Made by a program: the position numbers and the translations under genes. From assembly GCA_002495905.1 (NCBI GenBank), contig DAHJ01000025.1:21995-85994 (forward strand): a DNA stretch of 64,000 nucleotides. The letters run 5' to 3'. Numbering within the stretch: the stretch's first letter is position 1; every line of letters begins with the position of its first letter. The stretch comes from Thaumarchaeota archaeon UBA223 (GTDB lineage: Archaea; Thermoproteota; Nitrososphaeria; Nitrososphaerales; UBA57). The notes beneath the pieces are model-generated. The model ran no database searches and was not told the DNA's origin. It saw only the letters and a program-made list of their open reading frames with translations. Shown piece by piece: positions 1 to 64,000 of the stretch.

Positions 1-1321
1 CGGCGGAGAGATTTTCGACAGTATTATAACCAACAAAATCGGCATTAACAGATTTGCCGACTTTTTTGTTTATTGTTTCTATATCCGAATTTTTTCCAGA
101 TGTATTATAAGCAATTAACTCTTCATGAGTAGGAAAATCTATTCCAGCACGACATGGATGTCTGATAGGAGGATAAGTAACAAGAATTTTAACACTTTTT
201 GCTCCAGAATTACGAAGTGTTTTTACAATAGCCCTAGAACTAATTCCGCGAACTATACTATCGTCGATAACAATTACGTCTTTGCCATCAACTGCGCTTT
301 TTACGGGCATTATCCAACGGTTAATTTTTAGTCTTTCCTTATATTTTGGTTGAATAAAACTCCTCATACTTCCACGCTTAGCATATCTATCTTTCATTAA
401 TCCTTCTACCATAGGAATGCCAGATTTTTCTGAGAATCCAAGAGCTGCAGGACGTGCAGAATCAGGTACTGGAACTACAACATCGCCATTAACGTCATAC
501 ATTTCAGCAAGCATTTGCCCTAATTTACGTCTACTTTCATAAACACTAGTTTGATCAATTACAGAACTAGGATGTGCAAAATAAATATATTCAAATGAAC
601 AATGAGCAGTTCTTTCACCTCGTGAAAATGAATGTGATTCTAATCCTTTATTTGATATTTTTATAATTTCGCCAGGATTAACGTCTCGTGTTAATTCAGC
701 GCCAAGCATTGAAAAAGCGCAACTTTCTGATGAGACAAGATATGTTTTCGATTTTTTATGCCAACCAATACATAATGGTCGAAAACCACGGGTATCTCTG
801 AATGCGTAAATTTCATTATTAGGAGTTAAAATAACAAAACAATAAGCACCTACGAGTTCATCGCATAAGAGTGTAATAGATTTGAACCAATCAAAGTTAT
901 TTGTTTTAAGGATTGTCAATAATCTTTTTCCAACAATAGAAGTGTCATTTATTCGTCTAGGTTTTTTACCTGTAAGTTTTGTATTAACAGAATTAAGATC
1001 GCAAACAGTTCCATTATGTGCTATACAAAATTTCTTGTTGATAGAAAAAGGTTGAGCGTTAGAAAGGGATGTTCCACCCGCAGTAGAATATCTAACATGT
1101 CCAATTGCCACATTAGTTTTCATTTGTTGAAGAACTAAGGCAGATTGATCTAAGTTATCAGTAACAAGTCCATTTTGTTTAAATGGATTCATAGTTGGAG
1201 TGGCAATCCCCCAAGCTTCTTGACCACGATGCTGTAAACCACGTAAACCTATGGTCACCAAAGGAATGACGTCAGTTTTAGAATTAGAAAAGGCAGCAAA
1301 TAAGCCGCATTTTTCTTTCAT
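1..1321 (-). CDS. purF: amidophosphoribosyltransferase (glutamine-PRPP amidotransferase); C-terminal end lies beyond window start
   Basis: Not in the ORF track because the frame is open to the window edge. My minus-strand translation from ATG 1321..1319 gives MKEKCGLFAAFSNSKTDVIPLVTIGLRGLQHRGQEAWGIATP (Ntn-type Cys after a short leader). Around 200-300 it gives DVIVIDDSIVRGISSRAIV (PRPP-binding loop). No in-frame stop down to position 2. ATGA start/stop overlap with purL. Confidence 0.9.
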   Translation of the reverse strand, partial: MKEKCGLFAAFSNSKTDVIPLVTIGLRGLQHRGQEAWGIATPTMNPFKQNGLVTDNLDQSALVLQQMKTNVAIGHVRYSTAGGTSLSNAQPFSINKKFCIAHNGTVCDLNSVNTKLTGKKPRRINDTSIVGKRLLTILKTNNFDWFKSITLLCDELVGAYCFVILTPNNEIYAFRDTRGFRPLCIGWHKKSKTYLVSSESCAFSMLGAELTRDVNPGEIIKISNKGLESHSFSRGERTAHCSFEYIYFAHPSSVIDQTSVYESRRKLGQMLAEMYDVNGDVVVPVPDSARPAALGFSEKSGIPMVEGLMKDRYAKRGSMRSFIQPKYKERLKINRWIMPVKSAVDGKDVIVIDDSIVRGISSRAIVKTLRNSGAKSVKILVTYPPIRHPCRAGIDFPTHEELIAYNTSGKNSDIETINKKVGKSVNADFVGYNTVENLSA

Positions 1322-3528
1322 ATTTGACCATCCATAAGCTTAGTTAAACTAGCATAAACATAAGATCTAATATAATCAAGATCGCAAGAAAAGAGATTAT
1401 CATCTTTATTAAAAATTTGTAGTTCATGACCTCCAATTGAACCGATTATTGAAACTGGAATATCATGATTGCGAGCTATATTTATAAGATTATTGAAGTT
1501 CTCATTTTTAATTGTTACAAGGAAACGTGAATGAGATTCGGAAAATAATAAGTCGTCCCATCGTTTACAATTAGTAGGAATGGAAGAAAGGTCAATAGAA
1601 GCTCCCATATCGCTAACAGTACACATTTGAAGTAAAGAGTGAATTAAACCGCCTTTTGAGCAATCATTAACAGCTCCAAATAAACCAACTTTAATTCCAT
1701 CACGAACAAGTTTTTGAGCGCGTTTTTCAAGTTCAAAATTCAATTTTGGAGTAAAACCAGATTGTTCAAAGCCTGAAGAAGAATAATATTCTGAACCTCC
1801 AAGTTCGTCAAATGTTTCACCGACCATAACTAACAAAGGTCTAGAATTATTAAATTTTCTAGTACGAAGATTATGTTCTCCTTTTATTAATCCAGCGACT
1901 GAAATTACTGGACTCGGTTTAATTGCTTCATGGGTTTTAGCATCTTCATTGTAAAAACTTACTTTTCCTCCCACGCAAGGAAGTCCAATATAAGAACAAA
2001 AATCGGAAATTGATTTTATGGTTTCGTTAAAAGTCCAAAAGACATCAGAATTACTTGGATTTCCAAATTGTAAATGATCCAACATAGCAATTGGTTCAGC
2101 ACCTACAGAAATTACATTACGCATAGCTTCTGCAACGACACCGGCAGATCCATTATAAGGATCAAGATAACAATGAGAAGGATTTCCATCAACCGAAATG
2201 GCAATAAATTTATCAGGAGCAATTCGAATAACTGAAGCACCAGATTCACCAGGTTTTACTACAGTATTAGTTCCTACTTCATGATCATATTGCTGAAAAA
2301 CCCATGATTTATTTGCAAGGTTGGGAGATGAAAGAACTTTCAATATTGTTTCTTTAATATCAGATGGCAGTTCGGGTTTAGAAATAGATTTATTATCTAA
2401 ATATTTGGGTTTAGTTTTAGGCCAATGAATTAAGGGAGCATTAGCAATTAGTTCTGTAGGTAAATCAACTATGACTTTTCCATTACTATTAATAACAACA
2501 TGCTTTGTATCAGTAACTTTACCAATTACAGAATATTGTAAATTATATTTATCAAAACATTTAGAAATAGTATCAAAATTATCAGGATGCATTATGAATA
2601 ACATTCTTTCTTGAGATTCAGAAATAAGGACTTCATAAGGCTCCATTCCAGATTCACGTAAATGAATTTTTTCAAGGTCTACTTCAACTCCCGTTTTTCC
2701 CATATCACTTACTTCAGACAGGCAACAAGCCAAACCACCGCCTCCTAAATCTTTAAGACCGGATACAAGACCAGTACTCAGAGCATCCATTGTACCCTCG
2801 ATAATTAATTTCTTAATGAAGGGATCAGGGATTTGTACTGCTGAACGATCAGTAGGTTCATCTTCCAAGTCTTTTGATGCGAATGAAGAACCATGAATTC
2901 CATCTCGGCCAGTACTATTTCCCAATAGAACTAGTATATCACCAACATTTTTTGCTTCAGAGAAGATTAATTGTTTCTTTTTTCCCACTCCAATAGATAC
3001 TACGTCAACTAAACAATTGGTATCATAACAAGTGTCAAAAGAAAGTTCCCCTCCTATAGTAGGAATACCAACACAATTACCATAATCTGCAATTCCACGA
3101 ACAACATTCTGCAACAACCAACGATTATTGGGATTAGTGAGATTGCCAAATCTCAATGAATCGAGGACAGCAATAGGACGTGTGCCAATAGAAAGAATAT
3201 CGCGCAATACACCGCCAACTCCAGTAGCAGCCCCTCCATAAGGATCTATAGCAGAAGGATGGTTATGACTTTCGATATGCATAGTTAAGACCTGTCCATT
3301 ATCTACATCCAATACTCCGGCTTCATAGCCTGGTCCAAATAAAACACGTTTGCCTTTAGTAGGAAGAAGTTTTAGAAGTGACTTTGAGGATTTATAGCTA
3401 CAATGTTCAGACCATTGTGCATCAATCATTGAAAGTTCAATATTATTAGGTTTGCGATTAAGTGATTTCTCAACATATTCTAATTCATTATCAGTAAGAG
3501 AATGTTCTACAAATTCAGTTTTGCTCAT
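1318..3528 (-). CDS. purL: phosphoribosylformylglycinamidine (FGAM) synthase subunit II
   Basis: 736-aa ORF with ESHNHPS and GGAATGVGG motifs and duplicated AIR-synthase-like halves, typical of small PurL. It lies in purS-purQ-x-purL-purF order. Confidence 0.95.
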   Translation of the reverse strand: MSKTEFVEHSLTDNELEYVEKSLNRKPNNIELSMIDAQWSEHCSYKSSKSLLKLLPTKGKRVLFGPGYEAGVLDVDNGQVLTMHIESHNHPSAIDPYGGAATGVGGVLRDILSIGTRPIAVLDSLRFGNLTNPNNRWLLQNVVRGIADYGNCVGIPTIGGELSFDTCYDTNCLVDVVSIGVGKKKQLIFSEAKNVGDILVLLGNSTGRDGIHGSSFASKDLEDEPTDRSAVQIPDPFIKKLIIEGTMDALSTGLVSGLKDLGGGGLACCLSEVSDMGKTGVEVDLEKIHLRESGMEPYEVLISESQERMLFIMHPDNFDTISKCFDKYNLQYSVIGKVTDTKHVVINSNGKVIVDLPTELIANAPLIHWPKTKPKYLDNKSISKPELPSDIKETILKVLSSPNLANKSWVFQQYDHEVGTNTVVKPGESGASVIRIAPDKFIAISVDGNPSHCYLDPYNGSAGVVAEAMRNVISVGAEPIAMLDHLQFGNPSNSDVFWTFNETIKSISDFCSYIGLPCVGGKVSFYNEDAKTHEAIKPSPVISVAGLIKGEHNLRTRKFNNSRPLLVMVGETFDELGGSEYYSSSGFEQSGFTPKLNFELEKRAQKLVRDGIKVGLFGAVNDCSKGGLIHSLLQMCTVSDMGASIDLSSIPTNCKRWDDLLFSESHSRFLVTIKNENFNNLINIARNHDIPVSIIGSIGGHELQIFNKDDNLFSCDLDYIRSYVYASLTKLMDGQI

Positions 3529-3701
3529 TGTTTAAACACCTCATCCTTTATCTGTCTAAGTTCAGTAGCAATTTGTTCTAAAGCCTTGGCGATTCTTATT
3601 TCATTATTGTTACAAGATTCGCAAAAATGTTCGTGACGATGAATTATATTTTTACTCACTGAATCAATTAACTTACATGATTCACAGGAATGTTCGCTCA
3701 T
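3525..3701 (-). CDS. 58-aa CxxC...CxxC small protein (putative zinc ribbon plus C-terminal helix), function unknown
   Basis: Below the ORF-track size cut-off. My translation is MSEHSCESCKLIDSVSKNIIHRHEHFCESCNNNEIRIAKALEQIATELRQIKDEVFKQ. Its ATG overlaps the purQ stop (ATGA) and its TGA overlaps the purL ATG (ATGA), so it fills the purQ-purL gap exactly. Confidence 0.55.
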   Translation of the reverse strand: MSEHSCESCKLIDSVSKNIIHRHEHFCESCNNNEIRIAKALEQIATELRQIKDEVFKQ

Positions 3702-4411
3702 TCTTTCAACATAACCTCGAGAGATAAGATCATTGAACGAAAGATTCCAATTCCGTCATTAGATGAATATGGACTCAATAAAGAATCAGATGCACGTTCA
3801 GGATGTGGCATCATTCCAAGAACATTACCATCAGAGTTAGAAACTGCTGCAATATTAGATATTGAACCATTAGGATTATTATTCATAGAAGTATTACCGT
3901 CAGAGTCAGAATATCTTAATACAATTTGATTATTTCGTTCAAGTTCTTGAAGTTTATCTTCGCTTACGTAATATCTTCCTTCATTATGTGCAATAGGCAT
4001 TCGAATAATTGAATTGGATTGAAAAGAATTAGTAAAAAGATTATTAGTTTCAACTTTTAGATCAACCCATTTACAAATAAATTTAAGATTGGAATTTGTC
4101 AATAAAGCTCCAGGAAGTAAACCAGACTCGACTAATATTTGGAAACCATTACAAATACCAATAATAGGTTTTCCTTTGAGAGAGAGTTTTTTGAGTTGAT
4201 TAATTACTGGACTATATGCAGCTATAATACCCGCACGTAAACGATCTCCATAAGAAAAACCTCCAGGTAAAACTATTGCATCGTAATTTTCTAAATCAGT
4301 ATTTTTTTCGTGCCAAATTAATGTAGATTCAACATTAAGAATTTCATTAAAAACTCTATAGGTATCAATATCACAATTAGTCCCAGGAAATTGAATAATA
4401 GCGACATTCAA
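3698..4411 (-). CDS. purQ: FGAM synthase subunit I (glutaminase)
   Basis: 237 aa class I glutamine amidotransferase: GICNGFQ nucleophile elbow and a C-terminal MMPHPER motif. Adjacent to purS and purL. Confidence 0.93.
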   Translation of the reverse strand: MNVAIIQFPGTNCDIDTYRVFNEILNVESTLIWHEKNTDLENYDAIVLPGGFSYGDRLRAGIIAAYSPVINQLKKLSLKGKPIIGICNGFQILVESGLLPGALLTNSNLKFICKWVDLKVETNNLFTNSFQSNSIIRMPIAHNEGRYYVSEDKLQELERNNQIVLRYSDSDGNTSMNNNPNGSISNIAAVSNSDGNVLGMMPHPERASDSLLSPYSSNDGIGIFRSMILSLEVMLKE

Positions 4412-4412
4412 G

Positions 4413-4679
4413 TCATTCAGTTCCCCGTACCGTACAAGAACTTACTAAAGGATTGTAAAGTCTAAGTTCATCACAAATAACAAGTGCCTTACTTTTAGCG
4501 TCTTCCAGATTTTCTGCCTTAACAATTAATTGGATAACTTTAGATACACTAACTGAAGTAACATAATCAAAATTATTACGTAATAATAAATCCTGTAAGA
4601 TTGTTTCTCCTTCCGGATTACGAAGTTCGGGTTTGGGTGAAATTAATAAGTCAATTTTGAACTCAGAGACTGTTGCCAC
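4413..4679 (-). CDS. purS: FGAM synthase PurS subunit
   Basis: 88-aa ORF one nucleotide upstream of purQ. The length and the NPEGETI motif are typical of PurS. Confidence 0.85.
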   Translation of the reverse strand: MATVSEFKIDLLISPKPELRNPEGETILQDLLLRNNFDYVTSVSVSKVIQLIVKAENLEDAKSKALVICDELRLYNPLVSSCTVRGTE

Positions 4680-4733
4680 TTTACCCCAATTAAAATTGGG
4701 AATTAATATAATATATATCTAATGGCAAAACAA

Positions 4734-5573
4734 TCAAATCGCCAAAGAATATATTTTCTGAATATTTTCTTCATCTCCGGAACTTTCATCAATTGGAGTT
4801 TCAAGAATTAATGGAAGGTTTTTGATAGCTCTATGTTTTAAGATTTCCCGGAAACCATCTTCGCCAATGTAACCTTTACCAATGTGCTGATGACGATCCA
4901 ATCCATTACCTATTTCTCCTTTAGAATCGTTCAAATGAACAACTTTCAGATGTTTTAGACCTATGATTTTATCAAATGTTTGGATAGTATTGAGAGCAGA
5001 TTTACGAGAAGATAAATCATATCCTGCTGCAAAAGCATGACATGTATCAAAACAAAATCCAATTCGAGAATTATCTTTAACGTTATCAAAAATATATTTT
5101 AATTCTTCAAATTTAGAACCAACGTTATTTTTTGTTCCTGCAGTGTTTTCTAAGATGATCATAGTTTCATTAGGAACGTCAGATAATGCTGAATTGCAAG
5201 CTTTAATTACTCGTTCAAGTCCATTTTCTAAACCGGTACCAAGATGACTACCAATATGAGTAACAACATATTTAATTCCAAGTTTATTACACCTATCTAA
5301 TTCCGAGCTTAATGTTTTAATAGACATAGCATGAACTTCATCTTTAGGAGATGAAAGATTAGGAAGATAAGGCATATGACAAATTACGTCAGATATATTT
5401 TCAGATATTACTTTATTTTTGAAAGTTATGATATCAGATTCTTTTAAATCAGAATATTTCCAACCTCGTGGATTACGAGTAAAAATTTGAAATGAATTTA
5501 AATCAAGTGATCTAGCCCTATCAATTGATAAATCTATAGAACCTGAAATAGATACATGAACGCCGAGTTTCAT
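4734..5573 (-). CDS. nfo: endonuclease IV (AP endonuclease, TIM barrel)
   Basis: 279 aa with VTHIGSH, a CFDTCHAFAAGYD region and LHLNDSK-like (VHLNDSK) and HQHIG motifs of the Nfo family. Confidence 0.88.
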   Translation of the reverse strand: MKLGVHVSISGSIDLSIDRARSLDLNSFQIFTRNPRGWKYSDLKESDIITFKNKVISENISDVICHMPYLPNLSSPKDEVHAMSIKTLSSELDRCNKLGIKYVVTHIGSHLGTGLENGLERVIKACNSALSDVPNETMIILENTAGTKNNVGSKFEELKYIFDNVKDNSRIGFCFDTCHAFAAGYDLSSRKSALNTIQTFDKIIGLKHLKVVHLNDSKGEIGNGLDRHQHIGKGYIGEDGFREILKHRAIKNLPLILETPIDESSGDEENIQKIYSLAI

Positions 5574-5582
5574 TTATAATGT

Positions 5583-5870
5583 TTATAATTTCATACCAAA
5601 GCTTTCGGCGAAATCTGCGAAATCAGAATGAGAACGTAAATATTCAATTCCTTTGTGACTTAAAATATATCTTTGATTATTATCAACAGTAATTTGTTCT
5701 ACAAGTCCAGAATCAACAAGTCGGGTAATAATTTTTGTAGCTCGTCCATAAGAAAGATTGGCTTTTTGTATTATGCGAGTAATTCCTAAACCAGATTGTC
5801 CTTCACTTCCATCATTAATAGATGACAGAACATCGGCAACAATTTTAACTTGAGATCTATAAACGGACAT
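5583..5870 (-). CDS. small winged-helix DNA-binding protein (COG3432-like), function unknown
   Basis: 95 aa. The pattern GITRIIQKANLSYGRATKIITRLVDSGLVE...YILSHKGIEYL resembles archaeal wHTH regulators. It overlaps the upstream membrane-protein ORF by 14 nt. Confidence 0.5.
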   Translation of the reverse strand: MSVYRSQVKIVADVLSSINDGSEGQSGLGITRIIQKANLSYGRATKIITRLVDSGLVEQITVDNNQRYILSHKGIEYLRSHSDFADFAESFGMKL

Positions 5871-6564
5871 TATTTTCTTCTCCTTTGTATGTATTGAAAC
5901 TACTTACTGGTGTATAAAGCATTATGAATCCAATTAATTTGACTAAAATAGAAGAAATCATTAACGGGCTTAAACCTGAGTAAAATAAGGCTAGCCACCT
6001 TATAAATTCACCGGCAGATAATGCTGCAAATCCAAGAAACATATAGAGAATTGGGCGTTTTTTTGATTCGAGATAAGATAAAAGAGTCTCAAATGAGCCA
6101 TAAAGTAGAAAAACAAATGAAATTGACTTTAGAATAGATAAAACAGAAACAGTAGTTAGAAATCCATATGCAACGGAAACAGCCGAGGCTTTTTGATATG
6201 ACTTGATTCCATGGCCCAAAGCAAGGATAAAGTATCCTAACAATTCAAAAGATGCGGCAATAATGAAGAATAAAGAAGTTAGAGCAATTGATATATTGAA
6301 GAATTCGAATCGGAAATTCAAGATTAGATCCGATTGAAAAGTAAGATTATAGAAAACAGGAAATATATACGTAAATGCAGTTAAGAAGAAACCAATAGTC
6401 AGAGCAATAAAGGAAATAGTTAGTCTAAGAAGTGTAGGACTACGTGTATTTCTATAACCTTCTCGGGATATTCGCATGACACGGTATCCAATAAAAGAGC
6501 CAATAAGATAAAGCAACCCTTCGATTAATTTATATTCCGAAAATAGAAAGTATGATCCTAGCAC
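5857..6564 (-). CDS. polytopic membrane protein, unknown function
   Basis: 235-aa ORF with about 6-7 hydrophobic segments and no recognisable motif. Confidence 0.5.
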   Translation of the reverse strand: MLGSYFLFSEYKLIEGLLYLIGSFIGYRVMRISREGYRNTRSPTLLRLTISFIALTIGFFLTAFTYIFPVFYNLTFQSDLILNFRFEFFNISIALTSLFFIIAASFELLGYFILALGHGIKSYQKASAVSVAYGFLTTVSVLSILKSISFVFLLYGSFETLLSYLESKKRPILYMFLGFAALSAGEFIRWLALFYSGLSPLMISSILVKLIGFIMLYTPVSSFNTYKGEENNVRL

Positions 6565-6600
6565 AATAAGTAATAGATTAGACGATTTATATATCTTAAA

Positions 6601-6846
6601 TCATCGAAATAAAGAATAAACTATTATGATAAAGAGACTGACAATAATCAACAATGGAGAAGTGACAAATGTGAAATTGTTGTTCTTATATACATAAATT
6701 ATAAACCAAGAAATATTTGTTGAAATAAGAAAATTAAATCTTTTTAAAATTTCAGGAAGTAGTACTAAAAATAACCCCATGAGAAGAAAGAAATAGCCAA
6801 TATTTGATATATTGTCAAAACTAATCAACGAGCTATAAATAACCAT
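6601..6846 (-). CDS. small hydrophobic protein (3 predicted TM), hypothetical
   Basis: 81-aa ORF, very AT-rich and hydrophobic. It could be a chance ORF. Confidence 0.3.
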   Translation of the reverse strand: MVIYSSLISFDNISNIGYFFLLMGLFLVLLPEILKRFNFLISTNISWFIIYVYKNNNFTFVTSPLLIIVSLFIIIVYSLFR

Positions 6847-7013
6847 TAATGAGATATATAATGTTTTACAGGAAATTTATTGGTTTATATATAACAATAA
6901 TACTTATCTATGAAGTTAAGTCCATCATTCCTGTGAGTCGAAGAAGGGAAGACAACTGTTAAACAGGATAGATATTAAGATAAGAGATTTCTCTAAGAAA
7001 AAAGGCGGTAATT

Positions 7014-7319
7014 ATGGAAGTATGTAATAAGTGTGGATTACCAATGGATCTTTGTGTATGCCAGGAACTAGAAAAAGAAGATTCAAGAATCATTGTAAGG
7101 CTAGAAATGAGAAGGTTTAGAAAACCAACTACAATAATTGAAGGACTAGCGTCAAAGAGTACAGATGTTTCAGAAATTGCAAAGAAATTAAAAAATACAT
7201 TAGCTTGTGGAGGTTCTGGAAAAGGAAAATTAGTAATACTTCAAGGAGATCATCGAGATGTATTAAAAGCTCATTTAATAAATCTAGGTTTTAGTGAGTC
7301 TTCCATAGAGGTACAATAA
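7014..7319 (+). CDS. sui1: translation initiation factor SUI1/aIF1
   Basis: 101 aa with an N-terminal CxxC...CxC knuckle (CNKCGLPMDLCVC), then the SUI1 fold signature RRFRKPTTIIEGL...LKNTLACGGS. Confidence 0.9.
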   Translation: MEVCNKCGLPMDLCVCQELEKEDSRIIVRLEMRRFRKPTTIIEGLASKSTDVSEIAKKLKNTLACGGSGKGKLVILQGDHRDVLKAHLINLGFSESSIEVQ

Positions 7320-7325
7320 AAAAAG

Positions 7326-7535
7326 ATGTTTCAAAAAATTAAAAAAATCATAAATGAACTAATTCAAATAAATAATTTAAAAACTCGAAATAAAGTAACA
7401 AATTCTAAGATAAAAATATGTCCTTCGTGCACATCAAAGTTAGAACCTCTCAATGAGCAATTAGAATGGTTAATGCCGCAAAAATATCTGTGTAAGAAAT
7501 GTAATTATTTAGGAACAGCTTATTTTGAGCAATAA
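7326..7535 (+). CDS. small zinc-ribbon protein, hypothetical
   Basis: 69 aa with CPSC ... CKKC pairs. It lies 6 nt downstream of SUI1. Confidence 0.4.
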   Translation: MFQKIKKIINELIQINNLKTRNKVTNSKIKICPSCTSKLEPLNEQLEWLMPQKYLCKKCNYLGTAYFEQ

Positions 7536-7563
7536 TTTAATAGAGGAATAACATATTATCCGC

Positions 7564-7998
7564 ATGGCTAGACCAACTTGGGATATATATTTCATGGAAA
7601 TTGCACAACAAGTATCAAAGAGATCAACATGTGATAGAAAGAATGTTGGAGCAGTAATAGTCAAAGATAAAGTCATACTGTCAACAGGATATAATGGAAG
7701 TATACGTGGAGTAAAGCATTGTGACGAGATTGGTCATCTTATGGAAAATGATCATTGTGTAAGAACAGTTCATGCAGAAGTAAATGCAGTAGCTCAATCA
7801 GCTATGAATGGAACTGAAATTAAGAATTCAAGTATTTATCTTACGGCAAGTCCATGTTGGCCTTGTTTTAAAGTAATTGCAAACAGTGGGATTAAAAGGA
7901 TATATTTTGGAGAGTTTTATAGAGATGAAAAAATATTCAAATTTGCTCAAGAATCAGGTATAGAATTAATAGATATGAGTAAGAAAAATGAAGATTAG
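7564..7998 (+). CDS. deoxycytidylate (dCMP) deaminase, zinc-dependent CDA fold
   Basis: 144 aa with HAEVNA and PCWPC zinc-ligand motifs and TCDRKNVGAVIV, typical of the ComEB/dCMP deaminase family. Confidence 0.88.
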   Translation: MARPTWDIYFMEIAQQVSKRSTCDRKNVGAVIVKDKVILSTGYNGSIRGVKHCDEIGHLMENDHCVRTVHAEVNAVAQSAMNGTEIKNSSIYLTASPCWPCFKVIANSGIKRIYFGEFYRDEKIFKFAQESGIELIDMSKKNED

Positions 7999-7999
7999 T

Positions 8000-8929
8000 C
8001 TATATTTGTAATGCAGATTTTAAGCCTTTGTATCGATTACGAATGGTGACTTCAGTAACACCTGCAGCTTCTGCCACATCTTTTTGTGTTTTACTTTCTC
8101 CTTCCATGACACAAGCAACATACAATGCAGCTGCGGCAAGACCCATTGGATCTTTTCCAGCAGAAGTTCTAGTATCTTCAGCTTTACGTAGAATTATTAA
8201 AGCACTTCTTTTAGTTTTTTCAGATAAACCAGCCTTACTAGCAATTCTAGAAACACATTTTGTAGGATCTACAACAGGCATTCTCAAATCCATTTCACGG
8301 AGTAATAACCGGTAGCATCTTGCAATGTCTTTTTTCTTGATATTACATGCAGCGGCAACATCTTTTAATGTTCTAGGTGTTTCAGTATCACGACAAGCAG
8401 CATAAAGTGAAGCAGCAATAAGTGCAGAGATTGAACGACCTCGTACAAGACCCTTTTCAAGAGCTTTACGGTAAATATAAGCGGCTTTTTCAATAACAGC
8501 ATCACTAAGATTTAATTTATCAGCTAATCGATCTAATTCACTAAATGCTTGTCTAAGATTACGATCAACTGGTTCATGTACTTGACTTCTTCCATCCCAA
8601 GTACGTAATCTTTCAATTGCAGCTTTCATAGAAGCAGGTAATGATCTACCTGCGGCATCTCGGTCTTCAGCACCAATAACGGTAGCTAACCCCATATCAT
8701 GCATTGCGAGTGAAGATGGAACACCAGTTCGTGCTCGATCATCTTTTTCTTCTTTAGAAAATGCTCTCCATTCAGGACCTTCTTCTTCAATTTTATCTAC
8801 AATAACATAACCACAGTTACTACAATTCATTTCACCGCCAGAAGAGTCTACGACAATTGGACCTTTGCCACAACGCGTACAGCGATCTATTTTCGTGCTT
8901 TTTGGTAACGAACCTAATTCTTCTTTCAT
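8000..8929 (-). CDS. tfb: transcription initiation factor IIB (TFB)
   Basis: 309 aa. N-terminal zinc ribbon (CTRCG...CSNCG), B-linker, two cyclin repeats and a C-terminal VTEVTIRNRYK motif. Confidence 0.96.
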   Translation of the reverse strand: MKEELGSLPKSTKIDRCTRCGKGPIVVDSSGGEMNCSNCGYVIVDKIEEEGPEWRAFSKEEKDDRARTGVPSSLAMHDMGLATVIGAEDRDAAGRSLPASMKAAIERLRTWDGRSQVHEPVDRNLRQAFSELDRLADKLNLSDAVIEKAAYIYRKALEKGLVRGRSISALIAASLYAACRDTETPRTLKDVAAACNIKKKDIARCYRLLLREMDLRMPVVDPTKCVSRIASKAGLSEKTKRSALIILRKAEDTRTSAGKDPMGLAAAALYVACVMEGESKTQKDVAEAAGVTEVTIRNRYKGLKSALQI

Positions 8930-9099
8930 TATAATTTCACCATTTTTTTTGTTTTTAATATTTAAGCATTTTTATACTTAATACTTCCGGTTAGATGTAG
9001 ATGTAATATTTAAACTTTATTATAGATACCGATTATGATAATGTAACGTATTGTATAATAACATATTTAGAAGAATAGATGATACGTTACTCGTAAATA

Positions 9100-10551
9100 G
9101 TGGAAAGAAAATTGGTAAAGATTGGAATAACAGAAAAAAAAGATGAAAATTTTTCAGAATGGTATACACAAACAGTATTAAAAGCAGAATTAATAGATTA
9201 TTCACAAGTAAAAGGATTCATAATATTAAGAGAATATGGTTTCTCAATTTGGGAAAACATACAATCAATTCTCGATAAGGAATTTAAAAAAGACGGTACA
9301 AAAAATGCATATTTTCCATTGTTAATTCCAGAATCATTATTAAATAGAGAAGCAGATCATTTCAAAGGTTTTACACCTGAAGTATTCTGGGTAACAAAAA
9401 CAGGAGATAGTGATATAGAAAATAAATTAGCAATAAGGCCAACTTCGGAGACCATAGCATATGAGTCATATGCAAAATGGATAAAGAGTTGGAGAGATTT
9501 GCCTCTAAAATTAAATTTCTGGAATTCTGTATTGAGAGCAGAAATAAAGGATACAAAACCATTTATTAGAACATCAGAATTTTTATGGCAAGAAGGACAC
9601 ACGGTACATGAAACTGAAGAAGATGCAATACAACAAGTTGAATTTATGTTAAAATTATATAAAAAATTCGTGAATGAATATTTAGCTGTACCAATACTTA
9701 CAGGAAAGAAGAGTGACAAGGAAAAGTTTGTTGGAGCAGATTATACATTAACATTAGAAGGAATTATGCCGGATGGAAAGGCATTACAGATGGGAACATC
9801 ACATCATTTAGGACAAAATTTTTCAAAACCATTTGAGATAAGTTTTCTAGGAAAAGACGAAGAACAGCACTTTGCATGGCAGACTTCTTGGGGAGTATCA
9901 TGGAGATTAATGGGGGCTTTGATAATGACGCACGGAGATGATAAGGGATTAATTTTGCCGCCAAAAATAGCTCCTATACAAGTAGTCATAATTCCAATTT
10001 ATTATGATGATGGAAAAAAGAACGAGATATTAGGCGTGATTAATGATATTGTAGAGAAATTTGATTCAAACAATATTAGAAGCTATGTAGATTCTAGTGA
10101 ACAGCACACACCAGGATGGAAATTTAATCAATGGGAAATGAAGGGAGTTCCAATAAGAATAGAAATAGGACCAAAGGATTTAGAGAATAATTCCTTAGTA
10201 GTTGTGAAAAGAAATTCCAAAGATAAGAAGAATATCAGTATTAATGAGAATCCAGTTGATCAAATTGTGAAAGAATTAGACATAATGCAAGATGAATTGT
10301 TTGAAACTGCGAAAAGTAAACAGAGTAAAATGATATACGAAAGTAACAACTACAAAAAATTATGTGAAAGACTAAACAAAGAAAGAGGTTTTGTAAAAGT
10401 AGATTGGTGCGGAAATAGAGATTGTGAAGATAAGGTAAAAGATGAAACTGGAGCAGATATTAGATTGATTGAAGACGAGAATATAAATTCACTTTGCATA
10501 GTCTGTGAGAAGAATGCAACAAATTCAGTTTATTTTGCAAAATCGTATTAG
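9100..10551 (+). CDS. proS: prolyl-tRNA synthetase (archaeal/eukaryotic type)
   Basis: 483 aa class II aaRS: FSEWYTQ N-terminus, AIRPTSE and WQEGHT motifs, and a C-terminal zinc-binding domain ending in Y. GTG start as given in the ORF track. Confidence 0.93.
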   Translation: MERKLVKIGITEKKDENFSEWYTQTVLKAELIDYSQVKGFIILREYGFSIWENIQSILDKEFKKDGTKNAYFPLLIPESLLNREADHFKGFTPEVFWVTKTGDSDIENKLAIRPTSETIAYESYAKWIKSWRDLPLKLNFWNSVLRAEIKDTKPFIRTSEFLWQEGHTVHETEEDAIQQVEFMLKLYKKFVNEYLAVPILTGKKSDKEKFVGADYTLTLEGIMPDGKALQMGTSHHLGQNFSKPFEISFLGKDEEQHFAWQTSWGVSWRLMGALIMTHGDDKGLILPPKIAPIQVVIIPIYYDDGKKNEILGVINDIVEKFDSNNIRSYVDSSEQHTPGWKFNQWEMKGVPIRIEIGPKDLENNSLVVVKRNSKDKKNISINENPVDQIVKELDIMQDELFETAKSKQSKMIYESNNYKKLCERLNKERGFVKVDWCGNRDCEDKVKDETGADIRLIEDENINSLCIVCEKNATNSVYFAKSY

Positions 10552-10590
10552 CGTAGTTATTTATTCTAATATAACGAGGAAATAATATAC

Positions 10591-11391
10591 ATGGATTTAT
10601 CTCAGATAATTATCATTAGCGTGCTTCAAGGAATAATCGAATGGTTACCAATTTCAAGTCAAGGAAACATTATAATTATAATGTCAGAAGTATTTGATTA
10701 CAACATAGAGAATGCGTTAAAATTATCAATAATTCTGCATCTAGGAACAGTAATATCTGCATCCATTTACTTTAGAAATGAAATATTTCATATCGTAGTA
10801 AATTTGAGAAATTATAAATTTGGACATAGTACGGAATATAATTCACTTACTACATTCATAATTTTATCGACGTTATCTTCTAGCATAATAGGATTTATAA
10901 TATTTTCAAGTCTACTTGAGATATCAGGAAATGTTTTATTCACATCAATAATTGGACTTGGATTAATTATAACAGGAATAATTCAGAAAACAATTAAATC
11001 AGATTTGAAGAATGAAAGGAATCTAGATAATAAAATAGCAATAGCAACTGGAATTCTACAAGGATTTGCAGCAATACCAGGAATTTCAAGATCAGGGATA
11101 ACAACATCCTACTTGTTATTCAGTAGATTCAGTCCAAGTACTTCATTAAAATTATCATTCATGATGAGTATACCAGCAGTACTTGCAGCAAATTTATTCA
11201 TATTATTTGGAGAAGGAATTCAAGATTTAAAATTTATAGAACTTGTCATTGCAGTGGCATTTTCATGCATTTCAGGTTTAATTTCAATAAGTAGTTTTAT
11301 GAAAATTGCTCAAAAGATTAGATTCTGGATATTTTCAATAGTCGTAGGAGGATTATTGTTAATACCATATTTATTAGACATAGTAAGTTAA
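10591..11391 (+). CDS. uppP: undecaprenyl-diphosphate phosphatase (BacA/UppP)
   Basis: 266 aa polytopic protein with the UppP motifs EWLPISSQG and PGISRSG. Confidence 0.88.
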   Translation: MDLSQIIIISVLQGIIEWLPISSQGNIIIIMSEVFDYNIENALKLSIILHLGTVISASIYFRNEIFHIVVNLRNYKFGHSTEYNSLTTFIILSTLSSSIIGFIIFSSLLEISGNVLFTSIIGLGLIITGIIQKTIKSDLKNERNLDNKIAIATGILQGFAAIPGISRSGITTSYLLFSRFSPSTSLKLSFMMSIPAVLAANLFILFGEGIQDLKFIELVIAVAFSCISGLISISSFMKIAQKIRFWIFSIVVGGLLLIPYLLDIVS

Positions 11392-11445
11392 ATTTGAGTT
11401 GACGAAAAGACATAGAATTATAAAGTAATTTTATAATTAATTCAC

Positions 11446-11715
11446 ATGAGTGAATCGCCTGAAACAAAACACAAAGTTCCAGTAAAAAACTATCCAGAAG
11501 GTACTAAACCAAAAAGAGTTGCCAAGGAAGTTACAGAAACATTAAAAGGAGTAGTAAGTGCAAAAAAAATTGGTAAATTAAAAAAACAATATGTGGAATG
11601 TCCAGTATTAAAAGAAGAGAGGAATTTTATAGAATGTTTTGCATGTAAGTCGCACATAAGACGAGTTATGGGTGAAGTAGACTGTGCAGGTGAATCTACA
11701 GAAATACAAGTATAG
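11446..11715 (+). CDS. hypothetical basic protein with Cys cluster
   Basis: 89-aa ORF, Lys-rich N-terminus, four Cys in the C-terminal half (CPV..C..C..C). No family recognised. Confidence 0.4.
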   Translation: MSESPETKHKVPVKNYPEGTKPKRVAKEVTETLKGVVSAKKIGKLKKQYVECPVLKEERNFIECFACKSHIRRVMGEVDCAGESTEIQV

Positions 11716-11720
11716 AAATA

Positions 11721-12839
11721 TTACATACTTTTTGCTTGTTCTAATTTTTCGGGAAGGTATTTATCAACAATAGTAGTTAGACCATATTTACTAAAAGCTT
11801 CCAATTCGCATTTAGCTTTAATTTTCATAAATACATCAAGTTCTTTACTCCATACACCTTTTTGATAGCGAGGATCACGCTTCAGTTCAGAGACTCGTTT
11901 GAAATCGACTTCAGTCATTGGAATAGTAGGTAATTTGTATTTAGCAATATCAGATGCCCAGATTCCCAACCACTTAGCAGATGGTACGGTAAGATCGCGT
12001 AAGTGAGCTGCTCCTGCAGAACCAGAAACAATTACCATTGCAATATGTTCACCATAGACATCGCCGTCAGTCATAATATAAACAGGAAGATTTAGTTCTT
12101 TATGTAAACGTTTTAGCATGTATCGAGTAGCACGAGGGGCCTGTCCAGCAGTATCAATAATTATTGCTTTATACTTTGAATGAACTTTTTCTTCAACAAA
12201 TCGATTAAAGAGACCGCCTTTTTCAATGGCAATAATCATTTCAGCAGATGTATCAACAAAATCAGCAGTACTGAGACTAGGACCAATCAAATATCCATCA
12301 GGGTGTGAAGATAGATTCAATCTATTTCCCTCATATCCAGGAACAGTATATTCAATATCTAAATCTCCGAAAATTGCTGAACGTTCTTCAGGATATATAT
12401 TCAATCGTTCTCTTGCAGTAGATATAACAGATTCAAGATCAGTAATAATTGCATCAGATTCAGATTGATCATCATAGTCAACTGCATAAGCTTGTGAAGA
12501 ATAATAAACATCTCGCAACGTGGATGATTTTTTGTTAGACATTAATTCATTGGCAAAAAATGCCAACCAAGTTAATTGAGTAAAGGGACGAATATGTTTA
12601 ATATTAGATGCAGTACGTGACACAGTGTTAGAACCAAGAATATATTGTTTTGTTTTTTTATCATAAACAATATTTCTCACAGATCTACTAGGAAAATGGA
12701 TAGTAGGAAATTTTTGAGAATCCAGATCAGAATAAATTTTGTTGCCAAGTTCTTTTAGTTGTAATTTAAGTTGAGCTTTATGTTTTTCTAAATCATTTTG
12801 TCGTTTTTTTGATTTAGTTTGTTTTTTAGGTTTTGCCAT
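11721..12839 (-). CDS. top6A: DNA topoisomerase VI subunit A (Spo11-like)
   Basis: 372 aa. Toprim region IIAIEKGG...MTDGDVYGEHI and a Spo11-type 5Y-CAP region. One-nucleotide start/stop overlap with top6B. Confidence 0.94.
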   Translation of the reverse strand: MAKPKKQTKSKKRQNDLEKHKAQLKLQLKELGNKIYSDLDSQKFPTIHFPSRSVRNIVYDKKTKQYILGSNTVSRTASNIKHIRPFTQLTWLAFFANELMSNKKSSTLRDVYYSSQAYAVDYDDQSESDAIITDLESVISTARERLNIYPEERSAIFGDLDIEYTVPGYEGNRLNLSSHPDGYLIGPSLSTADFVDTSAEMIIAIEKGGLFNRFVEEKVHSKYKAIIIDTAGQAPRATRYMLKRLHKELNLPVYIMTDGDVYGEHIAMVIVSGSAGAAHLRDLTVPSAKWLGIWASDIAKYKLPTIPMTEVDFKRVSELKRDPRYQKGVWSKELDVFMKIKAKCELEAFSKYGLTTIVDKYLPEKLEQAKSM

Positions 12840-14383
12840 TAATTCTCCCCTTCCTCAAGATATGATTTCAACATTGGTTGGAAATTTGGTAAAGTTTTTT
12901 TGCCAGATAGATCTTTTGAAAATTCTGCAATTAGAGGAAGATATTTGGAATATATATCTCGTCTTCGTTTTACTGCTTCTTGAGAGGATTTACGAGACAA
13001 ATGTAATCGAAGTTGTCGGAGAACTTCACGAACTGCATTTTTTAATTCGCGTTCAATTTCTGGTCGATCTGCAAGGAATTCTTTCCCAGCTGTTTTAAAA
13101 GGTACTTTAGTCGAACATACATGAGTAATTAATGCCAAAGGTGCATTATCGGGAATTTTATAGGCACGTTTTTTGTCTATTGCGAGATCTTTTACTACTT
13201 GCCAAGCAATATCACTGCCTTCATCATAAAGTAGAGGAATTCGATTAGCATAACGGAATAATTTTACACCACCACTACTAACTTTACCACCATATGCAAG
13301 TCCAACTTCTACAATAAATGGAAAACCCGAATATGCAGAAGGAGGTCGTATTGCAATAGTAGAAAATTCAGGTGAAAGTTCACTCATTATACCAGCATTC
13401 AATATATCTCGGCCAAGTGGTGATAAACAATGAGCGTCGGGAGGTAAAAATGATTCATAGTTATGCATTTCATCGACCATTTTTACTATATTTTCATATG
13501 CAAGATCTTTTGGACTTCCTGAATGATCTATACCTGCAGATTTAAAGAAATTAGTAGAAGTAGTAGCGCCTACTCGATGAAAATTATTAGTAAGTAATTT
13601 ATGAAGAGTTTTATCCTTAGTATCTTCAATAAGACGTCTCATTCCTTCAAAATCAAATCCATGTGGATGAGGTTGAGTTTCTACGGGAGGTTTTGGTAAC
13701 GAAGTGGTGCTTCTTGGATAATAAAACATTTTACCTTGTGCATCGATAAAAGATATTTCGGCATAAGGAGTAACTAATGCAGATTCTAAGAAATAATCGT
13801 GGACTTTCGCAGAAGCGCGAAATGAATCACCAGTAAGTAATAGTTCAACAGTAGTTCCAGTGGTTCCTTTTCCTTCAATTATTTCTTTTTTGATGATAAC
13901 AGGTTCATTTTTTTGAATATCAATTCTTAAAGTAAATTTATGAGTTTTTTTTCCGTCAATTGAGGTATAAATAACTACAGGTTTACTCGTTGTAATTTGT
14001 CCATATAAAACAGCCATAGTTCCTCCCATACCAAACATACCACGAGCTTGTCGAAGTTTGTACTTGCTTCCGTAGAAAACACGACCAAAGGCATCGGGAG
14101 CTTTTTCAGGGTCTATTCCAGGTCCATTATCACTAACTTTAAGCTGGTAAGTACGAGGTTCAGAAGCGCGTAATTGATCAATCACAGGAGTCATTCTAAC
14201 GTAGATATTAGGAAGAATTTCGGCAGATTCACAAGCATCAAGAGAGTTTTCTACTAATTCTCGAGTTGCAGTATAAAGTGCTTTAGCAGGATTACTAAAT
14301 CCAGCTAAATCCCTATTACGATAGAAAAATTCACTAGGCGAAATGCCAGAAAAAGTAGTTTTAGTTTTCGACAACAGGGCCAT
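12839..14383 (-). CDS. top6B: DNA topoisomerase VI subunit B (GHKL ATPase)
   Basis: 514 aa. Bergerat-fold motifs ELVENSLDA, DNGPGI and GMFGMGG. Confidence 0.94.
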   Translation of the reverse strand: MALLSKTKTTFSGISPSEFFYRNRDLAGFSNPAKALYTATRELVENSLDACESAEILPNIYVRMTPVIDQLRASEPRTYQLKVSDNGPGIDPEKAPDAFGRVFYGSKYKLRQARGMFGMGGTMAVLYGQITTSKPVVIYTSIDGKKTHKFTLRIDIQKNEPVIIKKEIIEGKGTTGTTVELLLTGDSFRASAKVHDYFLESALVTPYAEISFIDAQGKMFYYPRSTTSLPKPPVETQPHPHGFDFEGMRRLIEDTKDKTLHKLLTNNFHRVGATTSTNFFKSAGIDHSGSPKDLAYENIVKMVDEMHNYESFLPPDAHCLSPLGRDILNAGIMSELSPEFSTIAIRPPSAYSGFPFIVEVGLAYGGKVSSGGVKLFRYANRIPLLYDEGSDIAWQVVKDLAIDKKRAYKIPDNAPLALITHVCSTKVPFKTAGKEFLADRPEIERELKNAVREVLRQLRLHLSRKSSQEAVKRRRDIYSKYLPLIAEFSKDLSGKKTLPNFQPMLKSYLEEGEN

Positions 14384-14930
14384 CCTCCCATAATTGCATT
14401 CGGTCTAATTTAGACTGGGTGCGACTTTTTTGTAATAAATCATAAGCAGTTTTATGTTGGGCTCCTGAAATGAGTAAGTTTATTGCATTTTCAACTAATT
14501 TGATTTGTTCATATGAACCAATTATAGAAATAGAATGTCCATAAACAGAGATATTTGTATTAGATATTTCTTCCATAACTTTTCTGGCTTTGCCATTTTG
14601 ACCAATTACACGGGATTTGATTCTAGAGATAGAATGTGATGATTTTTTAAAATGCTGAGTAAGGTCTATTATTGAGAGAAATTTATCCTCGTCGAGAAGA
14701 TTAGAAGTACTAAGTTGTGAAAAACCATGAGCAATAGATTGAACTAAATCGACTGCAAGAAGAGGATTAGATGTTTCACTATCACTTGAAATATGAACTT
14801 CTCCACTACGACTATCTACATCGAGTTTGACATTACATTTTTGTTCAATCCAAAGTTTTGTTTTTCCTGATTTTCCAACAATAGAACCTATACGATCAAT
14901 AGGTATACGAATAGTTTTATCAAACATCAT
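14361..14930 (-). CDS. KH-domain RNA-binding protein (Dim2/Pno1-like)
   Basis: Two KH-like modules (IGSIVGKSGKTK, VIGQNGKARK). The ORF-track start at 14963 overlaps rio by 44 nt, so I prefer internal Met-12 at 14930. Conserved aIF1A-RIO-KH neighbourhood. Confidence 0.8.
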   Translation of the reverse strand: MMFDKTIRIPIDRIGSIVGKSGKTKLWIEQKCNVKLDVDSRSGEVHISSDSETSNPLLAVDLVQSIAHGFSQLSTSNLLDEDKFLSIIDLTQHFKKSSHSISRIKSRVIGQNGKARKVMEEISNTNISVYGHSISIIGSYEQIKLVENAINLLISGAQHKTAYDLLQKSRTQSKLDRMQLWEDGPVVEN

Positions 14931-15711
14931 TTTCAGTAATCTCCTTAAAGATATTTTCAGCATCCAAAGTAGTGATGCCTCGTTTAGAAAAGAATTTACA
15001 AATATTAATAATATCTCTCAATAAGAAATCTTTAGACATAGGATGTGAAACATCGACAGCAGAACCAAAATCAAATAATATTAAGTCATTAGAATTTTTA
15101 AAAACATTATATTCAGATAAGTCAGAATGAATAAGATTCGATTGTTGATATAATTGCTTAATCAACTTTAGAAGTTCTTCAAAATCAGATTCCTCAACCT
15201 CAGTTTCTGAAAGAGTTGGATAAGGAGCCCCATCAATTCCTAAAAAATCCATAACCAAGACATTTTGTTTTACAGCAATAGGTTTGGGAACAGGAAGATT
15301 AGCAGAATATGCTTTTGAGAGATTTTTAAATTCCTTTCTTGCCCATAATTCTATTAATTTATGTCCATGAGTATTGATATTTTTGAAGCGATGATCTCCT
15401 TCGATATACTGTAATCTTTTACGAAATTCTGAAGCAACGGTAAGATAAATCTTAATGGCGACATCATTTCCGTCTGGTGTAACACCCCAAAATATATTCG
15501 ATTCTTTACCAGAATTAACTATTCCATTTAGATAAGAAAGTGTACCATTATTAAAAAGAGAATAAAGTGTAAGAAGAGTGGGTTTATTAAAAACATCTTG
15601 AAAAACTTGATAATCTTCAGAGCGTTTCTTCAATGAACGATTTGATTTTGCAGAATTATTTACTTTGTTTAAAGCTTTTTTTATTGCGCGATTATCAATT
15701 TGAGATGACAT
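14920..15711 (-). CDS. rio: RIO-type serine/threonine protein kinase
   Basis: 263 aa. The RIO signature includes GKESNIF, VAIKIY, the catalytic loop HSDLSEYN and DFGSAV. Confidence 0.92.
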   Translation of the reverse strand: MSSQIDNRAIKKALNKVNNSAKSNRSLKKRSEDYQVFQDVFNKPTLLTLYSLFNNGTLSYLNGIVNSGKESNIFWGVTPDGNDVAIKIYLTVASEFRKRLQYIEGDHRFKNINTHGHKLIELWARKEFKNLSKAYSANLPVPKPIAVKQNVLVMDFLGIDGAPYPTLSETEVEESDFEELLKLIKQLYQQSNLIHSDLSEYNVFKNSNDLILFDFGSAVDVSHPMSKDFLLRDIINICKFFSKRGITTLDAENIFKEITENDV

Positions 15712-15714
15712 AGT

Positions 15715-16026
15715 CTACAAGTCCTTTGGAAGATGTCCTTGTGATTGCAACCATTCAACTTGCCCGACAGTATATCTCCAAAGAATATCTCCTCGATCAT
15801 CTTCTTTAAAATCCCAAGGTGCGATTATAACAACGTCATTATCACGAATCCAAACTCTGCGTTTTAATTTTCCTCGTATTCTTCCAATACGAATCTTGTC
15901 ATCGGCACATTTAATCTGAATTAATTCACTTCCTAGATGTTTAACAACTCGTCCGAACATTTCGCCTTCTTGAGGTAATTGGACCTCTTTGAGAGATTTT
16001 TCGTTTAGAACTTTTCGCTTACCCAT
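15715..16026 (-). CDS. translation initiation factor aIF1A
   Basis: 103 aa S1/OB-fold protein with the aIF1A pattern GEMFGRVVKHLGSE...GKLKRRVWIRDNDVVII. Confidence 0.93.
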   Translation of the reverse strand: MGKRKVLNEKSLKEVQLPQEGEMFGRVVKHLGSELIQIKCADDKIRIGRIRGKLKRRVWIRDNDVVIIAPWDFKEDDRGDILWRYTVGQVEWLQSQGHLPKDL

Positions 16027-16063
16027 TATATCACAATATAATTGGAAAAATTAGTAATAAACC

Positions 16064-16375
16064 CTATTGTAGGAATTTATAAATTAGGACAAAAGATACG
16101 CCTTCAATTTTTTTAATTGACTCAAGGGATACTAATTCCAAAGTAATTGCCAAATCTACAATATTATTTCCAACAAGATTAAGGGTGTCAGATTTTTTCA
16201 ATAGTTCAATAGCTTGGTTTTCATCAATAATAGTACCTCCAAAGTAATCTTCAGAGATTTCAATTTCATAATCTCCTTCAGAAATAGTCGTTCCAATGTT
16301 TTCATTATCGCAAATATTTACAATATTAATATCACGATCATTAATAGAACGAAAATGGAAGGATTTAGAGGGCAT
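16064..16375 (-). CDS. DUF424 (COG2412)-like conserved archaeal protein
   Basis: The ORF-track start at 16411 overlaps aIF2-beta. The ATG at 16375 (MPSKSFHF...) lies 2 nt after the aIF2-beta stop. The pattern VNICDNENIGTT...YFGG..IDE..A.ELLK..D.LNLVG resembles DUF424. Confidence 0.6.
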   Translation of the reverse strand: MPSKSFHFRSINDRDINIVNICDNENIGTTISEGDYEIEISEDYFGGTIIDENQAIELLKKSDTLNLVGNNIVDLAITLELVSLESIKKIEGVSFVLIYKFLQ

Positions 16376-16377
16376 AT

Positions 16378-16815
16378 TTATCGAGAACCAGCAGTGGTTT
16401 TTGCGCCACAAGCCTCACAATTAATAAAATATAGACGTTTGACCTTTTCTAGAGATGTATCGTAACTGTCGCAAACAGTACAAACCACATATTGACGAAT
16501 ATATCGTTTGAGTATAAAATCAAAAGAATCAGGAGTTTTTCTACCAATAAAAATAGCACGGTCTCCGTCAAGAGATGCAGAAGTAGCAAGTTCTTTTGAG
16601 AGAAACATCATAAAATGTTCAGTAGTACGTCGTAATAATTTAGGATAGATAGAAAAATTTCTAAAAAATGTTTTTTGGCCAATCCAGAAAGTTTCTGCTT
16701 TGGGGATTTCGATTCTGTCTTGTTTCTTTACTTCGACTTTAGATAATTGATCTTCAATACGAGTTAAAAGTTCTTTATAAGAATCGTCTTTCATTAACAT
16801 AGAAAACATAATCAA
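16378..16815 (-). CDS. translation initiation factor aIF2 beta subunit
   Basis: 145 aa with a C-terminal zinc ribbon (CTVCDS...CEACG) and the core motif RAIFIGR...ILKRYIRQYVVC. Confidence 0.9.
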   Translation of the reverse strand: MIMFSMLMKDDSYKELLTRIEDQLSKVEVKKQDRIEIPKAETFWIGQKTFFRNFSIYPKLLRRTTEHFMMFLSKELATSASLDGDRAIFIGRKTPDSFDFILKRYIRQYVVCTVCDSYDTSLEKVKRLYFINCEACGAKTTAGSR

Positions 16816-16878
16816 AAGATATAATTGTTTGCAATGAAAGGCGAATAATTATAAGCAAATAATTCCGTCATACGAATA

Positions 16879-17385
16879 ATGGATCTAAAAGACATAATAA
16901 GAGATTATCCCGATTATCCAAAAAAAGGAATAATATTCAAAGACATGTGGCCAACAATAGAAGATCCAGATGCATTTGAACATATTTTAAAAGAATTTGA
17001 AAATGAATTTAGAGGAAAAATAGACAGAGTAATAGGAATAGAATCAAGAGGATTTATATTTGGAGCAGCATTGGCAAATAGATTAAAAATAGGTTTCACG
17101 CCTATAAGAAAGAAAGGTAAACTTCCTGGAGAAACAATATCAACAGATTTTGAATTAGAATATGGAAGCGCGTCAATAGAAATGAAAAATGAATCATTAA
17201 AAGGAAAAAATATTCTCATTATAGATGATTTATTAGCAACAGGTGGAACAGTGGAAGCTGCAATAAAATTGGTTGAAGAATTAGATGGAAATATCATTAG
17301 TTTAGGATTCTTAATTGAATTAGATTTCTTGAAAGCAAGAGAGATTTTATCTAAGTATGATATATTTTCAATAGTGAGGTATTAA
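16879..17385 (+). CDS. apt: adenine phosphoribosyltransferase
   Basis: 168 aa. PRPP motif ILIIDDLLATGGT, and YPDYPKKGIIFKD at the N-terminus. Confidence 0.92.
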   Translation: MDLKDIIRDYPDYPKKGIIFKDMWPTIEDPDAFEHILKEFENEFRGKIDRVIGIESRGFIFGAALANRLKIGFTPIRKKGKLPGETISTDFELEYGSASIEMKNESLKGKNILIIDDLLATGGTVEAAIKLVEELDGNIISLGFLIELDFLKAREILSKYDIFSIVRY

Positions 17386-17389
17386 TGAA

Positions 17390-18172
17390 ATGAAGGCAGA
17401 AATAGCAATAATTGGTGGAACAGGAATATACAATACGGAGATTATTTCAAATAGTCAGAAACTAGATTTAGAAACACCTTATGGTAAGACTTCTGATTCA
17501 TTAACAATTGGAGAATTTAATGGGAAAAAAATTGTATTTCTTCCAAGGCATGGGAAAAAACATAGCGTTCCTCCACATAAAATAAACTTTCGTGCAAATA
17601 TTTGGGCATTAAAGGAAATAGGAGTAAAAAGGATAATTGCACCTTGTGCAGTAGGGAGTTTAAGAGAGAACATGGAACCAGGACATATTGCAATACCTGA
17701 TCAATTTATCGATAGAACTAAAGACAGAGATAGTACATTCTATGATCAAGGTACAGTAGCACATATATCAACGGCAGATCCATTTTGTCCTGAATTAAGA
17801 GATTTAACAATTTCAACAGGGAAGAAATTAAATTATGATATTCATGAAAAAGCAACGCAAGTATGTATAGAAGGTCCTAGGTTTTCAACAAGGGCAGAAT
17901 CAAATATGTTTAGAAATTGGGGAGCTGACACAATAAATATGACGTTATTTCCAGAATGTGTTTTAGCAAGAGAATCACAGATTTGTTATGTAGCAATTGC
18001 AACTATAACAGATTATGATGTTTGGGCAGAAACAGCAGTATCGCATCATGAAGTATTAAAAACACTTGAAGAAAATGTAGAAAAAACGACTAACATTATA
18101 CAGAATATTATTCCACAAATAAATAATGAAAGAAATTGTTTATGTGCAAATGCATTAGAAGGAGCAATTTAA
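17390..18172 (+). CDS. mtnP: S-methyl-5'-thioadenosine phosphorylase
   Basis: 260 aa PNP/MTAP family protein: IAIIGGTG, FLPRHG..H..PPH.INFRANIWALKEIG, NMTLFPE. Confidence 0.9.
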   Translation: MKAEIAIIGGTGIYNTEIISNSQKLDLETPYGKTSDSLTIGEFNGKKIVFLPRHGKKHSVPPHKINFRANIWALKEIGVKRIIAPCAVGSLRENMEPGHIAIPDQFIDRTKDRDSTFYDQGTVAHISTADPFCPELRDLTISTGKKLNYDIHEKATQVCIEGPRFSTRAESNMFRNWGADTINMTLFPECVLARESQICYVAIATITDYDVWAETAVSHHEVLKTLEENVEKTTNIIQNIIPQINNERNCLCANALEGAI

Positions 18173-18204
18173 ATAAAAAGAAATGGATATTTTGATAGGA
18201 GAAA

Positions 18205-19461
18205 GTGAAGATAAAAAAAATGAGTAAAATTACAGATAAGAATTTAGCAGAAAAAGGTAAAAAATCATATGAATGGGCACGAAATAATATGCCTGCTCTT
18301 GTAACAACAATTAATAAAACCTCAAAAGAATTTTCGTTCAAAGGAACAAAGATAGCAGTTTGCTTGCATGTGACAAAAGAAACTTCAGTATTAGTAATGG
18401 GATTAAAAGAATTAGGTGCAGATGTATATCTAGCAGGAGCAAATCCACTATCAACACAAGATGACATTGCAGCGTATTTAGATTCAGAAGGAGTAAATGT
18501 TTTTGCATGGAGAGGTCAAAATGATAAAGAATATCAAGAGTGTATAGATGCTACGTTAGATGCAGAACCAGAAATCATAATGGATGACGGATCTGATGCG
18601 CATATAACATTACATCAGAATCAGAAATATGAGAAGAATAATGTTATTGGGGGGACAGAAGAAACAACCACAGGAGTAGTCAGATTAGAGGCGTTAGAAA
18701 AGAGTGGGAAATTAAAATATCCAATAATAGCAGTAAATAATGCTTATACAAAACATCTATTCGATAATCGATATGGAACAGGACAGAGTACTTTTGATGG
18801 GATTTTAAGATCTACTGCATTATTAATGGCAGGCAAAAAAGTAACAGTTTGTGGATATGGATGGGTTGGAAGAGGAATAGCAGCAAGAGCAAAAGGTCTT
18901 GGAGCAATTGTTTCAGTTTCTGAAATAGACCCAATTAGAGCAATAGAAGCAGTCATGGACGGATTTGATGTAAAACCAATAAATGAATTAGCAAAAGAAT
19001 CAGACATATTTGTCACAGCAACAGGGCAAAAACATGTTATTGATAAAAATAGTATAAGAAACTTAAAAGATGGAGCAATATTAGCTAATGCTGGACACTT
19101 TGATTTAGAAATAGATGTGGCATTTTTGCAAGATATCGCAATAAATGTAAAAACAATCAGAGATAATTTAGAAGAATATGAATTAGACAATGGAACAAAA
19201 ATAGTTCTTGTGGCAAAAGGAAGGATTGCAAACTTAGTAGCCGCAGAAGGTCATCCTCCAGAAGTAATGTCAATGTCATTTTCAAACCAACTTTTAGGTG
19301 CAGTTAAAATTAAATTAGATCATAAAAAACTGAATGGATTAATAGACATGCCTAAAGAAATAGATTACAATGTAGCAAAATATGCTTTAGAAGGAATGAA
19401 GATTAACATTGATACTCAAACGCAAGAACAGAAGGATTATGGAGAATCCTATATTATATAA
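18205..19461 (+). CDS. ahcY: adenosylhomocysteinase (SAH hydrolase)
   Basis: 418 aa. GTEETTTGV, NAD-binding GYGWVGRG, and NAGHFDLEID. GTG start at 18205; an ATG at 18220 is an alternative. Confidence 0.94.
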   Translation: MKIKKMSKITDKNLAEKGKKSYEWARNNMPALVTTINKTSKEFSFKGTKIAVCLHVTKETSVLVMGLKELGADVYLAGANPLSTQDDIAAYLDSEGVNVFAWRGQNDKEYQECIDATLDAEPEIIMDDGSDAHITLHQNQKYEKNNVIGGTEETTTGVVRLEALEKSGKLKYPIIAVNNAYTKHLFDNRYGTGQSTFDGILRSTALLMAGKKVTVCGYGWVGRGIAARAKGLGAIVSVSEIDPIRAIEAVMDGFDVKPINELAKESDIFVTATGQKHVIDKNSIRNLKDGAILANAGHFDLEIDVAFLQDIAINVKTIRDNLEEYELDNGTKIVLVAKGRIANLVAAEGHPPEVMSMSFSNQLLGAVKIKLDHKKLNGLIDMPKEIDYNVAKYALEGMKINIDTQTQEQKDYGESYII

Positions 19462-19463
19462 TT

Positions 19464-20675
19464 TTAAGGCAAATAAGGCAAAAGAAACATAGATAAAATT
19501 AGAAAGAGGATAGAGAAAGACACAAGTCTACTTATATAATCAATTTTATTTGGAGAAATTTTGTTTTTAGTAATAGATTTCAATCCGCGTTTAAAGGCTT
19601 GACCTCCATCCAATGGTCCCAAAGGCAGGGCATTAAAAACACCTAAATTGAAATTAATAAACCAAATCCAGAAAAGTAGATTTGTCAAAATAGTATATTG
19701 GCTTCCCAAACTAGAGGTGTAAAAATTTTGCATAGAAGAAGAAAAGGGAACAGAATAACTATCACTAGATGGAAAAGAAAAATATACTAAGATATTTGGA
19801 GAGATACTAAGTCCATTTTGATACCTGGATAATGAGTCGTCGATATCAACAGAAGGCCTCATAATTCCAATAAAAGCTTCTTCAGGATTATCTGGACGAC
19901 TAGACAAAACAATTTCATGATCAGATTGAACAGATTGGCGTTGAATTGTCAGAACAATGGTATCTCCAGGACTAAGAGAATCAAAATTGTCTGAAAAAGA
20001 GTCCGAGTCAGTTACTGGAATATTATTAAGATGAGTAATTATGTCACCAGGAAGTAAGCCAGAAAGATTAGCAGGAGAATCTACAACAATTTGACTAATG
20101 GGTATTCCATCGGCAACAGGTTCCATAGTATTAACAACTCCAACTAAAAGTAGTAATGAAATAAGTCCTACTACAATATTACTGCCAGAACCTGCAGCAA
20201 TTATACGACCTGATTTTTTAAAAGATGTAGAATCTAATTTAGTATCGTCAACTTCAACGAAAGCACCAATCGGTAAGAAAAGGAATAGCATAACTCCAGA
20301 AGATCTAACTGGAACATCAACTGCTCGTGCAATTACGCCGTGTGAAAGTTCGTGAATAACAATACCAATGAATATTGCAATCCAGCCATAAATTATTGGA
20401 AGATAAGGATTAAGACCGGGAATTAATAAAGCGCCTTGAGGACCTGTTTCACGAGCGATTTCTCGGACTTCAGGAAAAGAAAGATAAAGAGATGCAGTCA
20501 ATAGAAGTATAGATATAGCTAAAAGAGAAAATATAGGCATAAGAAAGAGTGATATCCAACTCAAAATTGATATAAAACGAAATTTAGATAATTTTTCCAT
20601 TAAACTTTTGCCTCTAGAAGTTTTTATTATAACTAAAGGAAAACGGAAATCGAAATTAGAATCTTCATCAGCCAT
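19464..20675 (-). CDS. site-2 protease family (M50) metalloprotease with PDZ domain
   Basis: 403 aa polytopic protein with an HELSH zinc motif, an internal PDZ-like segment (GLLPGDIITHLNNIPV) and an NALPLGPLDGG motif. Confidence 0.88.
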   Translation of the reverse strand: MADEDSNFDFRFPLVIIKTSRGKSLMEKLSKFRFISILSWISLFLMPIFSLLAISILLLTASLYLSFPEVREIARETGPQGALLIPGLNPYLPIIYGWIAIFIGIVIHELSHGVIARAVDVPVRSSGVMLFLFLPIGAFVEVDDTKLDSTSFKKSGRIIAAGSGSNIVVGLISLLLLVGVVNTMEPVADGIPISQIVVDSPANLSGLLPGDIITHLNNIPVTDSDSFSDNFDSLSPGDTIVLTIQRQSVQSDHEIVLSSRPDNPEEAFIGIMRPSVDIDDSLSRYQNGLSISPNILVYFSFPSSDSYSVPFSSSMQNFYTSSLGSQYTILTNLLFWIWFINFNLGVFNALPLGPLDGGQAFKRGLKSITKNKISPNKIDYISRLVSFSILFLILSMFLLPYLP

Positions 20676-20774
20676 GAAATATGAAATAATTTGAAAGGTA
20701 TAAAGATTAATTGAAAAACGAATATTTTACTGTCGGAAGAATAATCAATAAATATTCGAAGGAATTATAATTAC

Positions 20775-21077
20775 TTGTTGAAAATACCTGTAAGACGATG
20801 GGATGGAGAATCAAGAAAATGGCTTGATGAATTGGATGGAGTAATAAAAGCTCCAGCAAAAATGGATAAATCTGCCGGAATGCAGGAAATCGACCCTAAA
20901 ACAGCGACAATTTGCGTAATGTGTGAGAAGATAATAACAAAACAGCAACTAGATGGTGGAAGAAGAACTTACTGGAATGAAGGTATAAGTAACGGAAAAT
21001 TGATTAAAGCTGGATGGATTCATCAAGAATGTTTAGGATTTAATTCTGGAGTGTATGAAAAGGCATACATGCCTTAG
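20775..21077 (+). CDS. hypothetical protein
   Basis: 100-aa ORF with a TTG start in the track, a CVMC pair and a later H..EC. No family recognised. Its 3' end overlaps the convergent DUF59 gene by 4 nt. Confidence 0.35.
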   Translation: MLKIPVRRWDGESRKWLDELDGVIKAPAKMDKSAGMQEIDPKTATICVMCEKIITKQQLDGGRRTYWNEGISNGKLIKAGWIHQECLGFNSGVYEKAYMP

Positions 21078-21388
21078 TTATTTTCATTAATTTTTTCATT
21101 AATTTGTTTTGACATAGCATGTCCTGAAACAATTACCTTAACATCGCCTATTTTGTCCATTTTCTCCACGCTTTTTTTGATATCCATAGAAATCTGTAGA
21201 GCAAAAACTGGAGGACAATATGGAGTTGTCGCATGATATTTGACTTCGACAGAATTATCTTCAGAAATATTAACCTCGTCTATCAACCCATTGCCTTCGC
21301 CCATTTCAAGAATAGGAACATTTATTTCTGGATCAACAACTTCAGACATAGCTTCTAAAACATCGTCTTCAGAAAAATCTGTGGACAT
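21074..21388 (-). CDS. DUF59/MIP18-family Fe-S assembly-related protein (SufT-like)
   Basis: 104 aa. The pattern VLEAMSEVVDPEINVPILEMG...TTPYCP is typical of DUF59. Confidence 0.75.
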   Translation of the reverse strand: MSTDFSEDDVLEAMSEVVDPEINVPILEMGEGNGLIDEVNISEDNSVEVKYHATTPYCPPVFALQISMDIKKSVEKMDKIGDVKVIVSGHAMSKQINEKINENN

Positions 21389-21403
21389 ATGATACAGGCC
21401 TGA

Positions 21404-21871
<468 letters not shown>

Positions 21872-21933
21872 TTATGGTTAATATCAAAGTTGAAAGAGTA
21901 TATAACTGCTGTTATTTTATATTTAGTAATAAT

Positions 21934-23088
21934 TTATCGAGGAGGTATCTTTTCTAATGCCTTGGATATATCTGATTCAGAAACAGTAAGAGAGAACCTT
22001 ACATAATTATCACCTTCATTTCCAAAACCGGAACCAGGAGTAACAACTATTCCTTGGTCCAATAAATTCATAGCAAAACTTTCACAACTTTCATCAATCT
22101 TCATCCATAAATAAAATGTGCCAGAAGGCATTTTTACATCATAACCAAGTTTCAATAGACCATTATAAAGTAAAGACATTCTATTTTCATATGTTTCGAT
22201 ATTATCTAGAATCTCTTTAGGAGGTTTTCCATTAGAATAACTCTCGAGTGCAGTTGTAGCAGCATGTTGAATAAATTTAGGTGAACCAGAATCTATTTGA
22301 TTCTTGATTTTTTTAAGACCGTCAATAAGAGATTTATTCCCTACAGCAAATCCAATTCGATATCCAGTCATATTGAACGTTTTTGACAAGGAGTGAAATT
22401 CGATGCTGTTTTGTCTTGCATTTTCACATTGTAATATAGAAGGAGCAGAATACCCTCCATAAGTTATTTCAGAATAGGCATTATCATAAACAATAATAGA
22501 TTTTTTATCATTACAGATATTCACTATATTATTAAGTTCTGATAGTTGAATAATTGCACCAGTAGGATTATTAGGATAATTCAAGTATATTCCAGAAAAA
22601 TTAGTTTCTTGTAATTGATTACTTTGAGGAATATAATTAGATTCAGCAGATAAATTAATAATTGCTGGTTTGAAATCATTCAAAATAGTTCCGCCATGTT
22701 CATAAAGAGGATATCCAGGATTGGGTACAGCAATAGTATCGCCTGAATTAAAAAACGCACGAAATATATGTGCTAGTCCTTCTTTAGAACCAATCAATGC
22801 ACAAATTTCTTCATCAGGATCAATAGATACGTTAAAACGTTTTTCAAACCAGATAGAAATACTATCACGAAAAGATTTTTCACCCGCACTAGAAGAATAA
22901 TTATGATTTCCAGGAATAGAAAGACCTTCGATTAATGCATCATTGATGAAATTAGGTGTTTTTAGATCAGGATCTCCTATACCAAAACTGATAAGATCAA
23001 CCCCTTCTTGACGTTTTTGAGAAATTAAAGACTCAAGCTTAGCAAAAGGATAAGGAGGAAGTGAATTTAGAAGATCAGAGTGTTTCAT
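21934..23088 (-). CDS. dapL: LL-diaminopimelate aminotransferase (DapL-type class I aminotransferase)
   Basis: 384 aa. LPPYPFAKL...GIGDPD, NPTG and SLSKTFNMTGYRIG (PLP Lys). ATGA overlap with lysA inside the dapA-dapB-lysA operon. Substrate assignment rests on context and motif memory. Confidence 0.7.
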   Translation of the reverse strand: MKHSDLLNSLPPYPFAKLESLISQKRQEGVDLISFGIGDPDLKTPNFINDALIEGLSIPGNHNYSSSAGEKSFRDSISIWFEKRFNVSIDPDEEICALIGSKEGLAHIFRAFFNSGDTIAVPNPGYPLYEHGGTILNDFKPAIINLSAESNYIPQSNQLQETNFSGIYLNYPNNPTGAIIQLSELNNIVNICNDKKSIIVYDNAYSEITYGGYSAPSILQCENARQNSIEFHSLSKTFNMTGYRIGFAVGNKSLIDGLKKIKNQIDSGSPKFIQHAATTALESYSNGKPPKEILDNIETYENRMSLLYNGLLKLGYDVKMPSGTFYLWMKIDESCESFAMNLLDQGIVVTPGSGFGNEGDNYVRFSLTVSESDISKALEKIPPR

Positions 23089-24368
23089 TTAAACCACGTA
23101 ACAACTTTTTGACCCTTAATTAAATCATTTATAGTTTCTCTTTGTCTTATTATTTTGTACTTCTTTTTGTTGATCATTACTTCAGCAGCTCTAGGGCGAG
23201 TATTATAATGTGAACTCATGGAGAAGCCATATGCTCCAACATTTAATATAGCTAACAAATCACCTTCTTTTACAGTACCAATCTTTCGATTTTTTGCAAG
23301 AATATCGGTATTTTCACAGATTTGTCCGCAAATATTTACTGGTTTCTTAGGTCGAGAATTTAATCTACTAGCATTCAAGACATGATGATAAGCATCGTAC
23401 AAAGCAGGTCTTAATAATGTATTCATGCCAGCATCAACACCAATATATTTTATTGGGCCAGATTTTATTGAATGAACGCTTGTTAACAATATAGTAGAAT
23501 CAGCTACTAAATATCTTCCAGGTTCAACAAATAACCAAGGATTATTAAGAATTTTAGAAGATTTTTTGCCATTAAAAATTTTGCCAATATCGGAACCAAC
23601 TTTTTTAATATCAAGTGATTTTTCTGGAGGCCGGTAAGGAATTCCAAAACCTCCGCCAATGTTTATGAAATCAAGAGAAATCTTACATTCTTCAACTATT
23701 TCAACAGCAATATCAATTAATTTGTTTGTGGCTTTTTTAAAATAAGAAGCATCAAGAATTGATGAACCTGTCATCATATGTATTCCGAATTTTTTTACTC
23801 CAGCTTTTTTAGCTATATTATAAGACTCGATAGCATCATTCTTACTCATACCAAATTTAGTATTTTTTCCTCCAAATACAAGTCCACTATGTGAACCTCC
23901 TCCAATACCAGGGTTAATACGAAGGGAAATAAAATTCGGAGTTCCTATTCTAAGCAATCTAGGTAGAATTGAAGAACTATCTACATTAATAATAATTTTT
24001 TGTTTTAGTGCAAAAGAAAGTTGATCTTCAGAATTGTAATTTCCAGTATATAGAATATCTTTGCTGGAAAAACCCATTTTTTTAGCTAAAGAGATTTCTT
24101 CAGGACATGAACAATCAGCGCCGCTACCTAAAGAATTGAATAATTTAAGAACAGAAAGATTGTTGTTAGCTTTTACTGCATAATTGATTTTAAATTTATC
24201 ATAATGAGAAGAGAAAGCTGAATGTAAATTATTATAATTAGAGATTATTCTTTCTGAATCAGTAACAAATAATGGAGTACCAAATTCATTAGCAAGTTTA
24301 GCAGTATTAACATTTGCAAAGAATAATTTGCCATTTATATTTTTTAAAGGAGTTTCGATTTTCCACAT
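23085..24368 (-). CDS. lysA: diaminopimelate decarboxylase
   Basis: 427 aa type III PLP decarboxylase: YAVKAN, GGGFGIPY, EPGRYLVA, and CGQICENTD near the C-terminus. Confidence 0.92.
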   Translation of the reverse strand: MWKIETPLKNINGKLFFANVNTAKLANEFGTPLFVTDSERIISNYNNLHSAFSSHYDKFKINYAVKANNNLSVLKLFNSLGSGADCSCPEEISLAKKMGFSSKDILYTGNYNSEDQLSFALKQKIIINVDSSSILPRLLRIGTPNFISLRINPGIGGGSHSGLVFGGKNTKFGMSKNDAIESYNIAKKAGVKKFGIHMMTGSSILDASYFKKATNKLIDIAVEIVEECKISLDFINIGGGFGIPYRPPEKSLDIKKVGSDIGKIFNGKKSSKILNNPWLFVEPGRYLVADSTILLTSVHSIKSGPIKYIGVDAGMNTLLRPALYDAYHHVLNASRLNSRPKKPVNICGQICENTDILAKNRKIGTVKEGDLLAILNVGAYGFSMSSHYNTRPRAAEVMINKKKYKIIRQRETINDLIKGQKVVTWFK

Positions 24369-24375
24369 ATTTATG

Positions 24376-25173
24376 TCACTGACGTGATATTACATCTTGC
24401 ATACTATAAATTCGTGGTTCTGAGATATTATTAAGCCAAGTAGCAGCAGAAAGTGCACCTCTTGCAAATGCCAAACGAGAGAATGCAATATGTTCTAGTC
24501 TAAGAATTTCATGTTGGCCGGCAATACTAACTTCATGTATTCCAGGCGTTCCTCCAAGCCTTTCAGAGGTGACTTCCAATTGGGATTTCTCACGTTTTCC
24601 ATGTTTACTGCGATTAAAAACAAGATCTTCGTAGCCTTTAGAGTCAGAAATGATTTTTGCAATTGAAAGCGCAGTTCCACTTGGAGAATCAATCTTCTTA
24701 GAATGATGTTTTTCATTTATACTAATTTCAAATTCATCAGAAAGTTGACCAACTAATTCAGAAATACGAAAGAGAAAATTCATGCCAATAGAGAAATTTG
24801 AAGTAATTATAGAAGGAATTTTTTGCTCGAGAATCGAAACTAATTGAGAATATTGTTCGTCGGAAAAACCAGTAGTACCAATTATAACTTTTTTATTATT
24901 TTTGACATAAACAGGAGCATTAGTAATTTCTGAATCAGGAATTGTAGCAGATATAGTAACGTCGGCAGTTGAGATTGCAGATGATAAATCGGAAGAACTA
25001 GTAATTTGAATATCAGAATCAATTATACCAAGGTCATTTAATGATTTATCAAGGAAACTACTATTCGGAGCTTCTACTGCTCCAACTATATCAAAATTAT
25101 CAACACTTTCCTGAATGATAGATTTACCGAGTCTTCCACAAGCGCCAACAATACAAAGTTTAGTACGAGTCAT
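24376..25173 (-). CDS. dapB: 4-hydroxy-tetrahydrodipicolinate reductase
   Basis: N-terminal Rossmann motif VGACGRLG, and the motif EKHHSKKIDSPSGTA. I prefer the start at Met-5 (25173), which reduces the overlap with dapA. Confidence 0.9.
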   Translation of the reverse strand: MTRTKLCIVGACGRLGKSIIQESVDNFDIVGAVEAPNSSFLDKSLNDLGIIDSDIQITSSSDLSSAISTADVTISATIPDSEITNAPVYVKNNKKVIIGTTGFSDEQYSQLVSILEQKIPSIITSNFSIGMNFLFRISELVGQLSDEFEISINEKHHSKKIDSPSGTALSIAKIISDSKGYEDLVFNRSKHGKREKSQLEVTSERLGGTPGIHEVSIAGQHEILRLEHIAFSRLAFARGALSAATWLNNISEPRIYSMQDVISRQ

Positions 25174-26206
25174 AATACAATCCATTTATGTGTTTATCAG
25201 AGTATAATCTTTCTTGAAAGTCGATATCAAAAAAGCTTTCTGCAGGCTTGAATAGGTCACTATTTTCATAGACTAACTTAGATTGTTCAAGTATAAAATC
25301 TAAGGCTTGTTTAGTGACTAATCCAAGAGGTTGACGAGATGGACCAGAAGGTAAACCAAGTATTCTCATTAATGTTTTTGTAGGTACAGGATTACGTGAC
25401 TTTACAAGTACTTCTCCCAGATTAGTAGATTCAGTTGTTTGAACACCAACTAATTTGAACAATGGTGAGGCATTTTTTTCAAGATCTATATAATCAGAGT
25501 TATCTTCAAGAGTTTTTAGAACTAATTGAGTAATTGCACCAGGAACTAGATTAGATGCAACAGATATAACTCCAGTAGATTTTATAGAATCATTCTGGAT
25601 CAGTTTCACAGTCTTATCGTCGTCGCCAGACAGAATACAGAAATTTGAGCCGCAGAGTTTTCTAGTAAGTTCGGCATTATCAAAATCACCAGTAGCCTCT
25701 TTAACAGTGTTGATATTAGGATAGTTTTTGTAAGAAAGAGCGAGATCTTGTGGTAATAATTGTGTTCCAGTACGTCCGGGGATAATATAAGGAATAATAG
25801 TTACGGAAGGAAATTTGTTTGCAATGACTTCTATATACTCTTTACGAATTTCAAGTGAACTAGGTCCATTATAATAAGGATCAATAAGAAGAATATTTTT
25901 TATACCTAAATCATATGCAAATTGAGTAACTTTTAGACTTTCTTCAGTATTATTACTTCCAGTGCCAGCAATGATAGTTGTGCGTTCACCTGCAATCTCA
26001 TATACTGTTTTAATTATATCTTCATGCTCAGACCAAGACAATGTTGGACTTTCCCCAGTAGTTCCAGCAACAAGAATACCAGAAACTCCTTGAGATATTT
26101 GGAATTCAACAAGTTGAGTTAGACCTTCATAATCAACTTTATAATCATTAGTAAATGGAGTTATTAGAGCAGTATAACATCCTTTGAACAATTTTTTATC
26201 ATTCAT
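25160..26206 (-). CDS. dapA: 4-hydroxy-tetrahydrodipicolinate synthase (long form, 348 aa)
   Basis: ALITPF, GTTGES, and the Schiff-base Lys context VKEATGD. About 50 aa longer than typical DapA, through an internal insertion and a C-terminal tail. Confidence 0.88.
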   Translation of the reverse strand: MNDKKLFKGCYTALITPFTNDYKVDYEGLTQLVEFQISQGVSGILVAGTTGESPTLSWSEHEDIIKTVYEIAGERTTIIAGTGSNNTEESLKVTQFAYDLGIKNILLIDPYYNGPSSLEIRKEYIEVIANKFPSVTIIPYIIPGRTGTQLLPQDLALSYKNYPNINTVKEATGDFDNAELTRKLCGSNFCILSGDDDKTVKLIQNDSIKSTGVISVASNLVPGAITQLVLKTLEDNSDYIDLEKNASPLFKLVGVQTTESTNLGEVLVKSRNPVPTKTLMRILGLPSGPSRQPLGLVTKQALDFILEQSKLVYENSDLFKPAESFFDIDFQERLYSDKHINGLYYDSY

Positions 26207-26299
26207 ATTAAGTAATACTTCGAGTTAAGTACTGCGGAAATATACATAAAATAAATATAACAAATAAACCTAAAAACAAGACTACCAATAAAATTAAAG

Positions 26300-26401
26300 G
26301 GGCCCGTAACTCAGCTTGGTAGAATAATTTCGCCAAAAGTGACCGACTCATATAATTTCTGAGATATCGGTTTGTCGTGGGATCGAAGCCCACCGGGCCC
26401 A
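26300..26401 (+). tRNA. tRNA(CAU) (elongator Met or Ile2) with two putative short introns
   Basis: Acceptor GGGCCCG/CGGGCCC. T arm GTGGG-ATCGAAG-CCCAC. Anticodon stem ACCGA/TCGGT around CTCATA...A. It is 102 nt long. Removing about 15 nt in the D arm (26323-26337) restores the D stem ACTC/GAGT. Removing about 13 nt after position 37 (26357-26369) gives a 74-nt cloverleaf. Boundaries are good to about 2 nt. No encoded CCA. Confidence 0.8.
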
Positions 26402-26530
26402 CATATAATAATGATATTCATTTGAAATTATCAAATGATAAGAGAAAATCATATTCCCTAAAAGAAAATGACGAAAAAATAAAAGAAATTGATATAAAGA
26501 ATTGTATCTTTCGTATCTTGAGTGTCGTTA

Positions 26531-26618
26531 GCCGTCGTAGCTCAGCGTGGTAGAGCAGCTGACTGTTAATCAGCTGGCCGCAGGTTCAAGATTATATATG
26601 AAAATCCTGTCGACGGCG
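26531..26618 (+). tRNA. tRNA-Asn(GUU) with putative 14-nt intron in the T loop
   Basis: GCCGTCG-TA-GCTC-AGCGTGGTA-GAGC-A-GCTGA-CTGTTAA-TCAGC-TGGCC-GCAGG-[21 nt]-CCTGT-CGACGGC-G. Removing about 26590-26603 leaves the canonical TTCAAAT T loop and a 74-nt tRNA. Confidence 0.85.
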
Positions 26619-26623
26619 CTCAA

Positions 26624-27718
26624 TTATTTTTTTGATAAGATATATTTTTCTGAGAAATTTTTATAAGATTTTCTTAAATCGTTTTTATTAGTTGTTGATT
26701 TAAAACCAAAATTAGATAATTCCTCAACATTTCCAGATTCTTTTTGATCATGAGAATATTGAATACCGCGAACAAGGTCTATCAATAATCCACCTGCATT
26801 TGGTCCATCAGTACTTCGTAAATATATGTCAAATCGAACCTTTGAACCAAGGAATGAATCTCCTTCAATCCAGAAGTAATTAGTACGTGAATTACCCATA
26901 AAATCAACATAATCAGTAGTTCCTGAAACAGTTTGGACGTCATATGGTAATTCTGATTCAATAGTTTTGGACTTAACGTTTCGTTTCAAAGCGCGTAAAT
27001 CTTCGTCAACTGTGTTGTTAGTTTCAATTCCTCCACCAACGTCGAGTTGATAACTTTTATTAATTCGAATTCCTCGTTCGTGCATAAGATTCATAATTCC
27101 CTTGTGAAAAGCAGTTCCTCCAAATTGACTCATAAGATCATCTCCAACAACAATTAATTGTTTATCGTTGAAGAGTTTGACAAATTGTGAATTAGTTGAA
27201 ATACTTGTTGGCGAAGCATTGATAAAATTAGACCCAATGTCGCAAGCTATTTCAGCGTATTTTTCTGAACTTTTATGTAAACCAGATGAGATAAGGTTGA
27301 CTACAACATCAGGATTCTTGTTTTTTAGAGAATTTCTAAAATCTTCTTCTGAAAAAGGATCAAACCCCTTTTCTTTAGTCCATTCAATAGAAGATTGAAG
27401 GTTTTCATTAATGCTAGAATCAGAAAGAAGTCCAGGTTCAACGGCAATTCCAGAATCATCTAAATCAATGAATTTTTCTAGTTTATTTGAAGGTGAAAAT
27501 ATACTTTTATGAAGATCTTGTCCTCCGAGTTTATTTTTTTCTATATCATAAGCTCCAACTAATTCAATATCTGATACTTTATAATTTCCAATTAAAGGAT
27601 GCCAGAGTCCATGTTCGTCAGTTTTTTGATTGTTTTTTTCTAGATTTTTATAATAAGCAAGACCTTGAACAAATGCACTGGCTGAGTTGCCTACTCCAAG
27701 AAGTACGGTGCGAATCAT
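26624..27718 (-). CDS. myo-inositol-1-phosphate synthase
   Basis: 364 aa. The N-terminal LGVGNSASAFVQGLAYYK matches the bacterial/archaeal Ino1 pattern. There is a Rossmann plus tetramerisation core. Confidence 0.82.
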   Translation of the reverse strand: MIRTVLLGVGNSASAFVQGLAYYKNLEKNNQKTDEHGLWHPLIGNYKVSDIELVGAYDIEKNKLGGQDLHKSIFSPSNKLEKFIDLDDSGIAVEPGLLSDSSINENLQSSIEWTKEKGFDPFSEEDFRNSLKNKNPDVVVNLISSGLHKSSEKYAEIACDIGSNFINASPTSISTNSQFVKLFNDKQLIVVGDDLMSQFGGTAFHKGIMNLMHERGIRINKSYQLDVGGGIETNNTVDEDLRALKRNVKSKTIESELPYDVQTVSGTTDYVDFMGNSRTNYFWIEGDSFLGSKVRFDIYLRSTDGPNAGGLLIDLVRGIQYSHDQKESGNVEELSNFGFKSTTNKNDLRKSYKNFSEKYILSKK

Positions 27719-27925
27719 TTAATCACGAATAACCGAAACTAATCCAAAAATACCTGACAATATAAGAATTAAAGATATAAAATAATAGATAGGAACAATC
27801 TGAGGAGCAAGAGATTGAGTAGACGAAGTATAACTAGCAGACATCAAACCTAATATAATTAATACTATACCAATCACACGAAACATAATATCAGAATCAA
27901 GTTTTCGATTAGTAACAATTGACAT
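27719..27925 (-). CDS. small 2-TM membrane protein, hypothetical
   Basis: 68-aa ORF that abuts the inositol-1-P synthase start codon. Two hydrophobic helices. Confidence 0.4.
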   Translation of the reverse strand: MSIVTNRKLDSDIMFRVIGIVLIILGLMSASYTSSTQSLAPQIVPIYYFISLILILSGIFGLVSVIRD

Positions 27926-27969
27926 AGTCTAAATTTATAAGAACAAGGTATTTAGTCTTTCTACAAAAA

Positions 27970-28087
27970 TGGTGCCGGGGGTGGGATTTGAACCCACGAA
28001 CACCTAAGTGACGGGATGTCATATACTTGGCTCTCAAAGAGAGCGATCTTAAGTCCAGCGCCTTTGACCTGGCTCGGCAACCCCGGC
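27970..28087 (-). tRNA. tRNA-Leu(UAA), class II, with about 30-nt intron after position 37 and genomically encoded CCA
   Basis: Minus-strand read: GCCGGGG-TT-GCCGAGCCAGGTCAAAGGC-G-CTGGA-CTTAAG[intron with GCTCTC-TTT-GAGAGC hairpin]A-TCCCG-variable arm-GTGGG-TTCAAAT-CCCAC-CCCCGGC-A-CCA. That is 85 nt after intron and CCA removal. There is one U-C mismatch in the anticodon stem. Confidence 0.8.
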
Positions 28088-28170
28088 ATTATTTATTATT
28101 GATTTCAGTAGTTTATAATAAATTAAAAAGATTCACAATATAATAAAATAAGAGGTAAAAATAAGAGATT

Positions 28171-29592
28171 ATGATGATATCAAGAAAGATATTGTTGTTG
28201 TTATTGACATTGCCTGTTATTTTAGGATTAATAATAGGTTATCAAATAACGAACGACGAAGGCAAAGGGCAAGAAGAATTGATTGTAGATAGTTGTAACC
28301 TTAGAACTGAGAATAGTAATAATTACATCAAAGAATATCTAATTCCAACTAAATGTTCTGCGCCTGTAGCAATAACAATTGATAAAGAAGGCATAATATG
28401 GTTTATTGAAAACAATAATAGCAAACTAGTTTCATTTAATCCAGATGAGAATTCATTTATCGGATATCAAATTTCAGAACATTATGTAAATGTACAATCT
28501 TGGAGTATTATTGCGGTAAATAACGAAATATGGTTTACGGATCATCAAAATAATCTAGTATGGAAATACACTAAATCAGAAAATAAATTTGAATATTATA
28601 AACTATTAACAGAAAATTCTTATCCGGTACAAATATTAAATAATAAAAATCAAATGATTGTATCCGAAATATTTGGAAAGAAGATTGCAATATTAGAAAT
28701 AGATCAATTAGTAACAAATACAACTAATGGGATAAATGAAATTTCTCCAGAAATAGACTTGGATGTATTAGGAGGAATAGCAATAGATGATGATGGTAGA
28801 ATATGGTATACAATGCTTACATGGCCAATCGAAGGACATTTAGGAAGTTACAAAGATGGAAAATTTACTTCATATAAATTACCGGAAGAGATATCATCGC
28901 CAGTTGGGATTTCAATTAGAGAAAATCAAATATGGATTAATGATCATGGTTCTAGTCAATTTTTATTATTTAATCTTGACAATAATACATTTACAAACTA
29001 TGTAACATCTTCAAGTAAATCAGAATTCACAACAACATTACCATACTGGAATAAATTTGACAATAATGGGAATATTTGGATGAATGTTCATCAATCAAAT
29101 ACTATAGCGAAAATGGATGTGGAAAGAGGTATATTGATTGAATATGAAATACCTACAAGAAATTTTGATTGGGGAGGAATATCAAATCCACTTCAATTCG
29201 ATATAGATGGGCAAGGAAATATTTGGTTTACAGAATGGACCGAGAACAAAATTGCAATACTGAATGCCAATAAACCATTGGGATTTGATATTGAAGTATC
29301 AACTAGAGAGATATCCATAGACAATAATGAAATGGAGGAAATTATACTGACAATAGATCCTAAGAAAGAATTGAATGCTGAAATAAAAATGACCGGAACC
29401 TTCAACAAAAATGGAGTAATAAGTAATATCTCAATAACATTTGATCAAATCGAAAAGGAATTAAATGTAAAAAAAGAAGTTCCAATTTTAATAAAACCGG
29501 ATAATCTATCAAGTGGAGTATATACAATTATGATAAGCGTAGAGAGTGAAGAAATTACTCAATCAATTCCAATAAAATTAATTATGAAATAA
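28171..29592 (+). CDS. secreted/anchored beta-propeller protein (Vgb-lyase/COG4257-like repeats) with C-terminal Ig-like domain
   Basis: 473 aa. N-terminal TM/signal sequence. Six or more repeats, each centred on IW(F/Y/I/M)(T/I/N): IWFIENNNSKL, IWFTDHQNNL, IWYTMLT, IWINDHGSS, IWMNVHQSN, IWFTEWTENK. Confidence 0.6.
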   Translation: MMISRKILLLLLTLPVILGLIIGYQITNDEGKGQEELIVDSCNLRTENSNNYIKEYLIPTKCSAPVAITIDKEGIIWFIENNNSKLVSFNPDENSFIGYQISEHYVNVQSWSIIAVNNEIWFTDHQNNLVWKYTKSENKFEYYKLLTENSYPVQILNNKNQMIVSEIFGKKIAILEIDQLVTNTTNGINEISPEIDLDVLGGIAIDDDGRIWYTMLTWPIEGHLGSYKDGKFTSYKLPEEISSPVGISIRENQIWINDHGSSQFLLFNLDNNTFTNYVTSSSKSEFTTTLPYWNKFDNNGNIWMNVHQSNTIAKMDVERGILIEYEIPTRNFDWGGISNPLQFDIDGQGNIWFTEWTENKIAILNANKPLGFDIEVSTREISIDNNEMEEIILTIDPKKELNAEIKMTGTFNKNGVISNISITFDQIEKELNVKKEVPILIKPDNLSSGVYTIMISVESEEITQSIPIKLIMK

Positions 29593-29597
29593 TTGTA

Positions 29598-29673
29598 TGG
29601 GGCGAGGGAGATTTGAACTCCCGATCACTTGCTCCCAAAGCAAACATCTTAGACCAGACTAGACAACCGCCCC
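29598..29673 (-). tRNA. tRNA-Pro(UGG), intron-less
   Basis: Minus-strand read: GGGGCGG-TT-GTCT-AGTCTGGTCTA-AGAT-G-TTTGC-TTTGGGA-GCAAG-TGATC-GGGAG-TTCAAAT-CTCCC-TCGCCCC-A. 76 nt, no encoded CCA. Confidence 0.9.
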
Positions 29674-29775
29674 AATAACACATAATCATTAATATAAAAA
29701 AGGATATCGAGATTTGAAAGAATTAGGTCAAAATATGTTAAGCTTTATATCCAATTTTTATTTATATAGTATATC

Positions 29776-31863
29776 TTGTCAACAATGCCTTACAAAACAT
29801 CAAAAAGAGTAAGGACAATATATTCGGTTATTGCGTCCTCAAATCGTTTAGACATATTGAGAATATTGAATTCTAAGGGTCCTTTAAGTTATTCTGAATT
29901 AAAGACACTGGCAGGATTTAAATCGAAAAAAGAGTCAGGTAAATTTGCATATCATTTAAGAAAACTAGTAAAACAAATGTTGGTCACATTAAATAGATCA
30001 GAAAGGAGATATAATGTAACAAATCTAGGAAGATTAATTCTGAATTTAACAAGGCAAATAGAAGAACAAAGTGTAATAGAAAGTGGAAAGATCTATGTTA
30101 GAACATCAAAAGAGATGATGGAAGAATTCAAGCCAGATAAGATTTTACAAGCATTGGTAAAAGAGGCAGGAATGCCTGTAGATTTAGCGCAAAAAATGAC
30201 AAGTGAAGCTGAAGCAAGGTTATATAAATTTCAAACAAGTTACCTTACTGCTCCGCTAATAAGAGAAATAGTAAATGCATTGTTAATTGAGCACGGATAT
30301 GAAGAATATAGACACAAATTAACGAGAATTGGTCTTCCAATTCATGATGTTACACAGATGTTAAAACAAAGTACAAGAAGTGACAATGGAGTATCGTCAT
30401 TAGTTACACAAACCTCAAAAGAAGTATTTTCTGAATATCTTCTACTAAATCAATTATCAAGAGATGTAACTGATGCGCATTTATCAGGAGATATACATAT
30501 TTCCAATTTAGGAGTTTGGGGTTTAAAGCCAGATACTGCTTTTGTGAATCTGAGTTCACTGCCAGTACAAGGAATAAAGGTGAAAGGAAAATTACTCAGT
30601 TCAGTAAAGATCAATAAAGCAGAAAATTTTTCAGACAGTATTGCGAATATAGTTCTACTTACAACAGAATTAAGTAAAGAAATAAACATAGAAATAGCAT
30701 ACAACAATTTTATAGATTATATAATTAATTTTATTGATAACAAAGCTTCTAATTCAAAAGATAGTCTAGTGCAAATGTTCAAAATGATTTCACAAGTAGT
30801 ATCTGATGGCACTAGTCCATTTGTATCACTAAATCTAAACGTCCAAAAAAATTCTAAAATCGAGAATAAACAACTAGTAAAATTATATAAATTAATTTTA
30901 GAGAGTTATGAGGAATATATACAAACCATAGCAATACCAAAAATAACATTAATATTGCCATTAATTGATTCAAAGAATCCAGAATTAAGTAAGAAGTTAT
31001 TTACAATCATAAAGAAAGGAGGTTATATTGCAATAAATAATGATGTAAAGAATAATTTTTCTTATACAGGAATAAATAAATCAATGATTAAAAATTCTGC
31101 AGGAGGAAATATTGTCCTACATGCAGTTTCAATAAATCTACCAAGACTTGCATACGAATCAAATAAAGATGATACATATTTTAGAGCAAAAGTGAATTTA
31201 ATATTAAAAACTGCAATTTCAGCATTATCTACTAGAAGAGAAATAATAGATGACATGACAGGAAAGGGTTTGTTGCCATTATTGAACATAAATACTGGAA
31301 TAATTTCTAGTCAAAAAATTCCACTCATAATTAATTTTACAGGCTTAGATGAAGCAATAGATAGTCTTTTAGGCACAAAATCAACTTCAAAAGAAAGAGG
31401 AAAGCTAGCTGGAAAAATCATAGATACGGCTATGGAGGAGATTACAAATTCAGGGAAGAAATTAGGAGAGGAATTCGGATTATCGTCTATTGTAGATGAC
31501 TCGGCAAAGAGATTTACAGATATTGATATAGAGAAATTTGGTAAGGCTCGAGTAATTAATAAATCAGATTCTAAAGAATATCAACAATCCATAATACTTG
31601 ATCTAGACGAACAAGAAAAAATTAATGAAGTAAATACTTATGTAAATAAATTTAAAGGCGGTTATTCTGTATACATAGATACTACAAATTCAACAATTAA
31701 GAATTTTCAAGAAATAACGAATAAAATATCACAAAAAATTGGATTTTTCAAATATCATTGTAAATTAAAAGTGTGTATTTCTTGTGCGTATAAGAATATC
31801 CATAATACAGAAAAATGCAGTAATTGTAATTCAACATCATTACAGGAATATCCGGTAAATTAA
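29776..31863 (+). CDS. wHTH + ATP-cone + degenerate class III RNR (NrdD-like) domain protein lacking catalytic Cys and glycyl-radical motif; putative nucleotide-sensing regulator
   Basis: 695 aa. N-terminal ArsR-like wHTH (NRLDILRILNSKGPLSYSELK...FAYHLRKL). ATP-cone (KIYVRTSKEMMEEFKPDKILQALV...). NrdD landmarks AHLSGDIHISNLG, SINLPRLAYES and NFTGLDEA. The first Cys is at residue 662. The C-terminus has only C-x4-C-x2-C-x10-C-x2-C. TTG start in the track; an ATG at 29785 is an alternative. Confidence 0.65.
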   Translation: MSTMPYKTSKRVRTIYSVIASSNRLDILRILNSKGPLSYSELKTLAGFKSKKESGKFAYHLRKLVKQMLVTLNRSERRYNVTNLGRLILNLTRQIEEQSVIESGKIYVRTSKEMMEEFKPDKILQALVKEAGMPVDLAQKMTSEAEARLYKFQTSYLTAPLIREIVNALLIEHGYEEYRHKLTRIGLPIHDVTQMLKQSTRSDNGVSSLVTQTSKEVFSEYLLLNQLSRDVTDAHLSGDIHISNLGVWGLKPDTAFVNLSSLPVQGIKVKGKLLSSVKINKAENFSDSIANIVLLTTELSKEINIEIAYNNFIDYIINFIDNKASNSKDSLVQMFKMISQVVSDGTSPFVSLNLNVQKNSKIENKQLVKLYKLILESYEEYIQTIAIPKITLILPLIDSKNPELSKKLFTIIKKGGYIAINNDVKNNFSYTGINKSMIKNSAGGNIVLHAVSINLPRLAYESNKDDTYFRAKVNLILKTAISALSTRREIIDDMTGKGLLPLLNINTGIISSQKIPLIINFTGLDEAIDSLLGTKSTSKERGKLAGKIIDTAMEEITNSGKKLGEEFGLSSIVDDSAKRFTDIDIEKFGKARVINKSDSKEYQQSIILDLDEQEKINEVNTYVNKFKGGYSVYIDTTNSTIKNFQEITNKISQKIGFFKYHCKLKVCISCAYKNIHNTEKCSNCNSTSLQEYPVN

Positions 31864-32215
31864 ATTATTTTTATAACTAGGAAGTCATAAACAGTTGACA
31901 GAGTAATTCTATATTAACAAAAAACAAAGCCCAAAATAAACAGATTGAATCAATTAACAGGTATTTTCATGTATAGAATAAGTATTGAGTTATTCAATTG
32001 AAAAATTTTTTGTCAATAAAGTTTACCACATTATTTCTTATACAAATTTATCTATAGAGTGATATGAATAGAACAATTTTTAATTGTAATAAAAAAGAAA
32101 TACAGAAAATTAATTTAATCGACAATCACTTAATAGATGTTAATTCACCGGATAAAATGATAAATGCTCATATACTTGTAGTACATAGTAAATTGTCCTA
32201 ATGGGGTTTTGAGTT

Positions 32216-34618
32216 TTGGAAATTAATGATATTTTATCTGAAAATGTAATGAAGGTCTTGAAAGCAAGATATTTATTAAAATTCGAAGATGGTAGACAAG
32301 AAAGTCCAGATGAATTATTTCTAAGGGTTGCAGGAGCAATAGCAAGCGCAGATGAAGAATATCAAGATTTTGATAGTAAAGAATCAAAAGAAATATTTTA
32401 TAAAATGATGAAAAATTTCGAATTTTTGCCAAATTCGCCTACTTTGATGAATGCAGGAGCGCCATTAGGTCAATTATCAGCCTGTTTCGTATTACCTGTG
32501 GAAGATGAAACAAGCTCAATAATGGACGCAGTGAAGACACAAGCAATAGTACAGAAAACAGGAGGAGGAACAGGTTTTTCATTCTCAAAATTAAGACCTG
32601 AAGGAGATCAAGTTGGATCAACAGGTTCTGTAGCATCTGGACCCGTATCATTTATGCAATTATTTGATAAATGTACACAAGTGATTAAACAAGGAGGAAA
32701 AAGACGAGGGGCAAATATGGGAATAGTAAATATAGAACATCCTGATGTTTTAGAGTTCATTGAAATGAAAAGAAACAACATGAAACTTCCAGAAGAAGCA
32801 AAAATTATGAAAGAATTCAACGTATCAGTAGCAATAACTGATGATTTTATGAGCAGGTTAGAAAAGGAAGACTATCATAAATTTATCAATCCAAGAACAG
32901 GAGAAGAAGTTTTGAAATGTAACAAATGTAGAAAAAATGTTTTTCCAAAACAAAACCAAGCAGAGTGCAGTCTATGCGATGGGAAAGGAGAAAGAATAAA
33001 GGCTAAAGAATTATGGGGAAAGATTATTGATTGTGCATGGGAATGTGCAGATCCTGGATTAATTTTCATAGATAAAATAAACAACAGTAATTCAAATCCT
33101 GTAAGAGAACATTTCAAGATTGAATCAACAAACCCATGTGGAGAGGTACCGTTGTTACCAAATGAAAGTTGTAACTTAGGTTCGATAAATGTAGCGAAAT
33201 TTACAAATGAAGAAAATAATGATATTGATTGGGATAAACTTAGAGAGTGTACAAGAAATGCAATACATTTTCTTGATAACGTAGTTACAAAAAATCAATA
33301 TCCAACAAAAGAAATTGAAGAATTGTCACGTAACATGAGAAGACTAGGACTAGGAGTAATGGGATTAGCAGATTTATTGAGTAAATTAAAAATAAAATAT
33401 GGATCTGATGAATCATTTAGATTTTCAAGAAAGTTAATGAAATTTATTTCAGAAGTAGCATGGAAGATGTCTGAAGAATTAGCAGAGAATAGAGGAACAT
33501 TTCCATACTGGGACAAGAGTGATTTTGCAAAGATTGGAAGAAAAGTTAGAAACGTAAATTGTACAATAATTGCTCCTACAGGTTCAATAGGTACAATAGC
33601 AAATTGTTCTCCAGGAATAGAACCTCATTTTGCATTAGTATTCGTAAGACATTCTAGAATTAAAGAAAGAAGTGAAGAATTCGAGGAACTTCATTATTTG
33701 AATGAATCATTTGCGATAGCTCTAGAAGAACACAACATTAATCTCGATAAAGAAAAGATAAGCGAGATTTCTGCAAATGGAGGAAGTATTCAAAATCTAT
33801 CATGGATTCCAAGAGAAATAAAAGAAATGTTTCCAATTGCCGCTGATTTATCAGGAGAACAACATGTACTAATGCAATCAGCTTTTCAGGAATTTGTTGA
33901 TGATGGAGTAAGTAAAACAATCAACCTCGCAAATGAGGCTACAAAAGAAGATGTAAATAATTCTTATAGATTAGCTTATAATACTCATTGCAAAGGCATA
34001 ACAGTATATCGTGATGGTTGTTTAGATGTACAAGTATTGGAAACAGACAAAACAAAGAATTTAAGAGGAGATAATAAAGATAAACAATCTGCACATGTTT
34101 TACCAGGAGGATATAAGCGTCCTGAATATTTAGTAGGTAGAACTTATAGATTTACGTATACAAATAGTGGATTATTTATTACAATAAATAGAGATCAAGA
34201 AGGAAGACCAAGAGAAGTATTCATAGAAAGAGGCAAATCAGGCGATGAAGAAAAGGCAGCATATGAAGGTATGGGAAGACTAATCTCGATTGCATTGCAA
34301 TCCGATGTAGATGTAAAGGCAATAATTAAAACAATGCGAGGAATACAAACAAAGAATGTATCTTGGCATCAAACAAAAGGTACTAGCATACCAATTAGAT
34401 CAGTTCCAGATGCAGTTGCACATGCATTAGCTGATTCCATACATACAGAACCAGAAGTACCAATACCAGAAACAGAAGAAATAAAAAATGAATTATTAGA
34501 AATAACAGGATCTAGTTCAAATAACATGAGTAAATGTACTGCGTGTGGAGAAATGAGTTTAATTTATGCAGAAGGCTGCAGTAAATGTCTATCGTGTTCA
34601 TATTCCAGTTGTGGTTAG
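32216..34618 (+). CDS. nrdJ: adenosylcobalamin-dependent ribonucleotide reductase (class II)
   Basis: 800 aa. VLKARYLLK, PNSPTLMNAG, the SACFVLP loop, the active-site NPCGE and a C-terminal Cys-rich tail. TTG start in the track; ATG at 32249 (MKVLKARYLL) is a plausible true start. Confidence 0.93.
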   Translation: MEINDILSENVMKVLKARYLLKFEDGRQESPDELFLRVAGAIASADEEYQDFDSKESKEIFYKMMKNFEFLPNSPTLMNAGAPLGQLSACFVLPVEDETSSIMDAVKTQAIVQKTGGGTGFSFSKLRPEGDQVGSTGSVASGPVSFMQLFDKCTQVIKQGGKRRGANMGIVNIEHPDVLEFIEMKRNNMKLPEEAKIMKEFNVSVAITDDFMSRLEKEDYHKFINPRTGEEVLKCNKCRKNVFPKQNQAECSLCDGKGERIKAKELWGKIIDCAWECADPGLIFIDKINNSNSNPVREHFKIESTNPCGEVPLLPNESCNLGSINVAKFTNEENNDIDWDKLRECTRNAIHFLDNVVTKNQYPTKEIEELSRNMRRLGLGVMGLADLLSKLKIKYGSDESFRFSRKLMKFISEVAWKMSEELAENRGTFPYWDKSDFAKIGRKVRNVNCTIIAPTGSIGTIANCSPGIEPHFALVFVRHSRIKERSEEFEELHYLNESFAIALEEHNINLDKEKISEISANGGSIQNLSWIPREIKEMFPIAADLSGEQHVLMQSAFQEFVDDGVSKTINLANEATKEDVNNSYRLAYNTHCKGITVYRDGCLDVQVLETDKTKNLRGDNKDKQSAHVLPGGYKRPEYLVGRTYRFTYTNSGLFITINRDQEGRPREVFIERGKSGDEEKAAYEGMGRLISIALQSDVDVKAIIKTMRGIQTKNVSWHQTKGTSIPIRSVPDAVAHALADSIHTEPEVPIPETEEIKNELLEITGSSSNNMSKCTACGEMSLIYAEGCSKCLSCSYSSCG

Positions 34619-35550
34619 AAAGACGGATTTTCTGTAAAAATAAGATGTAGTAAAGTTGAACGAATTAATTTTCCAGCACTTACTTGATTAAAGTATTTTG
34701 CATACGGAGTATTATCAATTTCACCAGGTATTTCATCAGATCTTGGCATAGGATGAAGTAAAACAAGGTTTTCTTTTGCATTAGTAAGTAGATTGTTATC
34801 AATTTTATACGAACCTTTTACTCTTTCATACTCTTGTAAATCAGGAAAACGTTCTTTTTGAATTCGAGTAGTATAAATTACATCTAAATCAGAAATGATA
34901 TCTTGAAGATTTTCATGAACAGAAATATTTAGTGTATTTTTTAGTTCGATTAATGGGTCAGATCGAAGTTGAAGAGGTTTAGGAGAGACAAGATAGATAT
35001 TAGGTTTGTAATTAGATAGAGCGTATAAAAGAGAATAAACAGTTCGTCCGTATTTTAGATCTCCAAAGATTGCAATATTCAAGTTATCTACTTTTCCACA
35101 TTCATTCAGAATAGTATAAACATCCAACATTGCCTGTGTGGGATGTTCTTCGCTACCACTTCCGGCATTTATAATTGGGTTTTTACATATTTCGGAAGCA
35201 TATCTAGAAACGCCTTCACTAGCATGTCTTAATATTATAGCGTCCACGTATTGGTCCATCGTAAGTAAACTATCACTAAGATTTTCACCTTTTTGAGTAG
35301 ATGAATCAGATAAATTACCAAAGCTAATAGATTTGCCGCCCAAGGAATTCATTGCTGATTCAAAACTCAATCTAGTACGAGTACTAGGTTCAAGAAACAT
35401 TAGTCCAATTGATTTATTTTTTAACGAGTCATTAGGAAGAGATGTTTTAATTTCATTTGCAACATGAAACAAATAGTCTAAGTCAGGACGTTGAAAATCC
35501 TTTATCGAAACAATATCTCGGTTATAAAATGGATTTTTCAATCTTTTCAT
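34615..35550 (-). CDS. pyrB: aspartate carbamoyltransferase catalytic subunit
   Basis: STRTR, HPTQ and HPMPR motifs. The likely start is Met-12 (35550) of the tracked ORF. Its stop codon overlaps the nrdJ stop codon (convergent genes). Confidence 0.93.
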   Translation of the reverse strand: MKRLKNPFYNRDIVSIKDFQRPDLDYLFHVANEIKTSLPNDSLKNKSIGLMFLEPSTRTRLSFESAMNSLGGKSISFGNLSDSSTQKGENLSDSLLTMDQYVDAIILRHASEGVSRYASEICKNPIINAGSGSEEHPTQAMLDVYTILNECGKVDNLNIAIFGDLKYGRTVYSLLYALSNYKPNIYLVSPKPLQLRSDPLIELKNTLNISVHENLQDIISDLDVIYTTRIQKERFPDLQEYERVKGSYKIDNNLLTNAKENLVLLHPMPRSDEIPGEIDNTPYAKYFNQVSAGKLIRSTLLHLIFTENPSF

Positions 35551-35602
35551 TAGTTTATACACACATAAATATAAACGTTGCAAGAACTACAATTAACAGA
35601 AA

Positions 35603-36061
35603 ATGTCAGAAACTCATGATCTTAGAATAAATAGGATAAAACATGGAACTGTTTTAGATCATATTGTAGCAGGAAGGGCATTTAATGTATTATCGGCATT
35701 AGACATCAATGGTACTGATGGAAATCAAGTTTCGGTTGCAATGAATGTTTCTAGTAAACAGCATAAGAAAAAAGACATAATTAAAATTGAGAACAGGATA
35801 TTAGCAGTAGAAGAAACAAATCGTTTAGCATTGATAGCTCCACATTCAACAATTAATATTATTGAGAATTATGAGATAATCGAAAAGAGAAATGTAGAAT
35901 TACCTAAGAAATTCACAGGAGTATTCAAGTGTACAAATCCAACTTGTATTTCAAATTCAAATGAACCAATTATTTCAGAATTATTAATCATTAATCAAGA
36001 CCCGCCAAGTTTAAAATGTAAATATTGTACAAGAATTTCATTAACTGAAGAAATATTATAA
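35603..36061 (+). CDS. pyrI: aspartate carbamoyltransferase regulatory subunit
   Basis: 152 aa. IKHGTVLDHI, and a C-terminal zinc domain (CTNPTCIS...CKYC). Confidence 0.9.
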   Translation: MSETHDLRINRIKHGTVLDHIVAGRAFNVLSALDINGTDGNQVSVAMNVSSKQHKKKDIIKIENRILAVEETNRLALIAPHSTINIIENYEIIEKRNVELPKKFTGVFKCTNPTCISNSNEPIISELLIINQDPPSLKCKYCTRISLTEEIL

Positions 36062-36077
36062 CAGACTAGAATTAAGA

Positions 36078-36290
36078 TTGATTATAAATAAAATAATAAA
36101 AAAAATATTTAGATTTGTTCCAACAATTTTAGTTGCATTTTTTTTATTAGCTGGAGCAACATCGGGGATATACATATACGAAACTATTGATAGTCCTATA
36201 GCAATAATTATTCCATTTATATTACCAATAATAGGACTAATAATAGCAATCCTGTTAATAATTAGATTAGCTAAAATAATTAATTACTAA
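36078..36290 (+). CDS. small 2-TM membrane protein, hypothetical
   Basis: 70-aa ORF (non-ATG start in the track), extremely Ile-rich. It may be a chance ORF in AT-rich DNA. Confidence 0.3.
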   Translation: MIINKIIKKIFRFVPTILVAFFLLAGATSGIYIYETIDSPIAIIIPFILPIIGLIIAILLIIRLAKIINY

Positions 36291-36295
36291 TTATT

Positions 36296-36616
36296 CTAGC
36301 TTCCGAGAATTAACAGAGCAACAACTATTCCGTAGATAGCGATAGCTTCTGCAAGTGCAGTAATGATTAAACCTTGTGTTTTTAGGTTTTCATTTTCTGC
36401 AGCGGCAGCTAAACCAGCTGAACCTGCTCGTGCAATTGCCATACCAGCACCTAATGCTGCTCCAGCAAATGCAATACCTGCACTAAGGAATTTCATTCCT
36501 TCTGCTTCAGAGGATGCGCTTCCTTCTTCTTGTGCATATGCTAATGGTACAAATTGAAGGAATACTGTTGCGATTATTGTCAATATTATAAATGATATTT
36601 TGTAGTTCATTTTCAT
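36296..36616 (-). CDS. atpK: A-type ATP synthase proteolipid (subunit K/c) with N-terminal signal-like extension
   Basis: The C-terminal 66 aa form a Gly/Ala-rich helical hairpin with the carboxylate in ALAEAIAIYG. The first 40 aa look like a signal peptide (…VPLAYA/QEE). AGGAG lies 4 nt upstream of ATG 36616. An internal ATG at 36496 is the alternative start. Confidence 0.85.
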   Translation of the reverse strand: MKMNYKISFIILTIIATVFLQFVPLAYAQEEGSASSEAEGMKFLSAGIAFAGAALGAGMAIARAGSAGLAAAAENENLKTQGLIITALAEAIAIYGIVVALLILGS

Positions 36617-36635
36617 TAACTCCTAATGTTCATAA

Positions 36636-36761
36636 TTATTTTTCCAATTCTTTATAAGCCTTGTCTTTTGCAGAAATAATTTCTTTTTTTAGTTCATCAA
36701 TATCAGATTCGTATTTCTTTTTAATTTTCTCACTTAATTTTTTATAATCTTTATTATCCAT
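36636..36761 (-). CDS. 41-aa Lys/Glu-rich helical micro-ORF between atpD and atpK
   Basis: My translation is MDNKDYKKLSEKIKKKYESDIDELKKEIISAKDKAYKELEK. A GAGGTGA Shine-Dalgarno-like motif that includes the atpD stop codon lies 5 nt upstream of its ATG. Confidence 0.4.
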   Translation of the reverse strand: MDNKDYKKLSEKIKKKYESDIDELKKEIISAKDKAYKELEK

Positions 36762-36766
36762 TAATT

Positions 36767-37399
36767 TCACCTCTTTCGTTCAAGTATTTTTTTAACCATT
36801 TTTAATCTTGAAAAGTCTTCTCTTTCACGTTCTTCGAGAATAGAAGAAATATATTTAATAGATTCTTCGTAGCCGGGCATTATTACATAATCTAACGCAT
36901 TCAATAATCGTTGAGTTTTTTCAAGAGATCGTGCCAATTCAAGTATTGAATTTTCATATTCTGCAGCTCGTAAGATTCGAGGTAAGGCAAGTCTCATCAT
37001 TTGTGTTGCGTCGTCCAATTTAGAATCTGAATCAGCAAATCCATAATTTAAACCAATTTCTTTTTCACTTATAGAAATTGTAGGAATTCGTACGTCAACA
37101 ACGACTTTAACGTTTACATCAACATCAATATGTGAGGGAGATGTAAGTGCAATTGATTCAAGTTTTGATGAGCCCAAAGACATGTAAGCATTAAATAAAG
37201 ATCTATAGGCATTAGATAAAGGCTCGGACATTTCACTTCTGGCTTTACCTGCTTCGTCAATCATTTCATCAATGTTCTTAAGAAGTACATCTCGTTTATC
37301 TTCAAGAATCTTATAAACAGATTTAGCAACAACGAGACTTCTCTTAACTTTAATTAGTTCGATTTTTGTTGGTGGTGGACGTTTATTAGAACTCGACAT
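36767..37399 (-). CDS. atpD: A-type ATP synthase subunit D (central stalk)
   Basis: 210 aa. The N-terminus PTKIELIKVKRSLVVAKSVYKILEDKRDVL is typical of V/A-type D subunits. Confidence 0.9.
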   Translation of the reverse strand: MSSSNKRPPPTKIELIKVKRSLVVAKSVYKILEDKRDVLLKNIDEMIDEAGKARSEMSEPLSNAYRSLFNAYMSLGSSKLESIALTSPSHIDVDVNVKVVVDVRIPTISISEKEIGLNYGFADSDSKLDDATQMMRLALPRILRAAEYENSILELARSLEKTQRLLNALDYVIMPGYEESIKYISSILEEREREDFSRLKMVKKILERKR

Positions 37400-37401
37400 T
37401 C

Positions 37402-38796
37402 TTACTTTACCTTCAAATATGAATCAATTTCATCTTGTTTGACTTTAGTTAATTCATCAACAGGTAATGTGCTAAACAAATCCCATGCAATTCCTAAAGT
37501 ATCCTCAAGAGTTCGATTTTCGTCAAATCCTTGTTTAAGGAATTTATTTTCAAACAAGTCTCCAAATTCAAGATATTTAATATCATTTGGTGCAAGACCA
37601 GCTTTTCCTACAATTTCAGCAAGAGCTCTAAGTTCCAATGCACGAGAATATGCACTATATAATTGGCTACTGACATTTTGATGATCATTACGTGTTTTGC
37701 CTTCTCCGACACCTTCTTTCATAAGACGGCTCAAACAAGAAAGAATACTTACAGGAGGATAGATTTCCTTTCGATGTAAATCACGTCCTAAAACTATTTG
37801 GCCTTCCGTAATATAACCAGTAAGATCAGGAATAGGATGAGTAATATCATCTGAAGGCATAGAAAGAATTGGAATTTGTGTAAGACTTCCATTTGTTCCT
37901 TTAATTTTACCTGCACGTTCATAAATTGTTGCAAGGTCAGTATATAGATATCCAGGATAGCCTTTTCTTCCAGGAACTTCTTCTCTAGCTGCACTAATTT
38001 CTCTTAATGCTTCAGCATAATTTGTCATATCACTAATTATTACAAGAACATGTGTATTCTTTTCAAATGCTAGATATTCAGCAGCGGTAAGTGCTACACG
38101 AGGAGTGATAATTCTTTCAATGGCAGGATCATCTGCAAGATTAACGTAAAGAATACTTCTTTTCAATGCGCCGCTTTCTTCTAAGGATTTTCTAAAGAAT
38201 GCAGCTTCACTATTTTGTACACCAATTGCTGCAAAAACTACAGCAAATTCTTCGCCCTTTCCTGGAACAGTAGCTTGACGAGCTATTTGAGCAGCTAAGA
38301 GATTATGTGGAAGTCCTGCACCTGAAAATATAGGTAATTTTTGACCTCGAACAAGAGTATTAAGACCGTCAATAGATGAAACACCTGTTTGAATAAAGTC
38401 TTCAGGAAAGTCACGACGTTCAGGATTGATAGATTCTCCGTTAATATCAATGAACTTTTCGCCAACAGGATCGGGAAGGCCGTCAATAGGTCTACCAAGA
38501 CCATCAAAGACTCTGCCCAATAATTGATCAGAAACAGGAATTTCCATAGTTTTTCCTAAAAAGCGAGTTTTTGTTTCGGAAACAGATAAACCGGTTGTTC
38601 CTTCAAAGACTTGTACAACAGCATTTCCTCCTCCAATTTCAAGAACACGACCTAAACGTTTTGTGCCAGCAGGAGTTGTAATTTCTACTAATTCATCAAA
38701 AGCAGAACTTGTTACGCCATTAATAATTAACAAGGGTCCTTTAATCTCAGAAATATTAGTATATTCTAAACCTGAAGATCTATTTTGTGTCGACAA
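37402..38796 (-). CDS. atpB: A-type ATP synthase subunit B
   Basis: 464 aa. Non-catalytic subunit pattern: [40 protein letters not shown]. Confidence 0.95.
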
Positions 38797-40570
38797 CAGC
38801 AGCTACCTCCTTATTTGCTAATTCATTGAATGATGAAAGCATAGACTTTGATAATTCATCCATTTTACCTAAATCATCATCAGGAATTTCATACTTAGAA
38901 CGAATAATTGATGACACTACAGGAAGACCACGAATTGTATCAAGATTTACTCCGTTCTTTAAAGCTTTTTGAGATTCTTTATAGAAGTCAGTATATAATT
39001 TCATCATTTTGACTTGTTTTTCTGGACTACAATATCGGTCTACTTTATCGAAAGCCATTTGTTGTAAGAATCCTTCTTTAATCATACGTGCGACGTCGAG
39101 AATTAATTTTTCCTCGTCAGGTAGAGCTTCAGGGCCTAATAGACGAACAATTTCTTTTAGTACATCTTCGCGTTGTAAGATTGTATATGTTTCTAATCTT
39201 AATTTAGGACGATCTGCATCAACATTATCTACCCACCATTTGTCTATAGATTCAGAATATCCAGAATAACTAGTCATCCAATTTATAGAAGGATAGTGTC
39301 TGGAATAAGCAAGTTTTGTATCAAGAGCCCAAAAGGTTTTGATACATCTCATAGTATGAGTAGAAACAGGTTCTGTAAAGTCTCCACCTGGTGGAGAAAC
39401 AGCGCCAATAACAGTAACAGATCCATCACGATCAGGTGAACCAAGACATTTTACACGTCCAGCTCGTTCGTAAAATTCCGCTAATCTTGATGCAAGATAA
39501 GAAGGATAACCTTCTTCAGCAGGCATTTCTTCTAGTCTTCCACTGAGTTCACGAAGAGCTTCTGCCCATCTGCTAGTGGAGTCTGCAACTAATACAGTAT
39601 CATAACCCATGTCACGATAATATTCTGCCATAGTAATACCAGTGTATATACTTGCTTCTCGAGCAGCTACAGGCATATTACTTGTATTAGCAACTAAAAC
39701 AGTTCTTTCCATTAAGGATTTTCCAGATCGTGGATCTTTTAATTCAGGAAACTTAATCAAAACTTCAGTCATTTCATTTCCTCGTTCACCACAACCAATA
39801 TGGAAAACGACACTTGCATCAGACCAAGAGGCGACTTGATGTAATGTAACAGTTTTTCCTGTTCCAAAACCTCCAGGTATTGCACCAGTTCCTCCTTTAG
39901 TAATTGGAAAGAATGTATCAAGTACGCGTTGTCCAGTTACAAGAGGTAACTCTGGATCATATCGTTGTGTAAATGGTCTGGCTTGTCGAACAGGCCAATC
40001 ATGATGCATTGTAAATTCAGATTTATTTCCTTTACCTTCTGCAATTGCAATAATGTGATCTTTATCATAACTTCCTTCTTTAACAACTTCAGTAATTTTT
40101 CCTGTAGGTGCAGTAGGAGGTGCAAGAATCTTATGATCTATTAAGTCAGTTTCTTTAACAGTGCCAAGTATACTACCTGCATGAACTGTATCACCTACTT
40201 TAACTTCTGGAATAAAATTCCATTTCTTTTTTGGAATTGGAGCAACATGAATACCTCGAGTAATAAATGAACCTGCTTTTGCAGCGATTTTATCCAAAGG
40301 TCTCTGAAGACCGTCATAAATAGTTCCCATCATTCCAGGACCTAGAGTTACAGATAATGGCGTTCCAGTACCAACAACAGGTTCGCCAGGTGTTAGACCA
40401 CTAGTAGATTCGTAAACTTGTATAAAGGCTGTATCTCCAGTAAGTCTAATAATTTCTCCAACAATTTTATCTTTGCCGACTTCCACTGTTTCGTACATTT
40501 GCGCACTCGACATTCCATCAGCTTTGACTGCAGGACCACTAATCCAAATAATTTTACCCTTAGCTTGCAT
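38780..40570 (-). CDS. atpA: A-type ATP synthase catalytic subunit A
   Basis: 596 aa. Walker A GGFGTGKT, non-homologous insert region, [16 protein letters not shown]. No intein. Confidence 0.96.
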
Positions 40571-40702
40571 CTATACCAACTATGTTTTTTCATGATTTAG
40601 AGTTTAAAAACAATTCGATTTTTAGAGATATCGCATAAATAATATTAAAATTTTGAAAATTATCTTTAGAAATTCTTAAATGGATTATATAATTTATCTA
40701 AT

Positions 40703-41221
40703 ATGATGGATTCAAAAATTTTTGCAGTAATTATCGTTGCAATTATTGGAATTGGGGCAGTTTTGTTTATGTTGCCGGAAGATAATAATGAATTAACAGT
40801 AATTGAACCTGAGCCAGTTATAGAAGAAGTTGTAGTTGAGCCTGAACCAGAACCCATAGTCGAACCAGAACCTGAACCGGAACCTGAAAGTAAAGCAATT
40901 GTTGATGAGAATGGAGTATTATCTGGAGAAGTTGAAGTAAAAATTGAAAATCTTCAATTTGGTCCATCTGAAATAACTATAAAGAAAGGAACAACAGTAA
41001 CTTGGAGACAAATAGATATGTCAATTGGAGGAAGTGGAGGAGGAGTAGATTGGCATAACATAGTCGAGGGACCTCCAGGGAAAAGAGGAGATCATGTATT
41101 CAAATCTAAGGAACTAACTTTCAATGGTGGTTTTTCGTTTACATTTAATGAAATTGGTGAATTTGAATATTATTGTGATCCACATCCATTTATGATTGGA
41201 AAAATCACAGTGGTTGAATAG
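40703..41221 (+). CDS. membrane-tethered type-1 copper protein (amicyanin-like cupredoxin)
   Basis: 172 aa. N-terminal TM helix, (E-P)n linker, then a cupredoxin domain with WHN...YYCDPHPFMIGKITVVE, giving His/Cys-x2-His-x2-Met ligand spacing. Confidence 0.85.
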   Translation: MMDSKIFAVIIVAIIGIGAVLFMLPEDNNELTVIEPEPVIEEVVVEPEPEPIVEPEPEPEPESKAIVDENGVLSGEVEVKIENLQFGPSEITIKKGTTVTWRQIDMSIGGSGGGVDWHNIVEGPPGKRGDHVFKSKELTFNGGFSFTFNEIGEFEYYCDPHPFMIGKITVVE

Positions 41222-41280
41222 TAACAAATTTTTTTGTTGTAACCAAATATTTATTAAATAACAAAAAGAAGAGTATCAAA

Positions 41281-41889
41281 ATGTCAAAGCCATTACTTGA
41301 TAGAAGATCTTTAACTGCATCAATATTATTTGCGTCGCTTGGAGTAGTATTACATCCACCATTCTTTCCACTAGTATTTCCTGCCCCATATGCTCCATTT
41401 TTAATTTATTCAATATGGGAAATTCCATTATACATTTGTTTATTATTATTCGGTCCTTTAACGGCAATGATAGCAGGAGTAATTAATTTTATTTCATTAC
41501 TTGTATTTTTCCCAGGTCAGTTATTCACAGGTCCATTATATAATTTAATAGCAATATACGGTTCCTATTTAGGAATTATATTAATTAAAAAGAGAAAGAA
41601 ATTTGTTTTAGACACAAGTAAAGCAACTAAAGATATTTTTTCAATAAACATGTTATTGATCATTTTATCTCCAATGATATTTAGAACAGTAATAATGACA
41701 GTAGTGAATTTTATTGTATTGCCTCAACCACCTCCAATTGGTTTTTCAATTCCAATGGAAGGAATACCAAGTGTTTTAGGGTTAATAGCAATATTTAATT
41801 CAACGACTATACTATATTCAATACCTTTAGCTTACCTAGTAGCTAGATCAGTAAAATCAGCTATAGACCGAACTTGGATATTTGAATAA
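41281..41889 (+). CDS. polytopic membrane protein (5-6 TM), possibly ECF-type S-component-like
   Basis: 202 aa hydrophobic ORF. The family call is a weak impression only. Confidence 0.35.
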   Translation: MSKPLLDRRSLTASILFASLGVVLHPPFFPLVFPAPYAPFLIYSIWEIPLYICLLLFGPLTAMIAGVINFISLLVFFPGQLFTGPLYNLIAIYGSYLGIILIKKRKKFVLDTSKATKDIFSINMLLIILSPMIFRTVIMTVVNFIVLPQPPPIGFSIPMEGIPSVLGLIAIFNSTTILYSIPLAYLVARSVKSAIDRTWIFE

Positions 41890-41890
41890 A

Positions 41891-42493
41891 TTATTTGAAC
41901 TTATTTGCAACGTCAGTTCGTAATTCGGCTTTCATTCGTTCTAATCTATCTTCAATAGTATTGTTAACAACAACAGTAGAATCAGCATTACTGACAATAA
42001 TACCTCCTGCAGTTGTAATATAATTATCAGATAATGAAATAGATTTCTTTGACTTGGAAGAAATTTTGTCTATTATGTCTTTTACAATTGAAGAATCTTT
42101 CTTGTTACAAGAAATTAAGACATCTGAATCGTCGATAGTATCCAATCCCTCGTTAATGAAGAGTTCTAGGGACTTTGGATAATTTTTTCCTTTATTAGAA
42201 TTAAGTTCTTTCAAAGCAGCAGTAAATACTTTATTAATATTTTTTTCAAGAAGGACTAGGCTAGAATTTCGACTTTCCATTTCTGCAGTACCAATAATTT
42301 GTCTAGATTTAATATCAAATTCCTTGGATTGTTGGGATTCAATTTCCTGTTCTTGATTTTTTGACTGTGTTTCTGATTCAGATATAATCTTGTTGGCTTC
42401 TTCTAATCCATCTTTAAGAATGGATTCGACAATTTTTTCAAAGTCTTTAGAAACATCATCTAAAACATTTTCATTTGATATTTTTTTACTCAT
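41891..42493 (-). CDS. atpE: A-type ATP synthase subunit E (peripheral stalk)
   Basis: 200 aa. A long charged N-terminal helix and a C-terminal globular part: GGIIVSNADSTVVVNNTIEDRLERMK. Confidence 0.85.
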   Translation of the reverse strand: MSKKISNENVLDDVSKDFEKIVESILKDGLEEANKIISESETQSKNQEQEIESQQSKEFDIKSRQIIGTAEMESRNSSLVLLEKNINKVFTAALKELNSNKGKNYPKSLELFINEGLDTIDDSDVLISCNKKDSSIVKDIIDKISSKSKKSISLSDNYITTAGGIIVSNADSTVVVNNTIEDRLERMKAELRTDVANKFK

Positions 42494-42617
42494 TTTTTTG
42501 ACCTGTGATAATTTATCATAAAATATTTACCTATTTAAATTGTTAAGATTAGATGAATTTTCATGTGAAAATCATAATAACAATAATAAGTAACAAATAC
42601 AAACTATAATAGAAGCC

Positions 42618-43802
42618 TTGATATCAGAAACAGAAATTAGAAATTCTTTAACAAATGTCATGGATCCTGAGATCCATATGAATATAGTAGAATTGAAGAT
42701 GCTAAGAGAGATAAAAATTGATGGGAATAATATCGATGTATTAATAGCACTAACAGTTGCAGGGTGTCCATTAGCAGATACAATAAAAAAGGATGTAAAA
42801 GAGGAATTAATGAAATTAGAACAAGTAAAAGAAGTTAGTGTAGAAACCACAGTTATGACCAAAGAACAATTAGATGAATTAAAGGAAATTGTTCAAAAGA
42901 ATCGAGGTGAGCAACAATCCCAGGATGAATTAATCTCAAGATTAGACAAGAAGAAAAATGAGAATTTAATAGCAGTCGTATCAGGAAAAGGTGGAGTCGG
43001 AAAATCTTCTATGACTGCAATATTAGCTTCTGAGCTCAAAAGATCAGGTTATAACGTAGGAATACTTGATGCAGATGTTACAGGTCCAAGTATTGCAAAG
43101 ATTTTCGGTGTTACAAAAAGATTAATGAAAGGAAAGAACGGAATAATTCCAGCAGAAACACCTTCTGGACTTAAATTAATATCAGTGAATTTGATGTTAG
43201 ATAACCCAGAAGTACCAACAGTATGGAGAGGTCCGATCGTTAATAATTTAATCAGACAATTATACACAGATGTAGATTGGGGAGATATAGATTATTTATT
43301 AATTGATTTACCGCCAGGGACTGGTGATGCACCTCTAACAGTGTTCCAATCATTACCACTTTCAGGCATAGTTTTAGTCAGTACGCCTCAAGATTTATCG
43401 AAAATGATAGTAAGTAAATCAGCAAACATGGCAGGAATGTTAAAAATTCCATTACTTGGTTTGGTTGAAAATATGTCTTATTTAGAATGTAAACATTGTG
43501 GAGATAAAAATTACATCCTTGGAGAATCAAGAGGCGAAGCATTTGCTGAACATCTAGGTACAAAACTATTAGCAAGACTACCATTTGAAAAAGATATTGC
43601 AGAACTTTGCGATCAAGGAAAGATAGAAGCTTATCAAAATAATGATATAACAAATACGATAGAAATAATAAAGCAAACTATTGAAGAGCAGAAAGAAAAG
43701 TCTTCAATTGCAACAATTGTAGAGAGTGCAGGAGGTAATTTATCGCCTGCATGGAATAAAAATGAAGAACAAAAAAAGAAATTTAAACTAACGCCAGTAT
43801 AA
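42618..43802 (+). CDS. Mrp/ApbC/NBP35-family Fe-S cluster carrier ATPase with N-terminal DUF59 domain
   Basis: 394 aa. DUF59 region (VMDPEIHMNIVEL). Deviant Walker A SGKGGVGKS. CKHCG cluster-binding motif. Confidence 0.88.
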   Translation: MISETEIRNSLTNVMDPEIHMNIVELKMLREIKIDGNNIDVLIALTVAGCPLADTIKKDVKEELMKLEQVKEVSVETTVMTKEQLDELKEIVQKNRGEQQSQDELISRLDKKKNENLIAVVSGKGGVGKSSMTAILASELKRSGYNVGILDADVTGPSIAKIFGVTKRLMKGKNGIIPAETPSGLKLISVNLMLDNPEVPTVWRGPIVNNLIRQLYTDVDWGDIDYLLIDLPPGTGDAPLTVFQSLPLSGIVLVSTPQDLSKMIVSKSANMAGMLKIPLLGLVENMSYLECKHCGDKNYILGESRGEAFAEHLGTKLLARLPFEKDIAELCDQGKIEAYQNNDITNTIEIIKQTIEEQKEKSSIATIVESAGGNLSPAWNKNEEQKKKFKLTPV

Positions 43803-43835
43803 TTTTATGTTTGCATATTAAACGAGATTTAGGTT

Positions 43836-44117
43836 CTATGCCCAATAATCCTTAGATATAGTTTCTATTACTTCTTGACTTTCCAGTTCAACACCGGCGT
43901 CAGCTCTCTTTTTTGTGATATCTTCACGTTTTGTTAGTATTTCAAATTTTGACGGGTCTTTAACTTCCGTAACATCGTATACTTTAGTTTCATCAGAATT
44001 AGTACCGGCCCAAAGTATCTTAATTCCCAACTCATTTAAATCAGGTTCAATCTCTTTGTACATTTTTAACCAAGAATCAAAGCCTTTAGTAATTTTAAAA
44101 GTTGATAAGAATTTCAT
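43836..44117 (-). CDS. small soluble protein, DUF3764-like (weak call)
   Basis: 93-aa ORF immediately downstream of atpF on the same strand. The pattern F..W...Y......L...GIK.LWAG resembles a small family seen in marine picoplankton. From memory only. Confidence 0.4.
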   Translation of the reverse strand: MKFLSTFKITKGFDSWLKMYKEIEPDLNELGIKILWAGTNSDETKVYDVTEVKDPSKFEILTKREDITKKRADAGVELESQEVIETISKDYWA

Positions 44118-44130
44118 CGAGATTCACCTA

Positions 44131-44427
44131 TTACATTTTTAGAACTTTTTTAATTAGTTCTCGATAATCAACTTCCTCAGTTTTTGCTCCAGGAGTTGGT
44201 ATTTGATAAATAAGAGGAATAGGATATTGAGATCTGATATCAGTAATTTCATCATAAATAGGTTCTGCCATATCATTACTAATCAAAATTAATCCAATTT
44301 CTTTGTCAGTAACTAGTGATTGGATTTGTTTAAGAGCGTCAGAAGAATTAGAAACTTCTACGCCATTAACACCAGACAACATAAAGCCTGATACAAATGC
44401 ACGAGTTCCTAATGCAAGTATTTTCAT
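44131..44427 (-). CDS. atpF: A-type ATP synthase subunit F
   Basis: 98 aa. The pattern ILALGTRAFVSGFMLSGV...IGLILISNDMA is typical of V/A-type F subunits. Confidence 0.85.
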   Translation of the reverse strand: MKILALGTRAFVSGFMLSGVNGVEVSNSSDALKQIQSLVTDKEIGLILISNDMAEPIYDEITDIRSQYPIPLIYQIPTPGAKTEEVDYRELIKKVLKM

Positions 44428-44478
44428 TGAAAATTATAGAATCTATACGATAATAAATTTAACTGAATAAGAAATATT

Positions 44479-44512
44479 AAAAAAAAAGAGTTGTTGTCCC
44501 CGAAGGGACAAC
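44479..44512 (-). terminator. GC-rich hairpin (GTTGTCCC-UUCG-GGGACAAC) followed by T9 on the coding strand, right after the PQQ-A stop
   Basis: Perfect 8-bp stem at 44493-44512. The A-run at 44479-44487 is a T-run on the minus strand. The same 20-nt hairpin recurs at 59194-59213. Confidence 0.7.
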
Positions 44513-44520
44513 TAAGATTA

Positions 44521-46782
44521 TTATGCTGTAGCTTGGCGAGATCTAGTGAAGAGTACACCAGAAACGACGACTAGAATTACACCTAATCCAATTGCAATAT
44601 ATGAAATTGGACTAATTGTTTCTACTTCGACTTCTTCAGTGACTATTACTTCACGGACTTCTACCTCACGGCTGATACTTTCTGGTAATTCATCAGGTAA
44701 ACCAAAGGCCATTATAGCTCCAGGAACAGAGCCTCTTAATGGTGGGTTTTGGCTAGTTAGACCACGTCCTCCAAATGATTGTAGGAGTAGAGTCTTACCA
44801 TTAGAATCTTGTCCAATACTTGGTTGAGTATCTAATGCTGAACCAAGATTGAATGTATGTAGAAGTTCACCGTTGTCGGTTGCAACTGCACGAAGCTTAC
44901 CATCGAAACCATTCCAGTAGACTACGCCACCAGATGAAATCATTCCACCTCGGTGTGCAACTGTATCTACAAAGAATTCCCATTCAACTGCACCAGTTCT
45001 TGCATTGATTGCAGTAACTGAGTGGTTTAATTGAGGTGGGAATGGTGCTTCAGAGTTTTTGTTGTTAATGAATCCACCATAGAAACTACCAAATCTTGAT
45101 TCTTGTGGAAGAATCTCTAAGAAGAGAGGTTCATTCTTACAAGATACATAGACATTGTTTCCATCGAATGCCATATCATTTTCAGCACAGCCTGATCCAT
45201 TTGGACTTTGCCAGATGTATTCAGTTGATGGATAATGTTGCCATGGTTTGTTCATGTCAGCTTCAACTCGTGGATCTAAGAAGAACCAGTCGTTGTTTTC
45301 GTCAAGACCGTCAATACCAAGTGCTTCAGAGTGCAATACACCTCGTCCTCGTTCACCATTAGTTGGTCCAGCACGATTATCACATTCTGCATTACAGTAG
45401 TATTTTGTGAATCTTACACCAGGAACTTCAGTGATCCATAATACTTCACCAGTATTTGCATCAAATGCATGAACGTGTCCTTGTTTACATTGTTTCATAA
45501 CAACTCTGCGTCCATCGATTTCTGCAAGTTGTGTATTCCAGGCACAGTCCATGTCCCAAAGGTCTTTAGTAGTACTTTGGAAGTACCATGCTAAGTCACC
45601 TGTCTTACTATCAAGTCCAACAATAGCTGAACCGAATAGACGTGGACCACGGGTATATGTGTGGTTAAAGTCAGGACCTGGTTGTGCAGTTCCGAAGAAG
45701 AGTTTTCCATTTTCTTCGTCAACTACAATCTGTCCCCAGATATTACTTACACCTGCATTGAATGGCATACCAGTCTTTTCATTATAAGTACCTGGATTAC
45801 CAGCCCAATCCCATCTTAGGATATCTTCTGGGACATCACAAGCTTGGATACCTTCGATATAACCAACATCACAAGTGTCAACTAACCATTGACCCCATGC
45901 GGCATATTCGTCAGGGAATAATTCACCGTTAGGTGGTTGATAAAAGAATCTCCAATTAAGGTGCTCATCGGTTGTTGCGTCAATGTTACAAGGGAAACTT
46001 GTACAGGCGCCTAAGTCATATGCAGCTACATATGCACGGCCACCATAGCTTCCTTCCATGTGTCCGCCGACTGCTACAATAATTTGGTTATTGGAACGAT
46101 CAACAACAGGAGCATGTGATCCTTGTGCGTTATACAAACCAGAGTTTGTTTCAACATTTCTACAATGTTGGAATAGAGTGAATACTTCGTCGCCGTTTTC
46201 AGCATCTACTGCTTTGATTGTACAACCAAAGGAGTTTAGCCAAAGTAAACCTTTACCATTCAATTCCCAATAGTTCATTGAATGAGTATGGGCGGCTAGA
46301 GAGTATACAGGTAAACCTGGAGGATTAAGTCCACGATTGTCTGCGACAGATGGACCAATTATATCAGGGTCATCACCGTCTGCAGTTCTTTCACTATACC
46401 AATTCATTGATCCATCAACCGAATCGATTGAGAAGATTGTCTGATAGTTGGTTGTGTAGTAGACATTACCGTCGACAACTAATGGAGGTGCGATACCACC
46501 AGTACCACAAAAGGTCATTGATGAACAACCTATTGAATCTGCATCAGGGATTGGAAATACCCATTGCAATTGAGCAAGGTGTACATTCTCTGATGTTAAT
46601 TGTGTTTGTGGGTTAAAGTTGTGTCCCCAGGAATTTGCATTAATGAATTCCCAGTTTCTCTCTGCTCTTGTAGAACCAAGTGCAGGAGTAACGTTTTGTG
46701 CACTAACCATTGGGGTTAGGAACAAAGATGCTGCAATTAATAGTGCAGCAACTAGGATACTTACGTATACACGTCGAGTCAT
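44521..46782 (-). CDS. PQQ-type quinoprotein dehydrogenase homologue, paralogue A (signal peptide, beta-propeller, acidic linker, C-terminal TM anchor)
   Basis: 753 aa. NWEFINANSWGHNFNPQTQLTSENVHLAQLQWVFP matches the quinoprotein N-terminal signature. Repeated W-containing blades. KDLWDMDCAWN. Tail ISPISYIAIGLGVILVVVSGVLFTRSRQATA. Confidence 0.8.
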   Translation of the reverse strand: MTRRVYVSILVAALLIAASLFLTPMVSAQNVTPALGSTRAERNWEFINANSWGHNFNPQTQLTSENVHLAQLQWVFPIPDADSIGCSSMTFCGTGGIAPPLVVDGNVYYTTNYQTIFSIDSVDGSMNWYSERTADGDDPDIIGPSVADNRGLNPPGLPVYSLAAHTHSMNYWELNGKGLLWLNSFGCTIKAVDAENGDEVFTLFQHCRNVETNSGLYNAQGSHAPVVDRSNNQIIVAVGGHMEGSYGGRAYVAAYDLGACTSFPCNIDATTDEHLNWRFFYQPPNGELFPDEYAAWGQWLVDTCDVGYIEGIQACDVPEDILRWDWAGNPGTYNEKTGMPFNAGVSNIWGQIVVDEENGKLFFGTAQPGPDFNHTYTRGPRLFGSAIVGLDSKTGDLAWYFQSTTKDLWDMDCAWNTQLAEIDGRRVVMKQCKQGHVHAFDANTGEVLWITEVPGVRFTKYYCNAECDNRAGPTNGERGRGVLHSEALGIDGLDENNDWFFLDPRVEADMNKPWQHYPSTEYIWQSPNGSGCAENDMAFDGNNVYVSCKNEPLFLEILPQESRFGSFYGGFINNKNSEAPFPPQLNHSVTAINARTGAVEWEFFVDTVAHRGGMISSGGVVYWNGFDGKLRAVATDNGELLHTFNLGSALDTQPSIGQDSNGKTLLLQSFGGRGLTSQNPPLRGSVPGAIMAFGLPDELPESISREVEVREVIVTEEVEVETISPISYIAIGLGVILVVVSGVLFTRSRQATA

Positions 46783-46925
46783 GCCCCGGTTTAGTGTAAA
46801 AAGTACATATAAATCCCTCGAATATTTTTACAAATTTTGAACTTATTGGTAAAAAATTCACGTTAGATTCAATAAATTAATTATAAATAATAATTTTATT
46901 AAAATAATTAATAATTTTTGAGAAA

Positions 46926-47468
46926 CTATTGCCAATTAAGATTAATTACAAGAAATTCAAATTGATCAAAAGTAAATGGAAAAGTTTCCTCAAAATAATA
47001 AACAGAACTCGATGGAATGCTTGAAATGATAACAGATTCTGTACGAACAGGTATAGCGTCACAACCACAGTCATTCAATATCCACCAAGTAACTTCTACC
47101 TCAATGTCGCTGGCATTTTTTAGTCCAAAATTAATAATCTGACCACTAACAACTGAATAAGATCTACCGTCAATTTCAATTTCATTATTTTGAAATTGTT
47201 GATTAATCGTAAGATTAGCATGAGTAATTAAATTATTTTCAAGAATAAGAGTAAGATTAGAAAGTTGCGTAGAAAGTAATTGATTTTCAGTTATCAAGGA
47301 CTCGATTTGAACAAGGTAATTTTTATTAGAATTCTCAATCTCTTCTAGTTCGGATTCAAGTTGATTGTTATTCGTAATAAAAAAAAATATTAAAAGAATA
47401 GAACTAATCAGTAGGAACAAATATATTATTCCGTACAGACGATTCACAAGTAATCTATAATCATACAA
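46926..47468 (-). CDS. N-terminally anchored coiled-coil protein, hypothetical
   Basis: 180 aa. One TM helix, a Leu/Asn/Gln-rich coiled coil, and a C-terminal beta-rich domain. TTG start in the track. Confidence 0.45.
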   Translation of the reverse strand: MYDYRLLVNRLYGIIYLFLLISSILLIFFFITNNNQLESELEEIENSNKNYLVQIESLITENQLLSTQLSNLTLILENNLITHANLTINQQFQNNEIEIDGRSYSVVSGQIINFGLKNASDIEVEVTWWILNDCGCDAIPVRTESVIISSIPSSSVYYFEETFPFTFDQFEFLVINLNWQ

Positions 47469-47520
47469 GATAATATGTTTTATAATGATTCATATAGATG
47501 CTAATACTAACAAGAAGTAG

Positions 47521-49125
47521 TTGGCCCAAATTAGTTCTAAACAAGATGAAAAAAGAATGTGGAAAAGTCTTGCGAGAGATTTAGGTGTAGAACAAGAAGT
47601 AGATATCTCAAGTTTACAAGATATTAAAAAATATATTGCAAAAACAAAGTATAAAGATCGCATTCCTAGTAATTCAGAGCTGCTAGAGATATTACCAATA
47701 GATAAGCGAAAGCAACATCTGCAATTATTAAAGATAAAACCAACAAAAAGCGCATCAGGTATTGCTGTGATATCAGTAATGACAAAGCCATATAATTGTC
47801 CACATGGAGTTTGTATTTTTTGCCCTGGTGGAGAGAAAATAGGAACTCCACAGAGTTATCTGCCATCAGAACCTGCCACCATGAGAGCATTAGAGGCAGA
47901 ATATGAACCAGAAAAACAAATAGAGAATAGATTCAAACAGTTGACGAATATAGGACATTATATTGACAAAGTCGAATTATTGATAATTGGGGGAACTTTC
48001 ATGAATTTACCATTCGAGTATCAAGAAAGTTTCGTAAAATCATGTTATGATTCATTAAATGGGTTAAAATCAGAAAACTTAGAACAAGCCAAAAAATTAG
48101 CAGAGAAATCGGCAATTAAAAACGTAGGTCTAAGTGTAGAAACAAAACCCGACTGGTGTAAACAAAAACATATTGATTTAGCACTTGATTTTGGAGTAAC
48201 AAGAATTGAAATAGGAGTTCAGACATTATCAGATGAAATATTTAGGAAAACAAATAGAGGACATACTTTACTTGATGTAGAAAAATCATTTCAAATTTCT
48301 AAGGATGCTGGATACAAAATTGTTGCCCATATGATGCCAGGACTTCCTGGTTCTAATTTAAAAAAAGATTTTGACGACTTTGTTACTTTATTTAATGATC
48401 AAAAATACAAGCCAGACATGTTAAAAATTTACCCAACATTGGTAGTTCCGGGAACTGGATTACATAAAATGTACCAGGAAGGTGAATTCAATGCATATAC
48501 AACTGAAGAAGTAATTGACCTATTAGCTAAAGTAAAGAAAGAAGTTCCTCCATGGGTAAGAATAATGAGAATACAAAGAGAAATTTCTGAGGAATTTATT
48601 GAAGCAGGTACTGGCAAAGGAAATATTCGAGAATTAATAAAGGCAAAGATGAAACAAAATGGAGATAAATGTATATGCATAAGATGTAGAGAAATAGGAC
48701 TAAAACAACTTAAAGAAGAATTAGAAATAGAAAAATACGATATTGAAATAACAAATACTCGGTATGAATCGTCAGAAGGAAAAGAATATTTTATCAGTGC
48801 AGAAGAGAAGAATACCAAATCATTAATTGGATTTGTACGAATGCGTATTCCGTCGGAAAAGGCTCATAGAAAAGAAATTGTTGAGAATACTGCAATAGTG
48901 AGAGAATTACACGTATATGGACAAGTAGTGCCCATTGGAGAAAGAGATGTAAAGAGTTGGCAACACAAAGGAATAGGGATAAGATTAATGCAGGAAGCAG
49001 AAAAAATAGCTAAGGAAGAGATGTCGATAAGAAAATTGCTAGTGATAAGCGCAATAGGAACAAGAGAATATTATAGAAGATTAGGATATGAATTAGAAGG
49101 TCCATATATGGGGAAAAAACTCTAG
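47521..49125 (+). CDS. elp3: Elp3-type radical SAM / GNAT acetyltransferase (tRNA U34 modification)
   Basis: 534 aa. Radical SAM cluster motif CPHGVCIFCPGG, and a C-terminal GNAT domain (HKGIGIRLMQEAE). Confidence 0.92.
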   Translation: MAQISSKQDEKRMWKSLARDLGVEQEVDISSLQDIKKYIAKTKYKDRIPSNSELLEILPIDKRKQHLQLLKIKPTKSASGIAVISVMTKPYNCPHGVCIFCPGGEKIGTPQSYLPSEPATMRALEAEYEPEKQIENRFKQLTNIGHYIDKVELLIIGGTFMNLPFEYQESFVKSCYDSLNGLKSENLEQAKKLAEKSAIKNVGLSVETKPDWCKQKHIDLALDFGVTRIEIGVQTLSDEIFRKTNRGHTLLDVEKSFQISKDAGYKIVAHMMPGLPGSNLKKDFDDFVTLFNDQKYKPDMLKIYPTLVVPGTGLHKMYQEGEFNAYTTEEVIDLLAKVKKEVPPWVRIMRIQREISEEFIEAGTGKGNIRELIKAKMKQNGDKCICIRCREIGLKQLKEELEIEKYDIEITNTRYESSEGKEYFISAEEKNTKSLIGFVRMRIPSEKAHRKEIVENTAIVRELHVYGQVVPIGERDVKSWQHKGIGIRLMQEAEKIAKEEMSIRKLLVISAIGTREYYRRLGYELEGPYMGKKL

Positions 49126-49142
49126 ATTAAGGAGTCCTACAC

Positions 49143-51329
49143 ATGAGAAAAACAATAATTTTGATGTTGATATTTTTATTAACTACTTCAATTATATTTC
49201 AATCTAATAATATCAACACAGAAGCAACAAACAATATTGATATTAAAAATATTGAAAGAGAAAAAAGAAATTGGGAGTTTGTAAATCATGATGCATTTGC
49301 TACAAATTATTCGCCACAAGATCAGATCAACACAGAAAATGTTCACATGTTAGAATTGAAATGGACATTTCCATTTCCACCTGCTACAGAATTTTTAAAA
49401 TATCAAGAAGGAGGGATAGCATTCGAAGGTGCAATAACACCGCCATTAATTATAGATGGGGAAGTATTTGTTGCCTCTAATATGAGAAACGTATACTCTT
49501 TTGAAGCTAATTCAGGAGATATGAATTGGATAAATATTTACGAACATAATTGGAATAAAGCAAAACAAGAATTACCTGAAGTTGCAGGAGGAGCACCGCA
49601 CATACATGGTTTACAATATATTGATGGAAACTTATTCACTAGTACTTTAAACTGTGCAGTAGACGCAATTGATGCGAAATCGGGAGAAATATCATTCAGT
49701 ATTCAGGAAATTTGTAAGAACGTTGAAGGTAATTATTATTCTTGGCCTATGTATGAAGGAATTGGAAAATACGGATCGCCTTCTCATCCAGGTCCAATTT
49801 ATGAAGATGAAAATATCTTAGTAGTTGCAATAACAGGAGCTACAGCATCATGGGGAGGAGGAAGAGCATTTATTGATGGATATAATCTCAATGTCAATCC
49901 GCCCGAAAGATTATGGAGGAAATTTCTTGCACCTCCTGGAGAAGGAGATCCAGAATGGGCATTAAGAGAATGTGATAAAGGATGGTTCTTTTCTTATCCA
50001 GAATGGAAAGAATCAGGAAGAATGGGAATCCCTTGTAACGAGGTTCCTAGGGAGAATTTGATAAACGATTGGGGAGTTCCTAAACACTACACGTCTTCAG
50101 TAGCAGCGATTTGGGGACAAATGGCGTTGGATCAGGAAACTGGAATAGTGTACTTTGGAACTGGAAACCAAGGAGGATGGCCAAATCAGACGCATGTAAC
50201 TGGCCCTAATTTATACTCCAGTGCAACGCTAGCAGTTGATGTAAAATCAGGAGAAATTATTTGGTGGTATCAACAAGTAGCAAGAGACATGGTTGAAGGA
50301 GATACATCATGGAACACAGTACTTACAGAATTGAATATCAATGGGGAAAAGAAAAAAGCTATAATAAAATATTCTGTAACGGGTCTTTTATGGGCACTTG
50401 ATGCAGCTACGGGAGAACCATTGTGGATATATGAATCACCAATACTAAAAAGTAGAACTGATTCAGACGGAGTAATCAGAGGCAGGACGTCAGGACATCC
50501 TTGCATAGGATGTGATCCGAGAACACAAGACGGATACTGGAATGATGTAATGAGTCATTACGACATGCAGGAAAAGAAGTGGTTGAATTATCCTTCGAAA
50601 GATTGGTTTTATTGGATTCCTGCAAGAGCTGGAGAAGCAGATATTGCATTAAATACAGATTTAGAAAGAATTTATGTTCCTGTTGCGGGTGGTGTAGATA
50701 AAGCAATAAAAGCAGATAAATATGGAACACTAGGAGTAAGACCTGGACAAGATTACTACATTGATACTTTATCAAAAAATGTAACATTGTATAGTTTAGA
50801 TGCAAACACAGGAGAAGAAATATGGAGTCATTTTATTGATGGAGTAGCTTACAGAGGAGGAGTTATGACGAGCGGAGGAATTGTATTTTTACCTGTTGCA
50901 GATGGAAATCTATATATGTTCAATGCAGAAAATGGAGAAATAATAGATAAAATGTTTCTAGGTAATTCATTAGTTGTTTTACCTACAATTGGTTATACCA
51001 AAGAAGGAGAAGCAAGATTATTTGTAATTAGTGGCGGAAGAGGAGCATATGCAATAGGAGGGATAACGAAACAAAATGTACCAGGAGCTATATATTCATT
51101 CGGTTTACCTGAAGGTTACATTCAACAAGAAGAGAGCATAGAAGAAAGGGTAATTGAAGAAGTTATCGAAGAAAAAATTGAGATAATTGAACAGGAAGAG
51201 TCAGAATCACAGATAAACGAAGAAACAAAAGAACAAGAAAATCAAATAGAACAAGAGAATTATACGATATATTATTTATTGGGAATAATTTTACTAATTG
51301 TTTTAACAGTAATAATTAGAAGACGGTAA
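49143..51329 (+). CDS. PQQ-type quinoprotein dehydrogenase homologue, paralogue B
   Basis: 728 aa. NWEFVNHDAFATNYSPQDQINTENVHMLELKWTFPFP. Propeller repeats. Acidic IEE-rich linker. Tail YYLLGIILLIVLTVIIRRR. AAGGAG lies 9 nt upstream of the ATG, and the gene starts 17 nt after elp3. Confidence 0.8.
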   Translation: MRKTIILMLIFLLTTSIIFQSNNINTEATNNIDIKNIEREKRNWEFVNHDAFATNYSPQDQINTENVHMLELKWTFPFPPATEFLKYQEGGIAFEGAITPPLIIDGEVFVASNMRNVYSFEANSGDMNWINIYEHNWNKAKQELPEVAGGAPHIHGLQYIDGNLFTSTLNCAVDAIDAKSGEISFSIQEICKNVEGNYYSWPMYEGIGKYGSPSHPGPIYEDENILVVAITGATASWGGGRAFIDGYNLNVNPPERLWRKFLAPPGEGDPEWALRECDKGWFFSYPEWKESGRMGIPCNEVPRENLINDWGVPKHYTSSVAAIWGQMALDQETGIVYFGTGNQGGWPNQTHVTGPNLYSSATLAVDVKSGEIIWWYQQVARDMVEGDTSWNTVLTELNINGEKKKAIIKYSVTGLLWALDAATGEPLWIYESPILKSRTDSDGVIRGRTSGHPCIGCDPRTQDGYWNDVMSHYDMQEKKWLNYPSKDWFYWIPARAGEADIALNTDLERIYVPVAGGVDKAIKADKYGTLGVRPGQDYYIDTLSKNVTLYSLDANTGEEIWSHFIDGVAYRGGVMTSGGIVFLPVADGNLYMFNAENGEIIDKMFLGNSLVVLPTIGYTKEGEARLFVISGGRGAYAIGGITKQNVPGAIYSFGLPEGYIQQEESIEERVIEEVIEEKIEIIEQEESESQINEETKEQENQIEQENYTIYYLLGIILLIVLTVIIRRR
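49857..50611 (+). repeat. mosaic tract in PQQ-B: five blocks 100 percent identical to PQQ-C at constant offset +2160
   Basis: Line-by-line comparison. Blocks 49857-49918, 49943-50089, 50112-50180, 50343-50438 and 50487-50611 equal 52017-52078, 52103-52249, 52272-52340, 52503-52598 and 52647-52771. The intervening segments are strongly divergent. Confidence 0.9.
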
Positions 51330-51335
51330 TTAAGA

Positions 51336-53411
51336 GTGTATAGAAATACAAAGATAATATTTTCAATAATATTTACTGTAATATTATTTCATTCAATTAC
51401 AAATCCAATAATTGAAGGTGTATTCTCAGATGAGAACAATAAAGACAATTGGGAACAAATTAACAATAATGTAAGAGGAACAAATTATTCACCACAAAAT
51501 CAAATCAATGCAGATAATGCTCATATGTTGGAATTGAAATGGGCATTTCCAATACCGCCAGTACAAGAATTCAATGAACAAGGAGTCGCCATAACAGAGG
51601 GATCAATGACTCCGCCTTTGATAATTAATGGCACCGTATATTTTACAACCAACATGAGAGATACTTACGCAATAGATTCGGTAACTGGAAGTTTAAAATG
51701 GATAAGTGTATGGGATTTTGATTGGCAAGAAGGTTATAGAAAATTACCAATAACAGGTGGCGCACTACATGTTCATGGTTTGAATTTAATTAATGGAAAA
51801 TTATTTCCAAGTACAGTTGCATGTTCTATTTTAGCAATAGATCCAGAAAACGGAGAAATTGATTTTGAATTGAATGATACTTGCAGAAATATTGAAGGAA
51901 ATGAGTATAATTGGGATTCTTATACGGGGCCAGGATTATGTGGATTATCTTCGCATCCAGGAATAGAATATGAAAACATCTATGTAACACAAATATGTGG
52001 AGCAGATTCTAATTGGGGAGGAAGAGCATTTATTGATGGATATAATCTCAATGTCAATCCGCCCGAAAGATTATGGAGAACATTCTTATCACCCCCATCA
52101 AGAGGAGATCCAGAATGGGCATTAAGAGAATGTGATAAAGGATGGTTCTTTTCTTATCCAGAATGGAAAGAATCAGGAAGAATGGGAATCCCTTGTAACG
52201 AGGTTCCTAGGGAGAATTTGATAAACGATTGGGGAGTTCCTAAACACTATAATTCAGCAGTGGGTTTGCTATGGGGACAAATGGCGTTGGATCAGGAAAC
52301 TGGAATAGTGTACTTTGGAACTGGAAACCAAGGAGGATGGGTAAATAACACTTACGCAATAGGTCCAAATTTATTTGCGTCTTCAATAGTTGCAATGAAT
52401 GTAACAAATGGAGAATTAATTTGGTGGTATCAAACTGTGCCAAGAGATATGGTACAAGCAGATACTGCTTGGAATACAGTACTAACTGAATTGACGATAA
52501 ACGGGGAAAAGAAAAAAGCTATAATAAAATATTCTGTAACGGGTCTTTTATGGGCACTTGATGCAGCTACGGGAGAACCATTGTGGATATATGAATCAAG
52601 TCTTTTAGAAAGTAGAGTAGGTGAAGACGGTATTCCAAGAGGTAGAACGTCAGGACATCCTTGCATAGGATGTGATCCGAGAACACAAGACGGATACTGG
52701 AATGATGTAATGAGTCATTACGACATGCAGGAAAAGAAGTGGTTGAATTATCCTTCGAAAGATTGGTTTTACATTATACCATTAAGAGCTGGAGAAGCAG
52801 ATATTGCATATAATGAAAAAGAAGACATAGTTATATTGCCTTTAAGTCTCGGATGGGATGCAAGTGCAAAAGCAGGGAATCATAAAGGAATAGGAGTACC
52901 TCCAGGAGAATATAATCTGAATTATCCAAAACAAAAACAGAACACAACAATATTAGGAATAGATGCAAATACAGGAGAAGAAATATGGAGTTATTTTATT
53001 GATGGAGTAGCTTACAGAGGAGGAATAATTGCAACAGAAGATTTGGCAATAATTCCAGCGGCAGATGGAAATTTGTACATATTAAATGGATTAACAGGAG
53101 AACTGTTGCATAGAATATTTCTCAATACGCCATTGACAACTCAACCAACAATAGGTAAGAATTCAGATGGCGAATTTCAGATATATGTTATAAATGGAGG
53201 TAGAGGAAGGCAAGAAGTAGGAGGATTAACACATAATCAAATACCTGGATCTGTCATAGCATTGGGATTATCAGAACAGGTAGAAATAGAGGATATTGTT
53301 AAAGAAGATGCTGAAGAAATCGAATCAGCGATATCAGATTCAACTTTTCTTGGAATTATCTTAATTATTATGTTAATTATGGCAGTAATATTATTGCTAA
53401 GAAGAAGGTAA
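51336..53411 (+). CDS. PQQ-type quinoprotein dehydrogenase homologue, paralogue C
   Basis: 691 aa, GTG start 6 nt after the B stop. NWEQINNNVRGTNYSPQNQINADNAHMLELKWAFPIP. Tail FLGIILIIMLIMAVILLLRRR. Confidence 0.8.
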   Translation: MYRNTKIIFSIIFTVILFHSITNPIIEGVFSDENNKDNWEQINNNVRGTNYSPQNQINADNAHMLELKWAFPIPPVQEFNEQGVAITEGSMTPPLIINGTVYFTTNMRDTYAIDSVTGSLKWISVWDFDWQEGYRKLPITGGALHVHGLNLINGKLFPSTVACSILAIDPENGEIDFELNDTCRNIEGNEYNWDSYTGPGLCGLSSHPGIEYENIYVTQICGADSNWGGRAFIDGYNLNVNPPERLWRTFLSPPSRGDPEWALRECDKGWFFSYPEWKESGRMGIPCNEVPRENLINDWGVPKHYNSAVGLLWGQMALDQETGIVYFGTGNQGGWVNNTYAIGPNLFASSIVAMNVTNGELIWWYQTVPRDMVQADTAWNTVLTELTINGEKKKAIIKYSVTGLLWALDAATGEPLWIYESSLLESRVGEDGIPRGRTSGHPCIGCDPRTQDGYWNDVMSHYDMQEKKWLNYPSKDWFYIIPLRAGEADIAYNEKEDIVILPLSLGWDASAKAGNHKGIGVPPGEYNLNYPKQKQNTTILGIDANTGEEIWSYFIDGVAYRGGIIATEDLAIIPAADGNLYILNGLTGELLHRIFLNTPLTTQPTIGKNSDGEFQIYVINGGRGRQEVGGLTHNQIPGSVIALGLSEQVEIEDIVKEDAEEIESAISDSTFLGIILIIMLIMAVILLLRRR
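52017..52771 (+). repeat. mosaic tract in PQQ-C, partner of 49857-50611
   Basis: See the partner feature. Identical blocks of 62, 147, 69, 96 and 125 nt, with no indels between them. Confidence 0.9.
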
Positions 53412-53461
53412 GAACAAATTTTTCACTAAACCTATTAGGGAAGACATGATAAATTTTATTT

Positions 53462-55450
53462 GTGCAGAAAGTAAGCATATTAATTTTTATTTTAATTATT
53501 TCAGCCTTAACTTCATTGAATACTGAAACATTATTTTCAAGTGCGATTGATGATAACGGATTTGATTCAATTGCGCCGAATTATGATTATCGTGCTACAG
53601 GATTCAATCCACAAACTCAAATAAATAAAGAAAATGTCAATAATCTTGAATTAAAATGGGTACACGCATGGCCCTTGCCCGAATCAATAGATGGGATTGA
53701 GCCAAGAGTTGGGTCTATTGCAAATTCCATAATTGTAGATGGAATAGTATACAATAGAATGGAAGATTTGAGAATTTCAGCAATTGATGCAAAAACTGGA
53801 GAAAGTATTTGGTCATTTCAAGCAGACCCATATCTAGTAAATATAGAAATTGCAAAAAGAGAATTACCCGTTAATCTAGATTTTTATCCCTCATTATCTA
53901 GTCATGCACACAGTTTTTCTTTTGCAGAAAATAAAATATTTGCACCATGGCCAAATTGTCAAGTTTTTGGTCTCAATGCAAAAACTGGTGAAATTGAATT
54001 TAGATTAAAGACGCCAACTTGTAAAGATTTAGAAGGAAATGAAGGTTTATTCAAAGGTTTACAATCTTCAGGTCCTGTGTTTGACACTGTCAATCGTATT
54101 TTAATTTACGGAACAGGAGGAAGAGAAGCTGTAGAAGGAGGAAGAGGTGCATTTAGAGGATATGATCTTGATTCAGGAGAATTATTATGGACATTTTATT
54201 TGATGCCCCCGCAAGATGTGGGAGATCCAGAATGGACTATAAGAGTAGCCGATAAAGGTTGGATTCAAGGAATAAGAGCATCCAATATTCCAGAAGATAT
54301 TTTAAGAAATGACTGGGGAAGATGTCCAGAAAATTGTGGATTTGGAAAAGGAGATATGGGAATAGGATGGGGTCAATGGGCAGTAGATGAAGATAATGGA
54401 ATTGCATATTTAGCGACAGGTAATCCATCGCCAAGTTGGAATGCAACATACAGACCAGGGCCAAACGTTTTTAGTAATTCAGTTTTAGCGATAGAAACTA
54501 AAACAGGGAATTTACTGTGGTGGCATCAGATTGTAGCACATGATTTAGGAGACTTAGATTGTTCTTGGAATACAGTATTAGCAGAGATAGATGGAACAAA
54601 AACAGTTTTCAAATTATGTAAAGGAGCTTTTCTTTATGCAATGAATGCAGAAACTGGAGAATTATTATGGAGTACAGATTATCATCCACATGTTAAACGA
54701 GGATCAATAGGTCCAGATCCAAATTTTGATTTGGCATTGGATCCATTGAATAAAGATGATATGAATAAACCATGGGTGTCATATCCTGGCAATGAACCAA
54801 ACTGGAGAAAAGAATCAGGAGGAGCAGAGTCAGATGTTACATTGGCATATGGAAAAGTATTTTCTACAACTTATCATAAATGGTCATTACAAAAGATTAC
54901 ATCAGTAGAGCCATCAATGCGAGATTCATGGGGAAGAATTTCAATGTATTCAGATCAAGAACTTGCATCGAATGCGACAGTATGGGCACATGATGCAAAA
55001 ACTGGAGAACTGATTTGGAAATATGACATAGACAAAGTAGGAATAAGAGGTGGAGTAACTGCTTCAGGAGAGATGATTTGGTTTTGTGACACTGATGGAG
55101 TAATAAGAGCTTTAGATGAGGAAAATGGAAATGTGTTGTGGGAAAGATCTCAAGGTCATCAATGTCCAGTACAACCATCATTTGGAGCTGATAAAGATGG
55201 AAATATCAAGATATTTTCTTTAATAGGGTCAGGAGGAATATTAGGAAGATCAGAACCAATACCTGGGGCGTTACTTGCATATGGATTATCGGGAAACACA
55301 GAAGCAAATGTAAAAAAAGATGTAGAAGTGATTGTTGAAACAGAGATAATAACAGAAGAAATCATAAGTCCAGTTTCATATTTGATACTTGGATTTTCAT
55401 TATTATTGATAATTACTTCGTTATTGATTTTGAGAAAGTCTAAAAATTAA
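53462..55450 (+). CDS. PQQ-type quinoprotein dehydrogenase homologue, paralogue D
   Basis: 662 aa, GTG start. YDYRATGFNPQTQINKENVNNLELKWVHAWP. HDLGDLDCSWN. Tail ISPVSYLILGFSLLLIITSLLILRKSKN. Confidence 0.78.
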   Translation: MQKVSILIFILIISALTSLNTETLFSSAIDDNGFDSIAPNYDYRATGFNPQTQINKENVNNLELKWVHAWPLPESIDGIEPRVGSIANSIIVDGIVYNRMEDLRISAIDAKTGESIWSFQADPYLVNIEIAKRELPVNLDFYPSLSSHAHSFSFAENKIFAPWPNCQVFGLNAKTGEIEFRLKTPTCKDLEGNEGLFKGLQSSGPVFDTVNRILIYGTGGREAVEGGRGAFRGYDLDSGELLWTFYLMPPQDVGDPEWTIRVADKGWIQGIRASNIPEDILRNDWGRCPENCGFGKGDMGIGWGQWAVDEDNGIAYLATGNPSPSWNATYRPGPNVFSNSVLAIETKTGNLLWWHQIVAHDLGDLDCSWNTVLAEIDGTKTVFKLCKGAFLYAMNAETGELLWSTDYHPHVKRGSIGPDPNFDLALDPLNKDDMNKPWVSYPGNEPNWRKESGGAESDVTLAYGKVFSTTYHKWSLQKITSVEPSMRDSWGRISMYSDQELASNATVWAHDAKTGELIWKYDIDKVGIRGGVTASGEMIWFCDTDGVIRALDEENGNVLWERSQGHQCPVQPSFGADKDGNIKIFSLIGSGGILGRSEPIPGALLAYGLSGNTEANVKKDVEVIVETEIITEEIISPVSYLILGFSLLLIITSLLILRKSKN

Positions 55451-55455
55451 ACAGA

Positions 55456-56223
55456 TTAAGGTCGATCAAAGAGTCCAAGTTCTTCGTATGAAATTACTAC
55501 ATTTCTATCTAGTACGCTGAAATCTCCATATTTATACCATTTTAATGGAAATACAGTACCTTCTGCAACTACTTCAGTTTCAAAATTCAAGAAATCCCAT
55601 CGATCGTCAATCATAAGCCATTCACCGTCAGAGAATTCCCATACAGAAATTACATTAACTTCCATACTAAATTCACCAATCAGTTTTCCTTCGCCGTGAT
55701 TATAAAGAGAATGAACTACAGTAGCTTGATCTCCAACAAATGTAACATCATAACTAACGATATTAAGTTCGATTGACATGGTATTTCCAAGAATTGTAGA
55801 AATCAGAATTCGTATATTGTTATATCCTTTGTAACTTCCTGCAAAAGCACCTGCTTGTCCAGTCCATTCAGCATAGGTAGCTTTATCATTAGAATAATAC
55901 TTTAGAGTTTCTCGACTATCTCTGGAACCAAAAGCTTTATGGAAGTCGTCAATTGTAGTTCTAAGTAATTCTTTTTGTGGATGATCACCACTAATAACTT
56001 CTTCAGCTTGAACAACTACTTCAACTTGAACAGGTTCTGCTTCTCCTTCGCGAGGTTCTTCTTGAACAGCAACTTCAACAACTCTAACAGGTTCAGTTAC
56101 AATTTCATTATCAGGAAAAACAGGTAATGTAGGATAAGTAATAATTCCAACGATTCCGACTATTCCTATAAGGAAAAAAACTGCTGCAATCTTAGTTCTA
56201 TCTGATTTAGTTAATGTTGCCAT
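55456..56223 (-). CDS. N-terminally anchored NTF2/SnoaL-like fold protein
   Basis: 255 aa. TM helix, acidic E/V/P linker, then about 150 aa with an NTF2-like pattern ending ISVWEFSDGEWLMIDDRWDF. Its start lies 2 nt after the PQQ-E stop. Confidence 0.55.
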   Translation of the reverse strand: MATLTKSDRTKIAAVFFLIGIVGIVGIITYPTLPVFPDNEIVTEPVRVVEVAVQEEPREGEAEPVQVEVVVQAEEVISGDHPQKELLRTTIDDFHKAFGSRDSRETLKYYSNDKATYAEWTGQAGAFAGSYKGYNNIRILISTILGNTMSIELNIVSYDVTFVGDQATVVHSLYNHGEGKLIGEFSMEVNVISVWEFSDGEWLMIDDRWDFLNFETEVVAEGTVFPLKWYKYGDFSVLDRNVVISYEELGLFDRP

Positions 56224-56225
56224 AA

Positions 56226-58325
56226 CTAACCACTAGCGCCAAATTTCCAGTTTCCACTTGTAATAAACATAGTAGCAGATATTGCTAGTATTATAAATGA
56301 TATAATTACCATAAGATAAGACAATGGACTGATTACTGTTTCGGTTTTAATTGTTTCAATTTCAGTAACTACCTCTTGAACTTGAGATGGAGCAGCTGGA
56401 GCAGCTGGATCTGCAGGAACAACAACTACCTCTTCGGAAATAGCAACAGATGATTCATCTCCTAATCCTAATGCAATCATTGCACCTGGAATTCCTGTTT
56501 GTCCCCAAGATGCAATAGACATACCGCCTGTTTGTACGAATACTTTCATATCTCCTTGACTATCTGCACCAAGTGTAGCTTGTGTCCAAAGACCAATTCC
56601 AAATGAACGTTTTGAAAGAAGTTCGCCAGTTTCAGAGTTCAATAGATACAGCCATCCATCACCGGATGGAACATATACAACTCCACCAGATACAGTTAAA
56701 CCACCTCTAAAACCTGCGCCGTCAATGAAGAATCTCCAAAGTTCTTCTCCGGTATCAGTATCTAAAGCATAAATTGACGAGTTAGTAGGATGACTTGTTG
56801 GAAGCATGACTAATTGATTGCCAAAGTCTTCTGGGTATTCCGGTGAAACAACAGTTACTGGCATGTTATAAGATCCCAAGTATAATCTTTCGCCATCATA
56901 GGCCATATCGGCTTCAAGGATACCAGCAAAATTTGCACTAGTGAATGATGTTTCTCCTACATGAGAAGTAGGCCATGCACGCTGTAAATCATCAATATTT
57001 TTTGGGTCTGGATAGGACATTCCAGGTTGAGGAAGCCAAGCATCTGGAGGATGATATATCCAGAATGGTTCTCCTGTAGCCGCATCGAGTGCGTACATAA
57101 ATCCATTCTTACATCCTTTGAATATAGCTTTCTTGCCTTCTACTTCACCAAGAATTGCATTCCAAGCACAATCGTAATCCCACATATCATGAGGTACGGT
57201 TTGATACCACCAGACAAACTCACCAGTTTTTGCATCAAGTGCTACGATAGCACTGCCATAAAGATTAACTCCAGGTCTTCTTAATGCATTAGGATATGGA
57301 CCACTTTCGCCAGTGCCAAGATAAACAAGACCAGTTTCTTGATCAATTAAATAATGACCCCAAACAGTAGCAACAGAACTAGCAGTATGAACCATTCCAC
57401 GTGAACTTTGTGGATTAATCCAGTCATTTTTAAGATTTTCTTCTGGAACTTCGTTACATGGAACTCCCAATCTACCAGTGTCTAACCACTCAGGAAATGA
57501 AAAGAAATAACCTATATTACAATGATGTAAAGCCCAATCTGGATCTCCTTCAGCAGGTGGCATCAAAAAGGTTTGCCAAATTCGTTTTGGATTATCCATA
57601 TCACTTACATCATAACCTGCAATGAATGAACGTCCTCCGTTACCTGAAGATCCCATAACAGGAACAACCATTATATCTTCATAGAATTGTGGAGGATGAG
57701 TTCCAATACTTGCATAGTAACCTTGATTTCCCCAAGCTTGAGCTTCTTCCTCAGTTCCACACATTTCCATTACGGAGAAAACAACATCTCCTAAAAGAGA
57801 ATCATGTCCGTCAACTTGACATGATTGAAGACTTGGTATAATTATTCCTTTATCATCATAATAATTTACTGCATGAGTGTGAGGTAACATTCCTTTAACA
57901 TGAGGATAGGTTTGTTGTAAAATATCATTATCGTATGCAACAACATTATTCCAGATTAAACTTCCACTAGCAGAATCGACCGCAACTAAAGCTCTTTGGT
58001 TTGTAGCAGAATAAGCTATACCGTCAACAATAAGAACTGGAGAACCTGAACCTGCATATGTCTTAGCGCCACCTATGGTTGGATAAGTAGTTGGAGGATA
58101 AGGATAAATCCATTTCATTTCTAAATTGTCGGCATTATCTCGATTAATTATTGATTGAGGATTATGACTACGGCCGTATTGACCATAATTAATCATGTCC
58201 CAATTGGACATTTCTCGAGTCAATTCTTGGCCAGAAGCAGTAATAGGATTATCGTCAAAATTTAGAGGAAATGCAATAGATGCAATTAATAAAATGAATA
58301 ATACGAATAGTTGAATTTGTCTCAC
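56226..58325 (-). CDS. PQQ-type quinoprotein dehydrogenase homologue, paralogue E
   Basis: 699 aa, GTG start. NWDMINYGQYGRSHNPQSIINRDNADNLEMKWIYPYP. HDMWDYDCAWN. Tail ISPLSYLMVIISFIILAISATMFITSGNWKFGASG. Confidence 0.8.
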   Translation of the reverse strand: MRQIQLFVLFILLIASIAFPLNFDDNPITASGQELTREMSNWDMINYGQYGRSHNPQSIINRDNADNLEMKWIYPYPPTTYPTIGGAKTYAGSGSPVLIVDGIAYSATNQRALVAVDSASGSLIWNNVVAYDNDILQQTYPHVKGMLPHTHAVNYYDDKGIIIPSLQSCQVDGHDSLLGDVVFSVMEMCGTEEEAQAWGNQGYYASIGTHPPQFYEDIMVVPVMGSSGNGGRSFIAGYDVSDMDNPKRIWQTFLMPPAEGDPDWALHHCNIGYFFSFPEWLDTGRLGVPCNEVPEENLKNDWINPQSSRGMVHTASSVATVWGHYLIDQETGLVYLGTGESGPYPNALRRPGVNLYGSAIVALDAKTGEFVWWYQTVPHDMWDYDCAWNAILGEVEGKKAIFKGCKNGFMYALDAATGEPFWIYHPPDAWLPQPGMSYPDPKNIDDLQRAWPTSHVGETSFTSANFAGILEADMAYDGERLYLGSYNMPVTVVSPEYPEDFGNQLVMLPTSHPTNSSIYALDTDTGEELWRFFIDGAGFRGGLTVSGGVVYVPSGDGWLYLLNSETGELLSKRSFGIGLWTQATLGADSQGDMKVFVQTGGMSIASWGQTGIPGAMIALGLGDESSVAISEEVVVVPADPAAPAAPSQVQEVVTEIETIKTETVISPLSYLMVIISFIILAISATMFITSGNWKFGASG

Positions 58326-58469
58326 GAAATGAATTGTTCAAAGTTATTAATATGGTTTTATCAGAAAATTAAAATTTCATATATAAATATGTCTAAAGAT
58401 TGTTCAGATATGGGTATTAACGGAAGTATATCAAAGACTATATATCATGATAATATTTACTAGTAAATA

Positions 58470-59120
58470 TTGGAGTCAAAAAAAGGAAATTTTAATTTTC
58501 CAATCATTATAATTATTTTTGCAGTAGCAATTGGAATACTATTTTTATTCAATACTCCAGCACCTGTAGAACTAAATGTAGAAGAAAATATTGAAGATAT
58601 AGAGGAAAAAGAAGAAAATGTAAAAGAAGAAGATGTAAAAGTAGAAGAAATTGAAATAAATCCAGATATTCCAGTTGTTGAACCTGAGTTGCCAGAAATA
58701 GTAGAAGAAATAATACAAGAAGAAGTAAGAAGAATTAATGAAGATTGTCCATTTGGTAAAGAATTAAGAAGTACACCTGAGAATCCAATGACTTATACTT
58801 GTAAATTAATAACTCTCGAAAATGGGGGACAGTTTGGAGATGTAAGATTGTCAATAAATAATGGAGAGTTTGAGCAGCCAGAGATTCAAGTAAAAAAAGG
58901 TACTACAGTGACATGGGTGATGAGAGATAAAACAGCAGGTGCTGGAGGAGATGTTCCATATCATCAAGTATCTTCAATAGACGGGTTATTTGATTCTGGA
59001 GAATTATTTGTATCAGGGGAGAATAAATTCAGTTATGTATTTGACGAAGTTGGAGAATTCGAATATAATTGTCCGCCACATCCTTGGATGGTTGGCAAAA
59101 TTATTGTCGTAGATGAATAA
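58470..59120 (+). CDS. membrane-tethered type-1 copper protein (amicyanin-like cupredoxin), second copy
   Basis: 216 aa. N-terminal TM helix, long acidic linker, and a cupredoxin with YHQ...YNCPPHPWMVGKIIVVDE (Cys-x2-His-x2-Met). Confidence 0.82.
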   Translation: MESKKGNFNFPIIIIIFAVAIGILFLFNTPAPVELNVEENIEDIEEKEENVKEEDVKVEEIEINPDIPVVEPELPEIVEEIIQEEVRRINEDCPFGKELRSTPENPMTYTCKLITLENGGQFGDVRLSINNGEFEQPEIQVKKGTTVTWVMRDKTAGAGGDVPYHQVSSIDGLFDSGELFVSGENKFSYVFDEVGEFEYNCPPHPWMVGKIIVVDE

Positions 59121-59180
59121 TTTTTAAAAAAAAATAAGAAACATACTAAGTATAATTAAGTTATAAAATACATTTTTTGG

Positions 59181-59213
59181 AAAAAAAAGAGTGGTTGTCC
59201 CCGAAGGGACAAC
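59181..59213 (-). terminator. second copy of the GTTGTCCC-UUCG-GGGACAAC hairpin plus T8, right after the PQQ-F stop
   Basis: Stem-loop at 59194-59213, A-run at 59181-59188. It also sits between convergent 3' ends (cupredoxin on +, PQQ-F on -). Confidence 0.7.
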
Positions 59214-59220
59214 TAAATTA

Positions 59221-61476
59221 CTAAGTAGATCCTGCCTTTGAGCGTTGGAATAGAACGCCAGCTACTACAATAAGAACTACACCAAGTCCAATAGCTACAT
59301 AAGATACTGGGCTGATTACTTCTTCAGTAGTAACAACTTCGACTTCTTTTTCAACGACTGTTTCTACAGGTACTTCGACTTCAACGACGACTTCTTTTTC
59401 TACTTCAACTTCGACTACGTTTTCAATTTCGACTACTCTTTCGACTTCGACTTCGACTTCTTCAATAATAGTCTCAACATCTGGTAGTACGTCTGGTAGA
59501 CCAAGTGCGACGAGTGAACCCTCAGTTGCAGTGTTTCCATATACGAAACCACCACCACCACCTACGTGGATAAAGATCTTGTGTTTACCGTCAGAGTCTG
59601 CGCCAATTGTTGGCATTACACTAACAGGTACACCGAAGAATCTCTTGTGAACTAGTTCACCAGTGTTTGCATCGAATATGTATAGATTTCCGTCACCGGC
59701 ATATCCATATACAGCTGAACCTGTGGCCATTAATCCACCACGGAAACCTACATCAGGAATGAATGCACTCCAGTCAGCTTCGCCTGTGTTGACGTTAACT
59801 GCATAGATTGTAGTATTAACAGGATGACCGCTTGCTTGGATGTTACTAGCTTGGTTGCCAAAGTCGACAACGTTACCAGTTGTTGTCCAACGTGGATCAT
59901 TGTAATTTGCAACGAATATGTATTTGCCGTTGTAAGCCATATCAGCTTCGAGTGCTCCTGCTAACCATGGATTCCAGAGTGCTGGTGATGGATCAGGTGC
60001 GTTCAACCAATCTTTGTTCATGTGTTCAAATGTCATACGACAACATGCGTCAGGATGGTTTGGATCACCATCAGGTCCAACTCCATAGTTTGTACCAGGT
60101 GCAGTTCTCCAAGTTGTTGGAGCTTCCCATACCCATACAGGTTCACCAGTGGCTGCATTCAATGCATATGCCATTCCGTTCTTACAACCTTTGATTAAGA
60201 CTTTAGTTCCTTGAGCTTTGGCCATTATGCCACCCCATGAACAGTCCCAATCCCATAAGTCGTGAGGATTAGAATGGAACCACCATTGGATTTTACCAGT
60301 ATCTACTTTGAGTGCAACGATAGCACTACCAAAGAGGTTAGGTCCAAATCTGTATGATGCATTACTATAAGGTCCTACATCTCCAGTTCCGATATATACT
60401 AAACCAAGTTCCTCGTCAATTGGGAAATTACCCCAAACTACTGACATTGCGCTAGCAGTGTGGACTTCTCCGAAATGAGGAGTTCCTTCTTTCATGTTAA
60501 TCCAGTCGTTTTCAACTGCTTCGTCTGGAACTTCAGTACAGTTTACTGCAAGTTTTCCAGTGTCAAAGAAGTCAGGTGCAGAGAAGTACCAACCATTGCC
60601 GTTTGCTTCTGTACAAGCGTCAATAGCCCAGTTTTTCTGTGTACCACGATTATCTGGCATTAACCAAGTATTCCATAATTCAACAGGGTTACTTGGATCA
60701 GTCATGTCAAATGCTTTAACAGAAGATCTTCCTCCTCCGCCACTAGCACCCATGATTGGCCAAATCATTGTATTACCGCTAAATGCAGGTGGGTGATTTG
60801 ATTGTCCTGAAATTCTACCTTTGCTTCCTAAAGTTCCGATGATTCCTTCATCAGGATTTCCGTATTCAGCTACGGTACCACAAAGGTCTTCAACTCCAAG
60901 TTTCCATGCCAAGCTACCATCAGCTGCATTCCATCCGCTAAGTAGACAAGGTTGACTACTGGTAATTAACCATCCGCTATCACCAAACTGTCTATAATAG
61001 TTTATTGCGTGAGTATGTCCCCATGCACTTTGGAAGAATGGGTATTCTGCAGTAATAGCAGGTCCATCCCATAAGTTTGCTGGTTCATCTGTAAAGTAAA
61101 CTTCTTCACCTGTTTTTGCATCAACAGCGTGTATTGCACGTGAGTTTTTACCTACATATGCAACACCGTCGACGATAAGAACTGGTGCGCTTGAACCAGC
61201 TTGGGAATTACCCCAAGAGAAGTCATTGGTTGGATAAGGAAACATCCATTTCATTTCCAGCCATTGAGCATTTTCATTATTTATTTCGAATTGTGGGCTA
61301 TAACTACCGCCAGTAGGCTGATAATTAATAAATTCCCAATTACCAGTTACAACTTTTGGTACACCACCACCGCCTGGAGGACCTCCAGGGTCAAATGCAT
61401 TAGCAACTAATGCAAATGAAGATAGTGCCAAAATTAAAGCAACTAGTAACCCAACTATAGTTAAGTGTCGAGTCAT
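59221..61476 (-). CDS. PQQ-type quinoprotein dehydrogenase homologue, paralogue F
   Basis: 751 aa. NWEFINYQPTGGSYSPQFEINNENAQWLEMKWMFPYP. HDLWDWDCSWG. A very long (E/V)n linker. Tail ISPVSYVAIGLGVVLIVVAGVLFQRSKAGST. Confidence 0.8.
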   Translation of the reverse strand: MTRHLTIVGLLVALILALSSFALVANAFDPGGPPGGGGVPKVVTGNWEFINYQPTGGSYSPQFEINNENAQWLEMKWMFPYPTNDFSWGNSQAGSSAPVLIVDGVAYVGKNSRAIHAVDAKTGEEVYFTDEPANLWDGPAITAEYPFFQSAWGHTHAINYYRQFGDSGWLITSSQPCLLSGWNAADGSLAWKLGVEDLCGTVAEYGNPDEGIIGTLGSKGRISGQSNHPPAFSGNTMIWPIMGASGGGGRSSVKAFDMTDPSNPVELWNTWLMPDNRGTQKNWAIDACTEANGNGWYFSAPDFFDTGKLAVNCTEVPDEAVENDWINMKEGTPHFGEVHTASAMSVVWGNFPIDEELGLVYIGTGDVGPYSNASYRFGPNLFGSAIVALKVDTGKIQWWFHSNPHDLWDWDCSWGGIMAKAQGTKVLIKGCKNGMAYALNAATGEPVWVWEAPTTWRTAPGTNYGVGPDGDPNHPDACCRMTFEHMNKDWLNAPDPSPALWNPWLAGALEADMAYNGKYIFVANYNDPRWTTTGNVVDFGNQASNIQASGHPVNTTIYAVNVNTGEADWSAFIPDVGFRGGLMATGSAVYGYAGDGNLYIFDANTGELVHKRFFGVPVSVMPTIGADSDGKHKIFIHVGGGGGFVYGNTATEGSLVALGLPDVLPDVETIIEEVEVEVERVVEIENVVEVEVEKEVVVEVEVPVETVVEKEVEVVTTEEVISPVSYVAIGLGVVLIVVAGVLFQRSKAGST

Positions 61477-61582
61477 GGCTGCAAATAATCAATTGTCGTA
61501 TATAAAATGGTTGTTGTAATAAAAATTTACGCAGTAGAGCATATCATAAAATTAATATTTTATTCATATATGATTATCATTA

Positions 61583-62056
61583 ATGAGTAAATGGACTTTA
61601 CTAGGAATCTTCATTTTAATTTTATTGCCGGGAATAGATGCAACTAGTAAAGAAATTACCTCTATATCGGTAAAAGTTTCCAATACTAATTCACAAAATA
61701 ATGTTGTAGAGATTTCTGCAAATTTACAAAATAATAATGCAGAGCCAATTAGCGAACAGGTATTAGTTTTTTATATAAATGATCAAATATTTGCAAGTAA
61801 AATTACTAATGAAATAGGATCGTCAAATATTCAATTTCAAGCTTTGGATGAATTATACAAAGTGGAGATAAAATTTGAAGGATCGGAACTTTATCATGAA
61901 TCAATAAGTGAAATAGTAATTATTGAAAAAACAAATCAAGAAAACACAAGTGAACAGAACATTCCAAGTGAGTTGTTAATTATAGTATCAATACTTACTC
62001 TAGGAATTGTAGGGTCAGGAATATTATATTATCTAAATAAAATCTCGAAGAATTAA
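61583..62056 (+). CDS. small secreted beta-rich (Ig-like?) protein with C-terminal TM anchor
   Basis: 157 aa. Signal peptide, about 100-aa beta-strand-rich region, and C-terminal LLIIVSILTLGIVGSGILYYLNK. Confidence 0.45.
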   Translation: MSKWTLLGIFILILLPGIDATSKEITSISVKVSNTNSQNNVVEISANLQNNNAEPISEQVLVFYINDQIFASKITNEIGSSNIQFQALDELYKVEIKFEGSELYHESISEIVIIEKTNQENTSEQNIPSELLIIVSILTLGIVGSGILYYLNKISKN

Positions 62057-62889
62057 GTAGATGCGTCTTGTCTGTTAAAGAGAATAAATGAAATAGCAAC
62101 TGGTACAATAACCCATAAGAGAAGTACAGCAGTAAGAATTCGAGATGCAGTAATTGAACCATAATTCTGTAACAAGTAAGCTGCTTGTGGACCAAGTTCA
62201 CCTCGTAAAGGACTTTCTGCCATATGCATTAATGCAAGTATTCTAGTAGTTTCAACTGGGTTTGCTAAAGTAAGAGGTATCAACAATGAATCAGCATCTA
62301 GCGCTACAGTAATTACACCTAAGAAACCACTATCATAGATTACAACTAAAACGAACCAAAGGAATAAACCTGTACCAATAGCTGCTGCACGAGTTTTTAC
62401 AGAAACTGAAACAATAAATCCCAAACCAACTGCTGCTCCAGCAAGTAATAATGAATATGCTAAAGCGAAAAGGAATGATGCAATAAACTCTGGATTGGTA
62501 GAATAAACAATCAACTCTGCACCTCCATATCCAAGAAACATAGCCAAGGTAAGAGAAGTTACAAGTCCAACATATTTACCAAAGAATACTTCAACTTTGG
62601 TAGCAGGTTGTGCAAGAAGATATTCCATAGTTCCTACTTCTCGTTCGCCCGCTATAGTAGTAGAAGACATAGCTAGAGATACTAAAGGAACAAGTGGTAC
62701 GGCAAGCGTAACAAGAGTTCCGACAACCATGCCCGGATAATCACTAGGTAGTAATCCACCGGCACCCAGAATAATATAAGGTACACCAAGTGCTAGAAAG
62801 AAGAAGGTTACACCAAATGTGATAAGCCATTTGCTTTGGAGTGAATCCTTTAGTTCTTTTCTTAAAATCATAACAAATGGGCTAGTCAT
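62053..62889 (-). CDS. ABC-2 type transporter permease (NosY/COG1277-like)
   Basis: 278 aa with 6 TM segments. Its start overlaps the ATPase stop by 1 nt. Confidence 0.7.
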   Translation of the reverse strand: MTSPFVMILRKELKDSLQSKWLITFGVTFFFLALGVPYIILGAGGLLPSDYPGMVVGTLVTLAVPLVPLVSLAMSSTTIAGEREVGTMEYLLAQPATKVEVFFGKYVGLVTSLTLAMFLGYGGAELIVYSTNPEFIASFLFALAYSLLLAGAAVGLGFIVSVSVKTRAAAIGTGLFLWFVLVVIYDSGFLGVITVALDADSLLIPLTLANPVETTRILALMHMAESPLRGELGPQAAYLLQNYGSITASRILTAVLLLWVIVPVAISFILFNRQDAST

Positions 62890-63812
62890 TAGTTTTCTTC
62901 TCCAGATGTAATTTTCTTAAATGCGTCCTCAAGATTAGGTTCTTCAATTTTGAAATCAGTAATTTCACAACTTTTTTCTCTTAAATTATTAAGAATAGAG
63001 ACTTTTTTAGACGGATCTATTCTCATTTCATACCAATTTCCTTTAACTTGAATATCATTTGCTCCTGCTTTCTCTAGTGCGGAAATTGCATCTTGTTCCT
63101 TTGAGTTATCAGGAATTTCTACAAACATTTGAGATGTCAAATCTAATTGTTTAAACAAATCAGCTACAGATGATTTAATAACTAATTTGCCTTTATTTAG
63201 TAACATAATTTTTTCAGCAATATGATCAACGTCACCCAACAAGTGAGTTGTAAGTACAACAGTTTTACCTTCCTTAACAAGTAAACTAATAAGATTTCGG
63301 AATTCAACCTGACGATTAACATCAAGATTTGCAGTTGGTTCGTCGAGAAGAAGAACAGGAGGGTCAGAAAGTAGTGCAACTGCAAGCATAAGTCTTTGTT
63401 GCATTCCTCCAGATAAAGCACCGACAGGTTGTCGAGCCCATAATTCAAGACCGACGAATTCAAGAAGTTCACGAAGACGCGAACGTTTTACATCACGCAT
63501 ATCTCCAAAATATCTTAATGATTCTTGTACAGTCATATCATTGTATAAGGTTGGATGTTGAGGAACATATCCAATTTGATACTTTGCTTTCTTAGGATCT
63601 TTTTGTATATCATAACCATCAATTTTTATTTGTCCATCAAATTGTTTCAATCCTAAAAGACATTTTAAGAAAGTAGTTTTACCTGCACCATTTGGTCCCA
63701 ATAATGCCCAGACACCACCACGTTCAACTTGAAGTGATAAATCTTCAAGAGCTTTAAAGTCACCATATTGCTTAGTGACATTAACGGCATCTACAATAAT
63801 ATTTGTTGACAT
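62889..63812 (-). CDS. ABC transporter ATP-binding protein (ABC-2/NosF/CcmA-like)
   Basis: 307 aa. Walker A GPNGAGKT, signature LSGGMQQR, Walker B LLLDEPT. Confidence 0.9.
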   Translation of the reverse strand: MSTNIIVDAVNVTKQYGDFKALEDLSLQVERGGVWALLGPNGAGKTTFLKCLLGLKQFDGQIKIDGYDIQKDPKKAKYQIGYVPQHPTLYNDMTVQESLRYFGDMRDVKRSRLRELLEFVGLELWARQPVGALSGGMQQRLMLAVALLSDPPVLLLDEPTANLDVNRQVEFRNLISLLVKEGKTVVLTTHLLGDVDHIAEKIMLLNKGKLVIKSSVADLFKQLDLTSQMFVEIPDNSKEQDAISALEKAGANDIQVKGNWYEMRIDPSKKVSILNNLREKSCEITDFKIEEPNLEDAFKKITSGEEN

Positions 63813-63863
63813 AAATCTCCCCTAAGAATGCAGCAAGGTTGAAACTATTAAGCATTTGGTTTT

Positions 63864-64000
63864 TTAGAAAGTAAATGGTCCTACAGTATCAGCGCGTTTT
63901 TGAATAATATTTAAAGCATCCCTTGGAGAAAGGTTACCAAGTATAACTTGATTTAGTTGATTAAGCATTTCTCCTTCAATAGAATCCCATTTGGGAAATC
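63864..64000 (-). CDS. C-terminal fragment of a probable extracellular solute-binding protein (5' part beyond window end)
   Basis: My minus-strand translation is FPKWDSIEGEMLNQLNQVILGNLSPRDALNIIQKRADTVGPFTF*. This resembles the C-terminal helix of family-1 ABC substrate-binding proteins. Only 44 aa are visible. Confidence 0.4.
   Translation of the reverse strand, partial: FPKWDSIEGEMLNQLNQVILGNLSPRDALNIIQKRADTVGPFTF

What the first reader, a model, noticed from the sequence alone, without database searches (positions are those of the whole stretch)
44479..62056. Six-paralogue array of membrane-tethered PQQ-type dehydrogenases with cupredoxin and NTF2-like partners: candidate outward-facing oxidation module for a cytochrome-free respiratory chain
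Seen in sequence: six ORFs share one architecture. They are A 44521-46782 (-), B 49143-51329 (+), C 51336-53411 (+), D 53462-55450 (+), E 56226-58325 (-) and F 59221-61476 (-). Each has a signal peptide and the quinoprotein N-terminal signature (NWE.(I/V)N....Y/F-SPQ.QI...N...L..KW.FP). Each also has W-rich propeller repeats, an HD(L/M)WD.DC(A/S)W-type segment, an acidic linker and a single C-terminal TM helix. About 13 of these 17 kb encode this one family.

Interleaved genes are an amicyanin-like cupredoxin (58470-59120), a tethered NTF2-like protein abutting E, two small anchored proteins and an ABC-2 exporter. B, C and D look like one operon, with 6- and 50-nt gaps, and B starts 17 nt after elp3.

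Established: PQQ methanol/ethanol-family dehydrogenases are periplasmic and hand electrons to cytochrome c. The TTQ quinoprotein methylamine dehydrogenase uses amicyanin.

Inference: with only blue-copper carriers in view, this looks like a multi-substrate extracytoplasmic alcohol/aldehyde/sugar oxidation system wired through a cupredoxin. No pqq biosynthesis genes are in the window, so the cofactor source is open.

From memory, multi-copy PQQ dehydrogenases have been noted in non-ammonia-oxidising deep-ocean thaumarchaeal MAGs. I cannot verify that this locus is one of them. To my knowledge their substrates, metal, acceptor and partners are untested.
Basis: partly seen in the sequence, partly recalled or inferred. 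Interest (0 to 1): 0.85.

Follow-up and report, generated by a model that had tools for sequence, protein, structure and literature searches.

The report
Known thaumarchaeal PQQ-dehydrogenase gene array
This is a real cluster of six surface-tethered PQQ-type dehydrogenase genes with a blue-copper protein and an NTF2-like partner, but it comes from the heterotrophic marine Thaumarchaeota, where this gene family and its proposed role were already published in 2020.

Summary
Six paralogous ORFs (34-62% identical) each have a signal-like N-terminus, an eight-bladed PQQ-type propeller and one C-terminal TM helix. They cover 73% of 44479-62056. Pfam, a profile-profile alignment and a confident AlphaFold model all place them with PQQ alcohol/methanol dehydrogenases, far from BamB.

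The window comes from heterotrophic marine Thaumarchaeota (97% to MAG ALOHA_A2.5_79, 86% to ASW8_bin1). Aylward & Santoro (2020) already described these multi-copy, tethered, highly expressed PQQ dehydrogenases. They noted the missing Cys-Cys, the DYD/DXD motifs and possible electron transfer to blue-copper proteins. The core is therefore already known, and biochemically untested.

New details found here:
- Two active-site classes. A, D, E and F have D-x-D-C...C-K. B and C have E/Q-x-D-S/T...S-V.
- The lanthanide-type Asp is invariant in 46/46 family members.
- An acidic metal ligand appears moved from position 177 to 261 in E and F.
- The cupredoxin has an amicyanin-type ligand set.
- The NTF2-fold gene recurs beside these dehydrogenases as far as Aigarchaeota.
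- B and C show gene conversion.

PQQ supply remains open: only a pqqC-like gene is reported for the lineage.

The parts
44521..46782 (-). Paralogue A (753 aa). PQQ-type propeller, class I active site (D-M-D-C ... C-K). Position 261 is Gln and there is a Glu at 177+1.
49143..51329 (+). Paralogue B (728 aa). Class II active site (E-G-D-T ... S-V). It starts 17 nt after elp3. Long Glu-rich stalk.
51336..53411 (+). Paralogue C (691 aa). Class II active site (Q-A-D-T ... S-V). Mosaic of blocks identical to B.
53462..55450 (+). Paralogue D (662 aa). Class I. The only copy with the full XoxF-like ligand set Glu177/Asn261/Asp303/Asp305.
56226..58325 (-). Paralogue E (699 aa). Class I with D-Y-D-C. Ser at position 177 and Glu at 261. 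Modelled at pLDDT 85.7.
57168..57179 (-). E residues 383-386, DYDC: the catalytic-base Asp, the lanthanide-type Asp (invariant in 46/46 family members) and the first Cys of the class-I Cys pair.
57873..57881 (-). E residues 149-151, H-T-H. His151 is invariant in the family and aligns with the PQQ-carboxylate Arg109 of methanol dehydrogenase. This segment replaces the canonical CCDxVNRG.
59221..61476 (-). Paralogue F (751 aa). Class I (D-W-D-C). Ser at 177 and Asp at 261. Long (Glu-Val)n stalk.
58470..59120 (+). Membrane-anchored cupredoxin (216 aa): N-terminal TM, acidic stalk, amicyanin-like domain with His ... Cys-Pro-Pro-His-Pro-Trp-Met. Candidate electron acceptor.
55456..56223 (-). p255: N-terminal TM, Glu/Val/Pro stalk, NTF2-like (SnoaL/ketosteroid-isomerase fold) domain at residues ~78-220, then a conserved tail that models poorly. 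Starts 2 nt after E's stop.
61583..62056 (+). p157: signal-like N-terminus plus a C-terminal TM. No family match. Syntenic with F and the ABC-2 genes in HMT genomes.
46926..47468 (-). p180: N-terminally anchored protein with no family match, conserved between A and elp3 in HMT genomes.
62053..63812 (-). ABC-2 permease (62053-62889) and ATPase (62889-63812). The same pair lies next to PQQ-type genes in HMT. A similar pair occurs in one Thermoproteota MAG and one soil MAG.
40703..41221 (+). Second anchored amicyanin-like cupredoxin (172 aa), outside the stated range. Its orthologues lie ~3 kb from A-type genes in other HMT genomes.

Best explanation
The region is the main quinoprotein gene array of a heterotrophic marine thaumarchaeon (HMT/HMN lineage).

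**Shown.**
- Six ancient paralogues encode eight-bladed propellers of the PQQ alcohol/methanol-dehydrogenase superfamily.
- Each is predicted to be exported and held at the outer face of the membrane by a C-terminal helix.
- The residues that stack on PQQ, or sit where its carboxylate binders sit, are among the best conserved. These are Trp243 (conserved as Trp), Arg109 (replaced by His), Arg331 (Lys) and an invariant Arg next to the Trp476 position.
- So is the extra Asp that marks lanthanide-type enzymes.

**Inferred.**
- The proteins bind PQQ plus a metal. The D-x-D signature points to a lanthanide, with Ca2+ as the alternative.
- They oxidise dissolved alcohols, aldehydes or sugars outside the cell.
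- PQQH2 is reoxidised in two one-electron steps by the co-located, tethered amicyanin-like cupredoxin. That protein passes the electrons to the heme-copper terminal oxidase.
- Energy is thus conserved without substrate uptake, in the way methanol dehydrogenase uses cytochrome cL.
- A, D, E and F look catalytically conventional.
- B and C have Glu/Gln at the base position and Val at the Lys position. They probably have altered chemistry or reduced activity.
- The NTF2-like protein co-transcribed with E is probably a bound accessory subunit or a product-handling enzyme.
- PQQ may be scavenged from seawater, because only a pqqC-like gene is reported for the lineage.
For: **Family and fold.**
- PF01011 at E 6e-30 to 5e-47.
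- hhalign of a 46-member family profile against a canonical ADH/MDH profile: probability 100%, E 1e-98, 505 aligned columns.
- E model: pLDDT 85.7, pTM 0.83.
- The top 30 Foldseek PDB hits are all PQQ ADH/MDH at E 1e-27 to 1e-33. They include the lanthanide enzymes 6dam, 6zcv and 4mae. BamB and YxaL follow at about 1e-14.

**Active site.**
- Four of 15 canonical active-site columns fall among only 19 invariant columns of 585 (P = 9e-4).
- Asp305 is Asp in 46/46 members.
- The E+F clade carries Ser at 177 with Glu/Asp at 261. The A/D clade keeps an acid at 177 or 178 with Gln/Asn at 261. So most copies (not B) retain at least three carboxylates.

**Topology.**

**Cupredoxin.**
- Its ligands align with amicyanin His53/Cys92/His95/Met98.
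- It lies between F and E in three independent HMT assemblies (L001, L004, L005).
- A homologue lies just upstream of the E orthologue in a groundwater thaumarchaeon (L006).

**NTF2-like gene.** It is adjacent to E in five HMT genomes. Homologues lie next to PQQ-type genes in three Aigarchaeota MAGs and one freshwater thaumarchaeon.

**Organism and literature.**. PMC7300363 reports high expression, no cytochrome c, and proposes the quinone pool or blue-copper proteins as acceptors.
Against: - No cofactor, metal, substrate or electron-transfer partner has been measured for any family member.
- All six score far below the curated methanol/ethanol-family cut-off (98-159 bits against 480). They score about equally on the 'acido-empty-quinoprotein' model.
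- The vicinal Cys103-Cys104, Glu55 and Ser174 are absent. Glu177 is absent in most copies.
- The only published evidence for PQQ synthesis in the lineage is a PF03070 pqqC-like gene.
- The conserved patterns map to single clades, so they represent few independent events.
- Cupredoxins are common in Thaumarchaeota, so adjacency could be coincidental. No cupredoxin was detected beside the Aigarchaeota copies.
Confidence: 0.55

Rival explanations
1. These are genuine PQQ dehydrogenases, but electrons go straight to the membrane quinone pool, as in membrane-bound glucose dehydrogenase. The cupredoxin serves other respiratory steps.
For: The Cys-Cys pair needed for cytochrome-directed transfer is absent, as it is in quinone-reducing glucose dehydrogenase (established knowledge of mGDH). 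PMC7300363 lists the quinone pool as one option. The proteins are membrane-anchored.
Against: There is no N-terminal multi-helix quinone-binding domain. The TIGR03074 score is 80-102 bits against a cut-off of 832. The propeller hangs on a flexible stalk of roughly 25-70 residues from a single helix, which is a poor geometry for reaching a membrane quinone. The anchored cupredoxin sits inside the array in several genomes.
Confidence: 0.2
2. These are 'empty' or re-purposed quinoprotein homologues. They carry no PQQ (another cofactor, or none) and act as binding proteins or non-redox enzymes at the cell surface.
For: Only a pqqC-like gene is reported for the lineage. Scores on the acidobacterial 'empty quinoprotein' model TIGR04528 equal those on the methanol/ethanol model. 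Several canonical PQQ and metal ligands are replaced.
Against: The PQQ-stacking Trp, the Lys/Arg331 equivalent (class I), the catalytic Asp (class I) and the lanthanide Asp are kept. Invariant columns are enriched at active-site positions. A surface enzyme needs no importer to pick up exogenous PQQ. TIGR04528 is also missed by a wide margin (91-133 bits against 650).
Confidence: 0.15
3. Only the class I copies (A, D, E, F) are dehydrogenases. The class II copies (B, C) are catalytically dead or regulatory/structural partners of the others.
For: B and C have Glu/Gln at the catalytic Asp, Val at the Lys/Arg331 position and no Cys386/Cys405 pair. This signature defines a monophyletic subclade (13 of 46). 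The D303E mutant of methanol dehydrogenase is a strongly impaired enzyme (PDB 1h4j appears among the hits; the impairment is from my own knowledge).
Against: Class II keeps Trp322, His151, Asp385, Glu471 and Arg540. It is maintained in many genomes and kept homogeneous by gene conversion, which suggests it is functional. Glu could still act as a base.
Confidence: 0.3

Closest known systems
PQQ-dependent dehydrogenases of heterotrophic marine Thaumarchaeota (Aylward & Santoro 2020, PMC7300363; Reji & Francis 2019 preprint; PMC13374868)
   Same: It is the same gene family and lineage. The E orthologue is 86% identical in MAG ASW8_bin1, which that paper used, and 97% in ALOHA_A2.5_79. Already reported there: multi-copy genes, signal peptides, TM anchors, no Cys-Cys, DYD/DXD motifs, high expression, and proposed transfer to quinone or blue-copper proteins.
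   Different: Nothing essential differs. Details not found in the passages of those papers that I searched are the class I / class II split, the Cys386/Cys405 pair, the 177-to-261 carboxylate shift, the NTF2-like partner and B/C gene conversion.
Lanthanide-dependent XoxF / ExaF / PedH type PQQ alcohol dehydrogenases (e.g. PDB 6dam, 4mae, 6zcv)
   Same: Eight-bladed fold. They are among the top structural hits. The extra Asp two residues after the catalytic Asp is present in all six copies. D carries the full Glu/Asn/Asp/Asp ligand set.
   Different: About 20% identity. No vicinal Cys-Cys. Arg109 is replaced by His. Glu177 is missing in most copies. They are C-terminally anchored instead of soluble periplasmic. 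No XoxG/XoxJ or cytochrome partner is in view.
Methylamine dehydrogenase-amicyanin couple (TTQ quinoprotein to blue-copper protein)
   Same: A quinoprotein encoded next to an amicyanin-like cupredoxin. The copper-ligand loop C-x2-H-x2-M is the same.
   Different: The dehydrogenase here is a PQQ-type propeller, not a TTQ enzyme. No mau genes are present. The cupredoxin scores 44.9 bits against the amicyanin cut-off of 110 and is membrane-anchored.
Membrane-bound glucose/quinate dehydrogenase family (TIGR03074)
   Same: Membrane-associated PQQ propeller without the Cys-Cys pair.
   Different: It lacks the N-terminal five-helix domain. It is anchored by one C-terminal helix. Scores are far below the cut-off.

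Membership tests
PQQ eight-bladed propeller dehydrogenase superfamily (Pfam PF01011) | Sequence match above the Pfam gathering score | tested here: met
   105-161 bits against a cut-off of 26.7 for all six. hhalign probability 100% against a canonical profile.
PQQ eight-bladed propeller dehydrogenase superfamily (Pfam PF01011) | Eight-bladed propeller fold closest to solved PQQ ADH/MDH structures | tested here: met
   Model pLDDT 85.7. The top 30 Foldseek hits are all PQQ ADH/MDH (E to 2e-33, TM 0.6-0.74). BamB-like proteins follow at about 1e-14. Blades were not counted directly.
PQQ eight-bladed propeller dehydrogenase superfamily (Pfam PF01011) | Bound PQQ cofactor | not testable with these tools
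   No ligand modelling or biochemistry was available. The lineage has only a pqqC-like gene on record.
Methanol/ethanol family PQQ dehydrogenases (TIGR03075) | Score above the curated cut-off (480 bits) | tested here: not met
   98-159 bits.
Methanol/ethanol family PQQ dehydrogenases (TIGR03075) | Vicinal Cys103-Cys104 disulfide over PQQ | tested here: not met
   These positions align to Tyr/Leu/Gly and Met/Leu/Gly/Ala. The segment reads ...H-x-H... instead of CCDxVNRG.
Methanol/ethanol family PQQ dehydrogenases (TIGR03075) | Trp243 stacking under PQQ | tested here: met
   Trp322 in 46/46 family members.
Methanol/ethanol family PQQ dehydrogenases (TIGR03075) | Catalytic base Asp303 and Arg/Lys331 | tested here: inconclusive
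   Asp and Lys are present in A, D, E and F. B has Glu and Val, and C has Gln and Val.
Methanol/ethanol family PQQ dehydrogenases (TIGR03075) | Metal ligands Glu177 and Asn261 | tested here: inconclusive
   Only D has both. C has Asp177/Asn261. A has Glu at 177+1 and Gln261. E has Ser177/Glu261 and F has Ser177/Asp261. B has Thr177/Asn261.
Methanol/ethanol family PQQ dehydrogenases (TIGR03075) | Cytochrome c acceptor, either a separate gene or a fused domain | tested here: not met
   None of the six has a cytochrome c domain hit, unlike many bacterial relatives carrying PF13442. No cytochrome hit appeared among the window ORFs scanned; many smaller ORFs were not scanned.
Lanthanide-dependent PQQ dehydrogenases (XoxF/ExaF/PedH type) | Additional Asp two residues after the catalytic Asp (D-x-D) | tested here: met
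   Asp385 in all six copies and in 46/46 relatives. D-x-D is present in A, D, E and F; B and C have E/Q-x-D.
Lanthanide-dependent PQQ dehydrogenases (XoxF/ExaF/PedH type) | Lanthanide binding and lanthanide-dependent activity | not testable with these tools
   Requires metal analysis or an activity assay.
Membrane-bound glucose/quinate/shikimate dehydrogenase family (TIGR03074) | N-terminal multi-helix membrane domain and a score above 832 bits | tested here: not met
   One N-terminal signal-like segment and one C-terminal helix only. Scores are 80-102 bits.
BamB / YVTN-like non-catalytic propellers | Best match to BamB models and structures | tested here: not met
   BamB models score 24-52 bits against cut-offs of 285-423. 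Structural hits are about 18 orders of magnitude weaker than the PQQ enzymes.
Acido-empty-quinoprotein group A (TIGR04528) | Score above the curated cut-off (650 bits) | tested here: not met
   91-133 bits.
Amicyanin (TIGR02657), for the cupredoxin at 58470-59120 | Type-1 copper ligands His, Cys, His, Met with a C-x2-H-x2-M loop | tested here: met
   The alignment to amicyanin 1aac/2gb2 shows H...C-P-P-H-P-W-M opposite H...C-T-P-H-P-F-M.
Amicyanin (TIGR02657), for the cupredoxin at 58470-59120 | Equivalog score (110 bits) and a methylamine dehydrogenase (mau) context | tested here: not met
   44.9 bits. No mau-type genes appear in the scanned ORFs.
NTF2-like / SnoaL superfamily, for the protein at 55456-56223 | Alpha+beta cone fold | tested here: met
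   Residues 78-220 model at pLDDT above 90. Foldseek probability is 1.0 and TM about 0.8 to ketosteroid-isomerase-like, LinA and SnoaL-type structures. Some orthologues hit PF12680, PF13474 or PF13577. The window protein itself has no Pfam hit.

The most novel reading that the evidence does not exclude
These proteins form a distinct, archaea-centred class of quinoprotein with three unusual properties:

- It has lost the canonical Cys-Cys pair. It uses a different Cys pair (next to the metal Asp and the PQQ Lys) and an invariant His-x-His segment.
- It binds a lanthanide through a re-arranged carboxylate set.
- It passes electrons directly to a membrane-tethered amicyanin-like cupredoxin, with an NTF2-fold accessory subunit.

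That would be the first direct PQQ-to-blue-copper respiratory couple. It would run on PQQ scavenged from seawater by an organism that cannot make the cofactor.
Probability: 0.2. Interest if true: 0.7.

Novelty: already known. Interest (0 to 1): 0.35.

Why it matters
Heterotrophic marine Thaumarchaeota are abundant in the dark ocean, and these genes are reported among their most highly expressed. What they oxidise, and how the electrons enter respiration, therefore bears on deep-sea carbon turnover.

This is a recognised open problem rather than a new discovery. The present analysis sharpens the experiments:
- It identifies which copies look catalytically conventional (A, D, E, F) and which do not (B, C).
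- It picks out D as the copy with the complete lanthanide-type ligand set.
- It names the cupredoxin and the NTF2-like protein as specific partners to test.
- It flags that the basis for PQQ self-sufficiency is thin.

Tried and rejected
- **BamB/YVTN-type non-catalytic propeller.** Rejected on profile scores and structural ranking.
- **Membrane glucose dehydrogenase type.** Rejected: no N-terminal membrane domain and low score.
- **Archaeosortase-type C-terminal sorting signal** for the conserved I-S-P-x-S-Y motif before the TM. No NCBIfam sorting-domain hit at E <= 0.01. Left unexplained.
- **Direct Pfam/NCBIfam assignment** of the 255-, 157- and 180-aa proteins gave nothing.
- **Obligate link between the NTF2-like gene and PQQ genes.** Two distant homologues (P0177, P0174) are not immediately adjacent to a PQQ gene. 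The association is recurrent, not universal.
- **Cys386/Cys405 co-occurrence** (33 both, 13 neither, 0 single) looked like strong covariation. The NJ tree shows class II is one clade, so it is essentially one evolutionary event.
- **Ligand geometry.** It could not be measured because model coordinates are not exposed.
- **ATPase match to TIGR03864** ('PQQ-dependent alcohol dehydrogenase system' ABC ATPase). It is below the cut-off and weaker than generic DrrA/GldA matches, so it is not used as evidence.


Full report
**Observation.** The six ORFs are present exactly as listed.
- They align over their whole length at 34-42% pairwise identity, with B/C at 62%.
- They fill 73% of the stated interval.
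- Each has one N-terminal hydrophobic segment and one C-terminal transmembrane segment followed by basic residues.
- A Glu/Val-rich stalk precedes the C-terminal helix. It is long in B and F and short in the others.
- The intergenic gaps (17, 6 and 50 nt) are as stated. The 255-aa gene starts 2 nt after E's stop.
- The interleaved genes are a cupredoxin (PF00127, with amicyanin as best NCBIfam match), an ABC-2 permease/ATPase pair, and three anchored proteins without family hits.

- B and C do not carry the HDxWDxDC motif, and A carries it with KD in place of HD.
- D lacks NWE.
- A seventh copy lies just past the window end.
- A second cupredoxin lies at 40703-41221.

**Source organism.**
- The exact E protein is encoded on ~90-kb contigs assembled from marine metagenomes, including a Tara Oceans run.
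- In species-representative genomes the best matches are Nitrososphaerales MAG ALOHA_A2.5_79 (97%), Thaumarchaeota ASW8_bin1 (86%) and SAT139 (74%).
- The rest of the window is archaeal housekeeping: A-type ATPase, topoisomerase VI, Elp3 and ribonucleotide reductases.
- ASW8_bin1 is one of the genomes used to define the heterotrophic marine Thaumarchaeota.

**Family placement.**
- All six pass Pfam PQQ by a wide margin.
- They fall far below the curated methanol/ethanol, membrane-GDH, BamB and 'empty quinoprotein' cut-offs.
- A database search shows a separate tier of about 40 close relatives, then a drop to about 25% identity with bacterial enzymes.
- In genomes, this tier is confined to non-ammonia-oxidising Thaumarchaeota (marine, groundwater, soil), Aigarchaeota and one Thermoproteota MAG. 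The genes often sit in tandem arrays.
- A family profile aligns with a canonical ADH/MDH profile at probability 100% and E 1e-98.
- The AlphaFold model of E is confident (pLDDT 85.7, pTM 0.83).
- Its 30 best PDB matches are all PQQ alcohol/methanol dehydrogenases, with lanthanide enzymes near the top. BamB-type propellers are about 18 orders of magnitude weaker.
- The refutation condition 'non-catalytic BamB/YVTN-like family' is therefore not met.

**Active site.** I reconstructed XoxF 6DAM residues 8-546 from the printed alignment and mapped canonical residues through hhalign, using methanol dehydrogenase numbering.

| Canonical residue | In this family |
|---|---|
| Trp243 | Trp, 46/46 |
| Asp305 (lanthanide Asp) | Asp, 46/46 |
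| Arg109 | His, 46/46, inside an H-x-H segment |
| Trp476 position | aromatic residue, followed by an invariant Arg-Gly-Gly |
| Asn394 position | adjacent Glu471 is near-invariant |
| Thr159 | Ser/Thr in most |
| Cys103-Cys104, Glu55, Ser174 | absent |

Four of the 15 mapped positions fall among only 19 invariant columns of 585 (P = 9e-4). This argues for a maintained ligand pocket.

**Two active-site classes.**
- Class I (A, D, E, F; 33 of 46 relatives) reads D-x-D-C ... C-K.
- Class II (B, C; 13 of 46) reads E/Q-x-D-S/T ... S-V/T.
- The two cysteines are always both present or both absent. Canonical enzymes have Ala/Ser and Pro at those positions.
- I infer a disulfide beside the metal Asp and the PQQ-binding Lys. 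It might stand in for the lost Cys-Cys pair.
- An NJ tree shows class II as a single clade, so this covariation is one event and the inference is weak.

**Metal ligands vary by clade.**
- D has the full XoxF-type set Glu/Asn/Asp/Asp.
- The A group has an acid at 177 or 178 plus Gln.
- The E and F clades have Ser at 177 but Glu or Asp at 261.
- This looks like relocation of one carboxylate with the site preserved.

**Partners.**
- *Cupredoxin.* It has an N-terminal anchor, an acidic stalk, and a domain that aligns to amicyanin with all four copper ligands.
  - It lies between F and E in HMT assemblies down to 57% identity.
  - Homologues sit near PQQ-type genes in groundwater Thaumarchaeota, including directly upstream of the E orthologue.
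- *255-aa protein.* It has an anchor, a stalk and a confidently modelled NTF2-like domain. Its tail is strongly conserved but models poorly, which suggests a segment that folds on a partner.
  - It follows E in five HMT genomes.
  - Homologues at 29-48% identity lie beside PQQ-type genes in two Caldarchaeum MAGs, one Calditenuis MAG and one freshwater thaumarchaeon.
  - Two other homologues are not adjacent to such genes.
- *Array synteny.* The whole array is syntenic at 75% identity: seventh PQQ gene, SBP/ABC genes, ABC-2, p157, F, cupredoxin, E, p255, D, C, B, elp3, p180.

**Mechanism.** The best-supported reading is an outward-facing set of PQQ/metal dehydrogenases. Their electrons leave through the tethered cupredoxin to the terminal oxidase. 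The steps from 'binds PQQ' onward are inferred.

Rival readings:
- direct quinone reduction;
- cofactor-less or re-purposed propellers;
- class II copies being inactive.

**Prior knowledge.**
- Aylward & Santoro 2020 (PMC7300363) reported:
  - 4-19 PQQ dehydrogenases per HMT genome, in 21 families;
  - signal peptides and TM domains;
  - absence of the Cys-Cys motif, and DYD/DXD motifs;
  - top-ranked expression;
  - the hypothesis that, lacking cytochrome c, they feed the quinone pool or a blue-copper protein.
- Reji & Francis and a 2026 study (PMC13374868) agree on the high copy number and on the role.
- Sheridan et al. 2023 (PMC10640624) note that these genes are colocalised in pairs or trios.
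- The only PQQ-synthesis evidence cited is a PF03070 pqqC-like gene.
- I found no paper linking these enzymes to an NTF2-like partner, and none on thaumarchaeal eight-bladed enzymes in two recent lanthanide surveys I checked.

**Verdict.** The feature is real and correctly read in outline, but already known. The incremental points are the active-site classes, the carboxylate shift, the specific conserved partners, and B/C gene conversion.

Noticed in passing
window 49857-50610 (B) versus 52017-52770 (C): B and C are mosaics. Blocks of 98-100% nucleotide identity (roughly 49938-50070, 50343-50430 and 50478-50610 in B) are embedded in sequence only 51-60% identical. This indicates gene conversion between the tandem paralogues, or possibly an assembly chimera.
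   Followed up: partly
window 40703-41221 (+): A second membrane-anchored amicyanin-like cupredoxin (PF00127, 45.9 bits; Pro/Glu-rich stalk) sits beside the A-type ATPase genes. Its orthologues lie about 3 kb from A-type PQQ genes in other HMT genomes (L013, L029, L030, L039).
   Followed up: partly
L001 1-4447 (the source contig beyond window position 64000): Past the ABC-2 genes the contig continues with a sugar-type solute-binding protein, an ABC ATPase, a 383-aa protein (its L004 counterpart has a weak solute-binding-protein hit) and a seventh PQQ-type gene (604 aa). The same order is seen in L004.
   Followed up: no
C-termini of A, D, E and F (e.g. window 44521-44660 for A): A conserved I-S-P-x-S-Y motif directly precedes the C-terminal TM helix and basic tail. 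It resembles a sorting or processing signal, but no known C-terminal sorting-domain model matched.
   Followed up: partly
window 55456-55560 (the p255 C-terminal tail, residues ~221-255, plus the preceding T-E-V-V-A-E-G-T-V-F-P-L segment): The tail after the NTF2-like domain is nearly invariant across homologues yet is modelled at pLDDT below 50. That is typical of a segment that becomes ordered only on a partner protein.
   Followed up: no
window 62889-63812 (-); also L028, L040 and L085: The ABC ATPase gives a sub-threshold match (164 bits against 302) to the bacterial 'PQQ-dependent alcohol dehydrogenase system' ABC ATPase. ABC-2 permease/ATPase pairs also lie next to or near PQQ-type genes in a Thermoproteota MAG, a soil thaumarchaeon and a freshwater thaumarchaeon.
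   Followed up: partly
window 44001-46000, 56001-58000 and 60001-62000: Windows covering A, E and F are at 38-39% GC, and B-D are at about 35%, against about 30-34% for most of the window. This may reflect amino-acid composition or the bacterial origin proposed for these genes in PMC13374868.
   Followed up: no
window 27973-28087 (-) and 26531-26582 (+): Rfam reports a 115-nt tRNA match that ARAGORN did not call (probably an intron-containing archaeal tRNA) and a borderline 52-nt tRNA-like match.
   Followed up: no
window 29776-31863 (+) and 32216-34618 (+): An NrdD-like (anaerobic-type) ribonucleotide reductase with an N-terminal HTH and ATP-cone sits next to an RNR large-subunit homologue (Ribonuc_red_lgC/lgN) with a TSCPD domain. 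That is an unexpected pair for a presumed aerobe.
   Followed up: no
E residues 169/189 and 269/290 (window ~57456-57821): Two further cysteine pairs are conserved across the family (44-45 of 46 and 37-40 of 46). This is consistent with structural disulfides in an extracytoplasmic protein.
   Followed up: no

Follow-up and report, generated by a model that had tools for sequence, protein, structure and literature searches.

Two neighbouring genes for PQQ-dependent dehydrogenases, B and C, share a central mosaic in which identical nucleotide blocks alternate with strongly diverged islands, and this mosaic has probably been produced by recurrent non-reciprocal gene conversion between the two genes, the islands keeping ancient gene-specific sequence. 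The identity of the blocks is statistically significant, the pattern recurs clade-wide, and the islands are old and under purifying constraint. Both genes are encoded on the + strand of the window, i.e., the whole stretch of 64,000 nt that was analysed. Gene B (49143..51329) codes for 728 amino acyl residues and matches PF01011 with E = 9e-41, and its tandem paralogue C (51336..53411) codes for 691 residues and matches with E = 2.5e-43; the respective bit scores of 140.6 and 149.1 compare with a cut-off of 26.7. They belong to a cluster of six paralogues (A-F), which constitutes a multi-copy set of membrane-anchored quinoproteins and adjoins a cupredoxin gene. In the product of B an N-terminal signal or anchor is followed by an 8-bladed propeller, and an acidic linker leads to a C-terminal transmembrane helix; C is an 8-bladed PQQ-dependent dehydrogenase as well. 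In pairwise comparisons B and C share 60% protein identity overall, and the remaining paralogues 31-42%. B and C are an anciently duplicated, membrane-anchored tandem pair, and their host is a heterotrophic marine thaumarchaeon. Exact copies of both proteins are recorded from an NCBI contig of 155,160 nt, and of B from JGI/IMG as well; the window's own contig was not among the hits of the scanned genome collection. HMT quinoprotein genes are reported to be among the most highly expressed in their host organisms (PMC7300363).

Comparison of B with C at a constant offset of +2160 reproduces the six exact blocks of 62, 147, 69, 96, 125, and 26 nt at the coordinates given by the earlier note, and the four peptides quoted there for identical blocks are the translations of blocks 2-5. 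All features are on the + strand. Block 1 (49857..49918, 62 nt, 100% identical to C 52017-52078) touches at its left edge a one-codon indel (SWGGGRAF in B, NW-GGRAF in C), and this edge position recurs in the loci L002, L003, and L020 of other assemblies. It is followed by island 1 (49919..49942, 24 nt), where B encodes KFLAPPGEG and C TFLSPPSRG at 50% nucleotide divergence. Block 2 (49943..50089, 147 nt, 100% identical to C 52103-52249) codes for an insertion that is helical, contains Cys, and is common to B, C, E, and F. Island 2 (50090..50111, 22 nt), TSSVAAI in B and NSAVGLL in C at 55% nucleotide divergence, directly precedes a WG motif, and block 3 (50112..50180, 69 nt, 100% identical to C 52272-52340) carries a GTGN motif. 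Island 3 (50181..50342, 162 nt, 31% nucleotide divergence, dS 1.14) is the largest island, and its B- and C-type alleles are each kept across genomes.

Block 4 (50343..50438, 96 nt) is 100% identical to C 52503-52598 and is separated by island 4 (50439..50486, 48 nt, 44% nucleotide divergence), which encodes PILKSRTDSDGVIRGR in B and SLLESRVGEDGIPRGR in C, from block 5 (50487..50611, 125 nt, 100% identical to C 52647-52771), whose product is a loop insertion specific to B and C (HPCIGCD...). Island 5 (50612..50623, 12 nt), WIPA in B and IIPL in C, is split by gene in 8/9 genomes although the blocks on its sides are identical. Block 6 (50624..50649, 26 nt, 100% identical to C 52784-52809) is exact in 5/9 genomes, and island 6 (50650..50797, 148 nt, 53% nucleotide divergence) contains a one-codon indel. 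The near-identical tract of about 66 nt described previously exists as block 7 (50798..50863), which matches C 52961-53026 at 63/66 positions, with 21 + 32 exact nucleotides and the product DANTGEEIWSxFIDGVAYRGG; its offset, however, is +2163 instead of +2160, since the divergent segment before it is one codon shorter in B than in C. Equal lengths between blocks, also claimed previously, hold exactly for islands 1-5 but not for island 6. The counterpart of the mosaic in C spans 52017..53026 and has C-type alleles at islands 2-6.

The identity of the blocks extends to synonymous sites and is therefore not explained by constraint on the protein. Within the blocks, all degenerate codons that specify the same amino acid in B and C are identical (156/156), compared to 56% in the flanks, and if codons are treated as independent the chance of this is 0.56^156, or about 1e-39. 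The dS between B and C is 0 in the blocks, 1.24 in the flanks, and 1.54 in the islands, so that outside the blocks synonymous sites are saturated (dS about 1.2-1.5). In a Sawyer/GENECONV-type permutation of polymorphic sites, the kind of recombination test suggested earlier, the clustering is significant: no permutation out of 10,000 gives a maximum fragment or a sum of squares as large as the real data, five real fragments are larger than any permuted one, and the result holds with third codon positions alone. Among the other pairs of the six paralogues no exact sharing exists at 18 nt, the next k-mer size tested above the largest shared one of 16 nt.

Trees and distances from nine genomes with complete B and C clarify that blocks and islands have different histories. 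In the flanks and in islands 2, 3, 5, and 6 a clean B clade is separated from a clean C clade, and for islands 1 and 4 this separation is less clean. In blocks 2, 4, and 5, B pairs with C from the same genome. Cross-genome distances from B to C are 0.11-0.20 in the blocks, equal to the B-B and C-C distances, and 0.43 in the flanks, versus 0.2 for B-B and C-C. Between orthologues of other genomes the same blocks show dS values of 1.0-1.7, and they are not common to A, D, E, and F. Ultra-conservation of the blocks at the nucleotide level in all family members, which the earlier note had set as grounds for refutation, is thereby ruled out. The earlier proposal of a recent patchy conversion between the tandem copies is upheld by a block dS of 0 versus >1 in flanks and islands, by the clustering of blocks by genome, and by the permutation result. 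On the fosmid clone KM3_90_H07, whose pair of proteins is AIF20592.1 and the one next to it, B has all B-type islands and C all C-type islands, and the blocks of both genes differ by 2 residues only, in each case at the protein level. L004, L008, and L021 have a window-like arrangement of islands with partly diverged blocks, and L007 has it as well, except for one C-like motif in island 4 of B.

Rather than being hypervariable loops, the islands exist as two alleles, of B type and of C type, that are both old and conserved. Strong diversifying selection on the segments between the blocks, as the earlier note had considered, is contradicted by a dN/dS of about 0.23, by dS saturated as in the flanks, and by the existence of two discrete clade-wide types. 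B of the window is nearer to the B reference set at six of the six islands, marginally so at island 3 (0.29 vs 0.33), and C of the window is nearer to the C reference set at five of them, islands 2-6, with island 1 being ambiguous. In island 5 the B-B distance among the nine genomes is as low as 0.04, and single-copy outgroup genes have B-type motifs wherever these can be scored. Among island mismatches 69 transversions are found versus 35 transitions, an excess which fits an old, saturated divergence.

The AlphaFold model of B (pLDDT 80, pTM 0.82) finds 6dam (XoxF) in Foldseek with E = 1e-33 and a target-normalised TM of 0.76; its best PDB matches are XoxF, MDH, and ADH proteins, and its identity to solved structures is 16-21%. 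The islands were placed relative to the active site solely through sequence alignment and secondary structure. Glu385 of B (codon 50295..50297), within island 3, aligns with Asp308 of 1KB0 in a HMMER alignment, and paralogue and orthologue alignments place it at the catalytic-Asp position too; Asp308 of 1KB0 and Asp303 of MxaF are what we take to be the catalytic, metal-binding Asp. At this position Glu is encountered in B, Gln in C (codon 52455-52457), and Asp in A, D, E, and F. Thus, the catalytic and metal-binding Asp expected of PQQ-dependent dehydrogenases is absent at the aligned position in both B and C, and the exchange of Glu for Gln suggests a functional difference between the two proteins. 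N342 in the GTGN motif of block 3 aligns with the metal-ligand Asn263 of 1KB0 and is nearly invariant in 63 homologues. D387, two residues past the catalytic position, is invariant in the 63-sequence alignment and, judging from its place there, would be the extra Asp of the XoxF/PedH type that is a feature of the lanthanide-dependent subgroup. The vicinal Cys-Cys of true methanol dehydrogenases has no counterpart in B or C, neither of which contains a CC dipeptide, and all HMT quinoproteins are reported to lack this vicinal disulphide (PMC7300363).

If recurrent gene conversion is the process, homologous recombination between B and C would repeatedly copy short stretches of the central propeller (about residues 239-575) in one direction and leave them identical or nearly identical within each genome, and the N- and C-terminal thirds together with six central islands would retain ancient gene-specific sequence. 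Islands may survive since co-conversion that erases them is selected against, since a divergence of 31-55% blocks the extension of heteroduplexes, or for both reasons. The conversion tracts themselves would be short and discontinuous, by analogy with experiments in Sulfolobus.

Conversion without any selection, the islands persisting through their 31-55% divergence alone, is a possible though less than probable account, and it is compatible with the explanation preferred here. Divergence would stop branch migration or trigger heteroduplex rejection or short-patch restoration, and the mosaic would be a neutral by-product of where sequence is conserved. Consistent with this, the blocks mostly coincide with parts of the protein in which B and C are identical or conserved, the left boundary lies at an indel followed by 42% divergence, and uncoordinated short-patch excision in Sulfolobus gives discontinuous tracts (PMC3367456). 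Mixed island combinations, also in agreement with it, are common in databases: they are many across 107 homologues, including clusters of 37-62 members, and in the cluster sizes determined for 120 homologues mixed patterns occur in large clusters too, although 90% clusters can themselves mix island patterns, which limits cluster size as a sign of real versus artefactual combinations. Should such combinations be real, protection of the islands is less than strict and the argument for selection is weaker. However, the islands of 12-24 nt (1, 2, and 5) adjoin, on one side at least, perfectly identical stretches of 62-147 nt and should co-convert easily, and still islands 2 and 5 are split by gene clade-wide; in addition, two discrete alleles with low dN/dS have outlasted the saturation of dS, and the active-site difference sits in island 3. 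Instead of a snapshot, the mosaic might also be an architecture that is stable and selected across the whole clade of heterotrophic marine Thaumarchaeota, with conversion holding the central scaffold identical, selection guarding the active-site islands, and the shuffled combinations in databases being artefacts; this we hold to be doubtful. If it were true, identity of the B and C scaffolds might matter, for example, through a common interface, partner, assembly pathway, or heteromer, and the islands would give the pair two chemistries, with Glu versus Gln at the position of the catalytic base. One long recent conversion followed by diversifying selection that re-diverged substrate-facing loops is highly improbable. 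Islands are in part loops and lie near active-site elements, which agrees with it, but an island dS saturated like that of the flanks next to blocks without any synonymous difference cannot be produced by divergence after conversion, and the low dN/dS, the conservation of each island type among genomes, and the excess of transversions speak against it as well. Another nucleotide-level function of the blocks, as an embedded RNA, a regulatory element, or the target or template of a retroelement, has next to no probability: no support for an embedded RNA or regulatory element or for a diversity-generating retroelement was found at the blocks, and the same blocks are strongly diverged at synonymous sites between orthologues. 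A diversity-generating retroelement is rejected because all four bases of B contribute evenly to the 104 mismatches in the islands (A 27, C 28, G 22, T 27), with no restriction to adenine.

That the assembler made the identical blocks or their phasing in the window, by collapsing paralogues or mixing strain variants, is quite improbable, although the concern about an assembly chimera is justified for this locus in other assemblies. Over 10.1 and 8.2 kb, respectively, L054 and L055 match the window at 100% identity apart from 96 and 84 positions, all of which fall inside island coordinates where the paralogue's allele has been swapped in, and this replacement is most simply explained by assembler collapse. 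Contigs that stop within the repeat number at least 13, L019 and L006 stopping exactly in blocks of 77 and 55 nt common to B and C, and L022, L024, and L026 each contain one fused gene with the N-terminus of B and the C-terminus of C. In contrast, sequence that is 7-40% diverged cannot be made identical by an assembler, and collapse is therefore able to hide a few SNPs only. Paths with a similarity of about 95% or more are merged by some assemblers, so the blocks could be about 95-100% identical and not strictly 100%. Both alleles of every island are kept in the window and must therefore be present in the reads; the artefact seen elsewhere runs the opposite way, with one allele being lost. Short reads by themselves cannot phase islands across identical blocks, and the phasing in the window thus rests on comparative evidence: random phasing would put all islands where the phylogeny expects them with a probability of about (1/2)^5, and the same arrangement exists on a single fosmid clone and in four distant genomes, in which the divergence of the blocks suffices for unambiguous assembly. 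Furthermore, L053 belongs to a strain that differs from the window by 1.5% and has retained the C-type island 3, with SNPs at about 1%, which indicates that this allele is native to the lineage of the window. Exact B-C tracts are much longer in some other assemblies, i.e., 743-992 nt in L001, L002, and L003, and 81 + 662 nt in L020. Between L031 and L001 no difference exists in the blocks or in the adjacent flank shown, yet the two have different island alleles, which could be real polymorphism. As these two differ in the islands, and L054 and L055 differ from the window in islands only, the reading of the long tracts as very large recent conversions has been withdrawn. A simpler explanation for them is that assemblers collapsed alternative paths of equal length between common blocks; real polymorphism is conceivable as their source too.

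The pair offers a clear example from nature of conversion that recurs on a fine scale, here in an archaeal lineage that is uncultured, and it concerns genes that are reported to be highly expressed (PMC7300363). The map shows which parts of near-twin quinoproteins stay different, including the position of the catalytic base, and thereby offers a concrete target for the biochemistry of these enzymes. Because of the repeat, the B/C locus is broken, fused, or homogenised in many publicly available metagenome assemblies and MAGs, and counts of PQQ-dehydrogenase ‘families’, phylogenies, and protein clusters at 90% identity from this clade likely contain chimeras.

The process is well known, and the gene family, PQQ dehydrogenases of this clade, is new for it. 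Primate L/M opsin genes are paralogues that convert each other while selection keeps a few functional sites different, and theory on neofunctionalisation under gene conversion exists. They resemble B and C in that small islands of divergence, at positions which determine function or in B and C may do so, stand in an otherwise homogenised background, selection on the islands of B and C being putative. Among the papers listed in our literature search none joins gene conversion with PQQ or XoxF genes. Recurrent concerted evolution has been described in prokaryotes (Wang and Chen, 2018, PMC6053082), with no mention of PQQ dehydrogenases of heterotrophic Thaumarchaeota; conversion or recombination is not mentioned for HMT quinoprotein genes in PMC7300363, nor gene conversion in PMC13374868. 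As enzymes, B and C resemble the lanthanide-dependent PQQ dehydrogenases XoxF, PedH, and ExaF in the 8-bladed propeller, the Asn of the GN motif, and D387, and differ from them in the replaced catalytic Asp and the lack of a vicinal Cys-Cys. The HMT quinoproteins of Aylward and Santoro (2020, PMC7300363) are, like B and C, a multi-copy membrane-anchored set beside a cupredoxin gene.

In Sulfolobus acidocaldarius, mismatches in heteroduplexes are resolved singly and in an uncoordinated fashion, and short DNA of moderate divergence gives rise to patchwork recombinants (Mao and Grogan, 2012, PMC3367456). A similar short-patch resolution is a plausible mechanism for the mosaic of blocks and islands, although the former case is an experimental transformation of a hyperthermophile and the pattern in B and C is deduced from natural sequences of a mesophilic uncultured lineage. 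A close parallel is provided by mtrA-1 and mtrA-2, adjacent archaeal paralogues with long-lasting conversion restricted to a domain (Wang et al., 2015, PMC4632066). Both pairs are neighbouring old duplicates in which one part has been homogenised repeatedly in separate lineages and the remainder has diverged, and in both the converted part is closer between paralogues of the same genome than to orthologues. Unlike in mtrA-1 and mtrA-2, the converted region of B and C is a fine mosaic of seven blocks of 26-147 nt with conserved gene-specific islands between them.

Genes B (49143-51329, forward strand, 728 aa) and C (51336-53411, forward strand, 691 aa) belong to a set of six PQQ-dehydrogenase paralogues (PF01011) in the window, the others being A (44521-46782, reverse), D (53462-55450, forward), E (56226-58325, reverse), and F (59221-61476, reverse); upstream of B there is an Elp3 gene. 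At the protein level B and C are 60% identical, whereas every other pair among the six paralogues shares 31-42% identity. In an AlphaFold model (pLDDT 80, pTM 0.82), B consists of an 8-bladed propeller, an acidic linker after it, and a helix at the C-terminal end. The closest matches of the model in the PDB are XoxF enzymes, which depend on lanthanides, and other alcohol dehydrogenases of the quinoprotein type. The MAGs and metagenomes that contain homologues and syntenic loci are those of marine Thaumarchaeota/Nitrososphaerales, the lineage in which many PQQ dehydrogenases have been described already (PMC7300363).

When the window is compared with itself, B and C share six exact blocks at offset +2160, of 62, 147, 69, 96, 125, and 26 nt (starting at 49857, 49943, 50112, 50343, 50487, and 50624, respectively), exactly as listed in an earlier note on this DNA, which also quoted the encoded peptides correctly. 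The near-identical tract of about 66 nt that the note placed at the same constant offset is present as well (50798-50863, 63 of 66 nt matching), but its real offset is +2163, due to a one-codon indel in the divergent segment before it. The left edge of the converted region (49857) falls at a one-codon indel, too, and is common to four genomes. Over the 172 codons of the blocks, dN and dS between B and C are both 0, whereas dN is 0.47 and dS 1.24 in the flanks, and 0.36 and 1.54, respectively, in patches 1-5 between the blocks. Where both genes encode the same amino acid by degenerate codons, these codons are identical in 156 of 156 cases in the blocks and in 56% of cases in the flanks. When polymorphic sites in a codon alignment of 18 sequences were permuted 10,000 times, the observed value was never reached (0/10,000), nor was it with third positions alone. 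The possibility, raised in the earlier note, that these blocks are simply ultra-conserved throughout the family is ruled out, since orthologues of different genomes show a dS of 1.0-1.7 in the same blocks and no pair of paralogues in the window other than B/C shares 18 or more exact nucleotides (18 nt being the k-mer length tested next).

The alignment covered nine genomes in which both genes are complete, namely the window and the related loci L001-L004, L007, L008, L020, and L021. In the flanks, nucleotide distances between B and C are 0.36-0.44, versus 0.15-0.21 between orthologues, and in the central blocks B-C distances across genomes equal those of B-B and C-C comparisons. Trees of the flanks and of islands 2, 3, 5, and 6 resolve a clean B clade and a clean C clade, the separation being less clean for islands 1 and 4, and in trees of blocks 2, 4, and 5, B pairs with C of its own genome. 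This combination of distances and trees bears the signature of gene conversion that is recurrent, independent of lineage, and restricted to the central region, and the conversion between tandem copies suggested in the earlier note is thereby borne out. Blocks 4, 5, and 6 reappear in distant genomes with nearly unchanged edges, and blocks 1-3 are already 11-27% diverged there. In the converted blocks (49857-50649), GC at third codon positions is 0.30, higher than the 0.17-0.20 of the flanks (49233-49856 and 50864-51100; Fisher p = 0.0025 in B and p = 0.023 in C). The direction is the same in 18 of 18 genes examined, a pattern that would fit either GC-biased gene conversion or codon constraints of conserved segments. 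A minor second zone of higher B-C similarity exists near the N-terminus (49263-49372, identity 66-80%, motif NYSPQNQIN..NVHMLELKW); elsewhere it contains exact B-C blocks of 20-53 nt (L020, counterpart of 49314-49366; L001 and L003, 49299-49372) and is possibly an occasional second conversion site.

Each patch exists as two types, B and C, both conserved over the clade and with a dN/dS of 0.23 between them. The patches are not hypervariable, and the diversifying selection on intervening loops proposed in the earlier note finds no support. In island 3 (50181-50342), for example, the B type reads WPNQT...RDMVEGD(T/S)SWN and the C type WVNNT...RDMVQ(A/G)D(T/A)AWN. At each of the six islands, B of the window is closer to the B reference set, though by a slight margin at island 3, and C is closer to the C set at islands 2-6, island 1 being ambiguous. 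Where scoring was possible, the motifs of single-copy relatives in freshwater and groundwater Thaumarchaeota are of the B type, which is thus probably ancestral. In HMMER alignments with the quinohaemoprotein alcohol dehydrogenase 1KB0, N342 of B (block 3) aligns with Asn263 and E385 (island 3) with Asp308, which we take to be a metal ligand and the catalytic base, respectively. The residue equivalent to E385 is Gln in C and Asp in A, D, E, and F, and an Asp two residues further on is invariant. Since the quinoprotein 'WDxD' motif reads E-G-D in B (50286-50303) and Q-A-D in C (52446-52463) where A, D, E, and F carry D-x-D, the catalytic Asp position seems to be substituted in B and C alike, with the lanthanide-type Asp two residues on retained. 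With Glu or Gln at the aligned Asp308 position, the predicted active-site difference falls within the largest retained island.

The B/C locus visibly confuses assemblers, a practical consequence of the mosaic for metagenome assemblies. At least 13 related MAG or metagenome contigs stop within the B/C repeat (L006 at 8872-8926, L019 at 7935-8011, and the ends of L010-L012, L023, L027, L031-L034, L037, and L043), L019 and L006 terminating exactly in B/C-shared blocks of 77 and 55 nt; both are k-mer lengths that assemblers commonly use. In three contigs a single fused gene joins the N-terminus of B to the C-terminus of C (L022, 1384-3353; L024, 1928-3841; L026, 977-2881), and in L024 and L026 gene D comes directly after it. 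Either the assembly passed over one copy of the repeat, or unequal crossing-over within the homogenised region caused a real deletion. L025, apparently of the same lineage as L026 (equal identity of the B N-terminus to the window), has B and C as separate genes. Counterparts of 49143-53411 occur in a 306-kb TARA scaffold (L054, 1808-6076), in a 109-kb JGI contig whose B protein is exactly that of the window (L055, 3001-7269), and in L053 (4001-8269). Apart from 96 mismatches in 10.1 kb (L054) and 84 in 8.2 kb (L055), these two match the window at 100%; all of the mismatches lie within island coordinates, where the allele of one paralogue is swapped for that of the other, yielding 'exact tracts' between B and C that are 755 and 669 nt long. 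L053, with a backbone 98.5% identical to the window, departs from it essentially only inside the islands, again by allele replacement, and L031 differs from L001 in the same manner as L054 and L055 do from the window. As the islands are of equal length in both genes and bounded by shared blocks, collapse of alternative paths by the assembler is the simplest reading and probably explains the differences in L053-L055 and L031/L001; real, very recent conversion polymorphism is the alternative. B-C tracts of 743-992 nt in L001-L003, which at first sight suggest giant recent conversions, are therefore more simply explained by such collapse.

Several points argue against the window mosaic itself being an assembly chimera, as considered in the earlier note. 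Both alleles of every island are retained in the window, and an assembler cannot invent alleles. Its phasing is that of L004, L008, and L021, in which block divergence is high enough for unambiguous assembly; L007 has this phasing too, apart from a single C-like motif in island 4 of B. The fosmid KM3_90_H07, a single cloned molecule, carries B with all B-type and C with all C-type islands, and its encoded blocks are identical save two residues. In addition, the C-type island 3 is retained, with about 1% SNPs, in L053, which represents a strain differing from the window by 1.5%, indicating that this allele is native to the lineage. Some assemblers merge paths of at least about 95% similarity, and the '100%' identity of the blocks may hide a few SNPs, which would leave the conclusion of conversion unchanged because dS exceeds 1 in adjoining sequence.

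The comparisons show that short central segments of B and C are homogenised recurrently and non-reciprocally, with old, constrained, gene-specific islands in between. Heteroduplex would form in the conserved blocks when the tandem copies, or copies on sister chromosomes, recombine. Islands might survive because their 31-55% divergence halts extension or is restored by short-patch repair, for which there is a precedent in Sulfolobus (PMC3367456), because converted variants without one island type are selected against, or by both routes. We favour a contribution of selection, since islands of 12-24 nt, which adjoin 62-147 nt of perfectly identical sequence on one side or both, would be expected to co-convert easily, yet islands 2 (50090-50111) and 5 (50612-50623) are split by gene throughout the clade. 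Against strict island protection count mixed island combinations, which are frequent among database homologues, some of them in large clusters; a part of these combinations may be artefacts.

A cupredoxin gene of the plastocyanin/azurin family (58470-59120, forward strand, PF00127) sits between E and F, and its product is a candidate electron acceptor for the PQQ dehydrogenases, an idea put forward in general terms before (PMC7300363). L001-L004 have a similarly sized gene in the same place, and those of L001, L003, and L004 give Copper-bind matches. Two genes without Pfam match, encoding proteins of 255 aa (55456-56223, reverse, directly downstream of E) and 180 aa (46926-47468, reverse), are paralleled in related loci by genes of about the same size at equivalent points of the cluster, the L004 counterpart of the former giving a faint SnoaL_2 match. 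Elsewhere in the window, two ribonucleotide reductase genes adjoin each other, one NrdD-like (29776-31863, forward; PF13597, annotated as anaerobic type, with N-terminal HTH and ATP-cone) and one with a Ribonuc_red_lgC barrel and a TSCPD domain (32216-34618, forward); one would not expect an enzyme of the anaerobic type in a pelagic archaeon that is presumed to be aerobic. The sole tRNA detected in the window is tRNA-Pro (TGG; 29597-29674, reverse).

A catalogue of recurrent concerted evolution in prokaryotes exists (PMC6053082), in which neither quinoproteins nor Thaumarchaeota are mentioned. The paper on PQQ dehydrogenases of this lineage (PMC7300363) does not mention conversion or recombination, nor does its 2026 follow-up (PMC13374868) mention gene conversion. 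The adjacent archaeal paralogues mtrA-1 and mtrA-2 likewise undergo region-restricted, long-lasting conversion (PMC4632066); conversion between B and C is of the same kind, but its structure of blocks and islands is unusually fine.

Follow-up and report, generated by a model that had tools for sequence, protein, structure and literature searches.

Four of six neighboring genes for PQQ-type dehydrogenases of a thaumarchaeon encode proteins with the same C-terminal tail, in which an acidic stalk, the motif [I/V]SPxSY, a glycine-rich membrane helix and a basic end (atypical in one of the four) follow each other in that order. Sequence comparisons indicate that this tail, whose geometry is fixed, is a module not described before and more than a chance boundary of an anchor helix. 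Most probably it serves Sec-exported type I membrane proteins as a conserved C-terminal cassette of stalk and anchor. We favor, with modest confidence, the explanation that the anchor is retained and that the sequence of its helix matters specifically for the function of the PQQ dehydrogenases. The motif string and the tail were not found in the literature searched, and the literature on heterotrophic marine Thaumarchaeota (HMT) that was covered had no discussion of a C-terminal motif.

The six PQQ-type paralogues

The window, a stretch of 64,000 nucleotides, comes from a deep-sea HMT and contains six paralogues, designated A to F. Paralogue F (59221..61476, minus strand) is a PQQ-type eight-bladed propeller of 751 aa with an N-terminal signal peptide, an (EV)n stalk and the canonical tail. 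The remaining PQQ-type propellers are A (753 aa; 44521..46782, minus strand), B (728 aa; 49143..51329, plus strand), C (691 aa; 51336..53411, plus strand), D (662 aa; 53462..55450, plus strand) and E (699 aa; 56226..58325, minus strand). All six matched PF01011 with 105-161 bits against a gathering cutoff of 26.7 (E=5.6e-30 for F). When the AF2 model of F (mean pLDDT 80.5) was searched with Foldseek, the top matches were type I PQQ alcohol dehydrogenases (9m2c, E=5e-29), and PedH, XoxF and MDH were also matched. The six paralogues belong to the PQQ propeller family, by PF01011 in every case and by an eight-bladed quinoprotein-like fold for F. Their scores with the methanol/ethanol subfamily model TIGR03075 (98-159 bits) were far under its cutoff of 480 bits; they are thus divergent relatives. 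No cytochrome domain was present among the Pfam matches of the six. The Cys-Cys motif is absent from these enzymes, and thaumarchaeal PQQ enzymes are membrane-localized, with a transmembrane domain in 19 of 21 families (PMC7300363).

Translations and a hydrophobicity scan gave each of A-F a signal-peptide-like N-terminus and a single C-terminal helix. AF2 placed helices in F at residues 2-22 and 724-748, the second beginning directly after S722-P723; its confidence was low in the linker (pLDDT about 42) and at the motif (pLDDT about 42-67). These predictions point to a type I single-pass layout with a signal peptide, one C-terminal helix and positive cytoplasmic residues.

The stalk or linker of F, DVLPDVETIIEEVEVEVERVVEIENVVEVEVEKEVVVEVEVPVETVVEKEVEVVTTEEV (59317..59493, minus strand), includes a degenerate 6-nt tandem repeat of 14.8 copies at 59372-59460. 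It is followed on the same strand by the motif ISPVSY (residues 721-726; 59299..59316), the transmembrane helix VAIGLGVVLIVVAGVLF (59248..59298, by translation and AF2), the cytoplasmic end QRSKAGST (59224..59247) and the stop codon (59221-59223). Likewise, the tail of A (minus strand) consists of a linker (44617-44694), ISPISY (44599-44616), the helix IAIGLGVILVVVSGVLF (44548-44598) and TRSRQATA (44524-44547). The motif of D (ISPVSY, 55364-55381, plus strand) precedes a diverged helix, LILGFSLLLIITSLLIL (55382-55432), and RKSKN (55433-55447), and that of E (ISPLSY, 56316-56333, minus strand) precedes the helix LMVIISFIILAISATMF (56265-56315) and an atypical end, ITSGNWKFGASG (56229-56264). 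B and C lack the motif and end in a hydrophobic helix (51270-51317 and 53346-53399, respectively) followed by RRR, as the initial annotation had described. The C-terminal tails that it quoted were exact in the translations, the coordinates of the parts were confirmed by translation, and its distance of 78 nt between motif and stop in A and F is correct as a coordinate difference (Tyr, then 25 codons and the stop in both). Its tripartite description of the tail holds for A, F, D and the family consensus. E has a single Lys after the helix and no basic cluster, and is therefore not strictly tripartite.

Occurrence and conservation of the motif

SPxSY occurred 4 times in the six-frame translation of the window, where about 1.3 occurrences were expected from six-frame composition. 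All 4 were in A, D, E and F, about 25-29 codons ahead of the stop and immediately N-terminal to the hydrophobic helix. For [IV]SP[IVL]SY, the expectation was 0.045 against 4 seen, and 100 Markov-1 simulations gave a mean of 0.08 and a maximum of 1. The tail thus sits where a sorting domain would, at the extreme C-terminus of exported proteins. It was absent from the other exported proteins of the window (the cupredoxins, a 157-aa protein and a Vgb-lyase-like protein), which use other anchors. The 157-aa neighbor has a plain C-terminal helix anchor of the same simple kind as B and C.

From 150 distinct copies, a consensus of 32 residues was obtained: TVE[TV][IV]SP[IVL]SY[VA]AIG[LI]GVVLVV[VI][AS]GVL[FY]xR[RS][KR]K. 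Pro was conserved in 100% of these tails and Tyr in 98%. Gly was conserved at +4 (96%), +6 (80%) and +14 after Tyr, Arg stood at +18 in 128 of the 150, and Thr or Ser was conserved at -7, -5, -2, 0 and +3 relative to the motif. The helix sequence was conserved to the same degree as the motif.

Median identity between F and 49 homologues was 69% in the tail and 51% in the catalytic domain. A and F were 62% identical in the tail and 34% in the catalytic part. Third codon positions of these two tails were just 38% identical, so their similarity reflects selection; gene conversion was ruled out. B and C, which have no motif, were 66% identical in the catalytic part and 21% in the tail. The orthologue of D in locus L002 was 90% identical in the catalytic part and 25% in the tail and had lost the motif, and a D-type tail in L003 read VNPISY; D-type tails are decaying in orthologues. 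Identity between C and its L002 orthologue was 91% in the catalytic part and 44% in the tail. The E-type tail was conserved in orthologues from L001, L002 and L003. These data show that the tail is under strong purifying selection and that loss of the motif goes with loss of helix conservation, the whole tail drifting. Since motif-less proteins still keep a helix and a basic end, helix anchoring is a viable end state in this family.

These comparisons bear on the explanation that the tails are alike through a common paralogue ancestor and have no specific role beyond hydrophobic anchoring. All four carriers in the window are paralogues, and carriers elsewhere are mostly of the same family, as such ancestry would predict. 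However, the tail exceeds the catalytic domain in conservation over a deep divergence at which synonymous sites are saturated, motif-less tails diverge almost completely between 90%-identical orthologues, and the cassette is also found on unrelated proteins. Neutral shared ancestry is already contradicted by these sequences and is the least probable of the explanations considered here.

Carriers of the tail

A profile of the tail was searched exhaustively against 1.84 billion (1.84e9) representative proteins and gave 93 matches, mostly PQQ propellers or their fragments. Nearly all were from thaumarchaeal PQQ propellers, a handful were on unrelated exported proteins, and all but a few ended within a few residues of the C-terminus. 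The 98 tail-bearing ORFs of 79 metagenome loci (671 kb) comprised 78 PQQ propellers, 13 contig-end fragments and 7 short ORFs, with no full-length non-PQQ carrier among them. A word-indexed search with a longer profile, A2, returned 34 short fragments that hold no domain information.

Non-PQQ carriers (P0171, P0201, P0193, P0136 and P0188) came solely from the exhaustive search, all of them metagenome singletons or close to that. At the N-terminus, these carriers had at least three unrelated architectures, namely PD40+PPC, a Vgb-lyase-like propeller and a DUF3224-like protein. The N-terminal domain of P0201 retrieved a single homologue, 59% identical, in which the Pro was lost and the motif was degenerate; one homologue is too few to judge the stability of the tail in a second family. 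Many unrelated proteins of one genome would be expected to share a sorting signal, but in the window and the HMT loci the tail was on PQQ paralogues only. The tail is essentially specific to PQQ-type dehydrogenases of HMT and related non-marine lineages. The initial annotation had proposed a search of relatives with an HMM of the tail and had held that confinement to the paralogue family would speak for simple shared ancestry. The search did recover unrelated carriers, although few, and nearly all matches were PQQ proteins; confinement is nearly complete (78 of 98 ORFs, the rest being contig-end fragments or short ORFs), with a handful of exceptions in the entire set of representative proteins.

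The tail could alternatively be a cleaved sorting signal. A membrane enzyme, archaeosortase-like or of a new class, would read [I/V]SPxSY and the helix, remove the helix and basic end, and transfer the protein to a lipid or the S-layer. The tripartite layout at the extreme C-terminus with its fixed spacing, the invariant Pro and Tyr, selection on the tail that exceeds that on the enzyme, and the presence of the tail on at least three unrelated architectures are consistent with such a signal. So is the low-complexity linker upstream of the tail; a linker of this kind lies upstream of the signal in PGF-CTERM, LPXTG and PEP-CTERM proteins. PEFG-CTERM domain proteins of marine ammonia-oxidizing Thaumarchaeota (Nitrosopumilus strains; PMC6593220) also count in its favor. 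However, carriers are nearly all of one family, the 671 kb of loci added none outside the PQQ proteins, and those that do lie outside them are metagenome singletons, one with a degenerate-motif homologue. Motif-less paralogues function with a plain helix anchor. Moreover, the helix equals the motif in conservation, and a segment due to be cut off and discarded would not be expected to do so.

Search for sorting models and processing enzymes

Isolated tails had no match above cutoff to curated -CTERM models in NCBIfam (E<=10). Sub-threshold matches to GG_III-CTERM (12.9 vs 22), Loki-CTERM (11.2 vs 19.9) and PEF-CTERM (8.3 vs 23) covered the hydrophobic part only. None of PEFG, PGF, PEF or PIP preceded C-terminal helices in the window or in loci L001-L016. 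The initial annotation had suggested looking for an archaeosortase- or rhombosortase-like gene. The window and ~0.84 Mb of related loci, a sample biased to PQQ neighborhoods, yielded no gene for an archaeosortase, an exosortase or a rhomboid. The window and loci held 74 multi-helix ORFs, and most of these (all recurrent families and the five of the window) were scanned with Pfam or NCBIfam and gave no archaeosortase or exosortase match. A conserved 200-aa membrane protein (41281-41889) that occurs near A-type genes in 8 loci was considered as an archaeosortase or processing enzyme and rejected, having neither a Pfam or NCBIfam match nor a conserved Cys; its single-sequence model (pLDDT 53) was too poor for a fold search. 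Among the entries listed from Data Set S3 of PMC7300363, only one is an Exosortase_EpsH cluster, covering 3 genomes, and we infer that this cluster is non-HMT, since the name of its representative contig differs in type from those of HMT contigs. Those entries also include a rhomboid-family cluster of 9 genomes whose representative contig is from the authors' own assemblies.

Taken together, these results make a cleaved signal unlikely, although it is the alternative that we take most seriously. A specific form of it, an "SPxSY-CTERM" that would be a new sorting signal of genome-streamlined Thaumarchaeota processed by an enzyme unrelated to known archaeosortases, is somewhat less likely. The initial annotation had supposed ISPxSY to be a recognition motif and not just the edge of a helix. 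An undescribed, mostly tripartite module of fixed geometry whose evolution is slower than that of the catalytic domain and which has a few unrelated carriers agrees with that proposal; the lack of a -CTERM match, carriers from essentially one family, a helix as conserved as the motif and the failure to find a sortase in the loci searched do not. The idea of a sorting signal is weakened, not refuted.

Regulated shedding is another possible scenario, in which SPxSY and the Gly-rich outer helix would form the site of an intramembrane protease (rhomboid or site-2 protease) and the dehydrogenase would be released under some conditions. Type I orientation and outer-leaflet Gly residues mark substrates of intramembrane proteases, and the tail has both, with helix-destabilizing Gly near the outer leaflet. 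At 19464-20675, the window includes a gene for an M50 site-2 protease that has a PDZ domain, and the rhomboid-family cluster mentioned above could supply the other type of enzyme. However, such proteases are widespread housekeeping enzymes that nothing ties to PQQ genes, no rhomboid was found in any related locus examined, and the tail resembles the substrate rules of rhomboids only loosely. Shedding would also leave unexplained why the entire helix and the place of the Arg are conserved, and we consider it very unlikely.

A proposed retained anchor and neighboring genes

If the stalk-plus-helix anchor is retained, the signal peptide and the C-terminal helix with its basic end would place the propeller outside the cell, and the low-complexity acidic linker would keep it off the membrane. 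[I/V]SP[I/V/L]SY would mark precisely where the membrane helix starts, with Ser-Pro capping the N-terminus of the helix and Tyr lying at the lipid-water interface. The 17-residue Gly-rich helix (AIG-x-G....[A/S]G) and the Arg after it would stay in the mature protein, where the helix may make a sequence-specific helix-helix contact, either in self-association of the dehydrogenase or in docking to a membrane partner. Through either contact, the enzyme would be linked to respiratory electron transport.

Candidate docking partners are the N-terminally anchored cupredoxins encoded beside the PQQ genes. One of these, between E and F (58470..59120, plus strand; PF00127, E=5e-8), has an N-terminal membrane helix and an acidic linker and is a candidate electron acceptor and possible membrane partner. 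The second (40703..41221, plus strand; PF00127, E=8e-12) is ~3 kb from A and has the N-terminal helix FAVIIVAIIGIGAVLF and an EP/EV acidic linker. Blue copper proteins or quinone have been proposed as acceptors for these enzymes (PMC7300363).

Some observations count against a retained anchor. The motif-helix-basic layout and low-complexity linker are, by analogy, exactly those of sortase, exosortase and archaeosortase signals, presence of a cassette on unrelated exported proteins is a hallmark of a sorting module, and a plain helix cap would not need such invariance. Gly-rich outer-leaflet helices, moreover, are typical of intramembrane protease substrates.

The region just outside the membrane could also be conserved for its modification, the Ser/Thr-rich TVTVET-ISPxSY being O-glycosylated by a PMT-like transferase at the translocon exit. 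The conserved Thr/Ser positions would fit, and in 3 loci of a non-marine lineage the next gene downstream of a tail-bearing PQQ gene encodes a polytopic PMT_2-like glycosyltransferase (for example, L017 12427-13992 and L061 1349-2902). However, the PMT_2-like Pfam match is weak (23 bits vs a cutoff of 26), the adjacency is found in that one lineage and is absent from the HMT window, and glycosylation would not account for the conserved helix. It is also compatible with a retained anchor and does not replace it; as the reason for the conservation, we judge it slightly less probable than shedding.

A tail that evolves more slowly than its enzyme is an obvious candidate for the link of these dehydrogenases to the membrane and to a respiratory chain without cytochrome c, be it by docking of its helix or through a function in sorting. 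It also offers a sharp 32-residue marker for these enzymes, and for any co-sorted proteins, in metagenomes. If "SPxSY-CTERM" were true, the most highly expressed exoenzymes of abundant dark-ocean archaea would go from helix-anchored precursors to lipid- or S-layer-attached forms.

Comparison with known systems

Sortase, exosortase and archaeosortase signals have a motif, a helix and basic residues at the extreme C-terminus after a low-complexity linker (PMC6098224). Among archaeal systems, PGF-CTERM (ArtA, Haloferax volcanii) and PEFG-CTERM resemble the thaumarchaeal tail in being at the extreme C-terminus of exported proteins and in having a short signature that abuts a hydrophobic helix, basic residues after it and a low-complexity linker upstream (PMC6593220; PMC6098224). 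They differ in signature, which is SPxSY in the tail and not PGF or PEFG, and the curated models do not match. Whereas PGF- and PEFG-CTERM are on many unrelated surface proteins, the tail is almost entirely on one enzyme family, its helix sequence is itself strongly conserved, and neither the window nor the ~0.84 Mb of related loci gave a cognate archaeosortase.

The LPXTG anchor of sortase A substrates (TIGR01167) likewise has a motif, a helix and a basic end at the C-terminus, and tails scored near the cutoff of this model, that of D at 17.1 bits vs 15.9. However, the alignments, including that of D, began at model position 9-12 and missed the LPXTG part, so that only the hydrophobic and basic part aligned, and no LPXTG pentapeptide is present in any of the six paralogue tails. 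To our knowledge, neither sortase A nor a peptidoglycan acceptor is to be expected in Thaumarchaeota. Some relatives are labeled "LPXTG cell wall anchor domain-containing protein" in their database source; on these three grounds the label is best taken as a misannotation, which recognition of the tail would correct.

Sulfolobus SlaB is exported and has a single retained C-terminal helix in an archaeon without archaeosortase (PMC6098224). Plain anchors of this type resemble B, C and the 157-aa protein of the window in their single C-terminal helix. The thaumarchaeal tail differs from them in that its juxtamembrane motif is invariant, its length fixed and several of its Gly residues conserved; its evolution is also slower than that of the catalytic domain, as would not be the case for a purely hydrophobic anchor.

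Bacterial mGDH and the type III ADH of acetic acid bacteria (8gy2; Foldseek of F vs 8gy2_A, E=7e-29) are also comparable: in them, as proposed for F, a PQQ propeller at the outside of the cytoplasmic membrane passes electrons into the respiratory chain. Bacterial membrane quinoproteins attach through an N-terminal multi-helix quinone-binding domain (five helices in mGDH) or through cytochrome subunits. In contrast, the thaumarchaeal enzymes, which have no cytochrome domain in their Pfam matches, each have one helix, at the C-terminus, with a long acidic stalk before it.

Sequence and conservation of the tail

The six neighbouring PQQ-type dehydrogenase paralogues, A (44521-46782, minus strand), B (49143-51329, plus), C (51336-53411, plus), D (53462-55450, plus), E (56226-58325, minus) and F (59221-61476, minus), were translated, and the coordinates of every tail part were verified in this way. 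The proteins are 662-753 aa long, with hydrophobic N-termini and a helix at each C-terminus. All 6 matched PF01011, the PQQ propeller domain, at 105-161 bits, and scored far under the cutoff for the curated methanol/ethanol dehydrogenase subfamily. F was modelled with AlphaFold from 33 homologues (mean pLDDT 80.5); among solved structures the model most resembled type I PQQ alcohol dehydrogenases, PedH, XoxF and methanol dehydrogenases.

The C-terminal tails that the initial annotation had quoted for A, F, D and E matched our translations exactly, and B and C ended, as it had described, in a helix followed by RRR without the motif. SPxSY occurred 4 times in the six frames of the 64-kb window, solely at the tails of A, D, E and F, compared to about 1.3 occurrences expected from six-frame composition. 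For [IV]SP[IVL]SY the corresponding expectation was 0.045, and Markov-1 simulations averaged 0.08 occurrences and never exceeded 1. The proposed tripartite layout held overall; in E, no basic cluster follows the helix. The DNA encoding the stalk of F is a degenerate hexanucleotide repeat (59372-59460).

The tail sequence was common to almost all thaumarchaeal F homologues, down to 32-33% overall identity, while the linker upstream consisted of (EV)n in some and of KEVIKEVP or PGPERIVEV repeats in others. The consensus of 150 distinct tails was x-T-V-[T/E]-V-E-[T/V]-[I/V]-S-P-[I/V/L]-S-Y-[V/A]-A-I-G-[L/I]-G-V-V-L-V-V-[V/I]-[A/S]-G-V-L-[F/Y]-x-R-[R/S]-[K/R]-K. Within it the motif Pro was conserved in 100%, the Ser/Thr between Pro and Tyr in 99%, the Tyr in 98%, the Gly 4 residues past Tyr in 96%, and the Ser preceding Pro in 89% (otherwise Asn or Gly); the first basic residue lay exactly 18 residues past Tyr in 128 of the 150.

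Judged by sequence comparison, the motif-bearing tail is conserved more than the enzyme. Identity between A and F was 34% in the catalytic part and 62% in the tail, and median values for F against 49 homologues were 51% and 69%. Tails without the motif drifted almost freely in every comparison made: catalytic and tail identities were 90% and 25% for D and its orthologue in the related locus L002, which has lost the motif, 91% and 44% for C and its L002 orthologue, and 66% and 21% for B and C. These data indicate that motif and helix act as one constrained unit, and that members of the PQQ family can also do with a plain helix anchor. Third codon positions of the A and F tails were just 38% identical; the similarity is thus held by purifying selection and not by gene conversion, which we rejected as its source. 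Neutral shared ancestry of the tails is contradicted by the same selection data and is the least credible explanation that we considered.

B and C are adjacent tandem duplicates (49143-53411) with repeats at 50000-50028 and 52160-52188, long runs of identical protein sequence and unrelated tails. As far as their sequences go, the pair is a natural control for the speed of drift in a motif-less anchor.

In the F model the linker was of low confidence, and the C-terminal helix (residues 724-748) started directly past S722-P723, within the motif (I721-Y726). The model is consistent with Ser-Pro capping the N-terminal end of the helix and with Tyr lying at the membrane interface, at a local pLDDT of only about 42-67.

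Distribution of the tail

A 32-residue tail profile was searched against 1.84 billion representative proteins (E<=0.001). Only 93 matches were obtained, nearly all ending a few residues from the C-terminus; the majority were thaumarchaeal PQQ propellers or their C-terminal fragments, and all taxonomically labelled matches were from Thaumarchaeota. Carriers outside the PQQ family were rare: P0171 (PD40 repeats and a PPC domain, with a signal peptide in the longer form of its ORF in L010), P0201 (a Vgb-lyase/NHL-like propeller), P0193 and P0233 (weak DUF3224-like match), and P0136 and P0188 (small Cys-containing proteins). Their linker was the lineage-specific linker of the same lineage's PQQ enzymes, and the sole homologue found for P0201 had a degenerate tail lacking the Pro. 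Scanning of metagenome contigs with the tail yielded 79 loci (671 kb) with 98 tail-bearing ORFs. Of these, 78 were PQQ propellers, 13 were fragments truncated at contig ends and 7 were short remnants; no further non-PQQ carrier was among them. Other exported proteins of the window have anchors of other types.

Five miniproteins of 84-104 aa (P0124, P0138, P0164, P0150 and P0155) contained nothing but a signal peptide, EV stalk and tail; in 3 of them the signal peptide includes a lipobox-like L-[AS]-[AST]-C. Because all but P0155 lie on metagenome contigs of <1 kb, they may have arisen through errors of assembly or gene calling.

Search for a processing enzyme

Most of 74 multi-helix ORFs, including every recurrent family and the window's five, were scanned with Pfam or NCBIfam. 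No archaeosortase, exosortase, rhombosortase, rhomboid or CPBP protease was found among those scanned, in a search space (window plus loci) of about 0.9 Mb that is partly redundant and biased to PQQ neighbourhoods. In the listed part of Data Set S3 of Aylward and Santoro (PMC7300363), an Exosortase_EpsH cluster has only 3 genomes and a rhomboid cluster 9, the latter represented by one of the authors' own contigs. The window encodes an M50 site-2 protease with a PDZ domain (19464-20675), which we regard as of housekeeping type; shedding of the dehydrogenase by an intramembrane protease appears improbable.

A conserved, roughly 200-aa protein with 5 or 6 helices (41281-41889, plus strand; L043 8880-9512; L093 7779-8384; also L046, L036, L041, L042 and L058) is encoded within a few kb of A-type PQQ genes, both in the window and in 8 loci. 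Pro, Gly, Trp and Asn are invariant at many of its positions (LHPPF.PL..PAPYAPFL.Y.IWEIPL; FFPGQL..GP.YN), and it matched nothing in Pfam or NCBIfam. It was rejected as an archaeosortase because it lacks a conserved Cys; our guess is a cofactor or vitamin transporter.

Neighbouring genes and the preferred interpretation

Two cupredoxins with an N-terminal membrane helix are encoded on the plus strand, one between E and F in conserved synteny (58470-59120) and one at 40703-41221; a cupredoxin of this kind also lies at L003 9658-10320. Their acidic linkers, rich in E, V and P, mirror the dehydrogenase tails, and the second has a helix (AIIGIGAVLF) similar to that of the tail (AIGLGVVL..GVLF). 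Both cupredoxins could serve as electron acceptors and as membrane partners. In 2 loci of the non-marine lineage, an NrfD/DsrP/QrcD-like quinone-interacting membrane subunit (L049 162-1532, minus strand) is encoded a few kb away from a PQQ gene with the tail, and is a possible membrane electron acceptor complex.

Other conserved neighbours of the PQQ cluster are a 255-aa N-terminally anchored protein between D and E (55456-56223, minus; weak SnoaL/DUF4440-like matches), a 157-aa protein that combines a signal peptide with a C-terminal helix lacking the motif (61583-62056, plus), and an ABC-2 transporter pair adjoining F (62053-63812, minus; syntenic in L001, L003 and L004). A 534-aa ORF between A and B (47521-49125, plus), Elp3-type radical-SAM/acetyltransferase-like when its translation was judged by eye, sits within the cluster but probably has no connection with it.

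In 3 loci of the non-marine lineage (45-48% G+C), the gene immediately downstream of tail-bearing PQQ genes encodes a PMT_2-like polytopic glycosyltransferase with a weak Pfam match (e.g., L017 12427-13992 and L061 1349-2902, both minus). This adjacency hints at O-glycosylation of the Thr/Ser-rich juxtamembrane segment; that the tail is a glycosylation site seems improbable.

The initial annotation had proposed a sortase-type sorting signal. A general system of this kind is not favoured, and a cleaved signal is unlikely, because the carriers belong almost all to one enzyme family, the helix is conserved as much as the motif, motif-less paralogues still have a helix anchor, and no processing enzyme was found in the window and the PQQ-biased loci. 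For the same reasons we rank first, at somewhat better than even chances, a retained anchor of stalk and helix, in which the helix makes a specific contact linked to the function of the dehydrogenase. Such contact could be self-association of the dehydrogenase or docking to a membrane partner, such as either cupredoxin.

Host organism and comparison with known systems

The window is AT-rich (about 33% G+C) and carries archaeal housekeeping-type genes, e.g., archaeal-type ATPase subunit K and undecaprenyl-diphosphatase. The nearest genomic relatives of F were in MAGs labelled Thaumarchaeota, Nitrosopumilales or Nitrososphaerales, such as ASW8_bin1 and ASW2_bin45; ASW8 is among the MAGs of heterotrophic marine Thaumarchaeota (HMT) on which Aylward and Santoro drew (PMC7300363). 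Those authors reported 4-19 PQQ dehydrogenases per HMT MAG, transmembrane domains in 19 of 21 families and very high expression, with blue copper proteins or quinone as proposed acceptors (PMC7300363). A C-terminal motif is mentioned neither there nor in a 2026 study of 104 such genomes, and no occurrence of the motif string was found in the relevant literature. The tail matters mainly because the proteins that bear it are the most expressed energy enzymes of an archaeal group abundant in the deep sea.

Bacterial PQQ dehydrogenases (P0057-P0111) have [A/S]SP[M/L]TY in the last propeller blade at their C-termini, probably a coincidental likeness to SP[I/V]SY. Isolated tails matched no curated C-terminal sorting model. 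The lone near-threshold model was the LPXTG anchor TIGR01167 (D tail, 55355-55447; 17.1 bits, cutoff 15.9), which aligned with the hydrophobic and basic part alone; no LPXTG is present. Some thaumarchaeal tail fragments (P0217 and P0224) carry the source name 'LPXTG cell wall anchor domain-containing protein', which we read as a misannotation. Taken together, the motif is real, had not been described before and amounts to more than a helix edge, as first suggested, and the tail constitutes a new C-terminal domain family, sharply delimited and of the general '-CTERM' kind.
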